NCBI GenBank assembly: GCA_040753215.1
Contig: JBFMEZ010000004.1
Span: 4,015 to 68,014 of the forward strand
Length of the DNA: 64,000 nt
DNA from: Candidatus Micrarchaeota archaeon
GTDB taxonomy: Archaea > Micrarchaeota > Micrarchaeia > Anstonellales > Bilamarchaeaceae
Direction: 5' to 3'
The first letter of the stretch is position 1, and every line of letters begins with the position of its first letter. Under the pieces are notes generated by a model that worked only from the letters and a program-made list of their open reading frames with translations, made no database searches and was not told the DNA's origin. Positions 1 through 64,000 of this stretch are shown here, in pieces. The position numbers and the translations under genes are program-made.

Positions 1-546
1 CCCGCCCAGCTCCAGATGTATACCATTTACTCTCTCTTCCGCCTCTGGATTTTCTCCTTCGCCCTCCGCCCCTCTTCCGCTGCCCTCTGCCTTCAACGGG
101 GCGTAGGCCGAACCGCGCCAGGTAATCGTAAACCTATTCCCCAGCAAATCCCCCATCTTCACCTTCTCCACTGCCCTCCATGCCCCAAGAATGGAGATAT
201 CCTTCACCTTTATCGCGAGGACCTTTTCCGGAGGAATATCGAAAACAGAAACCAGCTGTACAGAAACCGCGGTCTTGTCCTTCGTCCCCGCATAATCGAA
301 CCTGCTCTGCCCCACGTGCAATCTTTTCGATATCTCCTTCACCGCGGCCGCAGTCGTCCAGTCTCTTTTTTCCATTACAAAATAGGTAAATTTCCCCTCT
401 CCCTCCTCGCGCTCCACTCTCTTCCCTTCCTCCAGCACCGTCCCGTCCAGCATTATTTCTTCAACCAGAAAGGACTCTGGCTCAGATTTTATCCCGCCAC
501 CTATTCCCAGAGAAGGCGCAAGATAAGACCAGTTGAAATCTCTCAT
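1..546 (-). CDS. truD: tRNA pseudouridine(13) synthase TruD, partial (runs off the window start)
   Basis: Not in the ORF track. Manual translation from ATG at 546 gives MRDFNWSYLAPSLGIGGGIKSEPESFLVEEI...FDYAGTKDKTAVSVQLVS...GNRFTIT, with the TruD motifs FxVxE, AGxKD and GNRF. ATGA overlap with the upstream dUTPase stop. Confidence 0.93.
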   Translation of the reverse strand, partial: MRDFNWSYLAPSLGIGGGIKSEPESFLVEEIMLDGTVLEEGKRVEREEGEGKFTYFVMEKRDWTTAAAVKEISKRLHVGQSRFDYAGTKDKTAVSVQLVSVFDIPPEKVLAIKVKDISILGAWRAVEKVKMGDLLGNRFTITWRGSAYAPLKAEGSGRGAEGEGENPEAEERVNGIHLELGG

Positions 547-1031
547 TTGTTTTCGCCCTGATATTTCCCGGAATACAATTCCTTCGTCCCCTCGCTCAAT
601 TTCACAAAAACAAGCTGCCCCACCTTTGCATTCCTCTTGAACTTCCCGCCGTGAGGATTAGACACTATAAGAAGGGCCTCGCTCCTCCCCTCATACCCCG
701 GGTCCCACACCGCGCATTCCAGCGTCATTCCGCATCTAAGTAAAGAAGACCTAGGAAAGCATAGTGCCGCCGCATCCGAAGGAATCTTCACGTACTCATT
801 GAACATTATCTTATAGCATCCCGGCGCAAGATGCACCCATTCGTCCTCAAAAGGGACCTCATGCGTCCCCGAGATTTTCCTATCCTTATTATCGAAATCT
901 ATGCTCCCGGGCTCGGAAAAAGCCAAAACCTTCTTCAGCGTCATGTCCACTCCCGCGGGCTGGAACTGCGAATCCCCCACGAAATCCTTCACAAATGCGG
1001 AAGAAAGTATGTGCTGCTTTGGCAAAATCAT
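543..1031 (-). CDS. Archaeal dUTPase / dCTP deaminase family protein
   Basis: Trimeric dUTPase-fold motifs QPAGVDMTL, PRSSLLR, WDPGYEG and YSGKYQ. Confidence 0.9.
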   Translation of the reverse strand: MILPKQHILSSAFVKDFVGDSQFQPAGVDMTLKKVLAFSEPGSIDFDNKDRKISGTHEVPFEDEWVHLAPGCYKIMFNEYVKIPSDAAALCFPRSSLLRCGMTLECAVWDPGYEGRSEALLIVSNPHGGKFKRNAKVGQLVFVKLSEGTKELYSGKYQGENK

Positions 1032-1069
1032 AAGAATCCCATCCGTAGTTTCACAAGAAAGAGTTTAAA

Positions 1070-2290
1070 CTAGTTGCCCGAGGCCAGCAGCTTAAGCTGC
1101 GTTTGCGCATATTCCGCCGCCCCCCTCCCGGCCACTATCTGGTGCGGCTGCCCGAACACGTCGTCAAGCCAGTACGACGGCTCTCCGTAGGAAACGAGTA
1201 TGGACCTCCCGAGGAACTCAGGGTTCCTTGCCTGGTGGTACTTGAACACCGCCATCATCCCCTCGCCCCTCCTTTCCACGGAAACAACTTCCACCTTCCC
1301 GCTCACGTGGGACATTATGAAGCGGAAGCTCTTCGCAAGCCCGGAGAGCATCCTTTTCGCCCGCTCCACAATCCCGTACCCCTCAACAAGCGGAACCGCG
1401 AAGTGCGTCCCGCCCGCGGCCGGCCTGCACTGGAAGAGGTAGTGCGGCGCAATCCCCGCATCCGATATCGCCCTGAAAAGTTCCGCAACCACGTCCGGGG
1501 AATCGTTCACCCCCCTCATCAGCACGCTCTGCGAGCGCAGGTGCACCCCCGCGCCCATCAGCTTCGCATGCGCCTCCAGCGCCAGCGCGTCCAGCTCGCG
1601 CGGATGGTCTATATGCGATACAACGCACACCCTCTTGCCGGCGGAACTGTGGCTCTCCAGCATCTTCAGCAGTTCCGGGTCGGAAAACCGCGAAGGGAGG
1701 TACACCGGCATCTTCGTGCCCAGCCGTATCACGCCAACGTGCCCTATCTTCCTCAATCTCCCCAGGATTTCAGCCAGCCGGGAATCCGGCGCCATGAAAG
1801 CGTCCCCTCCGGTAAGCAGCACGTTGTTTATCTCCGGGTGCCCCTCTATGTACCTGAATGCGGCCTCAAGGTCCGCGGCGGTTTCGTTCTCCGTGCCCAC
1901 CACCCTCCTCCTGAAGCAGTACCTGCAATACGCCGCGCACGTCCCCGCGACCATCAGCAGCGCGGTCGGGCCGTACTTGTGCTGCAGCCCGGGCACGCCC
2001 GTCCTCTGCCGGTTCAGCCATTCCCCGCTCTGGTCCTTCATCCCTCCCGCCTGCAGCTCCTCCGCATCCGGAAACACCATCCTCATGAGCGGGTCATCCG
2101 GGTCCTTCCAATCTATCAGGTTCGCATAATGGCGGGTGATAGCCACCAGATAAGAGCCGCCTATCCGCGCAAGCACCTCTTCCGTGAGCCCCTTTGCAGC
2201 CGCGATCTCCCCGAATTTCTTAAACACATGCTTCGCGGTGATGCGCCTCCCCAGCTCCTGCCGCCATCCCCCGTGCCGCACTCCCCTCAT
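1070..2290 (-). CDS. KamA family radical SAM protein (lysine 2,3-aminomutase-like)
   Basis: GLQHKY, CAAYCRYCFRR (CxxxCxxC), LLTGGD, HIDHPRE and QSVLMRGVND. Start moved to ATG 2290, about 25 bp below an AT-rich TATA-like tract at 2310-2318. Confidence 0.88.
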   Translation of the reverse strand: MRGVRHGGWRQELGRRITAKHVFKKFGEIAAAKGLTEEVLARIGGSYLVAITRHYANLIDWKDPDDPLMRMVFPDAEELQAGGMKDQSGEWLNRQRTGVPGLQHKYGPTALLMVAGTCAAYCRYCFRRRVVGTENETAADLEAAFRYIEGHPEINNVLLTGGDAFMAPDSRLAEILGRLRKIGHVGVIRLGTKMPVYLPSRFSDPELLKMLESHSSAGKRVCVVSHIDHPRELDALALEAHAKLMGAGVHLRSQSVLMRGVNDSPDVVAELFRAISDAGIAPHYLFQCRPAAGGTHFAVPLVEGYGIVERAKRMLSGLAKSFRFIMSHVSGKVEVVSVERRGEGMMAVFKYHQARNPEFLGRSILVSYGEPSYWLDDVFGQPHQIVAGRGAAEYAQTQLKLLASGN

Positions 2291-2403
2291 GCGGGAATTA
2301 CGCCGTGAAAATATATAATGCACCACGTTCCACAATCGCCGTTGCGCACTTCCACAATCGTGGAACTCTCTCTTTTTTATTCCCGGCACCCAGATATACG
2401 CCC

Positions 2404-4212
2404 ATGGGGAAAAAGGTCGCGAAAGCCGCAAAACAGGCCATTCCCATGCCCTCCCGCCGCAGGGCTTTCAGCTCAATAGAGCTTTTTGGGAGAAAAAAGC
2501 CAAGCGACGAAGGGGCTTTCCGCAGGGGACCCTCCCTCACAATCGCGGAGAAAATGGAGGAGGCAAGAAAACTCGAGATGGAGGCGGAACACTACGAATC
2601 CATTTTCTCCAGAAGCCAGGCTGCGGAGAGCTATAGCGCCGCCGCCATTCTTTTCGAGGAAGCAAAGGATTCCGGCAAAGCGGCGGAACTCTACGAGAAG
2701 GCCGCAGTCCTCTATGAAGCAATAGGTGCTGCACTCGAAGAGCCTTCCGCCGGATCCCAGATAATCGATGCACACAACGATGCCGCGTCTTCCTTCTTCG
2801 CGGCGGCCTCCCTCCTCGCGGAGGCATCCCCGCGGAAAACGGCGGAATTGCTCTTCCGGGCCGCGGAAAACTACTCCAAAGCCGGAAACCAGCGTGGAGT
2901 CCGCTCTTCCTACTCCCATGCTTTTGCGATTGCCCCTGCCCCCTCAACACCCCTTTCCAAAAAAACGGTCCCCCGCCTCATATTCCGCGCCCGGAAGGAA
3001 GGCAATTCCGGGAATTTCTCCCCTGCAGCCGACCTCCTCTTCTCCGCTGCGGTACTTTCCGAACTAACCGTTCCCGAGAAAGCGCCCGGGCTTTACACAG
3101 CCGCGGCCGAAAATTACAGGAAATGCAACCGCCACGGCGCCGCAGCCGCCTCCTATTCGCACGCCGCGGCACTCGTCTCCGAAAAGAAGCCCGCAAAAGC
3201 GGCAGGAATGCTGCTAAGCGCGGGAGAGGGCCTCGCAAGGTCGGCGAATTACCTCGGCGCAGCCGTCGCCTTCTCCTCTGCGTTAAAGCTTGGGACCTTC
3301 AACACCGCCCTCCACTACACCCCGGCCTCCTCGCTCGCCGCAGCCGCGGAATCCAGGCTCAAAGCCGGGAGCTACTTCTCGGCCGCCCGCGCTTTCTTCT
3401 CCGCGGCATACGCCTCCTCCCAGCTGTCCCCCCGGCTCGCATCCGGCCTCTTCATGAGGGCCGGGCAATATTTCCTCAGGACCGGAAAATACGAGGATGC
3501 GGCAATAGCATTCTCATCGGCATTCCGCTTCCTGAGCGTCCAGGGAAGGGAGGAGGCGGTGCATAATGCGGTTTCGGAGCTGCTCCAGGAGGCAAACGCC
3601 AGGCTTGAATCCAAAAATTATCTCTCCGCTGCCAATGCGCTGCTTTCCTCCGCGATGATGGTGATGGAGTATAAGCCGCAGATGGCGGCTGCGCTCTTTG
3701 AGAAGGCCGGCAGCCTGTTTTCCCTCTCCGGAAGGAATTGCAATGCCGCCTCGTCCTACTCGCAGGCGGCAGTCCTTCTCTTCCGTGAAATTCCCCGCAG
3801 GGCCTCCGAAATCCTGGAAAAGGCGGGCGAGAGCTACGGAAAGGCCTCTTCGCACGGGGACGCGGCTTCGGCGCACGCGCTTGCGGAGCGCCTTGCCTCC
3901 GGGAGGGGTGAATCCCTCCAGAGGAGCCTCCAGGTCCTTATTGATGCCGCCGAAAGGGAGCTGAAATCCGGAGACGCCCTGGACGCCGCGCGCCTGTTCT
4001 CGTCCGCCGCTGAGCTCTGCAGGGAAAACGACCCGGAGAAATCCTCGGAGCTTTTCGAGAAGGCCGGGAATTGCTATCTCGATTCCCGAAAATACTGCTC
4101 CGCAGCATCTGCCTACTTTTTTGCCGCCATTCTGGCAAACAGGTTCGATCCTATCAGAGCCATGTTCCTCCTCGACAAGGCCTCCGGATGCTATGGCACG
4201 CCTTCACGCTGA
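2404..4212 (+). CDS. Ala-rich helical repeat protein, TPR / alpha-SNAP-like
   Basis: Roughly 40-aa repeats of the type A..Y..AA.L.....P.KAAEL..KA...Y along about 600 aa. Start taken at MGKKVAK. Confidence 0.7.
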   Translation: MGKKVAKAAKQAIPMPSRRRAFSSIELFGRKKPSDEGAFRRGPSLTIAEKMEEARKLEMEAEHYESIFSRSQAAESYSAAAILFEEAKDSGKAAELYEKAAVLYEAIGAALEEPSAGSQIIDAHNDAASSFFAAASLLAEASPRKTAELLFRAAENYSKAGNQRGVRSSYSHAFAIAPAPSTPLSKKTVPRLIFRARKEGNSGNFSPAADLLFSAAVLSELTVPEKAPGLYTAAAENYRKCNRHGAAAASYSHAAALVSEKKPAKAAGMLLSAGEGLARSANYLGAAVAFSSALKLGTFNTALHYTPASSLAAAAESRLKAGSYFSAARAFFSAAYASSQLSPRLASGLFMRAGQYFLRTGKYEDAAIAFSSAFRFLSVQGREEAVHNAVSELLQEANARLESKNYLSAANALLSSAMMVMEYKPQMAAALFEKAGSLFSLSGRNCNAASSYSQAAVLLFREIPRRASEILEKAGESYGKASSHGDAASAHALAERLASGRGESLQRSLQVLIDAAERELKSGDALDAARLFSSAAELCRENDPEKSSELFEKAGNCYLDSRKYCSAASAYFFAAILANRFDPIRAMFLLDKASGCYGTPSR

Positions 4213-4255
4213 CCTACCAGAAAACGTTTAAAAGCTCATAATCCATCCATTCCCC

Positions 4256-4879
4256 ATGGCAGACGAAAGTGCATGGCTCGCAACGAACCGGCTCGAGGCC
4301 CTCACGGACGGCATATTCGCCTTCGCGATGACGCTCCTCGTCCTCTCCATAACCCTTCCCGACGACCCGGATGGCATAATCTACCTGCCCGATGCCGAGC
4401 TGAGGGAGCTGATTTCACACGAGTGGCTCCGCTTCATGAATTATGCAATCGCCTTCCTCCTGCTCGCAAGCTTCTGGATGAACCACTCAAAGGCATTCCA
4501 CATAATAAAGGCGACCGAGCACAAGCACACCTGGATAAACGTACTCTTCCTGATGTTCGTCGCATTAGTCCCATTCACGACCGGGCTCGTTGGCGACTAC
4601 GGGGGTGATTCAATCGCCTGGACTATGTTCGGGGCGAACATGTTCATACTCGGCTCCTTCCTGTACCTCAACCTGTGGTATGCCGGCAGGAATCCGCACC
4701 TGCTGCACGAGGGGGTGGGCATGGGGCAGATAGAAATCGGAAAGAGGCGGAACCTGGTCGTGCTTGCGGTTTCCACATTATCAATATTTATCAGCTTTTA
4801 CGATACGGGCCTCGCGGGCCCGGTTTATTTCCTGATACCGCTGGTTATGCTGCTCTCCCCGTTTAAGCACGAGAAATAG
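4256..4879 (+). CDS. TMEM175 family potassium channel
   Basis: RLEALTDGIFAFAMTLLVL matches the TMEM175 signature; about 6 hydrophobic helices; TTTAAAA at about 4227 upstream. Confidence 0.88.
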   Translation: MADESAWLATNRLEALTDGIFAFAMTLLVLSITLPDDPDGIIYLPDAELRELISHEWLRFMNYAIAFLLLASFWMNHSKAFHIIKATEHKHTWINVLFLMFVALVPFTTGLVGDYGGDSIAWTMFGANMFILGSFLYLNLWYAGRNPHLLHEGVGMGQIEIGKRRNLVVLAVSTLSIFISFYDTGLAGPVYFLIPLVMLLSPFKHEK

Positions 4880-4892
4880 AATTAAAGGGAAC

Positions 4893-5357
4893 TCACTTCA
4901 GTTCGTCTTCCGCATAGAAATATTCGTGCAGCACAAGCGGGTACTCGAAGAGTTCCTCTTTCTTGAAGAATCTCGCAATCTCCTTCTGCGCCATTTCCAG
5001 CGAATCCGCAGCGTGTATCACATTCCTGCTCGTAGAATTGGAAAAGTCCCCGCGTATGGTGCCCGCCTCCGCCTTCCTCGCATTCGTCGCCCCTGCGAGC
5101 TTCCTTCCCACCTCCACCGCCTCCACCCCTTCCACGACCATCGCCACAATAGGGTGGTGCGTCATGAACTTCTCCAGCCCCGGATAGAAAGGCTTGGAAG
5201 TAAGGTGCGCATAGTGCTCCTTCGCAGTCGCAGTGTTCATCTTGAGCATCTTCAGCCCCACGATCTTCAATCCTTTCCTCTCAAACCGCGCGATTATCTC
5301 CCCGAGAATGGCCCTCTGCAGCACATCCGGCTTGAACAAGATCAGCGTCCTCTCCAT
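4893..5357 (-). CDS. ndk: Nucleoside diphosphate kinase
   Basis: ERTLILFKPD, GTIRGDF and catalytic RNVIHAAD. Confidence 0.97.
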   Translation of the reverse strand: MERTLILFKPDVLQRAILGEIIARFERKGLKIVGLKMLKMNTATAKEHYAHLTSKPFYPGLEKFMTHHPIVAMVVEGVEAVEVGRKLAGATNARKAEAGTIRGDFSNSTSRNVIHAADSLEMAQKEIARFFKKEELFEYPLVLHEYFYAEDELK

Positions 5358-5361
5358 ATTC

Positions 5362-5535
5362 TCACGCCTTCCTCGTCTTTTTCGCCCACTTTACCTTCTT
5401 CCCCACTCTCCCCAGCTTCAGCTGGTTCTTCATGCACTTGGAAGAGCAGAAATAGAACAGCGTCCCATCCTTCTTCGCGTAAAGCCTTCCGCTTCCCTTC
5501 GGGATATCTACCCCGCAGAACGAACATCCGGGCAT
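5362..5535 (-). CDS. rpl24e: 50S ribosomal protein L24e
   Basis: Missed by the ORF track (57 aa). Translation MPGCSFCGVDIPKGSGRLYAKKDGTLFYFCSSKCMKNQLKLGRVGKKVKWAKKTRKA has the L24e Zn finger, and the gene sits in the canonical L7Ae-S28e-L24e-ndk order. Confidence 0.96.
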   Translation of the reverse strand: MPGCSFCGVDIPKGSGRLYAKKDGTLFYFCSSKCMKNQLKLGRVGKKVKWAKKTRKA

Positions 5536-5539
5536 ATGC

Positions 5540-5746
5540 TCACCTAGCCCTTATCTCCTTCGCTTCCCTCTCAGGCTCAATCAGCATTATGACCATCCCC
5601 TTCTTCACAGGCCCCTTCACGTTCCTGAGGATGACCCTTCCTGCTTCGGCCCCTTCCAGCACCTTGCAGAGCACCTGGTAGATCTCGCCATAGACTCCTG
5701 TCTTGACCTTGACCTCCACGATCTCCGCAGCCACTGCGTCAGCCAT
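5540..5746 (-). CDS. rps28e: 30S ribosomal protein S28e
   Basis: TGVYGEIYQV, GRVILRNVKGPV and EREAKEI; conserved synteny. Confidence 0.96.
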   Translation of the reverse strand: MADAVAAEIVEVKVKTGVYGEIYQVLCKVLEGAEAGRVILRNVKGPVKKGMVIMLIEPEREAKEIRAR

Positions 5747-5751
5747 TTATT

Positions 5752-6258
5752 TCACTCCTTCTTCTCTTCAGCCTTTTTCTCTTCCACAGGCTTCTTTGGC
5801 TTCCTCGGCTTTTTCGGCTTCGGGGGCTGTGCCTCAGGGGCAGCTTCCGGTTTCCCGCTTCCGGTTTCCGGTTTCGGCTCGTGCTTCTTCTCCTCCAGCT
5901 TCGGCTTCGGGAGCCTCTTCAGCACATTGTTGAGTATCTCGTTCGCGCCTCCCGCGTCCTCCACCGCTACCGAAGATGTGGGCACAGGAATCCCGACCGC
6001 CGCGCCCAACTCCTTTTTCGTGGGCACGTACACATAGGGTATCCCCTTCTCCTCGCAGAGCATCGGGATATGTATAACTATCTCCTCGGGCTCCACATCA
6101 GAGGCAATCACCACGAGCTTTGCGGCCTTCCTCTCAATGGATTTTGTAGTTTCATTAATCCCCTTGCGGATTCTTCCGGAGTCCTTTGCGACTGAAAGAG
6201 CTTCCACTACGCCGTCCACTACTTCCTTTGGTGTTTCAAATTTTACATAACTCGGCAT
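5752..6258 (-). CDS. rpl7ae: 50S ribosomal protein L7Ae with a Lys/Glu/Pro-rich C-terminal extension
   Basis: [29 protein letters not shown] and ELGAAVG. About 50 extra C-terminal residues, partly encoded by heptamer repeats. Confidence 0.97.
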
Positions 6259-6399
6259 ACATACACCTCTCTCCTTTTTACATCACAAACCTCGGCACAG
6301 CCTCGGTTTGTTCTGCCTTTGGGTTGCCTCGCTCGTGCCCCAGCACTCGCTCGGCGCAAAAAGGAGCCCAAAAACTTCGAGCATTTCATCTGTTCTATA

Positions 6400-6448
6400 C
6401 ACCTCATTTTTCATCTGCTCCGTTTCCGGAGCATCCACTTCATCGGTG
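6400..6448 (-). promoter_or_regulatory. Double kink-turn element in the rpl7ae 5' leader (probable L7Ae autoregulatory site)
   Basis: Minus strand reads CACC-GAU-GA...GA-UGCUCCG-GAAA-CGGAGCA-GAU-GA...GA-GGUG: two canonical stem / 3-nt bulge / tandem G.A motifs. Confidence 0.75.
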
Positions 6449-6482
6449 GTAGCTGTTTATATGCCGAAGAGGGTTTTTAAAA

Positions 6483-6866
6483 CTACTTCCCCAGCCCCTC
6501 ATTCGAAAGAATAAGCTCCTCCACTCTTTCTATAATCGTCCTCACAGTCCCAAGCGCCTTCTCCACCTTCTCCTTCCCAAGCTCCGCGTCAATCCCGGGT
6601 CTCACGTTCCCATAGAAATCTATGTTCCTCATCTCCCAGAGGAAATCCAAATCTTCCTTATGCTCCGAGAACACCCTCTTTGCGGTTTCCATCCTGTACT
6701 GGTGGGAAGCAACATCCTTCCCCTTCATGGTTTTATTGAAGGCGATAAGCGCGGACTCAAACGCCTGGTAGGCGAGCCCCGAAACCCCCGCCAGGTCCCC
6801 GTCCTCAAACAGCTTCTCCGCGGAAGCGAGCAGCGCCTTCGCCCTTTTCAGGTCCCTCCCAGCCAT
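6483..6866 (-). CDS. HEPN domain protein (toxin-like partner of MNT)
   Basis: Helical HEPN pattern LAYQAFE, SH and RNIDFY; overlaps the upstream MNT gene. Confidence 0.75.
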   Translation of the reverse strand: MAGRDLKRAKALLASAEKLFEDGDLAGVSGLAYQAFESALIAFNKTMKGKDVASHQYRMETAKRVFSEHKEDLDFLWEMRNIDFYGNVRPGIDAELGKEKVEKALGTVRTIIERVEELILSNEGLGK

Positions 6867-7687
6867 ATGGTTTCCCCTTCCTTCCCCAATTTCTCTTCTA
6901 TTTCTTCTATTCCCCTCTCCGCCTTAATCATCTTCTTTGGAACCACCTTCCCCTCATAGAGAAGGGATTCCAGCTCCCCCAGCGTAATCCTCAGCAATTC
7001 CTTATAATACTTCTTCGCCTCCCCACGCGCGCCCTTCGCCTTCTCCGCGTATTCCTTCGCCTTCCCCAGCCGGAACAGCGCATACGCCTTCGGGAAGCCC
7101 CGCAGCCCGGCCTTTATCCCGAACAGCTTTCCCATCCCCCTGAACACCACCCCATTCATCACCGCCTCCAGCGCCACGAAGTCCTCCATCCTCTCCACCT
7201 CCTCCCAGCCCTTCCTGTGCACCTCGAACCTGTACGGGAGCAAATCCGCGCCCTTCGGCGCCTCGCCCACCACCATCAGGTCTATATCGCTCTTCGCGGT
7301 CCCCAGCCCGTACGCATGGCTGCCGAACAGCACCACCGCCTCCGCCCCGGGCGCCCTTGAGAGGAAATACTCCACCGCATTCCTCGCCTCCGACCTCAGC
7401 CCCGCAATCCTCTCCTGCATGAACAGCTCCGCGAGGGCGAGCGCCATCCCCTTCCCCGCATCCGCCCTGAACAGTTTCCTTCTGCCACCTCTTGCCTGCC
7501 TTGCTGCCCCCACGCGAATGAGCGCCCCCAGCGCCGCTACCACGTTTGATTTCGACACCCTGCTCTCTCTCGCCAAATCCGATATGGAAAATGCGGCATA
7601 CGGCCTCTCCAGCAGCACCCTCAGCACCGAAATAGTAGTTTTTTTCGCAATCTGCTCTATTCGTATTTGTTCTTTTTTTAGGTTCAT
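6848..7687 (-). CDS. wHTH plus minimal nucleotidyltransferase (MNT) antitoxin-like protein
   Basis: N-terminal HTH (SISDLARESRVSKSNV) followed by LFGSHAYG...SDIDL, the Pol-beta-like NTase motif. Confidence 0.82.
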   Translation of the reverse strand: MNLKKEQIRIEQIAKKTTISVLRVLLERPYAAFSISDLARESRVSKSNVVAALGALIRVGAARQARGGRRKLFRADAGKGMALALAELFMQERIAGLRSEARNAVEYFLSRAPGAEAVVLFGSHAYGLGTAKSDIDLMVVGEAPKGADLLPYRFEVHRKGWEEVERMEDFVALEAVMNGVVFRGMGKLFGIKAGLRGFPKAYALFRLGKAKEYAEKAKGARGEAKKYYKELLRITLGELESLLYEGKVVPKKMIKAERGIEEIEEKLGKEGETIWLGGT

Positions 7688-7689
7688 AA

Positions 7690-7705
7690 GTTCTATTTTT
7701 AGAAC
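7690..7705. promoter_or_regulatory. Palindromic operator candidate for the HTH-MNT/HEPN operon
   Basis: GTTCTA-TTTT-TAGAAC lies between a TATA-like tract (7709-7717) and the start codon at 7687. Confidence 0.5.
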
Positions 7706-7789
7706 AAATATTTAAAAGCAGATGCCCTTTCTTACCCACCACATCCCGCCTTTCGGAATCCATTTAATATATGCTATCGATACCTTCCC

Positions 7790-8983
7790 ATGAGATTTCA
7801 TATTCTCGCAACAATCTTCGCAGCATTCCTTATATTCGGCTGCACCCAGCCGAATACTTTCTATGATAACGGAGTTCCAGACGAGGTATACATACGAGCA
7901 GCAAACCAGACGCCCGAAGCCCGGGCATTCCTCCAAAAATATCCAAACGCAGAAATTTCCGTGGACCGGAGCGGCGCCCTTACCGTGGATTATCGGGTGG
8001 ATAAATCCCCCATCACAAACACCACCCAGAACTGGGAGGGCATACGCCTCCGCATCTTTATTGACCCGGCAACCGGCCGGCCCTCCGGGGAAAGTTTCAT
8101 CGATTGTTCCGGAATTCTAATCCAGAATAATTTACTGCAGTTCCTGGAAACCGAAAATTGCGTTTCGCAGGCTCAGAACGAAAGCATCCCGCTTGTGCAT
8201 GGGCTGGAAGAAACCGCCGAAATTGCCGAGCCGGAGAACTACGAGCGGACAACCGTTTTCTCTGGCATTTATGGAGGTAGCTACTACGGCATTTATCAGT
8301 TGAATTATACGGAAACAGAAACCCTTGATGAAAACGGCCTTATCATAGAATTTGAGCTGAACCTTCCTGCCTCTGCAGGGGTAGGTTCAGCCAATGAATT
8401 CCCCTACGAGCCACCAAGAATCCCGATGGCAATATCCAACAACACGTGGGTTTTCATAGGAACGCAAGAAGGTTCCGTGAAAGTCGCTAAGGAAGATTCC
8501 TACTCCGAACTGATAGGTGAGGACTGTATCGGGGATTGGATGCGCCAGGAATTCAATACCACCATTGTTGCGGGAGGCGTGGAATGGGAGCTCAACGGCC
8601 CTTATTCTTGGGGCGGAAATTTCTCGCTTCGCAACAAACTAACCAATGCTTCAGTTGAATCCAATGTATTCACTCTTGAGGAAGGCGGCAGGCTCCTAAA
8701 TCTCTCTGACAGTGCTTTCTTTTTTGAATGGGCTTTTGCCGGGATGAATCCGGGCGTATGTGACTGGATAGCGGCTTCCGGCTTGTCCGAGGTCGTTGAT
8801 TTGAGAGCTGCTGATAGTGGCATTACAATCACCTGGACGAATGCTAGCGTTAGAACAGGCAGGGAAGTTTTGGTGCAGCAAGGCTCCAAACTGGTGCCAA
8901 GGGAAGAAACAATGGAAGCGCCAGCAATCAAATCCATTTATGTTCCTCGCTCCAGCCCTGTTTTTGAAAAGCTCGTTGGCTGA
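7790..8983 (+). CDS. Hypothetical secreted lipoprotein-like protein
   Basis: Signal peptide ending LIFGC; acidic, rich in N-x-S/T sequons; lower GC than its flanks. Confidence 0.75.
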   Translation: MRFHILATIFAAFLIFGCTQPNTFYDNGVPDEVYIRAANQTPEARAFLQKYPNAEISVDRSGALTVDYRVDKSPITNTTQNWEGIRLRIFIDPATGRPSGESFIDCSGILIQNNLLQFLETENCVSQAQNESIPLVHGLEETAEIAEPENYERTTVFSGIYGGSYYGIYQLNYTETETLDENGLIIEFELNLPASAGVGSANEFPYEPPRIPMAISNNTWVFIGTQEGSVKVAKEDSYSELIGEDCIGDWMRQEFNTTIVAGGVEWELNGPYSWGGNFSLRNKLTNASVESNVFTLEEGGRLLNLSDSAFFFEWAFAGMNPGVCDWIAASGLSEVVDLRAADSGITITWTNASVRTGREVLVQQGSKLVPREETMEAPAIKSIYVPRSSPVFEKLVG

Positions 8984-9031
8984 ATTAGCAATCCATTTAA
9001 ACTCTAACTTATACTCTCTTCTGCGGTTTCC

Positions 9032-10405
9032 ATGTCCAAAATAGTAGTCATCGGCGGAGGCCCTGCAGGGATGTTCGCCGCTTACGAGCTATCGAAAAAC
9101 GGACAGGAAGTCACTCTCGTAGAAGCCGGCCTAGATGTTGAAGAAAGGAAAAAGGCAATCTCAAAGGAGGATTCCGCAGGCCCCCACTACATCGCCGGAA
9201 TGGGCGGCTCAGGCACTTTCTCGGATGGAAAGCTCAACCTCCACCCGCTCATAGGCGGGGACCTCATGGAATTCGTCCCCCGCTCAGAAGCAGAATCCCT
9301 AATCTCATACGTGGATAAGATATTCACCGACCATGGAGCGCCCAAAAAGGCGGAAATAAGCCCGGAAGCACGGAATCTGGAAATCCGCGCAATGAAGGAA
9401 GGACTCAAATACATCCCAATCAGGCAGAAGCACATAGGCAGCGACGAGCTCCCCAAGGTGGTCAGCTCCATAAACAAGGAGATGGAATCCTTCGGTTTGG
9501 AAGTCCTAATCAAAACTGCGGCCAGCGACATAATACTCAAGAATGGAAAAGTCGCCGGGGTAAAAATAAGGAAAGGGGAAAAGGCATCCATCCTTCCCGC
9601 AGATTATGTAATCGTCGCTCCGGGGCGCGCGGGCTCCCAGTGGCTCCTCGACCTCGCAAAGGAGAAAGGAATTAGCTTCCGCTACGGGCCATTGGATATA
9701 GGAGTCCGTGTAGAAGTCCCCAACGAAGTGATGGACGATTTCACAAAGATAAGCTGGGACCCCAAATTCCACATCCGCACCTCCAAATATGATGATTTTG
9801 TTCGCACTTTTTGTTGTAATCCAAGTGGATTCGTAATCACCGAAAATTATGGAAAATTCGTCTCCGTAAACGGCCACGCTATGAAGCACAAAACATCCCA
9901 CAACACCAATTTCGCCTTCCTTGTGCGCATGATGCTCACCCAGCCAGTTGAAAATACCACCCAGTATGGAAGGTCCATCTGCATGCTCGCAACAACAATC
10001 GGAGGGGGAAAAGCAATTCTCCAGCGCTTGGGTGATTTGAAAGCCGGCCACCGCTCCACCTGGGAGAGGATAGAGAAATCCTACGTTGAGCCCACCAACA
10101 AGGATGTCACCCCTGGGGATATCGCGATGGCGATGCCCGCCCGCATCGTAGAAGACCTGGTTGGCGGCCTGGACATGCTCGCAAAGGTGATTCCCGGAGT
10201 GAATGACCAATCCACCCTTCTCTACGCCCCTGAAGTGAAGTTCAAGTCCATCCGCCTGGACATCACGAAGAAACTGGAAACAAAGGAAGTGAAGAACCTC
10301 TTCACCGCGGGAGACGGCGCAGGAGTTTCCGGAGGAATAATCCCCGCCGCCGCAACAGGGCTGATAGCCGCAAAGGAAATACTCAAAAGGTGCAAGCATG
10401 CCTGA
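9032..10405 (+). CDS. FAD-dependent oxidoreductase (COG2509-like)
   Basis: GGGPAG Rossmann motif, GGSGTFSDGKL, GVRVE, RTFCCNP, APEVK and AGDGAG. Confidence 0.88.
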   Translation: MSKIVVIGGGPAGMFAAYELSKNGQEVTLVEAGLDVEERKKAISKEDSAGPHYIAGMGGSGTFSDGKLNLHPLIGGDLMEFVPRSEAESLISYVDKIFTDHGAPKKAEISPEARNLEIRAMKEGLKYIPIRQKHIGSDELPKVVSSINKEMESFGLEVLIKTAASDIILKNGKVAGVKIRKGEKASILPADYVIVAPGRAGSQWLLDLAKEKGISFRYGPLDIGVRVEVPNEVMDDFTKISWDPKFHIRTSKYDDFVRTFCCNPSGFVITENYGKFVSVNGHAMKHKTSHNTNFAFLVRMMLTQPVENTTQYGRSICMLATTIGGGKAILQRLGDLKAGHRSTWERIEKSYVEPTNKDVTPGDIAMAMPARIVEDLVGGLDMLAKVIPGVNDQSTLLYAPEVKFKSIRLDITKKLETKEVKNLFTAGDGAGVSGGIIPAAATGLIAAKEILKRCKHA

Positions 10406-11186
10406 AGAACTTAAACTGGAGGTTTCTCTCCCGGAACTTAAGGAAGGAATCGCATTCGACCTCTCCTCTGCTTCGGAAAAAGATGTAGCATATGCAGCCG
10501 CCTACTGCTCGGAGAGAATAGATGCACTCACCTTCGCATACAGCGGCATAAACACCTCCATTCTGGATGGGGAACTCTCAAAATACGCAGGGAAAGGCCC
10601 AAAAGAAGCGGGGACTGCCCTCCTCGCCGCCAAATCCCTCCGCGAGGCCTTCAAGGACGCATCAAACGACAAGAACACCTTTATCCCGGTCGCAGAATCC
10701 TATTTCTTCTCAAAATTCCCCGCGAGGTTCGGCTTCAGCCCAAAGCTGACTCCGGGGATGGCCCAATCCTCCATAAAGCCCAAATCCTTCGCCCCCGGCA
10801 CAAGGATTTCCCTCGTCTCCAAATGCAGGGAATGGGTCGCAATAAAGAAGCTGTTCATCGAGCCGGGGGTGGAGAAATGGGAGATAGCAGGAATCCTCGC
10901 GGGAATAAACGAAACTTTGGTAAAGAAGGCATTCGATTTCGCGGGCTTGGATAAGGCGAAGCTGGATGCAAAGGCCGCAGAGCTCACAAGAGGGAAGAGA
11001 AAATCCTACGCTGCAATTGGCGAAGCAATCCAGGGAATAGAAGGCTCGCCCGCAGAAATAGCATACCTCTACAATGCCATCCTCTCCGTATTCGAAATCC
11101 TTCCCTACGCAAACCGCCCGATGCTCTCCAAGGAATACCCGGAAATAAAAGGCCCTTCTATGCGCGGAAGGAAGCCTAAGGGATAA
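10398..11186 (+). CDS. Archaeal hypothetical protein, possibly DUF2666-like
   Basis: Translationally coupled to the oxidoreductase. Basic C-terminus (RGRKPKG) and a WVAIKKL...ILAGINET segment recall DUF2666; family call is tentative. Confidence 0.55.
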   Translation: MPEELKLEVSLPELKEGIAFDLSSASEKDVAYAAAYCSERIDALTFAYSGINTSILDGELSKYAGKGPKEAGTALLAAKSLREAFKDASNDKNTFIPVAESYFFSKFPARFGFSPKLTPGMAQSSIKPKSFAPGTRISLVSKCREWVAIKKLFIEPGVEKWEIAGILAGINETLVKKAFDFAGLDKAKLDAKAAELTRGKRKSYAAIGEAIQGIEGSPAEIAYLYNAILSVFEILPYANRPMLSKEYPEIKGPSMRGRKPKG

Positions 11187-11189
11187 TAC

Positions 11190-11897
11190 TTATGTGGCAG
11201 AGGCATCACGGCATGCCCTGAGACCTTCCAGATATATGCCGGCTTCCTGCGCCTTTCCATCGACAAATACAAATACTGCGCCCTTTCCCGCGTTCTTGGC
11301 CGCCATTTCTGCGCTATTTGCCCTGTCTATCAGCTCCTGCAGGTCTTCCGTCCCATCCAGTGCGGCCACCCCGATGCTTATGCTGATATGCAGGGCCTTC
11401 CCATCCTGGGACATTACTTCCGCTGCCTCTATTCTCCTCCTGATGCGTTCCGCCACGGTGCATGCATTCACCAGCGACTGGCTTTCCGGGAGCAGCACCA
11501 CGAACTCGTCTCCCCCAATCCTGCAAACAGAATCATACCCGCGCAGGCACCCTCTCACGGCTTCTACAAGCCCGCGCAGGACGTTGTCTCCTGTGTGCTC
11601 GCCGTATCTCTTGTTGAATGCCCCGAAATCGTCAACATCCACAAATATGATGCAGAAGATCTTGCGGGACCTCCTCTGCCTTGACAGCTCCTCCCCGAAC
11701 TTGTACTCCAGCCCCCTGCGGTTGAAAGCTCCGGTCACGGAGTCCCTCATCGCCGCATCCTCTGCCTTCTTCCTGAGAGCAGTCTCCCTCAGCAGCCTAT
11801 CTCCGTACTTTGTCAGCTTTTTCGTTAAGTCGTCCAGTTTAGCCCTGAGCTGGCGTACCGGTTCGCATCCGTCTCCGGTACAAATCTGCATCGCCAT
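11190..11897 (-). CDS. GGDEF-domain diguanylate cyclase-like protein with N-terminal coiled coil
   Basis: DSVTGAFNRR, DVDDF...N..YG...GDNVL, I-site RGYD, RIGGDEF, SISIGVA and AKNAGK. Confidence 0.93.
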   Translation of the reverse strand: MAMQICTGDGCEPVRQLRAKLDDLTKKLTKYGDRLLRETALRKKAEDAAMRDSVTGAFNRRGLEYKFGEELSRQRRSRKIFCIIFVDVDDFGAFNKRYGEHTGDNVLRGLVEAVRGCLRGYDSVCRIGGDEFVVLLPESQSLVNACTVAERIRRRIEAAEVMSQDGKALHISISIGVAALDGTEDLQELIDRANSAEMAAKNAGKGAVFVFVDGKAQEAGIYLEGLRACRDASAT

Positions 11898-11943
11898 GTT
11901 TATAATTCTGGATAAGTGTGTTTAAAAATCTGCCGTGCAAAAA

Positions 11944-13131
11944 TCATATTATCCCTAATTCTTTACCGACTTTCTCTATTTTCCCGAGCGCAAAGTCCAA
12001 ATCCTCCCTCTTATGCGCTGCATTTATCATCATCCTTATCCTCGCCTTGTCCCGCGCAACCATCGGGAACACAATGGGCAAGGCAAACACCCCTTCCTCA
12101 AACAGCCTCCTGCTCATCTGCTGCGCCTTCCCCGAATCATAGGTCATTAGTGGCGTGATCGGCGTCTCGCCCTCCCCTATATCAAATCCTGTCTTCTTTA
12201 CTCTTTTCTTGAAATATTTCGTATTTCTCCAGAGCTTCCTGACTAATCTATCATCCTTCTCCAATAATTCCAGGGAAGCCAGGCAGGCCGCCGCAACCGC
12301 GGGCGGATGCGAACCGGTAAGCAGCCACGTCCTCGACTTATTCAGGAGGAATTTCTTCGAAACCGCGGAGCACGCAATCAGCCCTCCCATCACTCCAAAA
12401 GCTTTAGAAAAAGTCCCCATCTCAAAATCAACGCGCCCTTCCAGCTTAAAGTGATTCACAATTCCCCTTCCGTGCTCCCCCAGCACCCCGTCCCCGTGCG
12501 CATCATCCACATAGGTAACCGCATCATACTGCTCCGCCAATTCCACTATTTTCGGAAGGGGCGCAATATCCCCATCCATGGAAAAGACTCCATCCGTAAT
12601 TATCACTATTCTCCCGGGATTCTTCATCTTCGCCTCCTTCAATCCGGCTTCCAGCCCCCCCATGTCCTTGTGCTTGTAAATCATCTTCTCCGCTTTCCCC
12701 AGCCTCACCCCGTCTATTATGCTCCCGTGGTTCAGCTCGTCCGAAATCACCACATCTCCCTGCCGAAGGAGTGCGGGAATCGCCCCGCTGTTTGCAGTGA
12801 ATCCGGTATTGTAATACAATGCATCCTCACTATGCTTGAATTTCGCAATCGCCTCCTCCAATCTCAGGTGCAAATCCATAGTCCCTGCAATCGGCCTCAC
12901 GCTCCCGCTTCCCGCCCCGTATTTCCTCACCGCTTCAATCGCCGCCTTCTTCAATGCCTTATGGTTGCTAAGCCCCAGATAATTGTTCGAGCAGAGCATC
13001 ACCACCTCCTTCCCATCCACAAGCGCCCTTCCAGCGCTCGGCCCATTCAAGGTCCTCGGGTTCCAGAGAAGGTTCTGTTTCTCCAGCTCTGCAATCTCCA
13101 TCCCCAGCTCATTCTGAAGCTTCGTGTTCAT
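11944..13131 (-). CDS. kbl: Glycine C-acetyltransferase (2-amino-3-ketobutyrate CoA ligase) / BioF family
   Basis: SNNYLGL, SDELNHGSIIDG, DGVFSMDGD, DDAHG and GTFSKA (PLP Lys). Divergent from tdh; start at MNTKLQ. Confidence 0.88.
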   Translation of the reverse strand: MNTKLQNELGMEIAELEKQNLLWNPRTLNGPSAGRALVDGKEVVMLCSNNYLGLSNHKALKKAAIEAVRKYGAGSGSVRPIAGTMDLHLRLEEAIAKFKHSEDALYYNTGFTANSGAIPALLRQGDVVISDELNHGSIIDGVRLGKAEKMIYKHKDMGGLEAGLKEAKMKNPGRIVIITDGVFSMDGDIAPLPKIVELAEQYDAVTYVDDAHGDGVLGEHGRGIVNHFKLEGRVDFEMGTFSKAFGVMGGLIACSAVSKKFLLNKSRTWLLTGSHPPAVAAACLASLELLEKDDRLVRKLWRNTKYFKKRVKKTGFDIGEGETPITPLMTYDSGKAQQMSRRLFEEGVFALPIVFPMVARDKARIRMMINAAHKREDLDFALGKIEKVGKELGII

Positions 13132-13246
13132 GGGGCAGGTTTTCACCCTCTTCTTTTTAATCCTAACCAGCCGCCCTACGTCGCCTGCCGGAAATTTTTG
13201 TGAAACCATTTTAATCCTGCTCCCGCATCTTTCCAAGGGTATGCTT

Positions 13247-14293
13247 ATGAAAGGGAAGATGCGCGCAGTCTGGAAGAGGGAGCCGAAGCCCGGTTTATCC
13301 GTAGGAGAGGCGGAAATCCCAAAAGCAAATGATGATGAAGTCCTCATAAAGGTAAAGGCCACCTCCATTTGCGGAACCGACCGCCACATTTACCACTGGG
13401 ACGACTGGGCGAAGAACAGGATAGGCAACAAGCTTCCATACATATTCGGCCATGAGGTTTCCGGGGAAATAGTAGAAACAGGAAAAGCGGTCAAGGGCTT
13501 GGAGCCCGGAGACCACGTCTCTGCTGAAACCCATATCTCCTGCGGCTACTGCTTCCAGTGCAAAACCGGCCAGGAGCACATCTGCCAGAATGTAAAGATT
13601 CTAGGAGTGGATACGAACGGGACTTTTGCGGAATATTTTGCCCTTCCCTGCCGGAACGCGTGGAAAAATGACAAGAGAATCCCCCACTGGGTCGCAACAG
13701 CCCAGGAGCCCCTCGGCAACGCGGTCCATACAGTTTTCGCAGGCGAGGTCGCGGGCAAAACCGTATTCATCTCCGGGATGGGCCCCATAGGCGTGTGCGC
13801 GGTCGCCCTCTGCAAGGCGGCAGGCGCAGACCTGGTAATCGCTTCAGGCACAAACGAATTCAGGCAGAAGTTCGCGAAGGATTTCGGCGCAGATATCGTC
13901 CTCAACCCCAAGGAGCAGGACGTCCGCAAGGAAGTGATGGCCGCAACCAACGGAGAAGGGGCGGATGTATTTTTGGAAATGGCCGGCGCGCCCCAGTCCC
14001 TCATTGATGGATTGGCAGTAACCAAGGCAGGAGGCCGCGTCTCCGTCCTCGGTGTCTTCCCCAAGCCCTTCGAAGTGGATTTTTCCAAGGATGTCGTCTT
14101 CCGCGGCATAACCATGCACGGGATAAACGGAAGGAGGATGTTCGACACATGGTACAAATCCGCATCTTTCCTCCGCACAGGCGCAGTGAAACTGGAAAAA
14201 TTGGTCACCCACCGCTTCAAATTAGACGAAATAGAGAAAGGGTTCGAAGCCCTCGACCACAAGGAAGCGATGAAAATAGTGCTTGAGCCCTAG
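13247..14293 (+). CDS. tdh: L-threonine 3-dehydrogenase
   Basis: ICGTDRHIY.WD.WA, GHE, VSAETH, Zn Cys cluster, EPLGNAVHT and GINGRRMFDTW. Confidence 0.94.
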   Translation: MKGKMRAVWKREPKPGLSVGEAEIPKANDDEVLIKVKATSICGTDRHIYHWDDWAKNRIGNKLPYIFGHEVSGEIVETGKAVKGLEPGDHVSAETHISCGYCFQCKTGQEHICQNVKILGVDTNGTFAEYFALPCRNAWKNDKRIPHWVATAQEPLGNAVHTVFAGEVAGKTVFISGMGPIGVCAVALCKAAGADLVIASGTNEFRQKFAKDFGADIVLNPKEQDVRKEVMAATNGEGADVFLEMAGAPQSLIDGLAVTKAGGRVSVLGVFPKPFEVDFSKDVVFRGITMHGINGRRMFDTWYKSASFLRTGAVKLEKLVTHRFKLDEIEKGFEALDHKEAMKIVLEP

Positions 14294-14371
14294 ATAACTA
14301 GTCCGCTTCCCGGCGCACGGACAAGCGCCCCCACAAATACCTATTTAACCCTAACCCCACATTCTTCCCGC

Positions 14372-15322
14372 ATGCTTCTGCTTGCAAGGGGAGACAGGTT
14401 CAACGCGAACTTCTTCTACCATTCCGGGGTGGACATAGACAATTCCTTTTTCATTAAGGATGGGGAGGAGCGCACCCTCCTGGTTTCGAGGATGAACAAG
14501 GAATACGCTGAGGAGAAATTCATAGGCGAGGTAATTGCATTCGAAAAAGACCCCCTGAAAGAAATAGAGAAACTCTCCCGCGGAAGGAAAATAGAGACGG
14601 ATTTCCGCGGCATCTCCGCTTATTTCTTCAGCAAAATATGCTCATTCGCAAAGCCCGTGGATGTTTCCGAGCAGCTCGCAAAAGCCCGCGTGAGGAAATC
14701 CGCAGGCGAGCTCCTTTTGATGAGGCAGGCGGCCCGCGCAGGGAAGGCCATAATAGAACTTGGAAAGGATTCTTTCGGAAAGACAGAGCAGCAGCTCTCC
14801 TCGAGGCTCTATTCCGAAACCTACAGGGAAGGCCTCCGCCCCGCGTTCCGCCCCATAGTCGCTTCGGGGAGGAACTCGTCCTTCCCGCATTGCGAGCCGA
14901 CGGATGAAAAGATTTCCGGATTATGCCTGGTGGATTACGGAGTCTCCTCCCGCCGCTACTATTCCGACCTCACCCGCGTATTTTTCGAGAAGAGGGATGC
15001 GAAGAAGGAGAAAATCTACGCCCAGTTAAAGCGCATACTCGCACAGATAGTGGATGAAATCCCAAACCTTTCCGTGGGCTCTGACATCGCCCACTTGGCG
15101 GAAAAGCTATACAGGAAGGAGCGCCTCCCCTTCCCGCCACACTCCATCGGGCATGGCATTGGCCTGGAGGTGCACGAGCTGCCTTCCCTCTCCAAAAAGT
15201 CCAAGGACCCGCTGGAAGGCGCAACTTTCACTCTGGAGCCTTCCGTATATTATTCCGGGGAATTCGGCCTCCGCTACGAGGAAGTGATCCACTATAACGG
15301 CAAAAAGGCACAGGTACTCTGA
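14372..15322 (+). CDS. M24 family Xaa-Pro peptidase
   Basis: PH, VDYG, YSDLTR, HSIGHGIGLEVHE, EPSVY and GLRYEE. Confidence 0.92.
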   Translation: MLLLARGDRFNANFFYHSGVDIDNSFFIKDGEERTLLVSRMNKEYAEEKFIGEVIAFEKDPLKEIEKLSRGRKIETDFRGISAYFFSKICSFAKPVDVSEQLAKARVRKSAGELLLMRQAARAGKAIIELGKDSFGKTEQQLSSRLYSETYREGLRPAFRPIVASGRNSSFPHCEPTDEKISGLCLVDYGVSSRRYYSDLTRVFFEKRDAKKEKIYAQLKRILAQIVDEIPNLSVGSDIAHLAEKLYRKERLPFPPHSIGHGIGLEVHELPSLSKKSKDPLEGATFTLEPSVYYSGEFGLRYEEVIHYNGKKAQVL

Positions 15323-15331
15323 GATGTTCGC

Positions 15332-16189
15332 ATGAAGAAACCAATCGCACTATTCCTCTTCTCGCTTCTCCTCTTCGCAGGCTGCGCAAAGAGGAGCACC
15401 GAATCCTATTCCATAAATTCCATCTCCCTTGAGGGCACAAGGCATATGCTCGGCCAGAGCTATGAAATCTATATCTCCCTCTCCCCAAACGCAGCCAACT
15501 CCTCGCTCGAGCTCGGCTTGTTCGACAACACCGATGCGGGCGAAGAGTACGCATCCATCATCCTGAACGATTCCAATCCCCTCACAGATGGAAAGGCAAA
15601 AATCGAATGGGATGTGCATGAAGATGGCCCGCACACCCTCGCCGCAAAGCTTTTCCGCAACGGAACCGAAGCCGCATCCCGCTCCATCTCCATCACCGCC
15701 TACCCTCTCGGATTGAGGGAAGAGGATTTCCCTGAAGTGGAATTCTGGCACGACCCAGTGGAAAGGCAGATATGGCAGGCGCAGGCATTTGACCTCCAGG
15801 CCTCAATCCGGCTAAGGAAAGCCGGCTTTTACCTCAAATACTACACCCCTCCGCCTGAAAACTCAACAATAACCGTGGAATTGCGGAAGGATTCGGGTTC
15901 CCTTCCCTCAGGCGAACTCATAGCCGATGCATCCATTCCCGCCTCTTCCCTGGACACGGAATTCGAATGGCATTTCGTCTCCTTTCCCTCCCTTCAACTG
16001 GAGCCCGGAAGATACTGGCTCATTCTAAAAAGGCCAGAATCCGAAGGGACCGTAGTATGGAGAAGGGGCCCCGGCAACCTCATCGGCTCAACCGATGATA
16101 CGATGGTTTCTGACCGCACGCAGGGCGCAAGCGGGGCGTGGGAGGGAAAGGATGTGGATTTTGTCTTCCAGATTTCTTCGCAGGATTAG
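15332..16189 (+). CDS. Hypothetical lipoprotein-like surface protein
   Basis: Signal peptide ending LFAGC; beta-sandwich-like C-terminal part (AQAF, LEPGRYWLIL). Confidence 0.72.
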   Translation: MKKPIALFLFSLLLFAGCAKRSTESYSINSISLEGTRHMLGQSYEIYISLSPNAANSSLELGLFDNTDAGEEYASIILNDSNPLTDGKAKIEWDVHEDGPHTLAAKLFRNGTEAASRSISITAYPLGLREEDFPEVEFWHDPVERQIWQAQAFDLQASIRLRKAGFYLKYYTPPPENSTITVELRKDSGSLPSGELIADASIPASSLDTEFEWHFVSFPSLQLEPGRYWLILKRPESEGTVVWRRGPGNLIGSTDDTMVSDRTQGASGAWEGKDVDFVFQISSQD

Positions 16190-16758
16190 ATGCACGAAAG
16201 GAAATTCTCCAGAATCTTCTCTCCATTCTCCGTATGCCACACTTCCGGATGGAACTGCGTCCCAAAAATCCTCTTCTCCTTATGCCTCATCGCCTCAACC
16301 TTACAAGTAGAGGAGTGCGCAAGCGCCTCAAATCCCTGAGGCATCTTCTTTACCTCATCAAAATGCGAAACCCAAACCTGGAATTCAGGAGGAACCCCCC
16401 TGAAAAGCAAGTCCTCCTTATCCACCGTAATCCTTCCCAGCCCATATTCCGCGGAGCTTCCCTTCGCCACCTGCCCGCCCAGCTCGTGCGCAATCAACTG
16501 GTGCCCGTAGCAGATTCCCAGAAGCGGAACATCCCACCCACCCGCAACCTTCTTCACGACCTGCGCAGAAACTCCATTATCTCCAGTATAAACCGAGGAA
16601 GGCCCCCCACTTAGAATAATCGCCTCCGGCTTCCGGCTCTCCACCTCCGCAATCAATGCGGTCTTATTATTGAGAATCTCGCCTTCCCACCCCAAATCCC
16701 TCATATTCCTCTTTATGAGGTGCGTATACTGGGAACCGTTGTCCAGTATCAGAATCAT
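16186..16758 (-). CDS. guaAA: GMP synthase glutamine amidotransferase subunit A
   Basis: SQYTHLI, ILSGGP, LGICYGHQ, SHFDEV and QFHPEV. Confidence 0.93.
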   Translation of the reverse strand: MILILDNGSQYTHLIKRNMRDLGWEGEILNNKTALIAEVESRKPEAIILSGGPSSVYTGDNGVSAQVVKKVAGGWDVPLLGICYGHQLIAHELGGQVAKGSSAEYGLGRITVDKEDLLFRGVPPEFQVWVSHFDEVKKMPQGFEALAHSSTCKVEAMRHKEKRIFGTQFHPEVWHTENGEKILENFLSCI

Positions 16759-16837
16759 GACTACACAACCCGTTTTCCCTTTAAATCCTTATGGCTAACG
16801 CTAAAAAGAAAAGAAAACAAAGAGGGTAAAATAACCC

Positions 16838-19027
16838 TCAATCAAGGAACTCTTGGGGAGTTGGCGGCTCCGGCTTGTCGCCCTTCCTCTTCCTCACTTC
16901 GCTCACAATCTTGTTCAGGAGCTCCTTCGGCAGTTTCTCATACCCGTAGTATTCCTGGTACCAGATTGCGCGGCCCTGCGTAACCCCACGCAAGGCATTT
17001 GAGAACCCGAACATCTCGGAAACAGGCAAAACGGTATTAATCGTAACCGTTTCCCCTTCCTGCTCCATGTTCAGCAGCTGCCCTCTCCTCCCATTGGTCA
17101 TGTTGATTACGTCCCCGCCATATTCCTGCGGGCACTGTATCAGCACCTTCTGCTTCGGCTCAAGCAAAGTAACTCCGGCCACAAGCATCGCCGCATAAAT
17201 CGGTCTTTTAACCGCCGGAATAATCTGCGCAGGCCCGCGGTGCACATTGTCCTCGTGCAGTGTCGCATCCTCCAACACCACCTTCACACCGCTCACCTTC
17301 TCTTTAGCGAGAGGGCCCTTGTCCATTGCCTCCTCAAATGCTTCCAGGGCAAGCTCCTGCACCTCGTTGAGGTACTGCACACCCTTGGTCACATCGATGA
17401 ACATGTTCCTCTTGTAGATGTCCCAAATGCCTTTTGCCTCGTCCCTCTCCATCCCAAGGTCCACGAGCTTCTGCACGTGCTCCTTCCCCTTCGGCCTTCC
17501 TTCCGGGATGGCCCCATCTATAATCGCCTGCACAATCTTCTCGTCCAGCGGCTCCACCCTCAGCTTGAACTTGTTGTGCTTGTTCGGGGATTTCCCTTCC
17601 ACCACAGGAGAGCTTCCAATTATGTTCTCCCTGTAAACCACAATCGGAGGAGAGGTCTCTATCTCCACCTTCTTCTCGTTCCTTATCTTGTACTCTATTA
17701 TCTCAAGGTGCAGCTCCCCCATCCCAGAGATGAGGTGCTCCCCTGTCTCCTGGTTAAGCTCAACCCTCAGCGTCGGGTCCTCCTTGGACAACCCACGCAG
17801 GACCTCCACCAGCTTCGCAAGGTTCTTGCTCTCCTTCGCCTCTATGGATTTCGTGACCACGGGCTCGGAGTAGTGCTTTATCTGCTCGAACGGCTCCACT
17901 TCCCTGCCGCTTATTGTCTCCCCTATATACACGTCCTTGAGCCCTATAATCGCCCCGATGTTCCCGGCATCCACCTTCTCCGCCTGCACCCTGTCCGGGC
18001 CCATGTATACGCCAACCTGCTGCACCTTGTAGAAGTTCTTCTTGGACGCCACATAGAGCATGTCCCCTTTCTTCACTTCCCCGGAGAAGAGCCTGATCAC
18101 CCCGACTTCCCCCGCATGCTCGTCGTATACGATCCCGAAGCACACGCCCACAGCAGTCCCCCCGGAGTTGCAGAGGATCATGTCCTTCCCTTCGGCGGAA
18201 TTTGGGTCCCCCTTCCACAGCACGGGTATCCTGTATTTCTGCGCAACAACCGGGTTCGGCAGGTGCCTGATGACCATCCCCAGCAATACCTCGTCCAGCG
18301 GGGATTTCGCCACAAGCGACGCGTGGTTCCCGCTCCTGCACGTCTCGTAAATGTCCCTGAACCCGATGTTGTTCTTCTTCATCGAATCGTAGGAGACCGC
18401 CCATTTGTTGAATGCGCTCCCGAACGCAACGTTCCCCTTCTCGACCGCAACGAGCCATTCCTTCCTGAATTCCGGGGGCGCGTTCCCCTCAATAATCTTG
18501 TTCACCCCTATTATGACCTTTATGAGCCTCTGCTGCATCTGCTCCTGGTTGAGCTGCAGCTCGTTTATCAGCCGGTCAATCTTGTTGATGAAAACGACCG
18601 GCCTCACCCTCTCCTTCAGCGCCTGCCTCAGCACGGTCTCGGTCTGGGGCATCACGCCCTCCACCGAATCCACCACGAGCACGCAGCCGTCCACCGCCCT
18701 CAGCGCCCTCGTAACGTGCCCGCCGAAATCCACGTGCCCCGGCGTGTCTATCAGGTTGATTAGGTACGGCTTCCCCTCGTACTCGAATCCCAGGGAGATG
18801 TTCGCCGCCTTGATTGTGATGCCCCTCGCCTGCTCCTGCACGTCGAAGTCCATTATCCTCTGCTCGCCGGCCAGCTCCTTTGAGATGAGCCCGGCCCTCG
18901 CCACAAGGGAATCCGTGAGCGTCGTCTTCCCGTGGTCCACGTGCGCGACAATCGCGATGTTCCTTACCTGCTCCTTCCCGCTCATCAGCTTCTGCACTTC
19001 TTCGACTACGATTTCCTTTCTTCCCAT
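16838..19027 (-). CDS. fusA: Translation elongation factor aEF-2
   Basis: AHVDHGKTT, RGITI, DTPGHVDF, NKID and the diphthamide loop HEDNVHRG. Start ATG follows a GGTGA Shine-Dalgarno site. Confidence 0.98.
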   Translation of the reverse strand: MGRKEIVVEEVQKLMSGKEQVRNIAIVAHVDHGKTTLTDSLVARAGLISKELAGEQRIMDFDVQEQARGITIKAANISLGFEYEGKPYLINLIDTPGHVDFGGHVTRALRAVDGCVLVVDSVEGVMPQTETVLRQALKERVRPVVFINKIDRLINELQLNQEQMQQRLIKVIIGVNKIIEGNAPPEFRKEWLVAVEKGNVAFGSAFNKWAVSYDSMKKNNIGFRDIYETCRSGNHASLVAKSPLDEVLLGMVIRHLPNPVVAQKYRIPVLWKGDPNSAEGKDMILCNSGGTAVGVCFGIVYDEHAGEVGVIRLFSGEVKKGDMLYVASKKNFYKVQQVGVYMGPDRVQAEKVDAGNIGAIIGLKDVYIGETISGREVEPFEQIKHYSEPVVTKSIEAKESKNLAKLVEVLRGLSKEDPTLRVELNQETGEHLISGMGELHLEIIEYKIRNEKKVEIETSPPIVVYRENIIGSSPVVEGKSPNKHNKFKLRVEPLDEKIVQAIIDGAIPEGRPKGKEHVQKLVDLGMERDEAKGIWDIYKRNMFIDVTKGVQYLNEVQELALEAFEEAMDKGPLAKEKVSGVKVVLEDATLHEDNVHRGPAQIIPAVKRPIYAAMLVAGVTLLEPKQKVLIQCPQEYGGDVINMTNGRRGQLLNMEQEGETVTINTVLPVSEMFGFSNALRGVTQGRAIWYQEYYGYEKLPKELLNKIVSEVRKRKGDKPEPPTPQEFLD

Positions 19028-19046
19028 CAGCTTCACCTAAAAAGGG

Positions 19047-19646
19047 CTACTTTGCGCTCCTTGCCATTCTTTCAAGCTCGTCCCTCTTCTTTATGGAATA
19101 GGAATTCTGCACGTCCCCGTTCGCGGTATAGACGACCTCGTCAGCCAGCGCCTCGGAGAGCGATGTGGGCTTGTTGAAGGCCCTCATCAGCGCTGAGAGC
19201 GTGATGTTCCTGAGCGCGAGGTCCAGCCTGCGCGTCGCGGAAACGTCCACCGCAATCTGGTAGCTTATCCCCCCGTGCGACACCCTGGTCACGTCCTCCC
19301 TCGGGGCAGAGTTCTCCAGCGCCTTCACCAGCACCTGCACCGGGTTCGCCTTCGCCTTCTTCTCCACTATGCCGAAGGCTTCCTCCACGACCTTTATGAT
19401 GCGCATCTTCTTCCCCTGCAGCCTCCCCTTGGTCCTTATCACCTTTCCCGAAGTCTTTTCCCCGGTCCCGCCGCGCATCAGCTTGTTCGCCAGCCTCTCC
19501 ACTATGTTGATTTTGAACTTGCCGTGCTGCCTCTTCTGGTGCCTCCCGAACGTGTGCACGCGCGGGGACCCGAAGTACACGACGGTCCTGAGGCTGGGGT
19601 CCTTTATCTCCACTTCATCCGTCTCGTACTTTCCGAACATTTTCAT
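19047..19646 (-). CDS. rps7: 30S ribosomal protein S7
   Basis: IVERLANKLM, NPVQVLVKALENSAPRED and RDELERMA. Confidence 0.97.
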   Translation of the reverse strand: MKMFGKYETDEVEIKDPSLRTVVYFGSPRVHTFGRHQKRQHGKFKINIVERLANKLMRGGTGEKTSGKVIRTKGRLQGKKMRIIKVVEEAFGIVEKKAKANPVQVLVKALENSAPREDVTRVSHGGISYQIAVDVSATRRLDLALRNITLSALMRAFNKPTSLSEALADEVVYTANGDVQNSYSIKKRDELERMARSAK

Positions 19647-19651
19647 CCGCT

Positions 19652-20080
19652 CTACCTCTTGGGCTTCTCCTTCTTCCCGTGCCTCAGGGCCTGCAGGTCC
19701 GCCTCATTCACGCTCACGACCTTGTACCTCACTCCCGGGATTGAGCCCATCTGCCCCCTCTGGGAGCCGCCCAGCCCGGCGATGACCACGGAATCGTGCT
19801 CGTCTATGAGCGTAATCGCCTTGTCCCTGGGAGGGAAGGCAGAAACCACCTTCCCGTTCTTCACAAGCTGCACCTTCACGCACTTGATGAGCCCTGAGTG
19901 CGGCTGCTTCTGCTCCAGCGTTACCTTCTCCAGCACTATTCCGCTCGCCTGCGGCGAGCCCTCCAGCGGGTCGTACTTCTCCTTGAGCTTGAGCGTCCTC
20001 CTCTTCCACCTCTTGGAGAGCCACCTGTGTTTCTTCCTGTTCCGTTTGACATTTCTCCCTGCAAATTCTCCATTACCCAT
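19652..20080 (-). CDS. rps12: 30S ribosomal protein S12
   Basis: [30 protein letters not shown] and IPGVRYKV; start MGNGEFA after GGTGA. Confidence 0.97.
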
Positions 20081-20192
20081 CCTATCACCATAAAGTGAGA
20101 TGACTGCCTCTATCTCCATCAGAGAAGATGAAGATAAGCTCGTAAATTACGTATGGAATGGTTTAAAAACCATATACCGTCAAGAACCACGT

Positions 20193-21506
20193 ATGAGCCT
20201 GCAGATTGAGGGCAAGCCGCGCCCCTTATTCACAATCGCAGCCATACTGCTCATTGGCCTGTTCATAGGCATATCCATACGCAGCCTGGGCTATTTCTGG
20301 GTGATGCTCATCCCCAACCTCTTCCTTCTGGCCCTTACGATGACATTGCTCGTAGTTTTCCTTGAAAAGAAGGAAATCAAAACCCCGCAGCCGGAAAAAT
20401 ACCCGTTACTGTCCGTAATAATCCCCGCCTACAACGTGAAATCCACCATAGAGAAATGCGTAACCGCTGTGAAGGCATCCGATTACCCGGGAGAGATGGA
20501 AATCATAATAGTGGACGACGGCAGCACGGACGGGACAAGGGAGCTCCTCAAGGAAATGGATGGCGTACGGCTCCTCCTGAAGGAAAAGAACGAAGGAAAG
20601 GCCGCCTCCATAAACAAGGGCGCAAGGATTGCAAAAGGGGAGGTGCTCGCCTGCGTGGATTCCGACTCCTATCCGGAACCCGGAGCATTCCGCGATGCGG
20701 TCGCAACGCTGATGAAGAACGATGAAGTGGGCGCAGTAACCTGTTTTATTAGAGTAGAAAATCCCAACTCCCTCCTGAAGAAAATCCAGGATATAGAATA
20801 CCTGACCGGTTTCGGCTTCGCGCAGATAACCAGCCGCGCGATGGACGCCATTTTCGTCACCCCCGGCCCCACGACCATCTTCCGCAAGTCCACTTTCATG
20901 GACGTGGGCGGCTTTGACGAGCAGAACATCACCGAAGACCTGGAGATGGCGTGGAGATTAAGGAGGCACGGCTACAGGATAGAATACACCCCGGACGCGG
21001 TGAGCTACACGGATGTTCCCGGAGACATAAAGAGCTTATTCAGGCAGAGGATGCGCTGGTACAGGGGAAAGCTCTACAACCTCCGCAAATATTCGGATAT
21101 GCTCTTCAACCCAAAATATGGATACTTCGGGATGTTCATGTTCCCATTCTCCTTCACCGCAGAGTTTGCAGGAATTGTCCTCAGCTTCTCCTTCCTCTGG
21201 CTGGTCCTGAACCAGCTAAGCTGGACGGCGCAATACATGCTCTCAAATATCGCATTAAGGGCCCCAATCCTGGACCTCAGCACGATGGTCGTCGTGGGTG
21301 CATCCGTAATCGCCATGGGATTAATCCTCGTGAGCCCCTGGATTCTGGCGGTCTATTTCAGCCACGAAATAGGGAAAAAGAAGTTCAGCTCGGGCGACAT
21401 CCCCCCAACTTTAGTATTCCTTCTGTTCTACGGCACGGTAATCTCATTCTTCTATTGCATAAGCTTCTTCAAGGAAGTAAACCGGAGTGATTACAGATGG
21501 AAGTGA
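20193..21506 (+). CDS. Processive membrane glycosyltransferase family 2 (PgaC / cellulose synthase-like)
   Basis: IIPAYN, DDGSTD, KA, DSD, TED and QRMRW (D,D,D,QxxRW) with flanking TM helices. Confidence 0.92.
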   Translation: MSLQIEGKPRPLFTIAAILLIGLFIGISIRSLGYFWVMLIPNLFLLALTMTLLVVFLEKKEIKTPQPEKYPLLSVIIPAYNVKSTIEKCVTAVKASDYPGEMEIIIVDDGSTDGTRELLKEMDGVRLLLKEKNEGKAASINKGARIAKGEVLACVDSDSYPEPGAFRDAVATLMKNDEVGAVTCFIRVENPNSLLKKIQDIEYLTGFGFAQITSRAMDAIFVTPGPTTIFRKSTFMDVGGFDEQNITEDLEMAWRLRRHGYRIEYTPDAVSYTDVPGDIKSLFRQRMRWYRGKLYNLRKYSDMLFNPKYGYFGMFMFPFSFTAEFAGIVLSFSFLWLVLNQLSWTAQYMLSNIALRAPILDLSTMVVVGASVIAMGLILVSPWILAVYFSHEIGKKKFSSGDIPPTLVFLLFYGTVISFFYCISFFKEVNRSDYRWK

Positions 21507-22153
21507 GCAGGAACATCCTCGCAAAGGCGGCAATAATCACAATCCTATTGTTCGCCATCTCCATCTTCGTTGGTTATCAAATAGAGTCCAACAGCTACGC
21601 AGCCACCGAGGCCCGCCTCTCAGACATGGAGCAGGACATGGAAAACACGCTCCTATTTACCTTATTCCTGCAGACGCATAATGATTCTTCCGTATGCACC
21701 GTCCTCAACGAACAATTGAACGAAACCGCCCAGCACGCCTACAACCTTTACGGAGAATTGGAAGAGAGCAGGAGCACAAGCGTCTTCTTCGGCGGCTACA
21801 ATGAACTTAGGGAAAAGTACTTCCTTGCAAACATGCGCTTTTACCTTATGCTAAGGGAATATTCCCAGGCATGCAACGACACGAGCGTAAAGCCCATCCT
21901 CTTCTTCTATTCCGCATACAACGACTGCCCTGCCTGCGTGGCGCAGGGAAGGGTTCTGGACCAGGTAAGGGCGGAATGCCCGAACGCAAGAGTATATGCA
22001 TTCCCTGCGGATGTGGAAGAAATATCCATGATTAAGACCTTCAAATCCTATTATAGGATAACCTCCACTCCTGTATTGGTGATAGATGACCAGAAATACG
22101 GAACCCTCCTCACAAAAGACCAGATAGAAAGCAGGATTGGGTGCGCGGATTGA
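21497..22153 (+). CDS. Membrane-anchored protein with C-terminal thioredoxin-like domain
   Basis: N-terminal TM helix, CPAC motif and TP cis-Pro-like motif; overlaps the GT2 stop. Confidence 0.7.
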   Translation: MEVSRNILAKAAIITILLFAISIFVGYQIESNSYAATEARLSDMEQDMENTLLFTLFLQTHNDSSVCTVLNEQLNETAQHAYNLYGELEESRSTSVFFGGYNELREKYFLANMRFYLMLREYSQACNDTSVKPILFFYSAYNDCPACVAQGRVLDQVRAECPNARVYAFPADVEEISMIKTFKSYYRITSTPVLVIDDQKYGTLLTKDQIESRIGCAD

Positions 22154-22494
22154 GCTTTCCAGCCATACGCTACTGGATAATCGCATGGATTTTTTCAATT
22201 CTTTTTGGAGAGATAATCGGCCCGCTCCTCGCCGGCCACGCCCTTCCCCTGCTCAGCTATCCGCTCTTCATGATTGTTTATTATGGGGCATTATCCCTTA
22301 TTTTCTCATTAGTAGTACAAAGATTGGGAAAATCCTCTCTAGCAGTATTCTTCGTATACGGTGTTCTTGCTGAGCTGTTTCTTTTCCACAACATAACCGG
22401 CTTTACGGACATAGCCGGAATCCTGTTCTTCGGGGCATTTTATGTATTCTTATTCGGGGTTCCAATCTGGATAACTAAAAAAATAAGCCACTAA
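22141..22494 (+). CDS. Small hypothetical membrane protein
   Basis: About 4 hydrophobic segments; overlaps the upstream gene; AT-richer than its flanks. Confidence 0.6.
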   Translation: MRGLSFPAIRYWIIAWIFSILFGEIIGPLLAGHALPLLSYPLFMIVYYGALSLIFSLVVQRLGKSSLAVFFVYGVLAELFLFHNITGFTDIAGILFFGAFYVFLFGVPIWITKKISH

Positions 22495-22919
22495 ACGGTC
22501 CTCCTCGTCTTCAGGAATATGTCCGCCCCGAACTTCCTCTTCATTATCGCCTTGAGGGATTTTATCCGCATCCCTTCCTTCCCTATCGCAATCCCCCTCT
22601 GCACGTCGGCTATTGTGATGAAAAGCGCGACCTGCCCCGGCGCCTCCCTCCTCTCCACGTCCAGAATCTGCACGTTGTTCAAAAACCCGCGCAGGAAATC
22701 CTCCTCGTTGTCCGCATCCCTCGCAATCATCACGTTCCCGCCGAGCTTCGCCCTGAGCTTCTTTATGTTCGCCCCTTCCTTGCCTATCGCCTTGCCGAGC
22801 ATCATCGGCTCAACAAGGAATACGTAGTTCTTCCCTTCCCTTACCATGTCCGTGGGGATTACCCCGCAGATTGATGCGAACAGGTTTATTATCCCCAGCT
22901 CGTCCTCGCTAATCTCCAA
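22491..22919 (-). CDS. nusA: Archaeal NusA (two KH domains)
   Basis: GKAIGKEGANIK and GIAIGKEG; located after L30e. Confidence 0.93.
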   Translation of the reverse strand: MEISEDELGIINLFASICGVIPTDMVREGKNYVFLVEPMMLGKAIGKEGANIKKLRAKLGGNVMIARDADNEEDFLRGFLNNVQILDVERREAPGQVALFITIADVQRGIAIGKEGMRIKSLKAIMKRKFGADIFLKTRRTV

Positions 22920-22928
22920 GGGCTCAAC

Positions 22929-23450
22929 TCACTTCTTCTTCGCAAAATCAAGTATGTTCGAAACGCCCTCGTTCCTCACGGTCAGCACGAGCACCGGGAA
23001 AGGCCTTCCGCATATGGAGCCCATCTCCATGCTGGTGCCCGGATACTCCACGACCGGGATTCGCGAGAGCTTCCCGTACTTCTCCACGTCCTCCCTGAGC
23101 CCCCTGGGCGCATTCCTCGCAACCAGCACCATCTTCGTTTTCCCCAGCAGGAGGTCCCTTATGCCGGTCTTGGAGCCGAACTCCACCTTGCCGCTCTCCA
23201 CCGCAAGCCTCAGCGCCGCGGAAAGGGGATTCTCCCTCTCCTTCAGGCTCTTCCTCTTGCGCACAACCTCCTTCTTCTCCCTCTTCGCCCTTCCCCGCTT
23301 CTTTGTTTCCTGAACCAAACCTCCGCCCTCTTTGCCCACTCCTGCTCTGGAGGTTTGGTTCACCGGTTTCCCGCCTCCGGTTTCCGGTGCCCCGGATTCC
23401 TCTTCAGGAAACTCAGCCGTTTCCGGCCTCTCTTCCTTTTTTTCTGCCAT
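22929..23450 (-). CDS. rpl30e: 50S ribosomal protein L30e with a long N-terminal extension containing repeat insertions
   Basis: LAVESGKVEFG, MEMGSICGRPF and EGVSNIL; about 75 extra N-terminal residues. Confidence 0.94.
   Translation of the reverse strand: MAEKKEERPETAEFPEEESGAPETGGGKPVNQTSRAGVGKEGGGLVQETKKRGRAKREKKEVVRKRKSLKERENPLSAALRLAVESGKVEFGSKTGIRDLLLGKTKMVLVARNAPRGLREDVEKYGKLSRIPVVEYPGTSMEMGSICGRPFPVLVLTVRNEGVSNILDFAKKK
23311..23362. repeat. Palindromic element family P, copy 1 (in frame inside rpl30e)
   Basis: TGAACCAAACCTCC...GGAGGTTTGGTTCA, perfect 14-bp inverted repeat; homologous to 49271-49323 and 62115-62169. Confidence 0.9.
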
Positions 23451-23463
23451 TCACAACACCTGC

Positions 23464-24486
23464 CTATTTCCCTGCCTTCATGCTCAGCCTCATCCTTCCG
23501 GTCCCTATCGGGATGGTCTGCCCCACGATTATGTTCTCCGTGACGCCCACGAGGTTGTCCTCTTCCGCGGTGACCGCAGCGTTCACGAGGTGCTTCATCG
23601 TCTCCTCGAACGCGGCCCTCCCCAGCACCCCCGCCTTCTCGCCGCTCAGCCCGTGCCTGCCTATGGATTTCACTTTCCCGTCAGCGCACATGGCGTCCGC
23701 AAGCAGCATTATGTGCCTGGGGTCGACGAACAGGTTCTGCATCTCCATGACCTGCCTTATCTCAAATACGAGCGCGTTCCTTGCGGCCTCCACGCCGAAT
23801 ATCTTCAGTATCTCCATCACGTTGTTGGTATAGATGCGCTCCGGGTCCACTTCGGCCCTCAGCACCACGTCCCTTATGTTGAACCCGCTCGCCCTCACGA
23901 AATACTCGTCCTTCCCCCTGACGACCACCGCCCTCCTTATGCCCGCAATACCCTTCACGAGCGTCTTCCCCAGCTTCACCCCGAGCCTCCTCATCGCCCT
24001 GAGCACGGGCTCGTCGCCCTCCTTCTTCACCTTCACCGCAAAGGTTCTCTCGTCCTCCTTCGTGACCTCTATGTTTCCGGCCGCCTTCTTCAGCGCCTTC
24101 TCAACCATCGAGGGGGTTACGTGCAGTGCCTTGGCATCCTCCCCCCTGACAGCGACCCTTATGGTTCTCCTCCCCATCTCCTCGTTTATGTCCGCGACTT
24201 CCGAGAGGGTGATGGACTCTATCTCCTCCGCGAATTCCCTGACCTTGCCTTCGCTCCTCGCATAGCTCGCCTTCAGGTAGATGTTGATGAGCGGCTTCTT
24301 CGGCTCCTTCTTCGCGTCCACAAGCTCGATGAGCCGCGGGAGGCCCGTGGGCACGTGCTCAGCCACTCCGGCGTAGTGGAAGGTCCTCATCGTCATCTGC
24401 GTGCCCGGCTCGCCCAGGCTCTGCGCGGCGACTATCCCCGCAGCGGAATACGGGTTTATGACAGCTTTCTTGTTCATCATTCCCAC
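23464..24486 (-). CDS. rpoA2: DNA-directed RNA polymerase subunit A2 (Rpo1C)
   Basis: AAQSLGEPGTQMTMRTFHYAG, GLPRLIE, RHIMLLAD, RAAFEET and IGTG. Confidence 0.97.
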   Translation of the reverse strand: MGMMNKKAVINPYSAAGIVAAQSLGEPGTQMTMRTFHYAGVAEHVPTGLPRLIELVDAKKEPKKPLINIYLKASYARSEGKVREFAEEIESITLSEVADINEEMGRRTIRVAVRGEDAKALHVTPSMVEKALKKAAGNIEVTKEDERTFAVKVKKEGDEPVLRAMRRLGVKLGKTLVKGIAGIRRAVVVRGKDEYFVRASGFNIRDVVLRAEVDPERIYTNNVMEILKIFGVEAARNALVFEIRQVMEMQNLFVDPRHIMLLADAMCADGKVKSIGRHGLSGEKAGVLGRAAFEETMKHLVNAAVTAEEDNLVGVTENIIVGQTIPIGTGRMRLSMKAGK

Positions 24487-26958
24487 CTACACTGTATCAA
24501 CATCATCCTGCTTTGCCACATCCGCATATTTCGTGCTTGCGGCCAGCATCGGGTCCTTCGCGTCCCCGCCGTAATTGAACTGGATCACCGCGCCCCTCCC
24601 GTTCCTCACGGTAAGGTCGTCGTCCACCACGAGGTCCTGCATCGCGTGGATGAGCCTCCTCTGCATGTACCCGCTCCTCGCCGTCCTTATTGCGGTGTTG
24701 ACCAGCGATTCCCTCCCTCCCATTGAGTGGTGGAAGAAATCGTCCGCCCTGAGCCCCTTCCTGAACGATGCGAACACGAACCCCCTCTCCCTCCCGGTGA
24801 GCGCGCCCCTCCTGTAGAACGGCAGCGTCCTTCTCGAATACCCGCGGGTGAGCCTCTTGCTCCTGACCGCCTGCTGCCCGAGCATGGCGGACATCTGTAT
24901 CGCGTTCAGCAGGCTCCCCCTCGCGCCTATCTTCGCCATGATTATCGAGGAGTTCTCCATCCCGAGGTCGCCCTCCACCACCTTCCCGACCTCGTCCCTC
25001 GCCCTGCTCGCGACCATCATTATGTTCCCTTCCAGCGTCTCCTTGAGCGTGAGCCCCGGCGACCTCTCCAGCTTCCCGTTCTTGTACTGCATTATGAGGT
25101 TTTCTATCTCCCTGTTCGACCTGTCCTCTATCTCCTTCACCTTCTTCCCCGCGTTCGCGCTCAGCGAATAGTTCTTCATGGAAACGCTCATCCCCCTCCA
25201 TGACAGCGCCTCCAGGCATATGTTCGTCACGTTGTCCAGGAATTCCCTTGCCGCGCGGGAGCCGTGCTTCACGAAAATCTGCTCCAGGAGCTCGCTCTCC
25301 AGCGCCCTGCTCTCCACCGCGCCCTTCACAAGCTCGCCGTCCCTGATGACGACCTCCTCACCGAGCTTTGACTTCACTTTCGTGTTCAGCCCCTTCGGGA
25401 GGAGCATGGAGAACAGCTTCTTCCCCTCATACATCCCGTTCCTGTCCGGCTTCGGCAGCTCCTTTATCCCCGCGGTGAGCAGCAGCCTCGACGCCTCCTC
25501 CTTCGTGAATGCCGACCCGTCCTTCGTGAAGAAGTATGATGCGGAAACGTGGTCCTCCTGCGGCTTTATTATCGCGTGCCCATGCCTCGGCGAGATTATC
25601 TGGTCCTCGACCTTCATGAGGTACCTCGCCTCCGCCTGCGCCTCCTGCGTCTGCAGCACGTGCAGGTTCATCTCATCCCCGTCGTAGTCCGCGTTGTACG
25701 GGGGCGTCACCGTGGGGTTCAGCCTGAAGGTCCTTCCCGGCACCACCCTCACCTCGTGCGCCATCATCGAAATCCTGTGAAGCGACGGCTGCCTGTTGAA
25801 CAGCACAACGTCCCCGTCCCTGAGCTGCCTCTCCACCGCCCACCCCACCTTCAGCTCCTCCGCCATCTGCTCGCGCATCTCGTCGGGTATCTTTATCTTC
25901 TTGCCGTCCGGCCTGAGCATGTACAGCGCCTTCGGGTATTCCTTTGAGCGCACGTACTTCCTGCACTCCTCCGCGTTCCACTCCGTTACCTGCACCGGCA
26001 CCGTGAGCTCCTCCGCAACCGCGGGCGGCACCCCCACCTCATCAATCCTGAGCCTCGGGTCCGGGGAGATGACGGTCCTCGCCGAGAAGTTCACCCTCTT
26101 CCCCAGGAGGTTGTACCTGAACCTCCCCTCCTTCCCCTTCAGCCTCTGCGCGAGCGTCTTCAGCGCCCTCCCGCTCCTGTGCCGCGCCGGCGGGATGTTC
26201 GCGGTCTCGTTGTTCATGTATGTGGTAACATGGTACTGCAGCAGCTCCCAGAGGTCCTCGATAATCAGCTGGGGCGCGCCGGCGTTTATGTTCGCCTCCA
26301 GCTTCTGGTTTATCCTGATTATGTCCACCAGCTTGTGCGTCAGGTCGTCCTCGCTCCTCTCCCCGCTCTCCAGCGTGATGGACGGCCGTATGTTCACCGG
26401 CGGGACGAGCAGCACCGAGAGTATGCCCCACTCCGGCCTGGCGAAATCCGGGTCGTACCCAAGCTTCCTCAGGTCGTCGTTCGGGATCCCGGCCAGCCAG
26501 TCCCTTATGTCGGTCGGGAGCATCTGCACGTTGTCCCTGAAGAAGGTTGCGGGCTTGAGGAATTTTATGTCCGGGATTTTCGCCCCGCAGTTCGGGCACT
26601 CCCCCTTCGCCTTCCTCCCGCTCGCCTCCACCACCCTCTTGCATTCCGGGCAGGCGGTCTTCAGTATGTTGTAGATGTATTTCGCGAGCTCCACGTGTAT
26701 CACCGGCCTCACGAGCTCTATGTGCCCGAAATGCCCCGGGCACTCCTTCACGCGCCCCCCGCACGTCTTGCACCTCAGCCCCGGGTCCACCACCCCGAGC
26801 CTCGAGTCCACGAGCCCGCCGTCTATGGGATACCCGTCGTCATCATATGTATCCGGTATTATCACCCGCGCGGCCGAAATCTTCCTGACCATGTCAGGCG
26901 AGAAAAGTGAGAACTTTATCTTTCCTATGACTTTTTCTATATCTTCCATAGATACCAC
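24487..26958 (-). CDS. rpoA1: DNA-directed RNA polymerase subunit A1 (Rpo1N)
   Basis: CPGHFGHIEL, GKRVNFSARTVI, NRQPSLH, NADYDGDEMN and TARSGYMQRRL. Confidence 0.98.
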   Translation of the reverse strand: MVSMEDIEKVIGKIKFSLFSPDMVRKISAARVIIPDTYDDDGYPIDGGLVDSRLGVVDPGLRCKTCGGRVKECPGHFGHIELVRPVIHVELAKYIYNILKTACPECKRVVEASGRKAKGECPNCGAKIPDIKFLKPATFFRDNVQMLPTDIRDWLAGIPNDDLRKLGYDPDFARPEWGILSVLLVPPVNIRPSITLESGERSEDDLTHKLVDIIRINQKLEANINAGAPQLIIEDLWELLQYHVTTYMNNETANIPPARHRSGRALKTLAQRLKGKEGRFRYNLLGKRVNFSARTVISPDPRLRIDEVGVPPAVAEELTVPVQVTEWNAEECRKYVRSKEYPKALYMLRPDGKKIKIPDEMREQMAEELKVGWAVERQLRDGDVVLFNRQPSLHRISMMAHEVRVVPGRTFRLNPTVTPPYNADYDGDEMNLHVLQTQEAQAEARYLMKVEDQIISPRHGHAIIKPQEDHVSASYFFTKDGSAFTKEEASRLLLTAGIKELPKPDRNGMYEGKKLFSMLLPKGLNTKVKSKLGEEVVIRDGELVKGAVESRALESELLEQIFVKHGSRAAREFLDNVTNICLEALSWRGMSVSMKNYSLSANAGKKVKEIEDRSNREIENLIMQYKNGKLERSPGLTLKETLEGNIMMVASRARDEVGKVVEGDLGMENSSIIMAKIGARGSLLNAIQMSAMLGQQAVRSKRLTRGYSRRTLPFYRRGALTGRERGFVFASFRKGLRADDFFHHSMGGRESLVNTAIRTARSGYMQRRLIHAMQDLVVDDDLTVRNGRGAVIQFNYGGDAKDPMLAASTKYADVAKQDDVDTV

Positions 26959-26959
26959 T

Positions 26960-28801
26960 TCACGCCTTCTCTTCCAGTATTATCCTCGGGAATATGAACA
27001 TGGACCTTATCTCCCCGAGCAGCAGCTTGAACGCATAGCTCATCTCGATGGGCACCACGTCGCTGCTCCCGCAGAGCGAGCACACGTTCTTGTTCTTTAT
27101 CAGGTCGTGGTGCGCGAGCATCCCGCACTCCTGGCACACGTGCTGCACTGTCTTGTCGCTCTCCTCCAGCAGCCTCTCCCTCACTACCATGCTCGCCCCG
27201 TACCCTATGAGGCAGTCCCTTTCCATCTCGCCGAACCTGAGCCCTCCCTCCCTCGCCCTCCCTTCGGTTGGCTGCAGGGTGAGCAGCTGCACAGGCCCCC
27301 TGCTCCTCGCGTGCATCTTGTTCGAGACGAGGTGGTGCAGCCTCTGGTAATAAACCGGCCCGATGAACAGCTTCATCTTTACCCTCTTCCCCGTAATGCC
27401 GTCGTAAAGCCACTCCTCGCCGTACTCGTCCATCCCCCTCTCCTTCAGCATCTTCACATAGTCCTCTTCGGTATTCCCCGTGAATGCGGTCCCGTCCATC
27501 ACGCTCCCGCCCATCGCCCCCGCCTTCGCGCCCAGCGTTTCCAGCAGGTGCCCCGCGGTCATCCTTGATGGGATGGCGTGCGGGTTCAGTATCAGGTCCG
27601 GCACAATCCCGTCCTTCGTGAAGGGCATGTCCTCCTGCGGGAGCACCAGCCCTATCACGCCCTTCTGCCCGTGCCTCGATGCGAACTTGTCCCCGACCTC
27701 CGGGGCCTTCGCGCTCCTCACCCTTATCTTCACGAGGCGGTTCCCGCTGGGCGCCTCCGTGACCATCACGGAATCGATGACGCCCTTCTCCCCGCCCTTC
27801 AGCGAAAGGGAGCTCTCCCGCTTCTTCTCCTCCACAACCCCGAATACGGAAATCTCCTCCAGGAACCTCGGTGGAGACGTCTTCCCCACCAGGACCGCCT
27901 TCCCCTCCACCCTGCTCTCGGGGTGCGCTATGCCGTCGTCGTCCAGGTGCCTGTACGCCTCCTCGCCCCTGAACCCCACGGTGTCCGGGCCCGGTATCTC
28001 AATCTTGTCCTTCTGCCCGCCGGGGTAGAGCCTCTCCTCCGCTTCGTACGTCTTGAACATCATCACCCTGCCCAGCCCCCGGTCTATCGCGCTCCTGTTC
28101 ACCACCACCCCGTCCCCCATGTTGTAGCCCTTGTAGGTGGTGATTGCGACTATGAAATTCTGCCCGGCCGCCTTCTTGTCCATGTTCAGAACGCTGTACG
28201 CGTCCGTCTGCACAAGCGGCTTCTGCGGGTAATACATTATGTACGAGCGCGTGTCGAATCTCTGCGTGAAGTTGGTCGCGTACACCCCGAGGGACTGCTT
28301 CGCCATCGAGCACGCCATCGTTATCCTGGGGCCGGAATTGTGCTCCGGGTAGGGCAGCACCGAAGACGTCACCCCGAATATAGCCGAAGGCACCGCCTCG
28401 AGGTGCGTGTGCTCGGGCGTCATCTCCTCCTCGCTCAGCGCTATGTACGCATTCTCCTCCTCCTCTGCATCGAGGTACTCGATTACGCCCATCTTTATGA
28501 GGTGCTCCCATGTGAGCTGCCCCGCCTGCAGCTTCTTCAGTATCTCCGCCGTCAGGCGGCTCTTCCCGCCCTCCACGACCACGTAGGGCTTCCTCACCCT
28601 GCCCGCGTCCGTGTTTATGTGTATCTCGTTCGCCCTCTCGTTGTAATACACGTTTACCTCGTAATTCAGCTCGTTCGTCCTCCTCTTTTCCCTTATCCTG
28701 GAAACCAGCCCCTCCCCTTCCGCATGGAAGCCCACAAGGTTCCCGTTCACATAGATTGCGCACTTCCCCCTTCTCCTCTTCTTCTTTTTTTCTTCAGCCA
28801 T
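26960..28801 (-). CDS. rpoB1: DNA-directed RNA polymerase subunit B, C-terminal half (Rpo2C)
   Basis: GDKFASRHGQKG, NPHAIPSRMT, GGLRFGEMERD and a Zn ribbon. Confidence 0.97.
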   Translation of the reverse strand: MAEEKKKKRRRGKCAIYVNGNLVGFHAEGEGLVSRIREKRRTNELNYEVNVYYNERANEIHINTDAGRVRKPYVVVEGGKSRLTAEILKKLQAGQLTWEHLIKMGVIEYLDAEEEENAYIALSEEEMTPEHTHLEAVPSAIFGVTSSVLPYPEHNSGPRITMACSMAKQSLGVYATNFTQRFDTRSYIMYYPQKPLVQTDAYSVLNMDKKAAGQNFIVAITTYKGYNMGDGVVVNRSAIDRGLGRVMMFKTYEAEERLYPGGQKDKIEIPGPDTVGFRGEEAYRHLDDDGIAHPESRVEGKAVLVGKTSPPRFLEEISVFGVVEEKKRESSLSLKGGEKGVIDSVMVTEAPSGNRLVKIRVRSAKAPEVGDKFASRHGQKGVIGLVLPQEDMPFTKDGIVPDLILNPHAIPSRMTAGHLLETLGAKAGAMGGSVMDGTAFTGNTEEDYVKMLKERGMDEYGEEWLYDGITGKRVKMKLFIGPVYYQRLHHLVSNKMHARSRGPVQLLTLQPTEGRAREGGLRFGEMERDCLIGYGASMVVRERLLEESDKTVQHVCQECGMLAHHDLIKNKNVCSLCGSSDVVPIEMSYAFKLLLGEIRSMFIFPRIILEEKA

Positions 28802-28844
28802 AAGTACGCACCTGCTTCCGTTTACGGTTTCCTCACCGGCCCCG

Positions 28845-30326
28845 TCATTTCTTCCACTCCCTCTCTATCCCGAACTTCTTCAGCGTGTCCGTTATCTCCT
28901 CTTCCTCCGCCCCGCGCGTTACCTGCGCGAGCATGGAGAGGTTCTTCACCAGCGAGCAGCTCGGCCCTTCCGGCGTCTCGCTCGGGCACAGCTTCCCCCA
29001 GTGGGTCCCGTGCAGGTCCCTTGCCTTGAAGTGCGGGTGCTTCTTGCTGAGCGGGGATATCACCCTCCTCGTGTGCGAAAGCATCGCGAGGTTGCTCGTC
29101 CTGTCCAGCAGCTGCGAGACGCCCGTCTGCCCGGCAATCCAGTTTCCGGTCGCCATCGCATACTTTATCCTGTCCACAAGCGTGTCCTGCCTCACGAGCG
29201 TGTGCACCTGCAGTTTGCGCCCGCGCGCATCCGCCCTGCTCGCCTGGTATACGATGTCCTTGATGAGGAACTGGAACGCATACCTGAAAAGCTCCTCCAT
29301 GAGGCTGCCCACCAGCTTCACCCTCTTGTTCGCGTAGTGGTCCTTGTCGTCCGGCTTCATCCTCTTGTGCGCAACGCGAACCGACTTCTCAGCCATCCTT
29401 ATGAGGTAGTATGCCTTCATCTTCCTGTCCGCCTTCTCCACCCCCAGATGGGGCAGCAGGTATGTCTCGAGCAGGTTGTCCAGCCTCGCGAGCCGGAATT
29501 CCTCCGGCTGGCCCGGCGAGATTTTCTTGCTCAGCGTCTGTATCGCATCGTCCTTCGTCTTGCTCTCCTCCTCTTCAAGGTTGAGCAGGATGTCGTTCTT
29601 TACTATCGGCTCGCCCGAGAACGCGTCCATTATCTCTGCATCCTTGTCCAGCCCGAGCACCCTCAGCACCTGGATGAGCGAAAGGTCCGGCGGCGTAGCC
29701 GGGAACTCGCACTTCAGCATCCCCTCCGCCGTCCTCGTAACCACGCACCTCGCCCTGAACCCGTGCCGGGTGGAGAACACCTTCGCCACAGTGCCGCTGC
29801 TCTCCGCGGTGGTCATCACCTTGTTCGGGACGAGGTCCTCTATGCCCACCAGCACCCTCTCGCTGCCGTTTATTATGAAATACCCTCCCGGGTCCTCCGG
29901 GTCCTCCCCCTTCTCTATCAGCTCGTCCTTCGTCATGCCCGCGAGGTAGCACAGCCTGCTCTTCACCATCACCGGCACTTCGCCTATGTAAACGTCGGAA
30001 TAGGTCGGCCTCTCAATCCCGTTGAAGAGGGGGATTATCTCCAGGAACATCGGCGCCGCGTACGTGATGTTCCTGAGCCTCGCCTCCGCGGGCAGGATCT
30101 GCCTGTACCCTCCCTTCACCTCGTAGAACCTCGGCGGCTCCACCCTTATCTTCCCGAGCTTGAGCGAGAACCCCTCCACGTGCGTGTCGATCTTCCCGAC
30201 CCTGCCGACAATCTCCTGCATCCCCACATCCACAAAACGGTTGTAGGAATCGAGCTGCTGCTTCACGAGGCTGTTTGTCCTGAAATAAGACTCCATCAAT
30301 GCATTGGCCATTTTCCCACCAGGCAC
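28845..30326 (-). CDS. rpoB2: DNA-directed RNA polymerase subunit B, N-terminal half (Rpo2N)
   Basis: GGYFIINGSERV, DDKDHYANKRV, GVSQLLDR and CPSETPEG. Confidence 0.97.
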   Translation of the reverse strand: MPGGKMANALMESYFRTNSLVKQQLDSYNRFVDVGMQEIVGRVGKIDTHVEGFSLKLGKIRVEPPRFYEVKGGYRQILPAEARLRNITYAAPMFLEIIPLFNGIERPTYSDVYIGEVPVMVKSRLCYLAGMTKDELIEKGEDPEDPGGYFIINGSERVLVGIEDLVPNKVMTTAESSGTVAKVFSTRHGFRARCVVTRTAEGMLKCEFPATPPDLSLIQVLRVLGLDKDAEIMDAFSGEPIVKNDILLNLEEEESKTKDDAIQTLSKKISPGQPEEFRLARLDNLLETYLLPHLGVEKADRKMKAYYLIRMAEKSVRVAHKRMKPDDKDHYANKRVKLVGSLMEELFRYAFQFLIKDIVYQASRADARGRKLQVHTLVRQDTLVDRIKYAMATGNWIAGQTGVSQLLDRTSNLAMLSHTRRVISPLSKKHPHFKARDLHGTHWGKLCPSETPEGPSCSLVKNLSMLAQVTRGAEEEEITDTLKKFGIEREWKK

Positions 30327-30329
30327 CGC

Positions 30330-30578
30330 TCAGACTACCAGCCGGTAGTAATCGTACTCCCCCGTCTCGTCCTTCCTCTTTATGCGCAGAATGTCCCCCT
30401 GCTTCGCCCCCAGCGCAGAAACAGCGGCATCGTCCGACAATGCCCTCGGGAGCATGCTCTCGTCTATTTTGCACTTCTCAAGCAGTTCCTTCTTCTCCTC
30501 TTCCTTCACTATCTCCATCCTGGGGACAAGATGGTGCTTCAATACGTCGATATTCGGCTTCTCTTTCTTCAAGGGCAC
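30330..30578 (-). CDS. rpoH: DNA-directed RNA polymerase subunit H (Rpo5)
   Basis: HHLVP, LP, GDILRIKR and YYRLVV. Confidence 0.95.
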   Translation of the reverse strand: MPLKKEKPNIDVLKHHLVPRMEIVKEEEKKELLEKCKIDESMLPRALSDDAAVSALGAKQGDILRIKRKDETGEYDYYRLVV

Positions 30579-30591
30579 ACCCGGGCGGAGC

Positions 30592-30683
30592 AGCTTCCAG
30601 TTTCCGGTTTCCAGTCACACTGTGAAGCCGCTCAATCGCTTCCCTGCTTTCCCTGGCTTCACGGTGTGAGTCCCCAGTTTCCG
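30592..30683. repeat. Heptamer-flanked hairpin cassette upstream of rpoH
   Basis: TCACACTGTGAAGCC...GGCTTCACGGTGTGA inverted repeat (30615-30669), flanked by CCAGTTTCCGGTTTCCAG and CCCAGTTTCCG. Confidence 0.75.
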
Positions 30684-30800
30684 AAAGACGGATGCTGGGT
30701 GCTGGGAACAGATAACTCCACAGCTAGCAGTGGCATTCCATTTTAAAGGGATATGTTTAAAAAGGTTCTCTTCGCGCGCGTGCAATAAGTTTCTTAAACT

Positions 30801-31235
30801 GTGGCGGGCCAGGATGACGATATGGCGGACGAAGGCGAGGTTAAGGCCTTATCCTACATCGAGCCGAAGACCGAAAAGAACCGCGTCCAGCACATCGGCT
30901 GCTGGATAGTGATACTGCAGGAAATGATTAAAAGGAATTTCAGGCGCGGGAACGTCTTCAGCCTAGACGATGGAAGGGTTGAAGTGCTGGTCCAAGGGAG
31001 CGGTATCGACATTGCGCTCTTCCACTCGTACATACGGGACAACCTTTACGGTTTGCTGCTGGAGAGCAAGAATAGCGAAGAGGGCAAAAAGCTGGTGATT
31101 GATGCAGTCGGCAACCCCGGCTTCAACGTAACGGATATTGAACTTAAACCCCAATTGGTGGTGCATGGCCTTGCGCTCGCTTCCCATTCCCTGGAACTGG
31201 ACCAGTTTGAAATTGAGCATTCCACCCATCTCTGA
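30801..31235 (+). CDS. Degenerate acylphosphatase-like protein, possibly truncated
   Basis: RVQHIG...GNVFSLDDGRVEVLVQG resembles the acylphosphatase fold without the catalytic Arg/Asn; the ORF ends inside a hairpin. Confidence 0.5.
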   Translation: MAGQDDDMADEGEVKALSYIEPKTEKNRVQHIGCWIVILQEMIKRNFRRGNVFSLDDGRVEVLVQGSGIDIALFHSYIRDNLYGLLLESKNSEEGKKLVIDAVGNPGFNVTDIELKPQLVVHGLALASHSLELDQFEIEHSTHL

Positions 31236-31335
31236 TGGGTGGTGGAGGGTGGAATGCAGCTGTCAAAATGCTCTTGGTGCGAGCGCCCTTGCAAGCCACC
31301 GGTCTGCGACCGGTGGTGGCGCGAGCATTTTGACT
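31217..31335. repeat. Cluster of nested hairpins
   Basis: GCATTCCACCC...GGGTGGAATGC, then GTCAAAATGCTC...GAGCATTTTGAC enclosing CCACCGGTC-TGC-GACCGGTGG. Confidence 0.7.
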
Positions 31336-31429
31336 CGGCACCCGTGCCCGCCTGTGCGACCGCTCAGCAAACAGCTTACAGCATCCATTTCCGTCATTCT
31401 TTTAAGCTCTCCCTAAACAAATCCCCCCA

Positions 31430-32281
31430 ATGGACAAGGAAACAAAGGTGAGCCTGGCCGCCTGGCTCCTCAGCATCATCCTCTTTGCCGTGAAAATAAC
31501 CGCGGGGCTGCTCTCCGGCTCCCTCGCCGTGCTCTCGGATGCGTTCAACTCCCTCACCGACATAGTTTCCTACCTCATCGTATACATCTCCGTGAAAATC
31601 TCCGGGGAAGCGCCCGACGCCGACCATCCCTACGGCCACAGGGGCGCCCAGCCCCTTGCCGCCTTCATGGTTGCGGTCTTCCAGGGAATACTCGCGTTCG
31701 AGATAATACGCGCGGCGGCAGGCAACCTTCTGTTCGGCCATCCCGCAATCGCCCCCACCCTCTTTACCTTCGCCGCCCTCCTCTTCAGCATAGCAGTGAA
31801 ATCCGGGATGTCCTATTTCCTCGGCAGGTTCGGGAAGGAGCTCCACAGCGCCTCTCTCCGCTCCATCTCCGTGGATTCCCGCAACGACGTGCTCGCATCC
31901 TCCATCGCAGTCCTCGGCCTCGTCGGCGTCCTGTCCGGCAACGACGTTTTCGACGATGCAGCCGCCATCATAATCGCCCTCTACATAGGGTTCTCCGGCT
32001 GGCAGATCGCAAAGGAGAGCGTGGGCTACCTGATGGGCGCCAGCCCACCGCGGGAGACGATAGAGAGGATACGCGCGGCCTCCTCTTCGGTCCCCGGAGT
32101 CAAGAAAGTGGAAAAAGTAAGCGCCCATTACATAGGCGACCGCATCCACGCGGAGATAGAAATCCTCCTAAGCAGGCAGCTGAAGCCGGAGCAGACCCAC
32201 CGTATAGGCGCGGAGGTGCAGAAGGCGGTGGAGAGCATAGAGGTCGTGGAGAGGGCCTTCATACACATCGATTACGGGTAA
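31430..32281 (+). CDS. Cation diffusion facilitator family transporter (FieF-like)
   Basis: SLAVLSDAFNSLTD, HPYGH, DSRND and C-terminal FIHID. Confidence 0.93.
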   Translation: MDKETKVSLAAWLLSIILFAVKITAGLLSGSLAVLSDAFNSLTDIVSYLIVYISVKISGEAPDADHPYGHRGAQPLAAFMVAVFQGILAFEIIRAAAGNLLFGHPAIAPTLFTFAALLFSIAVKSGMSYFLGRFGKELHSASLRSISVDSRNDVLASSIAVLGLVGVLSGNDVFDDAAAIIIALYIGFSGWQIAKESVGYLMGASPPRETIERIRAASSSVPGVKKVEKVSAHYIGDRIHAEIEILLSRQLKPEQTHRIGAEVQKAVESIEVVERAFIHIDYG

Positions 32282-32388
32282 AGGTAGGCAAAACGAGGCA
32301 ATTATTCTTCCCGGCCCGGAATAAGTAATCTTATTGCACCCCGTCCTCTTCGCAATTCTTAAAAACCCCTGCTCCCCATCTTCCCTGC

Positions 32389-32823
32389 ATGAGGCTACTT
32401 GCGGAATCCCTCCTCGCGGCGCTCATCGCCCTGTTTGTGCTCAATTTCCTGGGGCTCGGCGTTTCCCTCCTCGCTTCCGTGACATCCTTCTTCGTCGTCC
32501 TCCTCTTCATAGTCCTTATAGAGGAAAAGAGCGGCTTCTCCTCCCGCGCAATCCTCAGGCAGTTCCGCATGGACAGGCCCCTCATAGCCACCGCGGTCGT
32601 CTTCGGCCTCCTCTTCGTGCTCGCAATAGTCTTCTCAATAATCAACACCCGCCTCAGCGCCTTCATCACCCCCCTCACCAGTTCCCTGGAATCCACGCTC
32701 GGCCTCATAGGGCTCGCCGTGATAAGCGCCCTCGCGTACCGCCTCTTCTACCACTTCATGTACCAGCAGATAGAGCTTGACACCGGGCTCCAGCTGGTGA
32801 AGAAGATAAGGAGCAGGATATAG
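32389..32823 (+). CDS. Hypothetical membrane protein
   Basis: Four hydrophobic helices; directly upstream of the permease. Confidence 0.7.
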   Translation: MRLLAESLLAALIALFVLNFLGLGVSLLASVTSFFVVLLFIVLIEEKSGFSSRAILRQFRMDRPLIATAVVFGLLFVLAIVFSIINTRLSAFITPLTSSLESTLGLIGLAVISALAYRLFYHFMYQQIELDTGLQLVKKIRSRI

Positions 32824-32825
32824 GT

Positions 32826-34130
32826 ATGGCAAAGCTCAGGCGCGAACTGAACCTCACGACCGCGACCATTTTCGGCATCTCCATAATAGTGGGCGCCGGG
32901 ATATACGCGCTCATAGGCGCCGCAACCGCAATCGCGGGCACGGGCGTGTGGTTCTCCTTCCTCGTCGCCGCCTTTGTCGCGCTCCTCACGGGGCTGAGCT
33001 ACGCGGAGCTCTCCTCCATGTTCCCGCAGGCGGGTTCTTCGTTCACCTACGTCCTCAGGGGCCTGAACAGCCGCATGCTCGGCTTCATAACCGGCTGGCT
33101 CATCCTTTTTGAGGCGATGGTCGGCGCGGCGGCAATCGCAATGGCATTCGGGAACTATCTCGCTTCGATAATCGCGTTCCCGGTCATGGCCGCGGCGTTC
33201 CTGGTAATTCTCCTCTTTTCGGTAGTCAACCTGGTGGGGATAAGGGAATCCATCCTCCTCAACGATGTGATGTTCCTCCTTGAGGTGGGCGGCCTGCTCT
33301 TCGTAATCGCCGCCGGCTTCCTATTCGGCTCCGCAAATCCGGATCTGATGGATTTCCGGCTCACCCCCGCGCTTGCGGGCGCCGCCCTCGTATTCTTCGC
33401 GATGCTCGGCTTTGAGATGATTGCGAGCGAGAGCGAGGAGGCGAAGGATGCGAAGCACACGATTCCCGGCGCGATAATCCTCTCAATAATAATATGCACG
33501 TTCCTCTACGTCGCCTTCTCCATCGCCGCCCTGCTCCTGGTGGGGCCCGGGGTCCTCGGCGCCTCCACCGCACCCGTGAAGGATGTTGTATTCCCCCTCC
33601 TCGGCCAGTATGCATTCATCTTCTCCCTCATCGCCCTCGCCTCCACAGGCAACACGGTGCTCATCTGCCTCATAACCGCTTCCCGCCTTTCCTACGGCAT
33701 GGCGAAGAGCGACTCCCTCCCAAAATTCCTCTCCAGGATAAATGAAAGGTTCTGCACCCCGCACTTCGGGGTCCTTTTCGCCTTCGTGGTAGCCGCCTTA
33801 TTCCTTCTCATCGCCAACATGGTCATCATAGCCGAAGTAACGAATTTCGCGGCCCTCATCGCGTTCTTCCTCATAAACGTGAGTGTGATAAAGCTCAGGC
33901 TGGACGACCACCGCACGAAGCGGGCGTTCAGCGTGCCGTTCTCAGTCCCCGGCTTCCGGTTTCCAGTCCTCGGTTTAGACGTTCCTCCAATCCCAATCCC
34001 GGCGGTGCTGGGAGCCCTCGCTTCCCTCTTCCTGATTTTCTACCTCTCCATGGAGGCAATCCTCTACGGGGCCGGGCTCATCGTCCTTGGCGCAGCGGTG
34101 CACCTGCTGCACAGGAAACAAAAGAAGTAA
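32826..34130 (+). CDS. APC family amino acid permease
   Basis: IIVGAGIY, SYAELSSMFPQAG, GFE and SEE; about 12 TM helices; short heptamer-derived insert VPGFRFPVLG. Confidence 0.93.
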   Translation: MAKLRRELNLTTATIFGISIIVGAGIYALIGAATAIAGTGVWFSFLVAAFVALLTGLSYAELSSMFPQAGSSFTYVLRGLNSRMLGFITGWLILFEAMVGAAAIAMAFGNYLASIIAFPVMAAAFLVILLFSVVNLVGIRESILLNDVMFLLEVGGLLFVIAAGFLFGSANPDLMDFRLTPALAGAALVFFAMLGFEMIASESEEAKDAKHTIPGAIILSIIICTFLYVAFSIAALLLVGPGVLGASTAPVKDVVFPLLGQYAFIFSLIALASTGNTVLICLITASRLSYGMAKSDSLPKFLSRINERFCTPHFGVLFAFVVAALFLLIANMVIIAEVTNFAALIAFFLINVSVIKLRLDDHRTKRAFSVPFSVPGFRFPVLGLDVPPIPIPAVLGALASLFLIFYLSMEAILYGAGLIVLGAAVHLLHRKQKK

Positions 34131-34139
34131 AAAGAAAGC

Positions 34140-36809
34140 TCAGGGCGAATACCAGCTCGGCGCATTCTCCGCGCATGTGCTCTCCGGCGGGCACTGCGGG
34201 TTCTGGCCCGGGCAGTCCGTGCACGGGAACCTCTTCACCATCCCGCAGCAGCAGCTGTCGTACCCGGCGATATTGTCCACCCTGTAGAACCACGAATACC
34301 TGCAGGTTGTGTAGCACACCGGCGTGTCGTAGTAGCCCGTGACCCTGGAGCTGCACTCCTGCGAGCTGGACAGCCCCTGCGCGACAACTTCCGCGCCGGG
34401 CGTCTCGCCGCAGATGCTCCCGCAGCTCAGCGAGGGCGGGTACACGCACGTGCATCCTTCGCTGCACACCCCTCCGGAATCGCACCCCGCCTGCCCGTCG
34501 CATTCCTCGCCCGCGTCCACCCTCCCGTTCCCGCAGTACGCGACCACGCAGTCCGCATCCGCCTCGCACTCGCTTGTGCCGGGCTCGTAAAGCAGCTCGC
34601 AGCTCTCGCCCACGCACCCGTAATGCCTGCAGTCCGAATCCGCATCGCACTCGTCGCTTCCAGGCCCGGACACCTGCTCGCAGGTCCCCTCCCTGCACTC
34701 GCTGTGCGTGCAGTCTGCATCAGTGTTGCACTCGTCCCGGCCGGGCTCGAGGACTTCCACGCACATGTCCCCGCTGCATTCGGTGTGCCTGCAGTCCGAA
34801 TCCATGTCGCATTCGCTCGTCCCGGGCGTCATCACCTCTATGCAAGTCCCCTGCCCGCACTCGCTGTGCCTGCACTGGCTGTTGAAGAGGCACTCGTTCG
34901 GCCCCTCCCCTTCCATGAGTATGCATCCGCCTTCCGCGCACCCGTAATGCATGCCGTCCTCCACCTGCGGCGGCGCCTCGCACCTGCAGGTTATTTCAGA
35001 GCACGTTGTGGGCGGCGGGCACGTGTCCGGAAGCACCGGGCCGCCATACCTCCCCCCCAGGTCGCACTCCTCGCTGCCGCCACCTCCGGTAAACATGTGC
35101 GATATGTATCCGTCCCCGCACCTCGGGGTCACAACCCCGGGCTTGCACGTGCAGTCGCTCCTGCAGCTCTGCCCGGCCGTGCAGGTGTCCCTTCCCGCGG
35201 GGTACCGGCTCCCGTCCGGCTTCGCGCCCCCGCCTATGTCGCACTGCTCGCTGCCCTCCCTCACCGCGTTCCCGCACAGCTGCTCCGGCTCCCTGCACTG
35301 CTCGTCGCTCGTGCACTCGTCCTCTCCAGTCCCCTGCACCCTTATGCACCTCTCCCCGCTGCATTCCATGTGCGTGCCGCCGGGAACGGTCTCCACGGTG
35401 CATTCGCAGCCCACGCACTTCTGCCCCTGGGCGCAGTCCGCGTCCTGCTCGCACTGCTCAACCTGCCCGAACGTGTTCGGCCTCTGTATCACCCCGTCCC
35501 CGCACCACGTCACGTTGGGCGTGACTATCTTCTCGCACAGGCACGTGTCCAGGTCGCACCATTCATCGGGGTTCGGGCATGCGACGCCTGCCTCGCACTC
35601 CTCCAGCTGCCCGAAATCGTTCGGCCTCTGCACAGCCCCGTCCCCGCAGAATGTGAAGTTGAAATCCTCATAAATCTCAAAAACCCTCAGCAGCGGGGAG
35701 ACGTCCGGGTTCCTGTCCTCCCCGGGCACAACCTCAATCACCCTCGCCGCTTCCCAGAGCATCCCGTCCCATCTCGTGAAGAATATGTCGCTCGGCGCTG
35801 AGGCGGTTGTCCAGAAAAGGGCCAGCGCGCTCATCCCCTCGTTGAGGAATGCGAAGGCGGGCCTCCTGTCCGCGCCGGTCCCCGGAATCATCGAAAGGCT
35901 CCTCAGGTTGCTCCACAGCGTATTCTGCTTTATGAACACTGTGTAAGGCGCCCCTGCGGCGTCATAATCCGCATCGGGCATCCCCCCGTCCGAGAGCCGC
36001 GCCGCGTTGCTCCATCCTGCGCCCGCCCATTTTGAATAATACACCGCTCCATTGGTGGTGGGCCATACCGCATACGCCTCGGCCTTGTTTTTCGCTGCGG
36101 CAAGCCCGAGCCTCTCATCAGTTGGCACATTGTTGTCCAGCACCGCATTCTCAGCCTGCCCCGGAATCTGCACAGGGGCAGCCCATTCCCCGCCCTTGTA
36201 GATTGATGAGTAAACCCTTGTGCTCGTCCCGTTGTTTTCCGTCCATATGAGGAAATACGCCCCGGTGCCCGGGCTGAACTTCAGCTCAGGCATCGAAACC
36301 CTCATGTGCCCGCTCACTTCCGCGGGAGCGCTCCACCTGGAGCCGCTGAACACAGAATAGTAGAGTTTCGTTGTTCCGGCCGTGTCCTTCTGCACCCATA
36401 CCGCAACAGCACTGCCCTCGTCCATCATCGCCACTGCAGGGTCCATGCTGTATCCCGCGGGCGTTGCCACCGCGGCAGGAGGGCTCCACCTTTCCTTCCA
36501 TATAGAGTAATAAATATGCGAGAACCCCGGCTGCGCGTTGCTCCATACCGCAATCGCCGCGCCCCTCCCGTCCGAATCCACGTACGGGTCGTGGTCGTCG
36601 CCCTCCAGGTCCGCGATGAGCGCTGTTGCGCTGCCCTCCGGTGTGTACCATATGCGCGCATTGTCATACCATAATGAATACCTTATATCCCAGTCCCCTC
36701 CGTTCCTCTGCTGCCACACCGCAATCGCGCCCGGCTCCACAATCTGCTCCGCGCATCCAAAAAGCAGGAGCAGCATTCCGCCCAGAACAAGGATGTTTTT
36801 ACCGGCCAT
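34140..36809 (-). CDS. Large Cys-rich surface lipoprotein (beta-propeller-like N-terminus plus CGDG/CGNG and C-x4-C repeats)
   Basis: Signal peptide ending LLFGC; W-rich blade-like repeats (AIAVW...IYYS.W...WS.P); five CG[DN][GA]...E.C units (DUF4215-like) and tandem H.EC....C......G..EC..D.DC units. Confidence 0.85.
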   Translation of the reverse strand: MAGKNILVLGGMLLLLFGCAEQIVEPGAIAVWQQRNGGDWDIRYSLWYDNARIWYTPEGSATALIADLEGDDHDPYVDSDGRGAAIAVWSNAQPGFSHIYYSIWKERWSPPAAVATPAGYSMDPAVAMMDEGSAVAVWVQKDTAGTTKLYYSVFSGSRWSAPAEVSGHMRVSMPELKFSPGTGAYFLIWTENNGTSTRVYSSIYKGGEWAAPVQIPGQAENAVLDNNVPTDERLGLAAAKNKAEAYAVWPTTNGAVYYSKWAGAGWSNAARLSDGGMPDADYDAAGAPYTVFIKQNTLWSNLRSLSMIPGTGADRRPAFAFLNEGMSALALFWTTASAPSDIFFTRWDGMLWEAARVIEVVPGEDRNPDVSPLLRVFEIYEDFNFTFCGDGAVQRPNDFGQLEECEAGVACPNPDEWCDLDTCLCEKIVTPNVTWCGDGVIQRPNTFGQVEQCEQDADCAQGQKCVGCECTVETVPGGTHMECSGERCIRVQGTGEDECTSDEQCREPEQLCGNAVREGSEQCDIGGGAKPDGSRYPAGRDTCTAGQSCRSDCTCKPGVVTPRCGDGYISHMFTGGGGSEECDLGGRYGGPVLPDTCPPPTTCSEITCRCEAPPQVEDGMHYGCAEGGCILMEGEGPNECLFNSQCRHSECGQGTCIEVMTPGTSECDMDSDCRHTECSGDMCVEVLEPGRDECNTDADCTHSECREGTCEQVSGPGSDECDADSDCRHYGCVGESCELLYEPGTSECEADADCVVAYCGNGRVDAGEECDGQAGCDSGGVCSEGCTCVYPPSLSCGSICGETPGAEVVAQGLSSSQECSSRVTGYYDTPVCYTTCRYSWFYRVDNIAGYDSCCCGMVKRFPCTDCPGQNPQCPPESTCAENAPSWYSP

Positions 36810-36893
36810 GCGCCTTTCTCAAAAATAAACCTTATAAACCGCACTGCCCCACAACGAAACCTTTATTAACATCTTAAACCACACTCTATACGT

Positions 36894-37643
36894 ATGAAAC
36901 ATTCCCCCCAGCAAGAACTCTCCCCGGCAGTTCCCGGTTTCCAGTCCCCAGTTTCCCGTACCCAGCCCCCGGTCTCCCGTCTCCAGTCTCCTGTTTCCCG
37001 CAGGGCCGCGCTTTTCCTCTCCGCATTCCTTTCCGGCTGCGGCGCGGCGGCGGTGCAGGAAAATGCAACAACCACGTACAGCTCATCCGAAATGGTAATA
37101 ATCGCCCCAAACACCCTTCCGCAGAGGGAATTCCGCTCCTTCCTGAATACTTTGCGCAGCCGCTCGGGCAACTACCATGTGGAGCTTTCCGGGCTGGAAG
37201 GGGTGCTCGGCGACTGGACCTTCCGCAGGACCGATTACAGCGAGAGGGGGCGGTTCTCCTTCTACGACCTCTTCCTTACCAGCCAGCTGGTAAGGTCCGG
37301 GCAGCCGGACAGGGCGGAGATGCTGTACCAGGGCACCACGGAAAGCCCATACTTCAACATCCCGGCCGAGCACACCCCAAACGTAGGCAGCGACGTATTC
37401 GTTGTCGTGCTTCCAGGCAGGATTGCATTCAATTTCCGCAACCCGATTACAGGAGAGCCGGAGAGGAGGGTCTTCGAGTTTGATGAAAACGAAATCGGGC
37501 CCGGCTCCATTTTGGTCGCAGACTACGATGCCGAACAGAGCAAAATCCTCATCCATTTCGCTTCTGAGAGCAGGATTACGACCATCGTTTTCGATCTGAT
37601 GTCCGCGGAAATCTCCCTGCGCCACATAGCGCCGGAGGAATAA
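36894..37643 (+). CDS. Hypothetical exported protein with heptamer-repeat-encoded N-terminus
   Basis: TATA-like tract upstream; FLSGC lipobox-like segment preceded by repeat-derived SPVSR units. Confidence 0.6.
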   Translation: MKHSPQQELSPAVPGFQSPVSRTQPPVSRLQSPVSRRAALFLSAFLSGCGAAAVQENATTTYSSSEMVIIAPNTLPQREFRSFLNTLRSRSGNYHVELSGLEGVLGDWTFRRTDYSERGRFSFYDLFLTSQLVRSGQPDRAEMLYQGTTESPYFNIPAEHTPNVGSDVFVVVLPGRIAFNFRNPITGEPERRVFEFDENEIGPGSILVADYDAEQSKILIHFASESRITTIVFDLMSAEISLRHIAPEE

Positions 37644-37644
37644 A

Positions 37645-37728
37645 CAGTTTCCAGTTACCAATTCTCAGTTTCCGAAACCGGAAACCGGCAACTGAAAACC
37701 GGAAACCGAAAACTGGGAACCGGCAACT
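37645..37728. repeat. Inverted heptamer repeat array between convergent genes (possible terminator)
   Basis: CAGTTTCCAGTTACC...CAGTTTCC followed by GAAACCG GAAACCG GCAACTG AAAACCG GAAACCG AAAACTG GGAACCG GCAACTG. Confidence 0.8.
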
Positions 37729-37732
37729 GCTT

Positions 37733-37805
37733 CGCCCCGGGTCGGGCTCGAACCGACGGCCTCCTGCTTAACAGGCAGGCGCTCTACCAACTGAGCTACC
37801 GAGGC
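37733..37805 (-). tRNA. tRNA-Asn(GTT)
   Basis: GCCTCGG TAGCTCAGTTGGTAGAGC G CCTGC CT GTT AA GCAGG AGGCC GTCGG TTCGAGC CCGAC CCGGGGC G forms a complete cloverleaf; CCA not encoded. Confidence 0.97.
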
Positions 37806-37806
37806 A

Positions 37807-37988
37807 CCAAGAGGAAGGGGGAAGGCGTTCCCCCAATCGGCTTCCTGTTTCCAGCTTCCGGAAACCCTAAACGGGATGGCGGAATCCCGCAGGATTCTGC
37901 CATTTATCTCCGCAGAGATACGGAACCGGGAACTCTCTGACCCCCCTTCCACTTCACTTTGCCACTCTTTGCCCGCACTTCTTACGCA
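37807..37988. repeat. Dispersed element family C, copy interrupted by heptamer and hairpin cassettes
   Basis: 37807-37834 and 37940-37988 match the two halves of 43941-44037; the middle holds hairpins shared with 44623-44666, 58643-58671 and 60969-60992. Confidence 0.8.
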
Positions 37989-38032
37989 CTGAGGGCAAGT
38001 GGAATAATTCTACCAATCATCTTTTTATAAAA

Positions 38033-38146
38033 CTACGCCTCTTCACAAAAAGAATACCCGCACTGCGGGCACTCGGTGCAGCCCTCCTTGTGTACCATCT
38101 TCGCCCCGCATATCGGGCACCTCTTCTCTTCCTTCTCATCCGCCAC
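38033..38146 (-). CDS. 37-aa Zn-ribbon peptide resembling the C-terminus of class II ribonucleotide reductases
   Basis: MADEKEEKRCPICGAKMVHKEGCTECPQCGYSFCEEA; GTG start with purine-rich SD and a TTTAAA tract at about 38170. Confidence 0.7.
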   Translation of the reverse strand: MADEKEEKRCPICGAKMVHKEGCTECPQCGYSFCEEA

Positions 38147-38206
38147 ATCCCTCTCTCCGCCCCCTGGTTTTAAACCTTTGCGGTAAAGAAACCATACGTG
38201 TTTCTT

Positions 38207-38776
38207 ATGAATAGAAATCCAAAGACAGGAGAGGAGGCGTTGTCCCTCCTCCTGGAGGGGAACAGGCGCTTCATGGCCGGAAAGCTCACCCAGTATGATG
38301 TCGTGAAAAGGAGGAAAGAACTGGCGGCGGGCCAGCACCCGTTCGCGACCGTTGTCTGCTGCTCCGATTCCCGCGTGGACCCTGTGAAGATGTTCGATGC
38401 GGACCTCGGCGAGGTGTTCGCGATAGAATCCGCGGGGAACATAGTTGATGATGTCGCAATCGGGAGCATAGAATACGGGGTGGGCCACCTCCACACCCCC
38501 CTTCTCATGATTCTCGCGCATGAGAAATGCGGCGCGGTGACCGCCTGCTGCGCCGGCGGGAAGTGCGAGGGCCACATAAAGGACATAATGAGGATGATAG
38601 AGCCGTCCGTAGTAAGCGGTAATGTGGAGGCGAGCACGGACGCGAACGCAAAGGCGATGAAGGACTGCATCCTCCACAGCAGCGGGGAGGTCCGCCATCT
38701 CGCAAAAGAGGGAAAGCTGAAGATGGTGGTCGCAAAATACATGCTCGAGAGCGGCCAGGCAAGAATACTTGAATGA
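38207..38776 (+). CDS. Beta-class carbonic anhydrase
   Basis: LLEGNRRF, GQHPFA, CSDSRV, AGN and HEKCGAV. Confidence 0.95.
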   Translation: MNRNPKTGEEALSLLLEGNRRFMAGKLTQYDVVKRRKELAAGQHPFATVVCCSDSRVDPVKMFDADLGEVFAIESAGNIVDDVAIGSIEYGVGHLHTPLLMILAHEKCGAVTACCAGGKCEGHIKDIMRMIEPSVVSGNVEASTDANAKAMKDCILHSSGEVRHLAKEGKLKMVVAKYMLESGQARILE

Positions 38777-38787
38777 AGTGAAAACAG

Positions 38788-39990
38788 ATGGCAGGGGAAA
38801 AGGAATACGAGCTGAAAAAAACGGTGCGCAGCCTGAAGCAGTTCAGCGGCAGCGGCACCCAGCTCATCTCAGTATTCATACCCGCGGGCTACCCTATCCA
38901 CGAAACCGCAGGGAAGCTCAGGGAGGAACTCTCCCAGGCCTCCAACATAAAGTCCAAGCAGACGCGGACGAACGTGACCGATGCGCTGGAAAAAATCCTC
39001 AACTACATGAAGATGTTCAGGCAGACCCCGGAGAACGGCCTGGCAGTCTTCGCGGGCAACGTCTCGGACAACCCCGCCAAGACCGACATAAGGCTCTTCT
39101 CCCTGGAGCCGCCGCAGAAGCTCAACGTATCCATATACAGGTGCGATTCCCGCTTCTTCCTGGAGCCCCTTGAGCGGATGCTGGAGGCGAAGGACGTGTA
39201 CGGGGTTATCGCGATGGACGGGCGGGAGGCGACGCTCGCAATCGTGCGCGGGACGGAAATCCAGGTCGTGAAGAAGCTCATCTCCCACGCGCATGCGAAG
39301 GTGCGGAAGGGGGGCCAGTCCGCCCGGAGGTACGAGCGGCTCATAGAGGAGTCCATAGAGAAATACTACAAGCGGGTGGGCGAGGCGGTTGACGAGCATT
39401 TCCTCGGCCGCATAAAGGGGATGGTTGTAGGCGGCCCGGGCCCCACCAAGGAATTCTTCGTGAAGATGTCCCCGTTCAACTACCAGATAAAGGTGCTCGG
39501 GGTTGTGGACACCGGCTACACGGACGAGTACGGAATCCGCGAAGCGCTCTCGAAGGCGGAGTCCATCCTCGAGACCCAGGGGGCCGTGAAGGAGCGCGCC
39601 CTCGTCGAGAGATTCATAAAGGAGGTCGTGGGCGGGGGGCTGGCGACCTACGGCCTGAGGGAAGTGATGGGTGCGGTCGAAAGCAGGCAGGCGGCAACGG
39701 TGCTGGTCTCGGAAGGCCTCCAGTTCAACATGGTGGAATGGAAGTGCTCTTCCTGCGGCGAAACCCTCTCAAAGCCGATGCGCGAGGAGCCGAAGCCCGT
39801 CAGGTGCCCGAAATGCGGCGCGGAGATGGAAGTGACGGGCATCGTCCCGCTTATAGATTACCTGATTGAGAACGCGGAGGAGAAGGGGATAAAGATAGAA
39901 GTGGTATCCACAAATACGGTTGAGGGGAACCAGTTCCTCCAGGGCTTCGGGGGAATAGGCGCCTTCCTCAAATACAGGACCACTTATTAG
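38788..39990 (+). CDS. prf1: Peptide chain release factor aRF1
   Basis: ASNIKS, YRCDSRF and GGQSARRY; C-terminal Zn ribbon insert. Confidence 0.97.
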   Translation: MAGEKEYELKKTVRSLKQFSGSGTQLISVFIPAGYPIHETAGKLREELSQASNIKSKQTRTNVTDALEKILNYMKMFRQTPENGLAVFAGNVSDNPAKTDIRLFSLEPPQKLNVSIYRCDSRFFLEPLERMLEAKDVYGVIAMDGREATLAIVRGTEIQVVKKLISHAHAKVRKGGQSARRYERLIEESIEKYYKRVGEAVDEHFLGRIKGMVVGGPGPTKEFFVKMSPFNYQIKVLGVVDTGYTDEYGIREALSKAESILETQGAVKERALVERFIKEVVGGGLATYGLREVMGAVESRQAATVLVSEGLQFNMVEWKCSSCGETLSKPMREEPKPVRCPKCGAEMEVTGIVPLIDYLIENAEEKGIKIEVVSTNTVEGNQFLQGFGGIGAFLKYRTTY

Positions 39991-40625
39991 GAAACATTCA
40001 CAGGCGGCGCCGGGATTTCTTCTCCGGGAACCGGAGCAGGACCGGACGGTTCCAGGGGCGCAGGCTCTTCCGTGGCGGCACTCCCGCCTGCCGGAAGCTC
40101 CGCAGAGCTCGCATTCTGTGCAGGCTGCCTTGATGTTACGCTGCAGTCCATGAATCTATAATTCTCGCCCATCCCCACCACAAGCTCATTCGCGAAGATG
40201 AGCGTTTCGTCCGCCGCCCTCACGTAAAACAATGCCTTCGAGGGCGCGCCCCTCGCCGCATTTATCTCCGAAAGGCATTGCGGGAGCGGGAGCGATGGCG
40301 GCGTTCCGCCCTCGCTGTCGCCTATCCTCAGGCATTCCGTGTCAAGCGAGTATATCTTCTTGTCCTTCCCGCCCAGGGCGGTGCTGCCGGCGAGGTCCGC
40401 GCTGCACTGCATTATGTTCCTCTGCACGGAGATGCCCGCCCCGCGCAGGTCCATCACTATGTATATTTCCGATGCGTCCGAAAGGCCGGCTGCGAACTCG
40501 CCCATTCCCACACGCTCCCTCCCGGCCCAGGGGTCTGCCTCCCCCGGCTGGCTGAAGAATATGTATGCCCCGAGTGCCACGGCAAGGATTATAAGTGCGC
40601 CCGCGGCCGCAGCCCGCTCATTCAT
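39987..40625 (-). CDS. Hypothetical membrane-anchored protein
   Basis: N-terminal TM helix and Pro-rich tail; core pattern (MxCxxxLAxx...KKIY...C) resembles the C-terminal domain of the upstream gene. Confidence 0.7.
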   Translation of the reverse strand: MNERAAAAGALIILAVALGAYIFFSQPGEADPWAGRERVGMGEFAAGLSDASEIYIVMDLRGAGISVQRNIMQCSADLAGSTALGGKDKKIYSLDTECLRIGDSEGGTPPSLPLPQCLSEINAARGAPSKALFYVRAADETLIFANELVVGMGENYRFMDCSVTSRQPAQNASSAELPAGGSAATEEPAPLEPSGPAPVPGEEIPAPPVNVS

Positions 40626-40674
40626 CGAACAAGACCTCTGCTAATTCTCCCCATTCCAACCCCGGGCGTTTGAT

Positions 40675-42804
40675 TCACTCTATCACCCATTCGCTGCTTT
40701 CATTCTGCGGCTCCTCTGCAAGGGAGGCGGGCTCCACGGAGAGCATTTCCGCGAACTCGCATTCCCTGAAGTACTGCTCGTCCCCTGAGAAAACCGCGCT
40801 GTCCACGAACACCGCCGAGAATTCCGGCCTTGCCTGCATCGCGGAGTACCGCAGCGTTATTATGGGCTCCTGTATGCTGTCGTAGCAGTCACCGAGCGTT
40901 GTCTGCCCGGCGACGCATTCGCCATCCAGCTTCTCGTACACGTCAACGCTTCTGGGCGAGAGGTGGGAGGCGATGCTCGCGGCACAGCCCCTCATCTCCG
41001 AGGCCGCGCCCGCGCTGACGCCTTCCGTCTCCAGCACTACTGACGCGTGGTCCGCGCCCTGCAGCGAAGACCTGAATGTGCTGAAGTCCGCCTCCGAGGA
41101 AGAGCTTTTCAGCGTAAGATAGACCCCTGCGGACACGGCACCCACCGCGAGCAGCCCGAGCCCGAGGATGAGGAACCCCACGAACATGGCGCCCCTCCCT
41201 TTCAGGCGGGAGGAAAGGCCAGCGAAAACGAAAAGGAAAGCGAACGTTAGCAGCGAGCCGAGGGAGAAGAACGAAACCGCCGATAGCACCGCCGGCGCGT
41301 AATCCGAAAGCCTGTCCTTCTCGCTCCTGTCCATGGGCTGTATCGCCACAACCAGGCTCTCCAGCCCCTCGTTCGTCCTCTTCGCTGCCGCCCTGAACGG
41401 GCTCAGGTATGCGGTGCTCTGCTCCACCCCCTGCACGATCGGCTCCGCGCCCTGCGTGATATTGTTGTATTCGTTTGCAAGCTCGACGTACCTCTCCGCG
41501 CTGAGCCCGCTCACGAATCCCCTGTCAAGGGCGCTCTTCCTGGCGGCCAGCGCCGCGGCGGCGGCCTCCTGCTCCCCGCTCAGCGAGGAGGTCTCCAGTA
41601 TGAAAAGCGAAAGCGACGCCTCGGCCCTCGCCCTTTCCGTAGAATTGTATATCGCCCACTGCGAAGGCACCGCCGCCTCTATGATGTTCGTCTTCGCCCT
41701 CAGCTCGGCCATCGACGCGTTCACATCCGAGAAGTTTCCTGCGGCCAGGTCCGCGTCAATCTTCGCCATGAGCGCCTCAGCCCTTGCGGCATAGGAGTTA
41801 AGCGAGCTGTTCGACACCACGGCAAGGACGTCGTCCGCCTCTTCAACCGCTTTCTGCGCCCTCTCCCTGTCCGTATCGTACAATGAATGGTAATACGCCC
41901 TCTCCGCGCTCAGCCTCGCCATCTCCACCCTTTCCACGGCGTCCTCGCCCATGCTCTCCCCGAGCGCATCGTAGTCCCCGAGCAGCGCCGTCTCGCCCAG
42001 CATCGCGTCCAGTTTCTCCTTTGCGCTCTCGAGGTGGCTTTCATTTATGATTATTCTCGGGCAGAGGCCCATGCAGTCCGTGCACCTCTCCCCTCCCTGC
42101 GGCAGCCTGAACTTCGTGCCCTCTATCTCCTTCTCATAATCATCCAGATTGTCCGCAATCGCCCCTATCGCGGTGAGGCTGCCGTATATGTTCCCCGGGC
42201 TGAGGTTGCCCAGGTACCCGAAAATCGCGTTCATGCCCGCGGTCATGTTGTTGCTGGCAAACGCGAATTTCTCCACGTGCGGCTGTACGTCCCTCCTGGG
42301 GTCGCTGCACCCTATCGCATCCCCCAGCTCGTCGCACAGCATCATCGCCGAATATACGCAGTTTGTGCTGTTCGTGCACGGGAACACGTTAAGGTAGAGG
42401 CTGTACCTGCACACCTCCTCCTCTATCCCCACGCTCCTGCTCATCCCCGGCAGCTTTATGCTCATGTTGTTGTAGAAATCGCCGTTGTTCCTGCTCCAGT
42501 CATAAAGCTCGAACTCCCCCCTCAGCGAATTCAGCTCTGCCGGTGAAGGGTAGTACAGCTCCGAAAAATGCAGCATGAGCGCGCGCGAGATCTCCTGCGG
42601 TTCCGTCACCACGCTCCCGTCGCCGCGGAGCAGCAGGCCGGGCTCCCCGCCCACATACGCCAGCGTATACACCGAGCCGTCCGCAGTGAAAGTCTCCTCG
42701 CCGGTGACCTCTTCGCCTGCGCCCAGGTACTGGGAAACGCTGGCCCCGCTCATCAGGGGGAGCATGAGCAGTAACCCTATCAGGATGCTGGCGGTCGGTC
42801 GCAT
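40675..42804 (-). CDS. Large hypothetical membrane / surface protein
   Basis: Signal peptide, Cys-containing N-terminal region, long helical region, two TM helices and a C-terminal domain. Confidence 0.78.
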   Translation of the reverse strand: MRPTASILIGLLLMLPLMSGASVSQYLGAGEEVTGEETFTADGSVYTLAYVGGEPGLLLRGDGSVVTEPQEISRALMLHFSELYYPSPAELNSLRGEFELYDWSRNNGDFYNNMSIKLPGMSRSVGIEEEVCRYSLYLNVFPCTNSTNCVYSAMMLCDELGDAIGCSDPRRDVQPHVEKFAFASNNMTAGMNAIFGYLGNLSPGNIYGSLTAIGAIADNLDDYEKEIEGTKFRLPQGGERCTDCMGLCPRIIINESHLESAKEKLDAMLGETALLGDYDALGESMGEDAVERVEMARLSAERAYYHSLYDTDRERAQKAVEEADDVLAVVSNSSLNSYAARAEALMAKIDADLAAGNFSDVNASMAELRAKTNIIEAAVPSQWAIYNSTERARAEASLSLFILETSSLSGEQEAAAAALAARKSALDRGFVSGLSAERYVELANEYNNITQGAEPIVQGVEQSTAYLSPFRAAAKRTNEGLESLVVAIQPMDRSEKDRLSDYAPAVLSAVSFFSLGSLLTFAFLFVFAGLSSRLKGRGAMFVGFLILGLGLLAVGAVSAGVYLTLKSSSSEADFSTFRSSLQGADHASVVLETEGVSAGAASEMRGCAASIASHLSPRSVDVYEKLDGECVAGQTTLGDCYDSIQEPIITLRYSAMQARPEFSAVFVDSAVFSGDEQYFRECEFAEMLSVEPASLAEEPQNESSEWVIE

Positions 42805-42849
42805 GGCCCAGTATTCCTCCTGCTTATTTAAATACTTTTCCCATTTTTG

Positions 42850-43833
42850 CTATTTCTCCCTCTCCACAATGTAGTCCCCGAGGGCCTCCATCATCTCCCT
42901 GCCCCCGGCATTCCCCATGGCCCGCAGGCTCCGCTTCGCCTCCCTCACCAGCCTCTCGGCGTATTCCGATGCGTATTCCACCGAGCCGTACTCCTTTGCC
43001 AGCGCGATTACCTCCCCCACTTCTTCCGCGCCCTTCCTCGCCTTACCGAGTATGCCGGCAACCCTCCTCCCCACTTTCTCCGGCGAATTCGAAAGGAGGT
43101 GTATCACAATCAGCGACCTCTTGCCCTCCTCCACGTCCTCCCCTATCTTTTTCCTGTATTTCGAAGGGTCTGCCGTGAGGTTCAGCACGTCGTCCCTTAT
43201 CTGGAACGCAAGCCCGGTCTTCTCGCCGAATTCCCTCAGCGCTCCCCTCTCCCCCTCCTCCGCATCCGCGGCGCAGGCGCCCAGCTCGCAGGAAGCGCCT
43301 ATCAGCGCAGCTGTCTTCCCCTCCACCATCCTAAGGTAATCCTCCTCGCTCACATCGAATTTTTTATCCCTGTACCAGCTCAGCTCCATGCCCTGGCCCT
43401 CGGCCACCATCCGGAACGCCCTCAACATGATGGGCGCACCGCCATGCAGCTCTTCCGGCCCCACCTTCCTGAACAGCGAGCTCCACATTATATTGTACAG
43501 GGCGTCCCCCGCGTTCAGCGCCATAGGAATCCCGTACTGCATGTGCAGCGTCGGCTTCCCCCTCCTCATGGGGGAGGAGTCTTCGATGTCGTCGTGTATG
43601 AGGGTAAAATTATGGAACAGCTCGACCGCAACCGCAAACGGCATCGCCTTCCCCTCGTCCCCGCCGCACGCCGAGCACGAAGCGAGCGTGAGCACGGGCC
43701 TTATCCGCTTCCCGCCGCGCGCAACGAATTCCCTCAGCATCCCGTAGACTTCTTCCGGCTCCCCCGGTATCTCCGCCAGCACCGCCTCTTCTATAAGCTT
43801 CGCCCTGGATGCTATGTACTCATCAGCATTCAT
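42850..43833 (-). CDS. idsA: Polyprenyl (geranylgeranyl) diphosphate synthase
   Basis: GGKRIRP, HNFTLIHDDIED..RRG, GQ, KT, FQIRDD and GEDVEEGK. Confidence 0.94.
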   Translation of the reverse strand: MNADEYIASRAKLIEEAVLAEIPGEPEEVYGMLREFVARGGKRIRPVLTLASCSACGGDEGKAMPFAVAVELFHNFTLIHDDIEDSSPMRRGKPTLHMQYGIPMALNAGDALYNIMWSSLFRKVGPEELHGGAPIMLRAFRMVAEGQGMELSWYRDKKFDVSEEDYLRMVEGKTAALIGASCELGACAADAEEGERGALREFGEKTGLAFQIRDDVLNLTADPSKYRKKIGEDVEEGKRSLIVIHLLSNSPEKVGRRVAGILGKARKGAEEVGEVIALAKEYGSVEYASEYAERLVREAKRSLRAMGNAGGREMMEALGDYIVEREK

Positions 43834-43856
43834 ACGCCATATTTTCCATGCGAAGG

Positions 43857-43940
43857 ATTAAATTCACTCCTCTCCCAATTTCTCCCGTGTCCGACTTCAT
43901 TACAGATTTTTTCATAAATCCCATCGCGGAGCGCACAGGC
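43857..43940 (+). pseudogene. Truncated duplicate of the promoter and first ~18 codons of the DUF63 gene
   Basis: TCCGACTTCATTACAGATTTTTTCATAAATCCCATCGCGGAGCGCACAGGC is near-identical to the start of the gene at 44095; both are preceded by ATTAAATTC. Confidence 0.8.
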
Positions 43941-44037
43941 TCCAAGAGGAAGGGGGAACGCCTTCCCCCCTCTCTTTAGGGTAATCATACCCCCCTTCCA
44001 CTTCTCTTTATCACTCTTCGCTCGTACTTCTTGCGCA
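43941..44037. repeat. Dispersed element family C, most complete copy
   Basis: CCAAGAGGAAGGGGGAACGCCTTCCCCCCTCTCTTTAGGGTAATCATACCCCCCTTCCACTTC...; other copies at 37807-37988 and 46584-46633 (inverted). Confidence 0.8.
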
Positions 44038-44094
44038 TTGACTTTTCCAACAATATGGTTAGTATTAAATTCCCTCCCAAACCATCTCTCTACC

Positions 44095-44979
44095 ATGTCC
44101 GACTTCGTTTCAGATTTTTTCATAAATCCCATAGCGGAGCGCACCGGCTACAACTTCGTGAATACGCTCTTCTACGCCACACTCGCAATTCTCGCCGTTT
44201 ATGCCCTCTGGCTCCTTTTCAAAAAATTCAAAATCCAAATCAACAACGACTTCTTCTACGGAACGCTCTCATTCGTCCTCTTCGGCTCCACCGCCCGCGT
44301 GGTCACCGATGCGGTTGATTCCGGAGCCCTCACAGCCGCCACGCCCCTCCACCAATTCGTCCTCAGCACCGGCCTCTACCAGTACGGCTTCATAACCGTA
44401 TCCCCCGGCATCTACGTTGTGGTCGCCTCCCTCCTCCTTCTTTCCATCGCCGCCCTCCACCATTTCCGCCGCATGCGATACCTCAAATACATCGGCCTCT
44501 CCCTCTTCGCATTCCATTTCCTGCTCCTCCTCCCCTTCCTCCGGTACTGGATGCACGCGGTCCCCGTCCTCCTGATGGCCGCCATCCCGTTTGCGCTTGC
44601 CTTTTGCTATTTCCGCAATCCGTATCTCTGCGGGGATAACCGGCAGAAATCTGCGGATTCCTGCCGCCTTCCCAGCTCGCTCGTTGTCGGCGCCCAAGCG
44701 CTTGATGGCGCAGCCACCTTCTACATAATAGACGTCTTCTCCCCCATCGCCGGAATCCCCTACTTCGAGCAGCACGTAATCTCCCGCGCGGTTGGCGAAT
44801 TCCTGGACACCTACCTCCTTTTCTACCTCATAAAAATCGCAATCGCCTTCGCAGCCTCCTATTTTGTGGGAAAGGAAAAGCTTTCTGATGATGAGAAGCG
44901 CTACATACTATTGATATTCATAATAATAGGGCTCGCGCCGGGATTGCGCGACCTCCTCCGCATGGTGGCAGGCACATGA
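44095..44979 (+). CDS. DUF63 family membrane protein
   Basis: GYNFVNTLFYA, GSTARV..D, SPGIY, LDGAAT, EQHV and GLAPGLRD; in-frame hairpin-derived insert RNPYLCGDNRQKSADSCR. Confidence 0.85.
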   Translation: MSDFVSDFFINPIAERTGYNFVNTLFYATLAILAVYALWLLFKKFKIQINNDFFYGTLSFVLFGSTARVVTDAVDSGALTAATPLHQFVLSTGLYQYGFITVSPGIYVVVASLLLLSIAALHHFRRMRYLKYIGLSLFAFHFLLLLPFLRYWMHAVPVLLMAAIPFALAFCYFRNPYLCGDNRQKSADSCRLPSSLVVGAQALDGAATFYIIDVFSPIAGIPYFEQHVISRAVGEFLDTYLLFYLIKIAIAFAASYFVGKEKLSDDEKRYILLIFIIIGLAPGLRDLLRMVAGT

Positions 44980-45017
44980 CAGTTCCCGGTTTCCTGTTTC
45001 CGGTTTCCGGTTGTGGC

Positions 45018-45472
45018 CAGGGTGTTGCAAATTTAAAACCGATGCCAATTAGTTGTTGTCTCCAGGTCTTGCAGTTGTCTCCATGTCTTGCATGGTCTCC
45101 AGGTCTTGCAGTTGTCTCCAGGTCTTGCAGTTGTCTCCAGGTCTTGCATGGTCTCCATGTCTTGCATGGTCTTCAGGTCTTGCATGGTCTCCAGGTCTTG
45201 CAGTTGTCTCCAGGTCTTGCATGGTCTTCGGGTCTTGTGTGACTTTCAGGACCCTCAGGACAACTCAAGACCTCACCAGACTCCAAGACCCCAAGACTAG
45301 GAGACCACAGAGATTATTAAAGCCGATGCCCATCAGTGGTTGTCTCCAAGTCTTGCATGGTCTTCGGGTCTTGTGTGACTTTCAGGACCCTCAGGACAAC
45401 TCAAGACCTCACCAGACTCCAAGACCTGGAGACCACAGGGATTATGCCGCATCCGTAATCTGCAACAGGCTA
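45018..45472 (+). mobile_element. MITE-like element M, copy 1 (terminal IRs, 18/19-bp tandem core, internal duplication)
   Basis: Ends CAGGGTGTTGCAAATT and AATCTGCAACAGGCT; core of GTCTCCAGGTCTTGCATG / GTCTCCAGGTCTTGCAGTT units; about 75 bp exactly duplicated (45216-45290 vs 45352-45426); no transposase. Confidence 0.8.
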
Positions 45473-45605
45473 CAACCTTGATGCGGAGGGGACGGTAATA
45501 AGCGCATACCATAATGTGCCTACGCGGGTTTATGAGGACGGGAGGTCGGAAGTGGTGCGGCCCTGACCACCTTACCTTTTTATATATTATCCCCGAAACC
45601 CGGGC

Positions 45606-46574
45606 ATGGCTGAGCGCTATGCTATAGACATACAAAAAGTGAGGGGAATACAGTCCGCGATAAGCAGGGCTATTTTTGCGGGAAAGAAGGGCGCGCTCAT
45701 CGGCCATTACGCGGGGCTTGTGAAAATAGGGAAGGAAACCCTGGCGATGCACACGGACGGGGTGGGAACCAAAGTATTGGTGGCGCAGGCGCTCGGGAAA
45801 TACGATACTGTGGGGATAGACGCGATAGCGATGAATGTGAACGATATAATATGCGTGGGGGCGAGGCCGCTCGCGGGCGTGGATTACCTCGCGGTTGCGG
45901 AAGAGGACGAGTATTTGATTTCGGAGATAATGAAAGGATTGGTCGCAGGGGCGGAGGAGAGCGGGATAGACATCGTGGGCGGGGAGACCGCGGTGATGAG
46001 GGACGTGATTAAGGGAGGGGAGAAGCCCTTCGACCTTGCATTTACGGTCATCGGGAAGGTGGAGAGATTTACCACAGGGGAGAGGATTAGGAAAGGGGAC
46101 ATGCTCATAGGGCTGGAAAGCTCCGGGCTGCACTCGAACGGGTATTCGCTTGCGAGAAAAGCCCTGGATGCGGGGAAGTGGGGGGAGGAGATGCTTATTC
46201 CTACCAAAATTTATGTGAAGCCGGTGATGGAGATGCTGCATGCCTGTGAAGTGCACGGGCTTGCGCACATAACCGGGGGGGCGTTTTCAAAGCTGATGAG
46301 GCTGAACAGGAAATACGGGTTCCTGATCGATGCGCCGATGAAGCCCGGGAGAATCTTCATGGAGCTGTGGAGGCACGTGGAAGATGAAGTGGAGATGTAC
46401 AGGACTTTCAACATGGGGACCGGGATGGTTGTGGTTGCTCCGGAAAGAGAAGAAGGGAAAATAATCGGGATCATGAAAAGGCACGGGATTGGCGCGCAGG
46501 TGGTCGGGAGGGTTACGGATACTCCGGGAGTCTATCTGGGGAAAGTCAGGCTGGATTATGAGGGAGTTGGATGA
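45606..46574 (+). CDS. purM: Phosphoribosylformylglycinamidine cyclo-ligase (AIR synthase)
   Basis: TDGVGTK, AMNVND, GGETA, SSGLHSNGYSL, AHITGG and RTFNMG. Confidence 0.96.
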   Translation: MAERYAIDIQKVRGIQSAISRAIFAGKKGALIGHYAGLVKIGKETLAMHTDGVGTKVLVAQALGKYDTVGIDAIAMNVNDIICVGARPLAGVDYLAVAEEDEYLISEIMKGLVAGAEESGIDIVGGETAVMRDVIKGGEKPFDLAFTVIGKVERFTTGERIRKGDMLIGLESSGLHSNGYSLARKALDAGKWGEEMLIPTKIYVKPVMEMLHACEVHGLAHITGGAFSKLMRLNRKYGFLIDAPMKPGRIFMELWRHVEDEVEMYRTFNMGTGMVVVAPEREEGKIIGIMKRHGIGAQVVGRVTDTPGVYLGKVRLDYEGVG

Positions 46575-46583
46575 TGATAATGC

Positions 46584-46657
46584 GGGGGGTTATGATTACC
46601 CTAAAGAGAGGGGGGCGCTCTCCCTTCCTCTTGTGGAAACGGGAAACTGAAAACTGG
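46584..46657. repeat. Partial inverted family C copy followed by heptamer repeats
   Basis: GGGGGGTTATGATTACCCTAAAGAGAGGGGGG...CCCTTCCTCTTG is the reverse complement of about 43943-43995; then GGAAACG GGAAACT GAAAACT. Confidence 0.75.
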
Positions 46658-46665
46658 TGACTGAT

Positions 46666-47595
46666 ATGAACAGGGTGGATAAATTATTGAAGGATATTAG
46701 GGATTTGAAGGTGCAGGGGGCGAGGAACGTCGCGAAGGCGGGAATCCGCGCGGTGGTCTGGACTGTGGAGGACTCAAGGGCGAAAACCCGCGAGCAGCTG
46801 CGCAGGGAATTGCTTGAAGCGGTGAAAAAGATAATGCACGTGAGGCCGACCGAGCCGATGCTCAGGAACATGGTGAGGGAGGCCGTGCAGTTCGCTGCTT
46901 CGGAGATCGCGAGCAGCCCATATGCATCCATCCCCGAACTGAAAAGGAGGATTGCAAAGGACGAGGAGAAGTACCTCGCGAGGCTGGAGGCGGCGATTGC
47001 GAACATCGCCGAGTTCGGCGCGATGCTCATTCCGGATGAGGCGCGGGTGGTCACGCACTGCCATTCCAGCACGGTAACCGCGATACTGAAGCAGGCGCAT
47101 TCTGACGGGAAGGATGTGAGGGCGGTGTGCTGCGAGACCAGGCCCAGGTACCAGGGAAGGATTACAGCGGAGGAGCTGGCGAGGGCCGGGATAGATGTGA
47201 CGCTAACTGTGGATATGGGGGTGAACAGGTTCATGAAGAAGGCCGACCTTGTGCTGGTGGGCGCGGACGCGATTACGGCGATGGGGGACCTGATAAACAA
47301 GGTGGGGACCTCCGTGGTTGCGAGGCTTGCGAGGATGAATGACGTTTCGTTCTATTCCGCTGCGGAACTGTACAAGTACGACCCGCTCACGATTTATGGG
47401 GCGCGGGAGAAGATTGAGGAAAGGGACCCTGCGGAGGTGTGGGAGAGGCCGCCGAAGGGAGTGAAGGTTTCCAACCCCGCGTTCGATGCTACTGCCGCAA
47501 GGTACATCAACGGGTACGTGACAGATGCGGGGGTTGTGCCGCCGCAGGCATTGTGGAGCATAGCGATGAAGAAGCTCGGGAGGGAAATAGTATGA
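46666..47595 (+). CDS. Ribose-1,5-bisphosphate isomerase (eIF-2B-like)
   Basis: VQGA, RPTEP, THCHS (catalytic Cys), ETRP..QG, GADAI, NKVGT and NPAFD; adjacent to AMP phosphorylase. Confidence 0.9.
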   Translation: MNRVDKLLKDIRDLKVQGARNVAKAGIRAVVWTVEDSRAKTREQLRRELLEAVKKIMHVRPTEPMLRNMVREAVQFAASEIASSPYASIPELKRRIAKDEEKYLARLEAAIANIAEFGAMLIPDEARVVTHCHSSTVTAILKQAHSDGKDVRAVCCETRPRYQGRITAEELARAGIDVTLTVDMGVNRFMKKADLVLVGADAITAMGDLINKVGTSVVARLARMNDVSFYSAAELYKYDPLTIYGAREKIEERDPAEVWERPPKGVKVSNPAFDATAARYINGYVTDAGVVPPQALWSIAMKKLGREIV

Positions 47596-49232
47596 TTGGC
47601 TTGTTTGGGAAGGGAAAGGAAAGCAAGGTGGAGAAGGCGAGGGCAGCGAAAGGCAACCAGCACATATTCAGCAAGGAGGAAGAGGAGAAGAGGAAAAAGA
47701 AGGAGGAGCTCTGGGAGAAGAAGAAGTACATAGTGCAGGCGCGCGTGATAGACATCACCACCGGGAGGCACATAGTTGTGCTGAACGAGGAGGAGGCGGT
47801 GGAGAATGACATCTACCAGGGGTACAGGGTGGATTTGAAAACCACGGGCGGGGAGCTCGTGTGCATAGTGGACCTGAGCAGGGAAATGGTGAAGAGGGGG
47901 GAGGTGGGGGTTTTCGGCGATGTGGCGCGTGCGCTGAAGATGGAGGAAGGGGACATAGTGCAGATAGCCAAGATGGAGAGGCCCGCGAGCGTTGAGTACA
48001 TAAAAAAGAAGCTGGACGGGGAGAGCCTGGAGGACCTGCAGATACATACTATAATAGACGACCTCATGGACAACAGGCTGAGCGAGGCGGAGCTGGCCTC
48101 GTGGATTACCGCGACATACATAAACGGGATGAGCGAGGAGGAGGTGGTTTCGCTCACCAATTCCATCGTTGGTTCGGGGAGCACGCTCGACTTAAAAGTG
48201 TCGCCAATTGCGGATAAACACTGTGTGGGCGGAGTTGCGGGAAACAGGACTACTATGGTGCTTGTGCCGATACTTGCGGCAGCAGGAATCTACATACCGA
48301 AAACATCTTCCCGTGCAATCACCTCCGCGGCCGGGACCGCGGACACGATGGAGGTGCTCGCGCCGGTGGATTTCAGCGTGGAGGAGATGAAGAGGGTCGT
48401 GCTCAAGACGCGCGGGGCGATTGCCTGGGGGGGCGGGATGAACCTTGCATCCGCGGACGACAGGCTGATAAAGATAAGGAACCCGCTTGCGCTGGACCCG
48501 AGGGGGATGCTGCTCGCGAGCATACTCGCGAAGAAGAAGAGCGTGGGCGCGCAGTACGTGGTTGTGGATTTGCCGCTGGGGAGAGGGGTCAAGGTCGCGA
48601 ACATGGATGATGCGGAAAGGCTCGGCGCGGACTTCATCAAGCTGGGGAAGAGGCTGGACATGGTGATCGAGGGGCTCATCACCGAGGGCTCGGAGCCGGT
48701 GGGGAACGGGATAGGGCCTGCGCTGGAGGTGAAGGATGTGATGCAGGTGCTGCAGGGGCAGGGGCCAGCGGACCTCAGGTCCAAGAGCGCGCTGCTTGCC
48801 GGCAAACTGTTCGAGCTGATAGGGAAGGTTAAGGAGGGAGAGGGCTACGACACGGCGATGACATTCCTGCAGAACGGCAAGGCGTGGGAGAAGATGAAGG
48901 AGATAATCGCGGAGCAGGGAGGGGACCCGAAGGTGAGGGAGTCGGACCTCCCCATCGGGCAGTATAAGCATACCGTGAAGGCGGACAGGGAGGGCAAGAT
49001 AAGCCACATAGACAACAAGAGGATTTCCAAGATTGCGCGCGCGGCAGGCGCCCCCAAAAACAGGGGGGCGGGGGTTTATCTTTACAGGCTGAAGGGGGAC
49101 AGGGTCAAGCCCGGGGACCTGCTGTTCGACATTTATGCGGAAACAGAATCCTCGCTGGATTACGCTATAAAGGCCCTGGATGTGTGGTACCCGATCGAGC
49201 TGGAGAAGATGCTGCTCGGGACGCTGAGATGA
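47592..49232 (+). CDS. deoA: AMP phosphorylase (thymidine phosphorylase family)
   Basis: DKHCVGGVAGNRTT, PKTSSRAITSAAGTAD, ASILAKK, GIGPALE and ARAAGAP. Confidence 0.93.
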   Translation: MIGLFGKGKESKVEKARAAKGNQHIFSKEEEEKRKKKEELWEKKKYIVQARVIDITTGRHIVVLNEEEAVENDIYQGYRVDLKTTGGELVCIVDLSREMVKRGEVGVFGDVARALKMEEGDIVQIAKMERPASVEYIKKKLDGESLEDLQIHTIIDDLMDNRLSEAELASWITATYINGMSEEEVVSLTNSIVGSGSTLDLKVSPIADKHCVGGVAGNRTTMVLVPILAAAGIYIPKTSSRAITSAAGTADTMEVLAPVDFSVEEMKRVVLKTRGAIAWGGGMNLASADDRLIKIRNPLALDPRGMLLASILAKKKSVGAQYVVVDLPLGRGVKVANMDDAERLGADFIKLGKRLDMVIEGLITEGSEPVGNGIGPALEVKDVMQVLQGQGPADLRSKSALLAGKLFELIGKVKEGEGYDTAMTFLQNGKAWEKMKEIIAEQGGDPKVRESDLPIGQYKHTVKADREGKISHIDNKRISKIARAAGAPKNRGAGVYLYRLKGDRVKPGDLLFDIYAETESSLDYAIKALDVWYPIELEKMLLGTLR

Positions 49233-49270
49233 GCACGAGACTGGGAACCGGAAACCGGTAACTCAAACCG

Positions 49271-49323
49271 TGAACCAGACCTCCGCTCTTCCTGCCCTTC
49301 CGTTGCTCTGGAGGTTTGGTTCA
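49271..49323. repeat. Palindromic element family P, copy 2
   Basis: TGAACCAGACCTCC...GGAGGTTTGGTTCA, preceded by heptamers GGAACCG GAAACCG. Confidence 0.88.
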
Positions 49324-49394
49324 GTGAAGCCATGGGAAAAAAGGGAAACGAAAGGGCGGCTTCACGGTTTGACAGGAAACCACCGAGGTATGCA

Positions 49395-50195
49395 ATGAAT
49401 ATAGAGACGGTAATCCTTGACATGGACGGCGTTGTGTTCAGGGGGCAGAGCGCGATTCCCGGGGCGCGGGAAGCGGTTGACGCGATGGAGCGGGAGGGGC
49501 TGGGGGTATTCTTCCTCACAAACAACGGGTCCCGCACAAGGAAGCATTTCCTCGGGAAACTGCTTTCCGCGGGAATAAGGACAAGCGAGGAAAAGGTCTA
49601 TTCCACCAGCTACGGCGCGGTGAAATACATAGAGGAGAATTTCCCGGGGAAGAGCGTGTACGTGATTAACGAGATGGCGAGGGACGAGTTTCTTGAGGCG
49701 GGGCTTGCATGCGAAGAGAGCGAGAAAGCGGAAGTGGTGGTTGCGGGGCTGGACAGGAAACTGACTTATGAGAAGCTTGCGCTTGCATTCAGGGCGATTG
49801 TGAACGGTGCGGAGTTCATCGCAACAAACGAGGACCCCTCTTATCCGGTGGAGGACGGGCTGCTTCCGGGCGCGGGGGCGATAGTCGCCGCGCTCGCATA
49901 CTCAACCGGCAGGAAGCCCATTGTGGTAGGGAAGCCGGAGCCGTATATGCTGGACCTGATTGTGAGGGAGCACGGGCTGGAGAAAGGGAAAGCGCTAATG
50001 GTTGGGGACAAGCTGGAGACGGACATACTCATGGCGAAGGAGGAGGGGATGGTGAGCGCGCTCGTGCTCACCGGAGTAACTTCCCGTGCGGAAGCGATGC
50101 AGGGGAGGATTAAGCCGGATTTTGTTTTGGATTCCATAAGGGAGATTCCAGGGATGATAAGGAATCTGGAGGCTACTCGACGGTCACAGATTTAG
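49395..50195 (+). CDS. HAD-IIA family hydrolase (NagD-like)
   Basis: LDMDGV, LTNN, ATNED, PGAG, GKP, VGDKLETDI and VLTGV. Confidence 0.93.
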   Translation: MNIETVILDMDGVVFRGQSAIPGAREAVDAMEREGLGVFFLTNNGSRTRKHFLGKLLSAGIRTSEEKVYSTSYGAVKYIEENFPGKSVYVINEMARDEFLEAGLACEESEKAEVVVAGLDRKLTYEKLALAFRAIVNGAEFIATNEDPSYPVEDGLLPGAGAIVAALAYSTGRKPIVVGKPEPYMLDLIVREHGLEKGKALMVGDKLETDILMAKEEGMVSALVLTGVTSRAEAMQGRIKPDFVLDSIREIPGMIRNLEATRRSQI

Positions 50196-53100
50196 CCAGG
50201 TGCCTCGGGCGGTCCGGGTTTATGCCTGCGCCCACGCTCGCATGGTAGGCGAGGAGCTGGAGCGGGGCAACCAACGCGAAGGGGCAGAAGAGCGGGTCGG
50301 TTTTCGGGATGGCTATCGAAACATCGGATTCCTCCGCGATTTCCCTGCTATCGGTGAGGGAGATTACGAAGCCGCCCCTTGCCCTCACTTCTTTTATGTT
50401 CCCGAGCATCTTGTATACGCTCTCGTCATCCGGGGCGAGGGCGATGACCGGGACCCCCTCCTCAATCAGGGAAAGGGGGCCGTGCTTCAGCTCCCCCCCG
50501 GGATACGCTTCCGCGTGCCTGTAGGAGATTTCCTTGAATTTGAGGGCCCCCTCCATCGCAATCGGGAGCGAGAGGCCCCTGCCGAGGAAGAAGAGGTTCT
50601 GCCTTCCCTTCAGCTTTTCAGCCATTCTCCTTATTTCTTCCTCCTTGCCGAGCGAGGAGCTTATCAGCCCGGGGATTCCGGAGAAGTCCCAGCCGGGGAA
50701 AAGGAGCTTGTATATGACTGCCAGCTGGGAGGTGAAGGTCTTTGTGGCCGCAACCGAGACCTCAGGCCCGGAATTGAGGTAGACTACCTCGTCCGCGATG
50801 CGGGTGATGGAGGAGCCGACCACATTTGTGAGGGCGAGTATCCTTGCCCCTTCCTTCTTTGCGTATTCAAGCGCCCTCATCGTGTCTGCGGTTTCCCCGG
50901 ACTGGGAGATTGCGATTGCCAGGGTTTCGCTGTCGGGGTTTGCGACGAACGGGTATTCCGAGGCGATTATCGCATCGCAGCCCTTCCCGAGGCATTTCTG
51001 GGAGAGGTGCCTGAACACCAAAGCCGCATGGTGGGAGGTGCCGCAGGCGGTTATGTGGAGTTTCTTGAACCGGGACAGGAGGGAGTGGGCCCTGGAAACA
51101 TCGGTTGCGAGCGAATCAGTGACGCAATGCTTTTGTTCGTATATCTCCTTGAGCATGAAATGGGGGCGGCCGCCCTTTTCCGCCATCTCCGCGGACCAGT
51201 TTACTGTCATCGGCTTCTTCTGTATTTCGTTTCCTTCCAAAGAATAGAATTTTATGGACTCCGGCCTCAGGATTGCGGCTTCAAGCTCGCCGAGCGGCAC
51301 GAAGGTTTTCGTATGCGCGAGCATCGCGGTCATGTCCGAGGCGGCGAAGCTCCCGTCTTTCCCGAATCCGATTACAAGCGGGCTGTTCTTCCTCGCCGCG
51401 TAGAGTTTTCTCTCGCCCTGCGAGAGGAGGGCGATTGCGAACGAGCCTTTCAGCTTTTTCAGGGAGGAAAGGAATGCGGAGAAGGTGTCTTTTCCGTCCT
51501 TCTTCTCTTCCTCCGCGAGATGGGCGAAGACTTCCGAATCGGTTTCGGACGAGAACCTGTGGCCCTTCTTTTTCAGCTCTTCGCGCAGTTCCCGGTAATT
51601 TTCTATCACCCCATTATGCACTATTGCGATTTTCCCTGTGCAGTCCGTGTGCGGGTGGGCATTCGCCATGGAGGGTGCGCCGTGGGTTGCCCAGCGGGAA
51701 TTGTGGCTCACTAAACCGTTTGCAATAAAGTTCTCTGTTCCTGGAACGCTGATATCGTACACTTTCTCGGTATCGCTTGCAAACTTCCTTATTTCGCTAA
51801 TTGGCTGGGAGATAACGTCGCTCTCTAAAAATCTGGAAAGCGCCCGGAATGCCTCCGAATCCTCTTCCAGCTCATCCATAAACTGCAGAACGCCCATTTC
51901 TGTAAAGAAAGCGTCCTTTGGCCGCAAAGAGCGGCTCTTAATCTCAAAAACCGAAGAAATCTCGCCTTTGGTGAGAGGAACCGACTTGTATGAGAAGGAA
52001 ATGCCTGGTCTTAGGGAAGACAGGATTGTTTTTGCTTTTTCCTGTTTTTCACAGCTGGTAAAACCTATGGACTTCATGAAAGCAGAGATGCCGTTGAAAT
52101 TGCTGATTTGCAGCCTGTAGGATGGACCCCATTTGGTAGGATTAACCGAGAATGATGCAACTATCCCAAACCTAAGAAGTAGGATTTGTACGGTACGGAT
52201 TATTTGCTGGTTTCTCATACTTATCATTATCTGTCGCGAACGCATGCCGCAAGCAGCTTCGGCATCAAATAAGCCGCGCAAAAGTCCTGCGATTTCATTT
52301 TTACTGGTTTTGCCCAAGAATACTGGAATCGATTTCTTCTCCCAAGGCATGCAAATCTCCGGAAAATTTTCCCTTAGCCAGTCGCAAACAAATTTGCTGT
52401 TCATCTCCAGCATGTAGGCATTTGCTTCAGGGAGTTTAACTATTCTGCTCTTAAGGTTAAATAGGCTCTTGGCTAACGCCGCATAACTTTCAAGAATATC
52501 TTTCCTTGCATCCTTGAAGCGGATGCATCTCTTTTTCACATTTCCATCCCCTATGAGATAGCCGAGGAACTGCAAAAGCTCCATGCTTGTTTTTTCTGGA
52601 AGGGTTATGTCCTTACCGTGTATTGAATAAACAGGCTTAAACCTGCCTCTGCTTATTCCTGTGGATGAACAGATCTTTTCAAGAAAAGCTTCCTCCAGGT
52701 TTCTGTCCATATTTATGAAGTGTGCCAATATGGATTCATCTAACCCTGATGAAGCGGCAAACTCCCTGCGGGCCATCCCATTCTTCTTCAGAAACGCCTT
52801 AAAATCGTCCACAACATCCCGGCCGTAGGAATAGTAGCGCTTTGCGGGGACACTTCTGAGCGGCTGCAGTGAGCCATCTAAATCTATTCTCTTTGCGCAT
52901 ACCATAAGGTCGCCGGTCTTGAGGTCCTTTGCTTTCTTATCAATTATTTTTTGATCCTCAAAAACAAACATCCGGTGCTCTCCAGTGCAAATGATTGAAT
53001 TGACCGGAGTCTTTATCTCATAAAGTTCTGCAGGGCTCCTGTGCTCCAAAAAGCTGCAATTCTGCTTCTTGAAATGGAGCGAACCGAAATCTAAGGTGCA

Positions 53101-53394
53101 GACCTCATCGTTTTCTGCGATGTCCTTTATTTTGCATACCCTTCCGTCAGATAACTGCACGTATGTATCTGGATGGAGGCAGTGGCCTATCGCCGTTATT
53201 CCATCAAGCGAAGTGAATTGCTGGGATGCGGATACTTCATCCACCATCCCCTTGTCCTTGCGTATGGTTATTCCCTGCGGGGTATCAACTGCAATGCCTA
53301 CAGAATCATATCCGCGGTATTCTAAGGTCCGGAGGCCGTTATTTATTATTTCGGAAGCCTTCCTGTTTCCCACATAGCCGATTATCCCGCACAT
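50173..53394 (-). CDS. glmS: Glutamine-fructose-6-phosphate aminotransferase with an intein
   Basis: MCGIIG, LEYRGYDS, RWATHG, HNG, SQSGETADT, GALKFKE, ELKHGP and LAKSVTVE. Confidence 0.97.
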   Translation of the reverse strand: MCGIIGYVGNRKASEIINNGLRTLEYRGYDSVGIAVDTPQGITIRKDKGMVDEVSASQQFTSLDGITAIGHCLHPDTYVQLSDGRVCKIKDIAENDEVCTLDFGSLHFKKQNCSFLEHRSPAELYEIKTPVNSIICTGEHRMFVFEDQKIIDKKAKDLKTGDLMVCAKRIDLDGSLQPLRSVPAKRYYSYGRDVVDDFKAFLKKNGMARREFAASSGLDESILAHFINMDRNLEEAFLEKICSSTGISRGRFKPVYSIHGKDITLPEKTSMELLQFLGYLIGDGNVKKRCIRFKDARKDILESYAALAKSLFNLKSRIVKLPEANAYMLEMNSKFVCDWLRENFPEICMPWEKKSIPVFLGKTSKNEIAGLLRGLFDAEAACGMRSRQIMISMRNQQIIRTVQILLLRFGIVASFSVNPTKWGPSYRLQISNFNGISAFMKSIGFTSCEKQEKAKTILSSLRPGISFSYKSVPLTKGEISSVFEIKSRSLRPKDAFFTEMGVLQFMDELEEDSEAFRALSRFLESDVISQPISEIRKFASDTEKVYDISVPGTENFIANGLVSHNSRWATHGAPSMANAHPHTDCTGKIAIVHNGVIENYRELREELKKKGHRFSSETDSEVFAHLAEEEKKDGKDTFSAFLSSLKKLKGSFAIALLSQGERKLYAARKNSPLVIGFGKDGSFAASDMTAMLAHTKTFVPLGELEAAILRPESIKFYSLEGNEIQKKPMTVNWSAEMAEKGGRPHFMLKEIYEQKHCVTDSLATDVSRAHSLLSRFKKLHITACGTSHHAALVFRHLSQKCLGKGCDAIIASEYPFVANPDSETLAIAISQSGETADTMRALEYAKKEGARILALTNVVGSSITRIADEVVYLNSGPEVSVAATKTFTSQLAVIYKLLFPGWDFSGIPGLISSSLGKEEEIRRMAEKLKGRQNLFFLGRGLSLPIAMEGALKFKEISYRHAEAYPGGELKHGPLSLIEEGVPVIALAPDDESVYKMLGNIKEVRARGGFVISLTDSREIAEESDVSIAIPKTDPLFCPFALVAPLQLLAYHASVGAGINPDRPRHLAKSVTVE
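51700..53181 (-). mobile_element. Intein (494 aa) with LAGLIDADG homing endonuclease and HTH insert
   Basis: AIGH|CLHPDT ... TGEHRMF ... FLGYLIGDG ... LRGLFDAE ... VYDISV..TENFIANGLVSHN|SRWATHG; lower GC than the host gene. Confidence 0.95.
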
Positions 53395-53440
53395 ACAAAC
53401 ACCAGAACGTTAAGCAGGTGGAACAAAGCCTTTTTAATAC

Positions 53441-53465
53441 TACTATTGAAAAAACTTTAATAGTA
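53441..53465. promoter_or_regulatory. Imperfect palindrome between divergent glmS and the ArsR-like regulator (operator candidate)
   Basis: TACTATTGAA-AAAAC-TTTAATAGTA: 10-bp arms with one mismatch, overlapping AT-rich promoter DNA. Confidence 0.45.
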
Positions 53466-53491
53466 TGTAAAAAAATTTGATAGTGGTATGC

Positions 53492-54388
53492 ATGAGGCTG
53501 GTGGACGAAGAAGGGAAGGCGATGGGCTGCAGGGAGGTGGCGGCAGGGGACGCCGGGGTCCTGTCCGGGGAGAGGATGCGGATACTGCGCCTTTTGTGTG
53601 AAGGTGCAGCGTACCCCGCGGAAATCGCAAGGAGGATGGGGCTGCCCGTGCAGACCATATATTATCATATAAGGCTGCTGGAGAAGGCGGGGCTGATTGA
53701 TTTCGTTGAATACAGGGAGCTGAACGGGGGGATGGCGAAGAGATACGCGTGCAGGGCGGACGGGTTCGCGGTGGTCGTGAACCCCCGCGCATGGAAGGAG
53801 GGCGGAGGGGCAGGGAAGAAGACGCCCAGGATGCTGGAGCCTTTCGTGAGGAACGGGTTCTTTGACGGGCTGGTGGTGGTGGGCTCGCCGGACCCGCACG
53901 GGAAATACAGGGCAAGGGCAAGCGAGCTTGGAGCGCTGGAGCTTGCCATGTACCTCGGGCAGCATGCGTCCTTCAGCTTCCCGCTGTATGCGCTGGACAC
54001 GCAGGTGAGGGCGCCGGACAGGGAGAGGAACCTCATACTCGCCGGAGGGCCGAAGGTGAACACGCTGGTCGCGGAGATGAACGATTCGCTGCCCATAAGG
54101 TTTGACGAGAGGAATTTTGAGCTGCGGAGCACCCTTTCGGGGAAGAGGTATGCGGAGAATATAGGTGTGGTTGAGCTGGTGAAAAGCCCGTTTGCGGCGA
54201 AAAAAAGCGTGCTGGTCGTGGGGGGTCTGAACCAGCACGGGACAAGGGCGGCGGTCATAGCGATAGTGAAGCGGATGGGGGAGCTGGAGAAGGGGAATGC
54301 TGTGCGGCCCAAGACACTTGCGAAAGTGGTGGAGGGGTTTGATGAGGACGGGGACGGGGTTGTGGATGCGGTTGAGATATTAGAGTAG
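53492..54388 (+). CDS. ArsR-type wHTH protein with uncharacterised C-terminal domain
   Basis: RMRILRLL...YPAEIARRMG...IYYHIRLLEKAGLI; C-terminal VVVGSPDPHG, NLILAGGPKVN and GTRAA. Confidence 0.8.
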   Translation: MRLVDEEGKAMGCREVAAGDAGVLSGERMRILRLLCEGAAYPAEIARRMGLPVQTIYYHIRLLEKAGLIDFVEYRELNGGMAKRYACRADGFAVVVNPRAWKEGGGAGKKTPRMLEPFVRNGFFDGLVVVGSPDPHGKYRARASELGALELAMYLGQHASFSFPLYALDTQVRAPDRERNLILAGGPKVNTLVAEMNDSLPIRFDERNFELRSTLSGKRYAENIGVVELVKSPFAAKKSVLVVGGLNQHGTRAAVIAIVKRMGELEKGNAVRPKTLAKVVEGFDEDGDGVVDAVEILE

Positions 54389-55114
54389 GGAGAGGCATTC
54401 CTCCTCCATCGGATGGAGCTTCGCGGGGAAGCAGAGGCAGAAGGGCGGCTTTCCGAGATTCTTTTTCTTTAGTTGTTCACGGGAGCCGTAGGAGATTTTC
54501 TCATCCGAGTGGCCAATGCGGCTGAGAACGACCAGCTTATCGAAAACTTTCTTCCCGTATTTCTTCTCCATTTTTTCCAATTGCTCGAGGGCGAATTTTG
54601 CATCCATAGGGCCAAGCTCCGGGTCGGTATCAAGAAGAAGAAGTGTATGCATATCCCCGGAAAGATTTTGCTCGATTAACTTGAGAGGGGAAGTGGGCTC
54701 ATAATTCTTCCTCCAATATGCCAAGGTTACGGTTTTTCCGAACCTGTAGGGCTGGAGGCCGGACTTTCCCGATGCGGCGGAGAGGATGGAGGAGTTGTGG
54801 ATTACGCGGACTGGAATTTTGGCTTTCTTCGCATCTATGATCAGGGAGATGTGGGTGGTCGCGGCGAGGGGGTCGCCGGCCACGAGCAGGCAGACGTGCT
54901 GCTGTTTTGCCTTCTGGATTAGGAAGGGGCTTTCAACTTTGTCTCTTGGAAGGCGGGCCGCTTTACGGCCGATTAGTTTTTCGAGCTTCGCGATTTTATT
55001 TTCTTCAAGAGGCATTGTGTAAGATTCTAAATAAAGCTCATCCGCTTCCTTTGCCTCTTTCAATCCTTTTAATGTAATGTCGAATGCAATTCCCAAGCCT
55101 ACAAGAGAGAGCAT
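54380..55114 (-). CDS. dph5: Diphthine synthase
   Basis: LVGLG, LESYT, GDPLAATTH, GLQPYRFG, HTLLLLD and LHPMEEE. Confidence 0.94.
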   Translation of the reverse strand: MLSLVGLGIAFDITLKGLKEAKEADELYLESYTMPLEENKIAKLEKLIGRKAARLPRDKVESPFLIQKAKQQHVCLLVAGDPLAATTHISLIIDAKKAKIPVRVIHNSSILSAASGKSGLQPYRFGKTVTLAYWRKNYEPTSPLKLIEQNLSGDMHTLLLLDTDPELGPMDAKFALEQLEKMEKKYGKKVFDKLVVLSRIGHSDEKISYGSREQLKKKNLGKPPFCLCFPAKLHPMEEECLSLL

Positions 55115-55130
55115 AAGCCTCACAAATAGA

Positions 55131-55475
55131 TTACTCCGGCTTGGCCAATTTCCGCAGTTTTGCCTCAAGCTGCGGCAAATCGGCTTTCACAACATCCCAG
55201 ACTATTTCATAATCAATGATGTCATACGCATGGATTATCCTGTTTCTCATCCCTATTATTTTTCTCCATTCTATTTCCTTATGCCGATTCCTGAACGATT
55301 CGCTGAGCTTTGAGGATGCTTCCCCGATTATCTCAAGATTCCTCACAACCGCATCCCGCAGCATTTCGTTCTCCACGAATTCTTCTTTTTTCACATCCTT
55401 ACAATATCTTTTGATCCGCCCCAACGCACCGAGAATATCGTCGACATACACTAGGTCATCCCTTTCCGCCGCCAT
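55131..55475 (-). CDS. HepT-like HEPN ribonuclease toxin (DUF86)
   Basis: AVVRNLEIIGEA and GMRNRIIHAY (Rx4HxY). Confidence 0.93.
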   Translation of the reverse strand: MAAERDDLVYVDDILGALGRIKRYCKDVKKEEFVENEMLRDAVVRNLEIIGEASSKLSESFRNRHKEIEWRKIIGMRNRIIHAYDIIDYEIVWDVVKADLPQLEAKLRKLAKPE

Positions 55476-55756
55476 CAGAATACCACCGCCATGTCTTTTT
55501 TGATATGATTCAGAATGCGCGGCTTCATTGAGCGGAGCAGAACGACGTCGACGTGTTTTCCGGTCTTATCCTCAAGCTCCTGCTCCACGCCAACAAGGTC
55601 GAGGAGCGAGAACTTTCCTTTCGGCGGCTCTATCGCTATGTCTATGTCATTGTACTTCGGCTCATTTCTTGCAAAGCTGCCGAACAAATATGCTTTTTTT
55701 ATGCCGTGCCCGGCAAGCACCTGTTTTATTCTCTGGATTATTTCCTCGCGCTTCAT
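55475..55756 (-). CDS. MntA-like minimal nucleotidyltransferase antitoxin
   Basis: LFGSFAR...NDIDI and VDVV; coupled to DUF86. Confidence 0.92.
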   Translation of the reverse strand: MKREEIIQRIKQVLAGHGIKKAYLFGSFARNEPKYNDIDIAIEPPKGKFSLLDLVGVEQELEDKTGKHVDVVLLRSMKPRILNHIKKDMAVVF

Positions 55757-55810
55757 GGCTTAGGATAGGCGCAAAGATGATTAAAATACTTTTCTTTAGG
55801 TGCCACAACC

Positions 55811-56131
55811 GAGCCTGTTGCAAATTACGGATGCGGCATAATCTCTGTGGTCTCCTGGTCTTGGGGGTCTTGGAGTCTGGTGAACCTCCACGGCGTGAAG
55901 TCTTGAGTTGTCCTGAGGGTCCTGAAAGTCACACAAGACCTGAAGACCATGCAAGACCTGAAGACCATGCAAGACCTGAAGACCATGCAAGACCTGAAGA
56001 CCATGCAAGACCTGGAGACCATGCAAGACCTGGAGACCATGCAAGACCTGGAGACCATGCAAGACCTGGAGACCATGCAAGACCTGGTGACAACAGCTAA
56101 CGGGCATCGGTTTTAAATTTGCAACACCCCA
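55811..56131 (-). mobile_element. MITE-like element M, copy 2 (inverted relative to copy 1)
   Basis: Ends GAGCCTGTTGCAAATT and AATTTGCAACACCC; the unique parts are the reverse complement of 45018-45472. Confidence 0.82.
55934..56087 (+). repeat. 18-bp tandem repeat, about 8.5 units
   Basis: CAAGACCTGAAGACCATG x4, then CAAGACCTGGAGACCATG x4 and a partial unit; no spacers. Confidence 0.95.
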
Positions 56132-56141
56132 ATTCTAATCC

Positions 56142-57743
56142 ATGAAGGGGGAAATCTCCGGGCAGCTGGTAAACGTATTCACCCGCGAGACCTACCCCGC
56201 GAGAATAGAGTGGGAGGACGGGATTTTCACCTCCGTGGAAGAGCTCGGCCGCGCCCCTGAGCATTTCATCCTCCCCGGCCTCATAGACGCCCACATACAT
56301 ATGGAAAGCTCCTTCCTCTGCCCCTCCCGCTTCGCAGAACTCGTGGTCCCCCGCGGCACCGTCGCCACAGTAACCGACCCCCACGAGATGGCGAACGTGT
56401 GCGGCCTCGCGGGAATAAATTACATGCTCAGGGATTCGGAAAGCATCCCCCTGAAATGCTTCTTCACCGCGCCCTCCTGCGTGCCCGCAACCCCCTACGA
56501 GACCTCCGGCTCCTCCATAGGCCCGAAGCAGATTGCGCAGCTTTTCCATAACCCGCGCATAGTCGCGCTCGGGGAAATGATGAATTATCCCGCGGTCGCA
56601 AGGAGGGAGGGGCGGGTGATGGCAAAGATTGCGGTCGCAAAGAAATACGGGAAGAAGATAGACGGCCACGCCCCTCTGCTCACCGGGAAAGGGCTGAGGC
56701 AGTACGTTTCCGAGGGGGTATCCAGCGACCACGAGTGCACGAAGCTCTCCGAGGCGAACGAGAAGGCCCGCCTCGGCATGGTAATATACGTGCGCGAGAG
56801 TTCCGCAGCAAAGAACATGCGCGAGCTGATACGCTGCAAGGGCATGAAATGCCTGGTGAGCGACGACATGGAGCCAGACGACCTCCTGAAGCACGGGCAC
56901 ATGGACCGCCTCCTCCGGCTCGCGGTTGAGAACGGGGTTGACCCGGTGGATGCGGTGTGCATGGCGAGCATAAACCCCTCCCGCCACTACCAGCTGAGGA
57001 TGGACGGGATAGCCCCAGGCCTGCCCGCGAATTTCTCAATATGCGACAACCTCCGCTTCTTCAGCATCCGCTCCGTCCACATAGACGGGAAATGGGTCGC
57101 GGACAACGGCAAGCCCCTCTTCAGGGCGAGGCCAGCAAGGCCCGTGAACAATTTCCGCTGCGCAAGGAAAAAGCCAGGGGAATTCGAAATCCACCTCCCC
57201 GGGAAATGCTGGCGCGTGAATGCGGTGGGCGTGCGGGAAGACCAGATAATCACGCAGAAGCTCCTCCTCACCCCCGCCCAGGCGAGGAAGGCGAACATGC
57301 TGGCGGTTGTGGAGAGGTACGGGCACGGGAGGATGGGGAGGGCGCACGTATCCGGCTTCGACCTGAAGGACGGGGCGTTCGGGCTCTCCGTCGCCCACGA
57401 CAGCCACAACATAATCGCGGTGGGCAGCAGCGCGGATTCCCTGTGCGGGGTGGTGAACAAAATAACAGAGATGAAGGGCGGGATAGCGGTCCTCTCAAGA
57501 GGGAGGATGAGCACCCTGCCCCTTCCCGTGGGCGGGATAATGAGCGACCAGCCCGCGGAGAAGGTCGCCCGCAGGATAGACGAGCTGGAGGAGGAGGTGC
57601 ACGGGCTCGGCTGCAGGTTCCGCCACCCGATGGGCACGCTCTCCTTCCTCTCCCTCCTCGTGATACCCGAGATAAAATTGAGCGACAAGGGGCTGTTCGA
57701 CTCCCAGAATTTCGAGTTCATGCACCAGTGCGTCGAGCTGTAG
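56142..57743 (+). CDS. ade: Adenine deaminase
   Basis: PGLIDAHIHMESS, DPHE, PSCVPA, LGEMM, DGHAP, DHEC, SDD, VAHDSHN and LPVGGIMS. Confidence 0.96.
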   Translation: MKGEISGQLVNVFTRETYPARIEWEDGIFTSVEELGRAPEHFILPGLIDAHIHMESSFLCPSRFAELVVPRGTVATVTDPHEMANVCGLAGINYMLRDSESIPLKCFFTAPSCVPATPYETSGSSIGPKQIAQLFHNPRIVALGEMMNYPAVARREGRVMAKIAVAKKYGKKIDGHAPLLTGKGLRQYVSEGVSSDHECTKLSEANEKARLGMVIYVRESSAAKNMRELIRCKGMKCLVSDDMEPDDLLKHGHMDRLLRLAVENGVDPVDAVCMASINPSRHYQLRMDGIAPGLPANFSICDNLRFFSIRSVHIDGKWVADNGKPLFRARPARPVNNFRCARKKPGEFEIHLPGKCWRVNAVGVREDQIITQKLLLTPAQARKANMLAVVERYGHGRMGRAHVSGFDLKDGAFGLSVAHDSHNIIAVGSSADSLCGVVNKITEMKGGIAVLSRGRMSTLPLPVGGIMSDQPAEKVARRIDELEEEVHGLGCRFRHPMGTLSFLSLLVIPEIKLSDKGLFDSQNFEFMHQCVEL

Positions 57744-57754
57744 CAGTCCCCCAT

Positions 57755-57882
57755 TGTCCCGGAGTCTTGGGGGTCTCCGAGTCCCCGGTCTTGTAGTCTT
57801 GGAGTCTTCAGGTCCCCGGGGTCTCCCAAGACACGGAGACTACTGCAAGACATGAAGACTACTTGCAAGACCCGAAGACCAC
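57755..57882. repeat. Degenerate 9-mer repeat region related to the element M core
   Basis: GGAGTCTTG / GGGTCTCC units followed by inverted GCAAGACATGAAGAC / GCAAGACCCGAAGACC units. Confidence 0.7.
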
Positions 57883-57907
57883 CGTCGTGCACAGCATCCC
57901 CAATCGG

Positions 57908-57932
57908 TTTATAAATCATTAGGCACACCTAA
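57908..57932 (+). promoter_or_regulatory. TATA box followed by a DtxR/IdeR-type operator
   Basis: TTTATAAA (57908-57915), then palindrome TTAGG-CACA-CCTAA (57919-57932) matching the DtxR box consensus, just before the dtxR-feoB operon. Confidence 0.8.
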
Positions 57933-57937
57933 CATTT

Positions 57938-58531
57938 ATGCATAAAAAGAGCCCCGAGATGGAGGAATACCTTGAGCTTATTTTCCGCCTCAAGGAAGAG
58001 GGGAGGAAGCCCCGCGTCAAGGAGATCGCCTCCCGCCTCAGAATCTCCCCCGCAAGCGTGAGCGAGATGCTCCGCAAGCTTTCAGGGGAAGGGCTTGTGG
58101 AGGTTGAAAGGTACGGGAGGATAGCGCTCACGCAGAAAGGCGCCGCGGAGGGGAGGAAGGTCCTGCGCAAGCACAGGATAATAGAGGGCTTCCTCGCCCT
58201 CATAGGCGTGCGCAGAAGGATACATGAGGAGGCCTGCATCCTCGAGCACGCGGTCTCCGATGAGGTGGAGAGGCGCATACGCAAGGCGGTGCTCGATGCC
58301 GGGTTCGTGCCCCTCACCGCCCTGCGCACCGGGGAGAAGGGAAGGGTGAAAAGGATAGATGCGGGCGCAAAGGCCTCCCAGCGGCTTGCCGACATGGGGC
58401 TCACGGAGGGAACCCCCGTAACGCTGATCAAGGCCGCGCCCTTCCGCGGGCCCGTGAAGATATCCGTCCGGGGCACCACCCTCGCCTTGGGGAGGGCGGT
58501 TGCGGGAAGGATTTTCGTGGAGGTAAAGTAG
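57938..58531 (+). CDS. DtxR/MntR family metal-dependent repressor with C-terminal FeoA domain
   Basis: EEYLELI, SPASVSEMLRKL, RKHRIIE and EACILEH; FeoA motifs RLADMGL, APFRGP and ALGR. Confidence 0.93.
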   Translation: MHKKSPEMEEYLELIFRLKEEGRKPRVKEIASRLRISPASVSEMLRKLSGEGLVEVERYGRIALTQKGAAEGRKVLRKHRIIEGFLALIGVRRRIHEEACILEHAVSDEVERRIRKAVLDAGFVPLTALRTGEKGRVKRIDAGAKASQRLADMGLTEGTPVTLIKAAPFRGPVKISVRGTTLALGRAVAGRIFVEVK

Positions 58532-58532
58532 G

Positions 58533-60410
58533 ATGCCCGCTCCCTGCCACTCTTCCGGTTCCCAGTCCCCGATTTCAACATCGCTTCGCGATGACTCCAT
58601 GTTGCCTCGGCAACAACTGGCGAAGTTCTGCGGAACTTCACCATGGCAGAATCCTTCCGGGATTCCGCCATCCGGTTCTCCAGGCACAAAAAAGCTCAGG
58701 ATTGCCCTCGCGGGGAACGCGAACGTTGGCAAGAGCGCACTCTTCAACCATCTCACCGGCCTCTCGCAGCATGTCGCCAACTGGCCGGGAAAGACCGTGG
58801 AGATGGCGGAAGGCAAGCTGCATTTCCACGATTATGAGATGGATGTGATAGACCTGCCGGGCATCTATTCCTTCTCCACATTCTCCATAGAGGAGCGCGT
58901 GAGCGAGGAATACATCACAAAGGAAAAGCCCGACGTGGTAATCAATGTAATAGACAGCGCCGCGCTCGAGCGCAACCTCTTTTTCACGCTACAGCTCCTT
59001 GAGCTCGGCGTTCCGGTCGTAATCGCCCTGAACCAGTCCGATGTCGCCCGGAAGAGGGGAATAACAATAGACGAAAAGAAGCTCTCCAGGCTCCTCAGGG
59101 TGCCCGTCGTCCCCACCGTAGCCACAAAGGGGATTGGGGTCCAGGAGCTCATCTGGCGCTGCATAGAGGCCGCAGGCAAGAGTGGCAAACGCAGGTCGAA
59201 AAGAACCCCTTCGGTTAAGCCCCCTTCCATAGCGCTCAGCAGCAGGAGATATGCAACCGCGGGCAGCATCGCATCCCGGGTCCAGATATCCACCCCGCAG
59301 AAGGGAGGGCTTGCTGAAAGGATAGACGACCTCACCACCCACCGCTTTTTCGGCTACCTCATAATGCTCATCGTGCTCGGCGGGGTATTCTACTCCATAT
59401 TCGCTTTCGGCGGGTTCCTCTCCTCGGAAATCGGGAACTTCTTCAATGCATTCCGCCCTCCCCCTTCCGCCCTCACGGAAAACCTCGTCTGGGAGGGTCT
59501 TGTAGGAGGGTTCGTTGCAGGGCTCACGCTCGTGCTCCCCTACGTCCTCCCTTTCTACTTCCTCCTCTCGCTCCTTGAAGACACGGGCTACATCACCCGC
59601 GTCGCCTACCTCCTTGACGGAATCGCCCACCGCATAGGCTTCCATGGGAAAGCCATAATCCCCCTCCTCCTCGGATACGGCTGCAACGTCCCCGCCTGCA
59701 TAGGGTGCAGGATGATGGAATACGAGAGGGACCGCCTCATCACCGCGTTCGCGGTAACGCTCGTCCCCTGCACCGCCCGCACGGTTGTCATACTTGCCCT
59801 GGTCGGCGCCTTCCTCGGAATCCAGTGGGCAGCCGCAATCTACCTTCTCAACCTCATAGTGGTGGCAGCCCTTGCAAAAATAGCCTTCAGAATCCTCCCC
59901 GGCGAGCCGGTCGGCCTCATAATGGAGATGCCGCGCTACAGGGTCCCCTCCCTTTCCGTTGCCGCGAAGCAGACGTTCCTCCGCACGAAATCCCTGCTCA
60001 CAATAGTGTTCCCGTATTATATCGCAGGCGGGCTCGTGCTAGCCCTCCTGCAGCTCGCGGGAATCCTCAGTGCGCTCAACGGCCTCTTCTCACCCCTAAC
60101 CTCTGGCTGGCTCGGGCTGCCCGCATTCGCGGGCACCCTCCTCCTCTTTGGGGTGGTGCGCAAGGAGCTCGTTGTGGTCCTGCCCGCCGTCCTCTACGGG
60201 ACGGCAGACCTCTCCTCTCTCTTTACCCCGGTGCAGATGCTCGTCCTCACAATAGTGACGATATTCTACATTCCCTGCCTCGCAACAATAGAAACGCTCA
60301 GGAGGGAATTCGGATGGAAGAAGGCGCTTGCCATCTCCGCTTTTGAGATAATTTTCGCAATCCTGCTTGGCGGAATCGCCTACCGCATCCTAACCGCATT
60401 CCTCCCGTAA
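58533..60410 (+). CDS. feoB: Ferrous iron transporter FeoB with repeat-derived N-terminal insert
   Basis: GNANVGKS, NWPGKTVE, DLPGIYS, LEDTGY, GYGCNVP, PCTAR, MEMP and YIPCLAT. Confidence 0.95.
   Translation: MPAPCHSSGSQSPISTSLRDDSMLPRQQLAKFCGTSPWQNPSGIPPSGSPGTKKLRIALAGNANVGKSALFNHLTGLSQHVANWPGKTVEMAEGKLHFHDYEMDVIDLPGIYSFSTFSIEERVSEEYITKEKPDVVINVIDSAALERNLFFTLQLLELGVPVVIALNQSDVARKRGITIDEKKLSRLLRVPVVPTVATKGIGVQELIWRCIEAAGKSGKRRSKRTPSVKPPSIALSSRRYATAGSIASRVQISTPQKGGLAERIDDLTTHRFFGYLIMLIVLGGVFYSIFAFGGFLSSEIGNFFNAFRPPPSALTENLVWEGLVGGFVAGLTLVLPYVLPFYFLLSLLEDTGYITRVAYLLDGIAHRIGFHGKAIIPLLLGYGCNVPACIGCRMMEYERDRLITAFAVTLVPCTARTVVILALVGAFLGIQWAAAIYLLNLIVVAALAKIAFRILPGEPVGLIMEMPRYRVPSLSVAAKQTFLRTKSLLTIVFPYYIAGGLVLALLQLAGILSALNGLFSPLTSGWLGLPAFAGTLLLFGVVRKELVVVLPAVLYGTADLSSLFTPVQMLVLTIVTIFYIPCLATIETLRREFGWKKALAISAFEIIFAILLGGIAYRILTAFLP
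58551..58683. repeat. Heptamer-flanked string of four mini-hairpins, in frame in feoB
   Basis: CATCGC-TTC-GCGATG, TGTTGCC-TC-GGCAACA, GAAGTTC-TGCG-GAACTTC and ATGGCAGAATCC...GGATTCCGCCAT. Confidence 0.85.
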
Positions 60411-60801
60411 GTTCATGGACAACGCCCCTCTTCCCTGCAATCCTTATTCCCGAACGGCCTGTCGCTTCTCCTGTATGCCGCGCGCAGGTCCGGGCCCGCC
60501 AGCTCGTCCTGCCCCCACGGCCTGTTCACAAACTCCCTCGCAGACCGCGGATGCAGCGCAATACCCCGGGGAATCCCGTACCTCTCCGAAATGCTCGGCC
60601 CGCCCTTGCCGCCCGCATTCCTGTTCAGCCCCACTATTATATTCAATCCGTGCACCATTGTTATCACCCGGGGAAATAGGCGGTTATTCCCATATTTATA
60701 TATTCTTGATAAAAATATTCCATTAAGAATATGCCCAAAGCGGCGCTTCCCGCGCCGGCTCCGCAAAAGATTAAAAACACCTTGCCGTCTATTTAGTTCT
60801 A

Positions 60802-60896
60802 CCCGCCGTAGCTCAACGGTAGAGCGATCGGCTGTAGCTTGATTCTCTACGAAAGTAGAAACCGATAGGTTGCTGGTTCAAATCCGGCCGGCGGGA
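60802..60896 (+). tRNA. tRNA-Tyr(GTA) with a 23-nt intron at position 37/38 (60838-60860)
   Basis: CCCGCCG...CGGCGGG A acceptor stem and ATCGG/CCGAT anticodon stem; CTGT pairs with intron GTAG to give a BHB-type junction. Confidence 0.95.
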
Positions 60897-60931
60897 TATT
60901 TCCTGCATACTATTTGGAGTGCTGGCTCATT

Positions 60932-61009
60932 TTCTGGGTTTCCGGTTTCCGCATCGCTTCGCGATGGCTGGCAGAATCTGCGGATTCCGCCATCGGGTTT
61001 CCTGTTCCG
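60932..61009. repeat. Heptamer-flanked hairpin cassette downstream of tRNA-Tyr
   Basis: GGTTTCCGGTTTCC, CATCGCTTCGCGATG, TGGCAGAATC-TGCG-GATTCCGCCA and GGTTTCC; same modules as in feoB. Confidence 0.85.
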
Positions 61010-61055
61010 TCTTCCTTATGCACCTATTATATACATATATAGAGAACCCACATCC

Positions 61056-62078
61056 ATGGCTTCGCGCAGGAGGATTCTGCTCTATTTCCTCGCACTGCTC
61101 ATTTCCGCCATCGCAATCTTCATTTCAGCCCGCCCCGCAGAGAATCCATCCTCATCAATCCCTGAAGGCTGCGGCCCCCTCCGCATTTACATAATAAACG
61201 TGAGCCAGGCGGATTCCATCCTCATTATAACCCCGTCCAACAAAACCATCCTGATAGATGCCGGCTCGGAAATGAAGCCGAACTCCTCCACAAATGCAGT
61301 CTCCTTCCTCCAGCGCATGAACATTTCCAGAATAGATTACCTCATCGCCTCCCATTACCATGAGGACCATATAGGAGGGATGCCCGCAGTCTTTTCCAAT
61401 TTTGAAGTAGCAAAGGTCTATGATAACGGGAACTGCGGCAACTATTCCAGCGGGGCGCAGAGGGATTTCCAGCTCTACGCTTCAAGATACGATTTCATCC
61501 ATGTCGCACAGGACACCACCCTGCAAATTGATTCCTGCCTCTCCGAATCAAAGCTCATCGCCCCTTATTCCACGCCCGGAAGATGCTTCAGCTCCAGCCG
61601 CGATTTCTCAAATGAGAATGAGAATTCCATCATCCTTTACATGGTTTATGGAAACACCTCCTTCCTGCTCACAGGCGACTGCGAAGAAAACTGCGAGCAG
61701 GAACTAATCCAAAAAGGGGTTCGCGCAGACTTCCTAAAGGTGGGCCACCACGGGAGCGCAACCTCCTCAGGCCCGGAATTCCTTGCTGCGGTAGATGCGC
61801 AATATTATGCAATTCCCACAGACAGGGCAAGAAGCGTAACCGATGGCTATTTCCACCCGAGGCAAATCCCGCTCGCAAACATTTACGCCCGCGGAATAAG
61901 CCCGGTTAATCTCTTCCGCACGGATTTGAACGGAAACATCGCAATAATCTCCGATGGCACCGCAATCTCCGCCTCCTCGGATGCCTCCGCTTCCCTGTGC
62001 GGTTTGTTCAGCGGCTATTCGTCCGCGAACGTTTCTTCCTACGCCCCAATCCCGGCCCTTGCGCAGGCCTGCGGTTAG
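61056..62078 (+). CDS. Membrane-anchored MBL-fold metallohydrolase (ComEC/Rec2-like)
   Basis: VSQADS, LIDAG, SHYHEDHIGG, NENS, LLTGD, KVGHHGS, HP and RTDLNG. Confidence 0.9.
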   Translation: MASRRRILLYFLALLISAIAIFISARPAENPSSSIPEGCGPLRIYIINVSQADSILIITPSNKTILIDAGSEMKPNSSTNAVSFLQRMNISRIDYLIASHYHEDHIGGMPAVFSNFEVAKVYDNGNCGNYSSGAQRDFQLYASRYDFIHVAQDTTLQIDSCLSESKLIAPYSTPGRCFSSSRDFSNENENSIILYMVYGNTSFLLTGDCEENCEQELIQKGVRADFLKVGHHGSATSSGPEFLAAVDAQYYAIPTDRARSVTDGYFHPRQIPLANIYARGISPVNLFRTDLNGNIAIISDGTAISASSDASASLCGLFSGYSSANVSSYAPIPALAQACG

Positions 62079-62114
62079 CCATCCAGTTCCCGGTTTTCAG
62101 TTTCCGGTTTCCGG

Positions 62115-62169
62115 TCAAACCAAACCTCCGCTCTTCGTGCCCCATTTCGGCTCTGGAGGTTTGGTTTGA
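62115..62169. repeat. Palindromic element family P, copy 3
   Basis: TCAAACCAAACCTCC...GGAGGTTTGGTTTGA, 15-bp inverted repeat, preceded by a heptamer array at 62083-62114. Confidence 0.9.
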
Positions 62170-62234
62170 GTCTCCAGCATCTTCCCGCCCAAAATCTCCC
62201 TCTTTTATAAACCTTTTTTCCCCAATCCCAGACC

Positions 62235-63323
62235 ATGCAGGCAAAATTGCTACTGTTACTCATGCTCCTGCCTCTCGCATTCCCGCTGGACGTAACATTA
62301 TACTACGGGGTGGGCTGCCCCCACTGCGCAAGGACCGAAGAGCTTTTCAGCGAGATAGGCCCTCAGCACAATCTCGAAATCACAAGGAAGGAAATCTACC
62401 AGGATGCGGAAAACCGCGCGGAGATGTTCTCAATATACGAAAGGTTCGGCCAGGACCCTGCGCAGGGCGGAGTCCCCACAATACTTGTAGAAAACACAAC
62501 GATGATAATAGGGGAGATGGAACAATACCAGTGGGAGAGCCTCTTCGCCCTCTGCCGGAACAACTCCTGCCCGCCCGGGGTTTATACCACTGCAACAATA
62601 GATTCCGTGAGCCCCCTCCAGGAGCAGGACCCCACCACCCAGCTCACCTGGGGCGTCCTCCTCGGCGCGGCACTCGTGGATTCCATAAACCCCTGCACGC
62701 TCGCCATAATGGTGATGCTGCTCGGCCTCATCCTCATCTCCAAAGGGAGGAAGCAGATGCTCCTTTCAGGGGTGGTTTTCTTCATCGTGGTTTACATAAT
62801 GTATTTCCTTTTCGGGCTGGGAATACTGAAGGCGCTAGCCAGCCCCGGCATAACTGACATCTTCTTCAAGGTTGTAACCGCAGGCGCGCTTCTGCTCGCA
62901 ATCCTTGAGATAAACGCCTACTTCAATTACAGGCCCGGCTTCCTTGCTGTGGAAATGCCGGTCTTCCTCCGCCCCTATGCGCACAACGTGATTGAGCGCG
63001 CAACCTCCCTCCCCGGAGTCGCGGTCGCAGCCCTCTTCTGCTCCATATTCCTTCTTCCCTGCTCCTCGGGCCCCTACCTCATGGTTCTGGCGATGGTTTC
63101 CAAGGCAGCAACCCTCCAGACGCTCACCTACCTCCTGGTCTATAACCTGGTCTTCATCCTTCCGATGATTGCGATTACGCTCGCGGTCTATTTCGGGTAT
63201 GCGACCGTGGAGCAGATAGGGGACGCGAAGGAGAAATACATAAGGCAGATACACCTTGTTTCCGGCATAATACTCTTCCTGCTTTTCTTATTTATGCTGA
63301 ATGAGATTGTGCATTTCGTATAG
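62235..63323 (+). CDS. Thioredoxin/glutaredoxin domain fused to a CcdA/DsbD-like membrane domain
   Basis: CPHC and GVP, then DSINPC and LPCSSGPY in TM helices. Confidence 0.87.
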   Translation: MQAKLLLLLMLLPLAFPLDVTLYYGVGCPHCARTEELFSEIGPQHNLEITRKEIYQDAENRAEMFSIYERFGQDPAQGGVPTILVENTTMIIGEMEQYQWESLFALCRNNSCPPGVYTTATIDSVSPLQEQDPTTQLTWGVLLGAALVDSINPCTLAIMVMLLGLILISKGRKQMLLSGVVFFIVVYIMYFLFGLGILKALASPGITDIFFKVVTAGALLLAILEINAYFNYRPGFLAVEMPVFLRPYAHNVIERATSLPGVAVAALFCSIFLLPCSSGPYLMVLAMVSKAATLQTLTYLLVYNLVFILPMIAITLAVYFGYATVEQIGDAKEKYIRQIHLVSGIILFLLFLFMLNEIVHFV

Positions 63324-63336
63324 TCCTCAGCAACTT

Positions 63337-63800
63337 TTACGCGAGCTTGCTCCCATCAGGCACCTTCCTCTCCGGAACCGCAAGCACGACTTTCCCGTCT
63401 CCCAACACAAACCCGGTAGTGAGCACCTCGGACTCAAACCCCGCCACCCGCTTCGGAGGGAAATTCACCACGCAGATGACCTGCTTCCCAACGAGTTCCT
63501 CTTTCTTGTACAGGTGCATAATCTGCGCGCTAGATCTCCTTTTGCCGAGTTCTCCGAAATCAATCAGCAGCTTGTACGCGGGCTTCCTCGCCTCCGGGAA
63601 ATCCTCCACCTTCACTGAACCTCCACGGCTCGGAAGCCTCGGCATTTATGCCGGGGAGGAGAGCCGAGGCTTCCTCTAAAGGCAGCAGGAATACATTTGC
63701 CCTTTATCTACGAAGAAGCCACGGCCTTTAGGCCGTGGAGGTTCACTATAGTCCCCACCCTCAATTCCACCTTCTCAAAATCTTCCCATGTGATTGCCAT
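63337..63800 (-). pseudogene. csaA: CsaA / tRNA-binding protein gene interrupted by a 131-bp insertion
   Basis: MAITWEDFEKVELRVGTI (63800-63747) joins [16 protein letters not shown]...SSAQI...VVNFPPK...SEVL (63615-63337) to give 110 aa when the insert is removed. The insert shifts the frame and carries an in-frame TAG. Confidence 0.9.
63616..63746 (+). mobile_element. Non-autonomous IS200/IS605-type mini-element (PATE-like)
   Basis: Inserted 3' of TCAC and itself ends in TCAC. Subterminal hairpins CCTCGGCAT-TT-ATGCCGGGG and CCACGGCC-TTTA-GGCCGTGG are each preceded by a GAAG guide tetranucleotide. Confidence 0.88.
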
Positions 63801-64000
63801 GCGCATTTTGCCCTGCCAACGGTTATTAACCTGCATCCCACCCAGTTTCCAGCTGCTTTTGGCCTGAAAAGTTCCAAAATTGAATAAATTTGGATGAGAA
63901 TACGACCAATTATTTCTTCCGGGTTTAGCGCTTCGGAAGCTTAGGCATTTATATTTGCAACACCCATCCTTTGCGATATGGGTACGCCAAAGAAGGCCGG

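Follow-up and report, generated by a model that had tools for sequence, protein, structure and literature searches.

The genome under study (G000; 1.17 Mb, completeness 91%) has probably undergone a lineage-specific, genome-wide burst in which small non-coding modules inserted, and its solo heptamer tracts are putative cargo-less relatives of a longer, gene-bearing cassette. Tracts are insertions relative to a same-genus genome, keep the frame where they lie in genes, are associated with tRNA genes and carry nested hairpins. The window is a 64,000-nt stretch of G000, in which a sequence-only reading had proposed composite heptamer-plus-hairpin elements inserted in frame into housekeeping proteins.

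Repeat unit and abundance

Heptamer unit CNGTTTC (= GGAAAC-N), with six fixed bases and one free base. Arrays number 245 in G000 when three units are required and up to 3 of the 18 fixed bases may mismatch; two 5th-order Markov controls give 7 and 10. The heptamer is thus above Markov background, as had been supposed. A stricter unit-based detector gives 166 arrays vs 1, 4 and 4 in controls. TRF rows in G000 number 161 for period 7 (about 112 of GGAAAC-N type), 52 for period 6 and 59 for period 8. Within the window, GGTTTCC occurs in 31 copies vs 11.2 ± 3.1 over 100 shuffles (shuffle maximum 20) and CAGTTTC in 16 copies vs 6.8 ± 2.8 (shuffle maximum 13). All 13 heptamer runs named beforehand in the window are visible by eye; 11 pass the three-unit detector, the two exceptions, at 58551 and 60932, being shorter or degenerate. 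The exact three-unit pattern has 22 matches in G000 and 0–2 per genome across 40 relatives; its reversed control has 0 matches. The same-genus comparison genome G007 (1.03-Mb contig, 55% GC, same G+C content as G000) has 11 arrays, about background level.

Tracts of 3–8 units, rarely more; array size peaks at 4 units and is mostly 3–5. The whole unit string is common to another array in only 7 of 166 arrays, which speaks against recent copying. About 15% of the DNA lies outside the gene calls, which come from our own rough model, and holds 127 of the 245 arrays. Arrays in open reading frames have the hydrophilic GAAAC sense in 84 cases vs GTTTC in 34; both figures point to selection having sifted the copies.

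Comparison with orthologous sites

Both sides of 143 of the 245 arrays could be anchored in G007. The G000 site is at least 14 nt longer at 97 of these, within ±13 nt at 24 and at least 14 nt shorter at 22; 46 of 143 are therefore not longer. Empty G007 sites are seen base by base, and inserts in window genes are missing at the orthologous sites in 5–7 relatives. The claim that the elements are lineage-specific insertions thus holds. No target-site duplication was seen by eye at empty sites. Some tracts replace sequence instead of adding to it (L7Ae, lipoprotein).

Of 21 sites inside ORFs, 15 have a net length difference that is a multiple of 3 (p = 4e-4), as do all 9 close to ORF 3' ends but only 16 of 43 between genes. 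Frame is kept where arrays lie in genes, as had been predicted, and since lengths in ORFs mostly follow this rule and intergenic ones do not, the inserts inside protein genes are probably translated.

Window sites in or at protein genes are as follows.

5841..5875, plus strand: L7Ae tail array; five units inside the C-terminal K/E/P tail; gene 5752–6258, minus strand.
23303..23391, plus strand: L30e N-terminal extension insert, in frame; gene 22929–23450, minus strand.
33943..33978, plus strand: APC amino-acid permease loop insert; 36-nt heptamer insert, in frame; gene 32826–34130.
36928..36997, plus strand: signal-peptide array; lipoprotein-type signal peptide with about ten degenerate units in its n-region; ORF 36894–37643.
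44980..45014, plus strand: DUF63 3' array; five units from the base after stop codon 44977–44979; gene 44038–44979.
58551..58687, plus strand: FeoB composite insert, in frame after codon 6; gene 58533–60410.

All six had been read as in-frame protein insertions; four stand. The L30e insert (+25 aa) consists of tract 23364–23391 and remnant 23303–23310, split by 52-nt hairpin H1 (23311–23362). It is flanked by conserved MAEKKEERPETAEFPEEE upstream and KKRGRAKREKK downstream, is net +75 nt vs G003 and G005 and +78 nt vs G007, and is absent in 5 same-genus orthologs. The APC permease (+12 aa) has VPGFRFPVLGLDVPP in place of a three-residue segment that varies between orthologs (e.g. IAN); the insert is a clean 12-aa gap in 7 of 7 aligned orthologs, including 5 from the same genus. 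ORF 36894–37643 is +10 aa vs G006 and G003, in frame; its LSGC lipobox comes after the array, and no in-frame start other than M1 precedes the hydrophobic core. The FeoB insert (about +33 aa vs orthologs) comprises degenerate tract 58551–58576, hairpins H2 (58579–58593), H4 (58601–58614), H5 (58619–58642) and H3 (58643–58671), and tract remnant 58672–58687. Residues before FeoB KKLRIALAGN number 52 in G000 and 19 in G006, and the G004 protein begins MKAIRVALAGN; G006 shares the start at the feoA stop, and no internal in-frame start comes before M23. FeoB-type composites occur at 5 other places in G000.

The remaining two do not stand as insertions. The L7Ae array is in frame, read in the GAAAC sense, but the tail is ancestral: every one of the 6 same-genus orthologs found has it, as do many across the order, and that of G000 is no longer than theirs (net −12 nt vs G007). 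The DUF63 array lies outside the ORF, directly after its stop, and the Pfam match is complete (2–267 of 269). The L7Ae tail is shared with relatives; the L30e, APC, lipoprotein and FeoB inserts are lineage-specific. In the ortholog alignments the added peptide lies at protein ends and, in one transporter, in a loop, as had been proposed.

Intergenic sites and hairpin families

Intergenic sites of the window are as follows.

30591..30684, plus strand: composite upstream of rpoH (30330–30578, minus strand); tract 30591–30618, nested 54-nt hairpin H6 30615–30668, tract remnant; net +87 nt vs G007.
37645..37729, no strand assigned: inverted array pair by tRNA-Asn; (CNGTTTC)n 37645–37672 and (GAAACNG)n 37674–37729; forms a hairpin 2 nt past the 3' end of tRNA-Asn (37732–37806, minus strand).
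37807..37936, no strand assigned: tRNA-Asn 5' flank; H7 37807–37834, tract 37838–37866, H3 about 37875–37904, H8 37904–37921, tract remnant; net +84 nt vs G007.
46583..46663, minus strand: upstream of an IF-2B-family (ribose-1,5-bisphosphate isomerase-like) gene; H7-type hairpin 46583–46633 and array 46636–46663, directly 5' of the gene start; net +74 nt vs G007, where the site is empty.
49237..49376, minus strand: 3' composite of an AMP-phosphorylase-like gene; array 49237–49264, beginning 4 nt past the stop, H1 variant about 49271–49323, H6b about 49322–49363.
60936..61015, plus strand: composite of two units, H2 60952–60966, H3 60967–60994 and tract remnant; 40 nt past a tRNA (60802–60896), before a metallo-beta-lactamase-fold (MBL-fold) gene starting at M63 (61056).
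62084..62180, plus strand: array 62084–62118, H1 variant 62116–62166, tract remnant; between the MBL-fold gene (stop 62078) and ORF 62235–63323; net +99 nt vs G007.

An open frame at 60870 is an artefact that overlaps the tRNA; the real start is M63.

Recurrence of the hairpins is confirmed for H1–H8, with 4–16 copies each at 80% or more of module length: H1 6, H2 6, H3 11, H4 5, H5 16, H6 4, H6b 9, H7 8, H8 6. Only some families adjoin heptamers. The zone up to 30 nt from a heptamer pair makes up 1.6% of the genome and holds H3 8/11, H6 4/4, H6b 6/9, H1 2/6, H2 2/6, H4 1/5 and H8 1/6, with H5 (0/16) and H7 (0/8) not directly beside tracts. H7 also occurs in G007. The proposed composite element looks less like a single unit than like small hairpins that nest in heptamer tracts already in place.

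Association with tRNA and rRNA genes

An array lies inside or within 60 nt of 27 of 46 tRNA genes (null 4.8 ± 2.1, maximum 14 in 1000 trials). Orientation is strict: GAAAC-sense in 8/8 arrays of 5' flanks, GTTTC-sense in 17/19 of 3' flanks. Flank arrays begin 0–4 nt from mature tRNA ends. Five tRNA introns are built of tracts with or without hairpins; the modules lie at position 37/38, the canonical intron site, and inverted tracts make the outer helix. The intron is absent from the G007 orthologs of three of these five. A multi-unit splicing endonuclease gene is present in G000. One 23S rRNA insert with heptamers is absent in G007.

The tRNA association, its strict orientation rule, tRNA and rRNA introns made from modules, and the PF05635 cassette link described below are new. 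The strongest patterns (tRNA association, introns, PF05635 link) lie mostly outside the window and were missed by the sequence-only reading.

PF05635 cassette and mobilising enzymes

PF05635 is a four-helix-bundle, 23S-rRNA-IVS-protein / Avd-like family (PDB relative 2rld). G000 has three such genes (60–68 bits vs cut-off 33.8); all three adjoin tracts and 2/3 adjoin tRNAs. Across 41 related genomes, which are not independent, the link is a correlation: PF05635 occurs in 13, including 6 of 7 genomes with exact heptamer matches, G013 being heptamer-positive without it and seven PF05635-positive genomes having no exact match. Loci around PF05635 genes of 11 relatives contain 12 arrays in 33 kb vs 6 in 256 kb of control loci. 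The cassette is about 1.2 kb, has the heptamer tract as one conserved part, and sits at tRNA 3' flanks in G000 and relatives; cassettes C22, C13 and that of G007 are 77–88% alike and sit beside different tRNAs. Another 5 loci carry a solo tRNA-proximal cassette end, and one copy with an internal deletion lies at C3:2585–2784. Since the cassette has a tract, sits at the 3' flanks of different tRNAs and has truncated and deleted derivatives, solo tracts may be read as its cargo-less relatives. The two near-identical G000 cassettes do not have symmetric tract arms: their tracts are confined to the side facing the tRNA and to the stretch behind the gene. When 123 bacterial CNGTTTC ×3 loci were scanned with a profile of the archaeal four-helix-bundle proteins, none had such an ORF within 300 nt.

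The window holds no mobilising enzyme, as had been stated. HUH/RAYT nucleases, four-helix-bundle proteins and reverse transcriptases had been named as candidates beside the arrays; PF05635 genes do lie beside tracts, no Y1/HUH (RAYT-type) transposase or DDE_Tnp_1 was found in G000, and its one group-II-like reverse transcriptase is itself interrupted by an array. TnpB-like ORFs number only 4, dissimilar and without shared ends. No enzyme with a copy number matching the tracts was found in G000; at 91% completeness, a gene may be missing.

Origin of the modules

Growth in place by slippage from single GGAAAC seeds, with unrelated hairpins, is quite improbable. Such microsatellites would explain that units are tandem and variable in number, that some tracts lie in unit-like, purine-rich, low-complexity coding DNA (L7Ae tail; L30e site, GAAGGAAGGGAAGGAAGCC in relatives) and that a few weak arrays occur in relatives. 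However, adjacent units are less alike than chance, the free base, which varies far more than the fixed six, being identical in 23% of 752 pairs vs 30% expected; G007 empty sites are mostly without a seed; G007, of the same genus and G+C content, has no period-7 excess; the tRNA orientation rule and 0–4-nt spacing do not fit; and slippage cannot produce the 12 contiguous inverted array pairs (gap ≤2 nt) of G000. Excision of the copies in protein genes from mRNA as bulge-helix-bulge introns by the tRNA splicing endonuclease, leaving no extra peptide, is very improbable. The same modules do serve as tRNA introns at 37/38, the endonuclease gene is present, and inverted tracts and hairpins could present helices, but neither the APC insert nor the lipoprotein one, both tracts of a single orientation, shows an evident helix, and spliced introns need no multiple-of-3 rule, which the ORF-internal and 3'-end sites follow and the intergenic ones do not.

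Selected cis-elements, either protein-binding arrays or RNA helices, as opposed to selfish DNA, are unlikely; protein copies would then be by-products. In the helix version, 5' leader GGAAAC would pair with 3' trailer GUUUCC, which would help pre-tRNA and rRNA to be processed, or help to terminate or insulate genes with high expression. A unit with one free position among six fixed ones has the signature of a recognition site, and the strict orientation, the starts close to mature ends, the outer helix of the introns, the length peak at 4 units and one tract conserved after the four-helix-bundle gene in G000, G006 and G007 all fit. Against this, same-genus relatives manage without tracts, both at window genes and at tRNAs (46 of 47 predicted G007 tRNAs, some of them spurious calls, are tract-free), a 5' flank tract is present at only 8 of 46 G000 tRNAs, many copies lie within coding sequence, an unlikely place for such a function, and frame-keeping suggests tolerance, not use.

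Under the favoured reading, a burst of insertion modules, the basic module would be a tract of GGAAAC-plus-one-free-base units, often an inverted pair folding into a hairpin. Its source would be the PF05635 cassette, to which solo tracts would stand as MITEs to a parent element, and copies would have moved or been copied without target duplication. Several families of 14–55-nt mini-hairpins would later have landed inside or beside tracts, giving the composite look. Copies would persist only where harmless: in intergenic spacers and at tRNA gene ends; at the usual position of tRNA introns and in a 23S rRNA insert, where RNA processing could remove them; and, with the reading frame kept, in protein loops, disordered tails, N-terminal extensions and signal-peptide n-regions, where they would be translated.

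Comparison with known systems

Cyanobacterial STRR are tandem heptamer arrays dispersed mainly between genes. Vioque in 1997 is said to have found such arrays inside the RNase P RNA gene. The G000 arrays are likewise dispersed, tandem, mostly between genes and present in structural RNA genes; they differ in the unit GGAAAC-N with one free position, inverted pairs, nested hairpins and documented in-frame coding copies. With REP/BIME plus RAYT and MITEs they share short, structured, multi-copy, mostly extragenic repeats and truncated or internally deleted derivatives beside a longer gene-bearing relative; unlike these, G000 was found to have no Y1/HUH (RAYT-type) gene or DDE transposase, and its modules have no MITE-type terminal inverted repeats and no target-site duplication seen by eye.

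Rickettsia palindromic elements (RPEs) are described in the review PMC10969869 as about 150 bp, in ten families, with 44 integrations in R. conorii genes. Judged by features, both they and the G000 modules are small, non-autonomous palindromic repeats with many in-frame insertions in housekeeping genes, translated as extra peptide, and a mobilising enzyme is known for neither. The G000 modules differ in their archaeal host, in their much smaller size (21–60-nt tracts, 14–55-nt hairpins) and 7-base unit, in that about half are intergenic, and in their strong link to tRNA genes, in which they also serve as introns.

The 23S rRNA IVS has, according to PMC4990558, a 28-bp terminal stem and is excised by RNase III, its origin being hypothesised there as a transposition remnant or mobile element. 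The ORF of the IVS with S23p belongs to PF05635, as do the G000 cassettes, and origin and mobility are unexplained for both. The ORF cassettes of G000 lie at tRNA 3' flanks, not in 23S rRNA; its copies within tRNAs and 23S rRNA are without ORF, and their removal would use the archaeal splicing endonuclease, not RNase III. G000 further differs in having hundreds of cargo-less tracts, including those inside proteins.

Heptamer arrays and hairpin modules

Tandem arrays of a degenerate heptamer are dispersed over the studied genome (G000). The consensus unit is C-N-G-T-T-T-C; on the opposite strand it reads GGAAAC followed by one free base, and the two senses are termed GTTTC and GAAAC. With a detector set at three units and no more than 3 mismatches, 245 arrays at 196 loci are found; Markov-5 controls yield 7 and 10, so that the excess over a Markov background asked for by the sequence-only reading is present. 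TRF on the whole genome gives 161 period-7 rows (52 for period 6, 59 for period 8), about 112 of them of the GGAAAC-N type. The window has 31 copies of GGTTTCC, where shuffles give 11.2 ± 3.1, and 16 of CAGTTTC, where they give 6.8 ± 2.8. The window holds 12 of the 245 arrays, covering 11 of the 13 places named in that reading; heptamer runs are present at all 13.

The free base is the same in adjacent units in 23% of 752 pairs (30% by chance), and the whole unit string is common to another array in only 7 of 166 arrays. The tracts therefore did not arise by fresh slippage, nor were they copied recently from a small set of masters.

Contiguous inverted tract pairs, (CNGTTTC)n(GAAACNG)n, form 12 hairpins. 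Array pairs of the same orientation number 18, are 14–248 nt apart and in several cases enclose small hairpins. The following window tracts fit an arrangement of hairpins nested in a tract.

23303-23391, heptamer tract with nested hairpins
30591-30684, heptamer tract with nested hairpins
58551-58687, heptamer tract with nested hairpins
60936-61015, heptamer tract with nested hairpins

The short hairpins had been described as interchangeable and recurrent, and they do recur: each family has between 4 and 16 copies in the genome. Of the copies of families H3, H6 and H6b, 18/24 lie within 30 nt of heptamers, DNA that makes up 1.6% of the genome. Families H5 and H7 show no such proximity. Single-linkage clustering of all repeats was uninformative, as it joined the modules into two large groups. 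Family H7 (CCAAGAGGAAGGGGG..CCCCCTTCTCTTTAGGGTAATCATA) stands beside tRNA genes and gene starts in the window (37807-37834, 43942-44004, 46583-46633); in the same-genus genome G007 it is frequent beside tRNAs too, which the heptamers are not, so that H7 is the older.

Insertion status in relatives

Exact matches to the 3-unit pattern number 22 in G000 and 0–2 in each of 40 relatives. The 1.03-Mb contig of G007 has the same G + C content as G000, 11 arrays (about background) and no period-7 excess. Both flanks are collinear in G007 for 143/245 arrays. At these anchored sites G000 is longer by at least 14 nt in 97 cases, within ±13 nt in 24 and shorter by at least 14 nt in 22. The empty sites in G007 are clean in base-level alignments. 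No target-site duplication was seen by eye in about 30 aligned empty sites. Targeting to T-runs was rejected, the empty sites of G007 being devoid of oligo-T; closeness to stop codons as a separate targeting rule was also rejected, being explained by very short spacers (e.g., C25:77446, Cn denoting contigs of G000).

Insertions in protein-coding genes

Tiny elements insert in frame into housekeeping proteins; this holds for four of the six proteins proposed (L30e, APC permease, ORF 36894 and FeoB) and genome-wide. In L30e, five same-genus orthologs begin M(E/A)EK.E.PETAEFPEEE, then ..KKGRAKREKKEVVRKRKS; G000 keeps both blocks and has between them a heptamer tract interrupted by hairpin H1 (52 nt), a net gain of 75 nt, in frame. 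The APC permease insertion is a clean 12-aa gap in 7/7 aligned orthologs. ORF 36894 has a lipoprotein-type signal peptide with an n-region that exceeds that of 3 orthologs by 10 aa, and M1 is its sole usable start. FeoB starts at the feoA stop both in G000 and in the relative G006; a tract and four hairpins follow codon 6, leaving 52 aa before the G1 motif versus 19, with one close ortholog only for the long N-terminus. From the nearest internal start (M23), 30 element-encoded residues remain. Hairpins and tracts are inserted in L30e and FeoB, tracts only in the APC permease and the lipoprotein.

The two other proposed cases did not stand. All 6 same-genus L7Ae orthologs that were found have the K/E/P tail, as do many from the order, and the tail in G000 does not exceed theirs in length. 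A stretch of some 35 nt reads as heptamers at codons that are of KPAEAKPAE type in relatives; the array is a replacement at most, and the tail is not element-made. The array at DUF63 begins directly after the stop codon.

The expectation of lengths in multiples of 3 is borne out genome-wide. Net length versus G007 is a multiple of 3 at 15/21 ORF-internal sites (p = 4e-4) and 9/9 sites near ORF 3' ends, compared with 16/43 intergenic sites; close to called 5' ends it is so at 11/20, some of the ORFs there having been called too long. Non-coding DNA, about 15% of the genome by rough gene calls, holds 127/245 arrays. In ORFs the hydrophilic GAAAC sense prevails (84 versus 34 for GTTTC). Such a distribution is what insertion at random or semi-random sites, with later selection, would leave. 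Frame-keeping, non-coding bias and GAAAC sense bias together argue that in-gene copies are probably read by the ribosome. The tracts also inflate or distort gene calls in small metagenome-recovered genomes.

Insertions in tRNA and rRNA genes

The most interesting additions to the protein insertions are the use of the modules as tRNA and rRNA introns and the link to a four-helix-bundle cassette. An array lies inside or within 60 nt of 27/46 tRNA genes; random intergenic placement gives 4.8 ± 2.1, at most 14 in 1000 trials. The sense is GAAAC in 8/8 arrays on 5' flanks and GTTTC in 17/19 on 3' flanks. Flanking arrays start 0–4 nt from the mature ends, as at tRNA-Asn (37732-37806) in the window; most array-bearing tRNA genes and the rRNA inserts lie outside it. 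In G007, a flanking tract accompanies one of 47 aragorn predictions, a few of which are spurious giant-intron calls.

Five tRNA genes, all outside the window, carry heptamer-tract introns at the canonical 37/38 site of bulge-helix-bulge introns.

C13:15746-15855, tRNA gene with heptamer-tract intron at 37/38
C13:104325-104441, tRNA gene with heptamer-tract intron at 37/38
C3:15961-16078, tRNA gene with heptamer-tract intron at 37/38
C5:32532-32693, tRNA gene with heptamer-tract intron at 37/38
C25:110310-110517, tRNA gene with heptamer-tract intron at 37/38

Introns of tracts alone measure 35, 41 and 42 nt; those of tracts with 2 or 4 of the recurrent mini-hairpins measure 90 and 136 nt. No intron is present in the G007 orthologs of Arg-CCT, Arg-TCT and Thr-CGT. 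The predicted folds are compatible with a bulge-helix-bulge layout but no proof of it: the minimum-energy fold of Arg-TCT is helix, short bulge, 4-bp helix, bulge, helix, and the others are less clear. A splicing endonuclease is encoded, with PF01974 in a 388-aa ORF (two matched stretches; C13:80524-80997) and in a 163-aa ORF. Multi-unit splicing endonucleases are reported for ARMAN-type archaea. A separate 23-nt intron is present in a tRNA gene of the window and also in G007; the gene is called tRNA-Arg(acg) by ARAGORN (60812-60896) and tRNA-Tyr(gta) by aragorn with intron search (60802-60896).

Compared with G007, the 23S rRNA gene (C1:27787-30738) contains four small inserts in a stretch of about 300 nt; one of them, about 48 nt long, carries three heptamer units and has no ORF. 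The 16S rRNA gene (C31:3938-5620) exceeds the Rfam model by about 200 nt, some 82 nt of this in a single insert, and its inserts contain no heptamers. Modules of this kind can turn into tRNA and rRNA introns, which bears on the origin of archaeal introns.

Genome and window content

The genome assembly is 1.17 Mb in 32 contigs, 55% G + C and 91% complete; the window is C4:4015-68014. Pfam annotation of 58 window ORFs gives a typical archaeal core, namely split RpoA and RpoB, RpoH, aRF1 and the groups L7Ae-S28e-L24e and L30e-NusA-S12-S7-EF2. Outside this core it gives DtxR/FeoA-FeoB, an intein-bearing GlmS, an AMP phosphorylase-like gene and an IF-2B-family gene. Other features of the window are as follows.

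6483-7687, HEPN/nucleotidyltransferase (MNT-type) gene pair of the toxin-antitoxin kind
11190-11897, minus strand, GGDEF-domain protein of 235 aa, diguanylate-cyclase type, 129 bits
45019-45471, second repeat element, one of two inverted copies
50173-53394, minus strand, GlmS-like gene (GATase and 2 SIS domains), intein bearing a LAGLIDADG homing-endonuclease domain
55131-55756, minus strand, second HEPN/nucleotidyltransferase (MNT-type) gene pair
55809-56129, second repeat element, the other inverted copy

The GGDEF domain is uncommon among archaea. The second repeat element has an 18-base tandem unit (GTCTCCAGGTCTTGCATG / CAAGACCTGGAGACCATG, 9–10 copies) and a GTTGCAAATTTAAAACCGATGCC-like motif on the flanks of both copies.

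Candidate mobilisers

As the sequence-only reading stated, the window has no mobilising enzyme; no transposase is found among the 58 Pfam-annotated ORFs. A RAYT/HUH gene, which that reading suggested searching for beside the densest arrays, was not found: PF01797 (Y1/HUH, RAYT/TnpA_IS200-like) has 0 matches at E ≤ 0.01 in the 91%-complete genome. DDE_Tnp_1 is likewise absent from G000. TnpB was rejected as a source, since the four TnpB-type ORFs are unlike one another, share no ends and are without border tracts, except for one array near C13:84075. The sole reverse transcriptase (RT) of G000 is group-II-intron-like, with an Rfam RT-16 RNA motif upstream (C3:55200-56800, locus L271) and a second array and tRNA-Leu downstream. 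The gene is broken by a heptamer array between profile positions 120 and 125, and a C9 run places its halves in different frames. It was rejected as an evident driver because of this split and because the upstream RNA has no GGAAAC template.

Four-helix-bundle genes, also suggested there as a search target, do stand beside tracts or repeat arrays, at three places in G000 and none in the window. The three PF05635 proteins (23S-rRNA-IVS-protein/Avd-like family) score 59.6–67.8 bits against a cut-off of 33.8. Those on C13 and C22 belong to two cassettes, nearly identical and each some 1.2 kb long, which occupy the 3' flanks of tRNA-Ile(TAT) and tRNA-Val(CAC); in both, one tract marks the junction with the tRNA and a second follows the gene by about 90–150 nt. 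The C25 gene has no tRNA beside it; the inverted arrays on its two sides are of another, 7/18-base repeat, of the family found at 45019-45471 and 55809-56129 in the window; arrays of this 18-base-unit family on both sides of a PF05635 gene are at C25:20074-20382. In G000 the tRNA-proximal end of the cassette also occurs alone, at five places, and one copy has an internal deletion. The G007 cassette is 88% alike and stands at tRNA-Ile(GAT), the only G007 tRNA with a tract.

PF05635 is present in 13/41 related genomes, including 6/7 with exact heptamer hits (hypergeometric p ~0.002, or 0.006 without G000, by hand calculation, the relatives not being independent). Around 11 PF05635 genes of relatives there are 12 arrays in 33 kb, versus 6 in 256 kb of control loci. 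Cassette and solo tracts thus show, as a correlation, the relation expected of a gene-bearing element and its cargo-less derivatives.

It is conceivable, though improbable, that GGAAAC-N tracts are recognition arrays for the PF05635 protein, which with a host polymerase or the RT of G000 would insert hairpin DNA, by a route new to the literature, beside structured nucleic acids such as tRNA genes, hairpins and rRNA helices. The one solved relative detectable by sequence crystallised with five chains, and tracts are mostly of 3–5 units; the PDB relative 2rld is labelled 'uncharacterized protein'. PMC4990558 presents S23p proteins as without known function. A CNGTTTC x3 scan of a genome contig collection gave at least 123 stretches. 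The 80 matches listed are all bacterial, mostly single hits, with no clear second host among them; several hits per genome occur, among the matches listed, in Desulfonema magnum (3), a Gemmatimonadales MAG (3) and Wenzhouxiangellaceae. An archaeal four-helix-bundle profile had no match at E ≤ 0.01 among six-frame ORFs within 300 nt of 123 of these loci, a null that says little given the short flanks and narrow profile. If the recognition-array reading were true, bacterial 23S rRNA IVS, bacterial heptamer repeats and at least some archaeal tRNA/rRNA introns would be one mobile-element class. The cassette is in any case a testable suspect for dispersed heptamer repeats and rRNA intervening sequences, both long unexplained.

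Comparison with known systems

In the open-access literature, no paper was found on heptamer arrays in Micrarchaeota/DPANN or on a PF05635-heptamer link. REP and MITE elements are among the closest in behaviour; G000 shows none of the REP/RAYT or MITE features looked for, with no Y1/HUH, DDE_Tnp_1 or target duplication found. The behaviour of STRR heptamers is also among the closest to that of the G000 tracts, both being dispersed tandem arrays of a 7-base unit. The unit here, CNGTTTC, is not that of STRR, nor is the host a cyanobacterium, its RNA polymerase, L7Ae and aRF1 being archaeal. 23S rRNA intervening sequences with S23p ORFs, as described in PMC4990558, are close in behaviour too. Neither the ORF-bearing cassettes on C13 and C22 nor the C25 gene lies within a 23S rRNA helix; rRNA IVS are bordered by an inverted-repeat stem, and the C25 copy does lie between inverted arrays, of a repeat other than the heptamer. 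Rickettsia palindromic elements share the in-frame, peptide-adding insertions (PMC10969869); they differ in that the host here is an archaeon and the modules are 3–10 times shorter. The G000 modules are an archaeal counterpart to the Rickettsia case: in G000, selfish mini-repeats add peptide segments to essential proteins (L30e, FeoB, a transporter), and sister species give clean views of the states before and after.

Follow-up and report, generated by a model that had tools for sequence, protein, structure and literature searches.

The csaA gene in the stretch of archaeal DNA analysed here is interrupted by a 131-nt insert that is probably a non-autonomous member of the IS200/IS605 group, a PATE-like MITE moved as single-stranded DNA in trans by a Y1 (HUH) TnpA transposase. 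The guide and hairpin at each end, the TCAC target, and a right end common to TnpB elements and Y1-TnpA elements lead to this reading. On sequence comparison, the assignment to IS200/IS605 is well supported by anatomy, target choice and homology; an earlier, sequence-only reading had proposed a protein-free element of this type, and ends, target and homology bear it out. That such an enzyme acts in the host genome (G000), cleaves at the predicted bonds and can excise the element we infer; excision without a scar would follow from the known chemistry of the group (PMC3201880).

The insertion in csaA and its anatomy

Within the window (the whole 64,000-nt stretch, G000:C4:4015-68014, from a 1.17-Mb assembly of 32 contigs that is 91% complete), csaA is encoded on the minus strand as a 5' piece of 18 codons (63800-63747) and a 3' piece of 92 codons plus stop (63615-63337). 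The 3' piece scores 132 bits against TIGR02222 (chap_CsaA), above the curated cut-off of 119.65. The host is archaeal, with a TBP gene present and a control search that matches the four archaeal control genomes only; the archaeal RNase P model gave no match in G000, and the assignment to Archaea relies on TBP.

In G007, a genome of the same genus, csaA (locus L016) is uninterrupted, and both pieces align to it, the window having an excess of exactly 131 nt; since the G007 gene is shorter by just this length, the insert is placed at 63616-63746. The reading frame breaks after codon 18 and is restored when the 131 nt are removed. The CsaA protein of G007 is colinear across the insertion point, and csaA is likewise uninterrupted in two more relatives (L017 and L019). 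The claim that a 131-nt insert splits csaA, and that its removal restores the gene, is thus confirmed by the exact excess over the intact G007 csaA. The features of the locus are as follows.

63337..63615, minus strand: csaA 3' piece, 92 codons plus stop (TIGR02222, 132 bits; PF01588)
63612..63615, plus strand: target, or left cleavage, tetranucleotide TCAC (host DNA), which precedes 12 of 18 left junctions
63616..63746, plus strand (top/active strand, antisense to csaA): the 131-nt putative non-autonomous IS200/IS605-type element, the 131-nt excess over G007
63616..63629, plus strand: left terminal 14-mer (LE linker), complementary to 63732-63745
63633..63636, plus strand: left guide GAAG, directly 5' of hairpin 1; predicts TCAC by the IS608 code
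63637..63656, plus strand: left subterminal hairpin, CCTCGGCA/TTTA/TGCCGGGG, with an 8-bp stem and a TTTA loop, then AGG
63662..63673, plus strand: alternative-pairing segment, able to pair with 63632-63643 and, in part, with the right guide and the 5' arm of the right hairpin
63715..63718, plus strand: right guide GAAG, at a guide position conserved in the right ends of TnpB insertion sequences
63719..63738, plus strand: right subterminal hairpin, CCACGGCC/TTTA/GGCCGTGG, with an 8-bp stem and a TTTA loop, homologous to the right ends of TnpB and TnpA elements
63739..63746, plus strand: right tail AGGTTCAC, its last four bases being the predicted right cleavage site TCAC (63743-63746); GGTTCAC at 17 of 18 right ends
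63747..63800, minus strand: csaA 5' piece MAITWEDFEKVELRVGTI, 18 codons, from the alignment to the intact G007 csaA

Both ends of the element have the same layout, a GAAG followed by an 8-bp hairpin with a TTTA loop and then AGG. The first 14 nt (63616-29) are perfectly complementary to the 14 nt just inside the final C (63732-45), and a middle segment is able to pair with either the left or the right guide-plus-hairpin region; compensatory changes in these alternative pairings were seen by eye in the C8 and G007 homologues. Folding is far more stable than that of shuffled sequences (z = -6.2 as DNA and -5.6 as RNA; 0 of 200 shuffles fold as well). The TCAC, GAAG, hairpin, 14-nt complementarity and alternative-pairing features had all been described beforehand from the sequence, and each was found where it had been placed.

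The 14-bp complementarity is kept through changes on both sides: CCAAGG/CCTTGG in the relative from G006, ...CGGG/CCCG... in a set of relatives that we call family C (the C29 copy and copies in G002, G003 and G061), and TAAACC/GGTTTA in the C28 copy. Short derivatives are also found that have the terminal 14-mers and lack the GAAG-hairpin module, one of 81 nt (C13:96233-96313) and one of 76 nt in G068. The full-length TnpB insertion sequences are devoid of 14-bp terminal complementarity. Terminal complementarity across sequence-divergent families is an unusual feature.

Target sites and copies of the family

In IS608, the four bases lying 5' of each subterminal hairpin recognise a tetranucleotide, and TnpA cuts 3' of it (PMC5934647, PMC3201880). 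The two pairs are the left cleavage site TTAC (CL) with the guide AAAG (GL) and the right cleavage site TCAA (CR) with the guide GAAT (GR); the pairing involves T-4:A+17 and T-3:A+16, that is, guide base 2 faces target position -4 and guide base 1 faces position -3 (PMC5934647). Applied to the element, this code turns GAAG into TCAC at both ends, and the earlier inference that GAAG predicts TCAC therefore agrees with the published pairing rule (PMC5934647). The geometry is also close: TCAC stands 21 nt 5' of the hairpin foot on the left and 8 nt 3' of the hairpin foot on the right, the IS608 spacings being 19 nt left and 10 nt right (PMC5934647, PMC3201880). TTAC would be tolerated as a target because of a G:T wobble with guide position 1.

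The junctions of the other copies agree with this prediction. The 18 left junctions in G000 comprise TCAC (12), TTAC (2), CCAC (1) and other tetranucleotides (3); with TCAC making up 0.28% of genome tetranucleotides, 12 of 18 corresponds to a binomial P of 4.6e-27. Six complete left flanks from metagenomes show TCAC three times, CTAC twice and TTAC once. The right ends in G000 read GGTTCAC in 17 of 18 cases and are followed by varied, unrelated DNA, the right flank being unrelated to the left in all paired copies except C8 (GTGA on both sides). Left and right flanks have no bases in common beyond TCAC; there is thus no target duplication. That other copies would lie at TCAC sites and lack a target duplication had been anticipated, and both points hold (12 of 18 left junctions in G000; unrelated flanks).

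Some copies depart from the rule. The C28 copy has its TCAC two bases further out, and two diverged copies (C25:59224-59426 and C8:20182-20321) have an interior that is inverted with respect to the asymmetry of TCAC and terminal C; an inversion between the 14-bp terminal repeats may have produced them. In the relatives of family C, the left flanks are poorly conserved (ATAC, CCCA, ATTC, TCTA, TCTC).

Mechanistically, the GAAG guide 5' of each hairpin would pair on the plus strand with a TCAC cleavage tetranucleotide, the left TCAC belonging to the host DNA and the right one being the element's own final four bases. TnpA would cut 3' of both TCACs, seal the donor without a scar and paste the resulting circle 3' of a new TCAC. 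In IS200/IS605 excision the donor is resealed with nothing gained or lost (PMC3201880), and excision from the window would be expected to restore csaA.

The terminal 13-mer of the element occurs 53 times in G000 (its reversed control 0 times) and elsewhere at most 4 times, in 5 of 98 other genomes of the taxonomic family. By BLAST, G000 contains a second copy 100% identical to the csaA insert (C31:301-431), a partial copy in C18, and a 202/203-nt form in C5, C11, C12, C24, C25 (two copies) and C30; copies cut by contig ends lie in C19, C21, C24 and C26. The long form is the 131-nt element with a 72-nt perfect palindrome nested in the left linker, and a 120-nt form made of left end, palindrome and right hairpin is also present. 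The seven complete long copies are 95-100% identical, three of them 100% identical to each other. Judged from these comparisons, the family is a recent multi-copy burst in a genome of ~1.2 Mb. Removal of the C8 copy in silico (140 or 144 nt) restored no sensible frame.

Outside G000, the same-genus genome G006 has a full-length relative that is 88% identical. The right-end 20-mer was found at 21 metagenome loci, 20 of which are copies of the element, none autonomous, and one (L060) a solo right end next to an scpB-like gene; it had 0 matches in genome_contigs and 0 in viral_contigs. The metagenome copies are 88-92% identical to those of G000 and lie in host DNA that is 67-86% identical, i.e., in a different population. 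A second empty site was sought at metagenome locus L055, where the spacer is too diverged from that of G000 to reveal one.

TnpB and TnpA relatives, and alternative readings

G000 has four TnpB loci, among them two full-length copies on C13, a remnant on C24 and an unrelated TnpB on C3. The C13 pair and the C24 remnant end in GAAG, a hairpin and TA(G/A)TTCAC, with the tnpB stop in or beside the hairpin loop. Two apparently intact tnpB open frames, of 433 and 408 aa, are present in G000, the first with PF01385, PF07282 and PF12323. This TnpB clade occurs in 59 of 176 genomes of the order, and 27 of 30 TnpB loci fetched from the order have a (T/G)TCAC no more than 40 nt from the stop, preceded by a co-varying hairpin; one of the remaining three is at a contig end and two are without the motif. 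In most of these right ends the guide is of GAAGCC type, the hairpin co-varies and the stop codon falls within a TTTAG loop; the guide itself is mostly GAAG, with GAAA in two.

Direct alignment shows the element to be homologous to the right end of the TnpB insertion sequences only over its last ~35-45 nt. Its left end is not homologous to the parental left end and carries a right-end-type module instead. In the TnpB insertion sequences the left hairpin is preceded by AAAT or AATT, from which the code predicts TTAA or TT-A, and the insertion sites are TTT(T)AA in all six G021 copies examined and likewise in the C13 copies; the predicted TTAA set beside the actual TTT(T)AA sites indicates that the code holds for the parent TnpB insertion sequences too.

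The same right-end type is found 3' of Y1 tnpA genes in two sister genera, G020 (L031) and G011 (L029), with PF01797 scores of 102-104 bits. Both ends of the G020 TnpA element are in the locus, the left one flanked by TTTAA; the right end of the G011 element falls at the contig end. By sequence, then, this end type is linked to a Y1 transposase, in sister genera rather than in G000. A TnpA/TnpB system with these ends had been expected, and the expectation held in part: TnpB is in the genome and TnpA in sister genera, but no tnpA was found in G000 or in seven same-genus genomes. We propose that the element descends from TnpB/TnpA insertion sequences of this archaeal order, specifically from their right end; a copy of the right-end module would serve as its left module, and its target would have moved from the parental TTTAA to TCAC.

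The homology to TnpB right ends also bears on a further proposal of the sequence-only reading, namely that the element is an orphan TnpB omegaRNA whose plus-strand transcript, running past 63746, would direct TnpB to the vacant csaA site flanked by a TCAC TAM, in which case the element would be retained. The element does share the end hairpin and tail with the TnpB right end, where omegaRNAs end; it is strongly structured, two apparently intact TnpB genes are in the genome, and PATEs often encode omegaRNAs used in trans, as described by Meers et al. (PMC10055086). The suggested covariance-model comparison was run with a model built from the 3'-terminal 135 nt of each of 20 TnpB elements; these were selected among the 27 loci ending in TCAC, the other 7 being set aside for divergent or interrupted tails. 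RNAalifold on these 20 3' ends predicted 28 base pairs in five helices, with compensatory changes at 19 of the pairs, a structure that is the expected omegaRNA scaffold overlapping the tnpB 3' end. The C24 TnpB remnant scored 144.7 bits and the second C13 TnpB copy 95.5 bits, while copies of the mini-element scored 22-31 bits against the 95-145 of resident TnpB ends, equal to the bare right-end hairpin of the unrelated C3 TnpB family (30 bits). Only the terminal hairpin aligns consistently, the upstream helices differing between copies and helices H1-H4 being absent, with the last ~35-45 nt kept. The insertion site of the clade, and hence its expected TAM as deduced from the sites, is TTTAA rather than TCAC, and no Rfam family matched at its gathering score. 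Model scores, hairpin-only homology and the TTTAA site together indicate that, for these nucleases, the element does not constitute a stand-alone omegaRNA; we consider the proposal unsupported and quite improbable. The sole Rfam match, HgcC on hairpin 1, stayed below the gathering score of 50 with 27.9 bits. It is a lead to a possible IS605-type hairpin in HgcC RNAs; a literature search on HgcC returned unrelated uses of the letters only, among the matches listed.

Searches for a Y1 TnpA were negative in the genus. A six-frame search of G000 with PF01797 was empty, as it was for all eight genomes of the genus including G000, and tblastn of G000 with the two sister-genus TnpAs gave a best E of 0.33; Y1 TnpA was found in 6 of 24 other genomes of the family. 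No relative of the sister-genus TnpA protein was found in viral_contigs. The contigs of the G000 assembly break at repeats, with 127-nt overlaps, and with an assembly that is 91% complete and broken in this way, a multi-copy or extrachromosomal tnpA may be missing from it. Three tyrosine recombinase genes are present in G000, unlinked to copies of the element; one partial tyrosine recombinase gene lies ~0.8 kb from a TnpB right end.

A larger autonomous partner was considered at the contig ends of C5, C13, C28, C16 and C17 and in C18, where the last 20 nt of the element are preceded by other DNA. This candidate was rejected: the DNA comes from another, nested mobile element (its end reading ...CGGACAGTCTG) that has entered the TTTA loop of the right hairpin in either orientation and whose interior is absent from the assembly. 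A 37-nt stretch of this nested element is absent from the metagenome contigs and from 60 other genomes of the family.

Several observations count against the TnpA reading, namely the perfect terminal repeat, the two copies with inverted interiors, the hairpin-less derivatives, the poor flanks of family C and the lack of a tnpA among the genes found. One alternative takes the 14-bp terminal repeats as the functional ends, recognised by an enzyme other than TnpA, such as an IS607-type serine recombinase acting at the invariant AC, or the mobiliser of SMR-A. The terminal 14-mers are the sole part common to all families and stay complementary, derivatives without GAAG hairpins exist, AC alone is invariant across the accepted flanks TCAC, TTAC, CTAC and CCAC, and joined ends would give a perfect 29-bp palindrome. 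SMR-A offers a precedent, at ~110 bp, with inverted terminal repeats, no target duplication and, in that account, an enzyme not known (PMC3119063), and no tnpA was found in the eight genomes of the genus. However, no resolvase (PF00239) or DDE_Tnp_1 was found in G000, its three tyrosine recombinases are unlinked to the copies, and 99 genomes of the family yielded no long element with the 14-bp repeats at its ends. Moreover, the target is exactly the one that the GAAG guide predicts, the spacings match those of IS608, and the right end common to TnpA/TnpB elements would be left unexplained, so that we regard this alternative as unlikely. A related idea, on which we place little weight, is that the co-varying 14-bp ends and three mutually exclusive pairings form a self-synapsing 'extended right-end hairpin' device. 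If true, such a device could let DNA with right-end-type modules only, or with two 14-mers only, be mobilised, and it would retarget the element away from the TTTAA site policed by the resident TnpBs; in a genus whose searched genomes yielded no tnpA, the mobiliser might then differ from canonical TnpA.

On the TnpA reading, the copy in csaA arrived recently, and its likeliest effect is simple inactivation of the gene. The earlier suggestion of a selected, reversible on/off switch for csaA could appeal to the resealing of the donor with no gain or loss in IS200/IS605 excision (PMC3201880), and to an in-frame ATG at 63645 within the element that opens a predicted 102-codon frame running into the csaA 3' piece. 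The csaA copy, however, has an exact duplicate elsewhere in the genome, which is what a recent insertion with a neutral or deleterious effect would show, and no tnpA was detected; we find a switch very unlikely. The public runs with any words of the region were two of DNA, none of RNA being listed. Probably one data set filed twice, the two returned 0.04 of the words sampled from the region, and in both the reads cover the element interior in other contexts only, not the csaA locus or the insert joint. Removal of the insert at the RNA level, like an archaeal bulge-helix-bulge intron, would instead leave csaA functional. The organism is archaeal (TBP and the control search), the frame is restored on removing 131 nt, and the ends of the element pair. 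On inspection, though, these ends form one continuous 14-bp helix in place of two 3-nt bulges 4 bp apart at the required positions, and with a single uninterrupted helix the intron reading fails. Most other copies, furthermore, occupy intergenic positions or the ends of genes, a distribution that suits a DNA parasite, and we give an intron practically no credence.

Relation to known elements and significance

The element resembles IS608 and ISDra2 in inserting 3' of a specific tetranucleotide with no target duplication, and in having same-strand subterminal hairpins with a 4-nt guide 5' of each, at left and right spacings of 21 and 8 nt where IS608 has 19 and 10 nt. Unlike IS608, it has no protein gene and no cognate tnpA found in the assembly, it uses one guide and one site (GAAG and TCAC) at both ends where IS608 has two different pairs, and its ends are additionally complementary over 14 bp.

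The PATEs of Haloquadratum and Geobacillus are likewise protein-free IS605 derivatives that keep near-terminal palindromes (PMC3119063, PMC10055086); they form homogeneous multi-copy families, make no target duplication and are too short for a transposase (PMC3119063), and some of them (HqIRS46) have the same palindrome at both ends (PMC3119063, PMC10055086). IS200/IS605 elements and PATEs are, on the other hand, described in PMC3119063 as having no terminal inverted repeats, PATEs by definition, whereas the element has a perfect one of 14 bp; we accordingly call it PATE-like and not a PATE in the sense of Dyall-Smith et al. 2011. It also differs from PATEs in that its target, TCAC, is not the TTTAA of the parent TnpB insertion sequences and in that the omegaRNA scaffold is not kept. 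Compared with the TnpB omegaRNA, the element has the tail, and the terminal hairpin next to the guide, in common with the resident TnpB clade but lacks helices H1-H4, and its flank is TCAC, not the TTTAA of the clade.

The SMR-A elements of Haloquadratum are similar in size (~110-130 bp), in their inverted terminal repeats, in the lack of a duplication, in their many copies and in a mobiliser not identified in the account of PMC3119063. Their terminal repeats are, however, unrelated to known transposons and they insert into PATE/IS605 palindromes (PMC3119063), whereas one end of the element is homologous to the right ends of IS605-type elements, and its insertion sites are TCACs of ordinary DNA. 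The nested element ending in ...CGGACAGTCTG behaves like SMR-A. The element described here sits between the PATE and SMR-A categories. Its novelty is modest: protein-free IS200/IS605 derivatives were already known, and what is new is the complementarity of the ends and the swapped left guide.

For annotation, csaA is here a gene disrupted by a mobile element, rather than a frameshifted one. For the family, the left GAAG in place of the parental AAAT or AATT amounts to a natural guide swap, whose effect on the site, a shift from TTTAA to TCAC, is exactly the one that the IS608 code predicts; the code thus gains comparative support from a distant archaeal lineage. With the element retargeted away from the site expected for the resident TnpBs, its spread cannot rely on TnpB homing, and this uncoupling bears on how far retention by TnpB matters for non-autonomous elements. 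The recent burst in a genome with no detectable tnpA poses the same puzzle as in Haloquadratum (PMC3119063). Through the guide swap, the uncoupling from TnpB and a burst with no visible tnpA, the family offers a useful natural experiment.

Elements nested in the mini-element

The mini-element, the 131-nt IS200/IS605-type repeat that splits csaA, itself harbors nested sequences. Among its copies in the Candidatus Micrarchaeota genome (G000), the TTTA loop of the right hairpin holds a second mobile element, found in both orientations, with an end reading ...CGGACAGTCTG and an interior in two variants. Six contig ends are sites of this loop-nested element, entered here beside a deletion derivative of the mini-element:

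G000:C28:1-131, second element
G000:C16, right end, second element
G000:C17, right end, second element
G000:C5:1-131, second element
G000:C13:1-131, second element
G000:C18:1-243, second element
G000:C13:96233-96313, 81-nt deletion derivative

The interior of the second element is absent from the G000 assembly. The Haloquadratum study (PMC3119063) describes small mobile repeats, SMR-A, whose targets are IS605 and PATE (palindrome-associated element) palindromes; the loop-nested element resembles them.

The left linker of every 203-nt copy holds a nested palindrome with a perfect stem (TCACACCTTGTAG...CTACAAGGTGTGA):

G000:C5:31778-31849, 72-nt palindrome (equivalent place in each 203-nt copy)

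In metagenome copies its stem is unchanged while the loop differs. The palindrome could represent one more kind of small mobile repeat.

A complex repeat containing the last 15 nt of the mini-element

An abundant complex repeat of G000 occurs at the following positions and in about 15 further places:

window 55838-56060, - strand, complex repeat
G000:C5:29850-30430, complex repeat

It includes tandem 18-nt units, GGTCTTGCATGGTCT(C/T)CA, and after them a unit in which ...CAAGACTTCAC precedes the last 15 nt of the mini-element, with CAGACTCC next. Seventeen units of this kind were found in G000, many of them at contig ends, and in the C13 unit the 81-nt element sits exactly at the point of the mini-element tail.

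TnpB elements and a tRNA gene

An insert bounded by inverted ends of its own (CGAACCTCC...GGAGGTTCG) lies in frame in the second TnpB copy on C13, where it lengthens the protein by 19 residues and interrupts helix H1 in the omegaRNA scaffold:

G000:C13, about 82760-82820, 57-nt insert (second TnpB gene, omegaRNA/3' coding region)

Most of the 27 TnpB-IS loci, drawn from across the order (from L110-L139), have an A directly 3' of their right-end TCAC; the right flanks of the mini-element are varied. The A may reflect a further preference, in target or guide, on the part of the full-length TnpB elements.

The tRNA-Arg(ACG) gene called at window 60802-60896 spans 85-95 nt, compared with the shorter 71-position model, and may contain an intron.

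Copy identity between populations, and resemblance to HgcC

Mini-element copies at metagenome loci L052-L072 are 88-92% identical to those of G000, while the DNA of their flanking genes is only 67-86% identical. The mini-element is either constrained or was recently moved between these two populations.

Rfam HgcC matches were obtained at window 63632-63674 (27.9 bits) and L039:200-241 (24.5 bits), both below the gathering score of 50. Hairpin 1, at the left end, is built like the HgcC 3' hairpin consensus (GGaaC CccCGccc UUuA gggCGggG AGGAGG), and this shared build suggests that ends of the IS605 type may have given rise to the HgcC RNAs found in hyperthermophiles.
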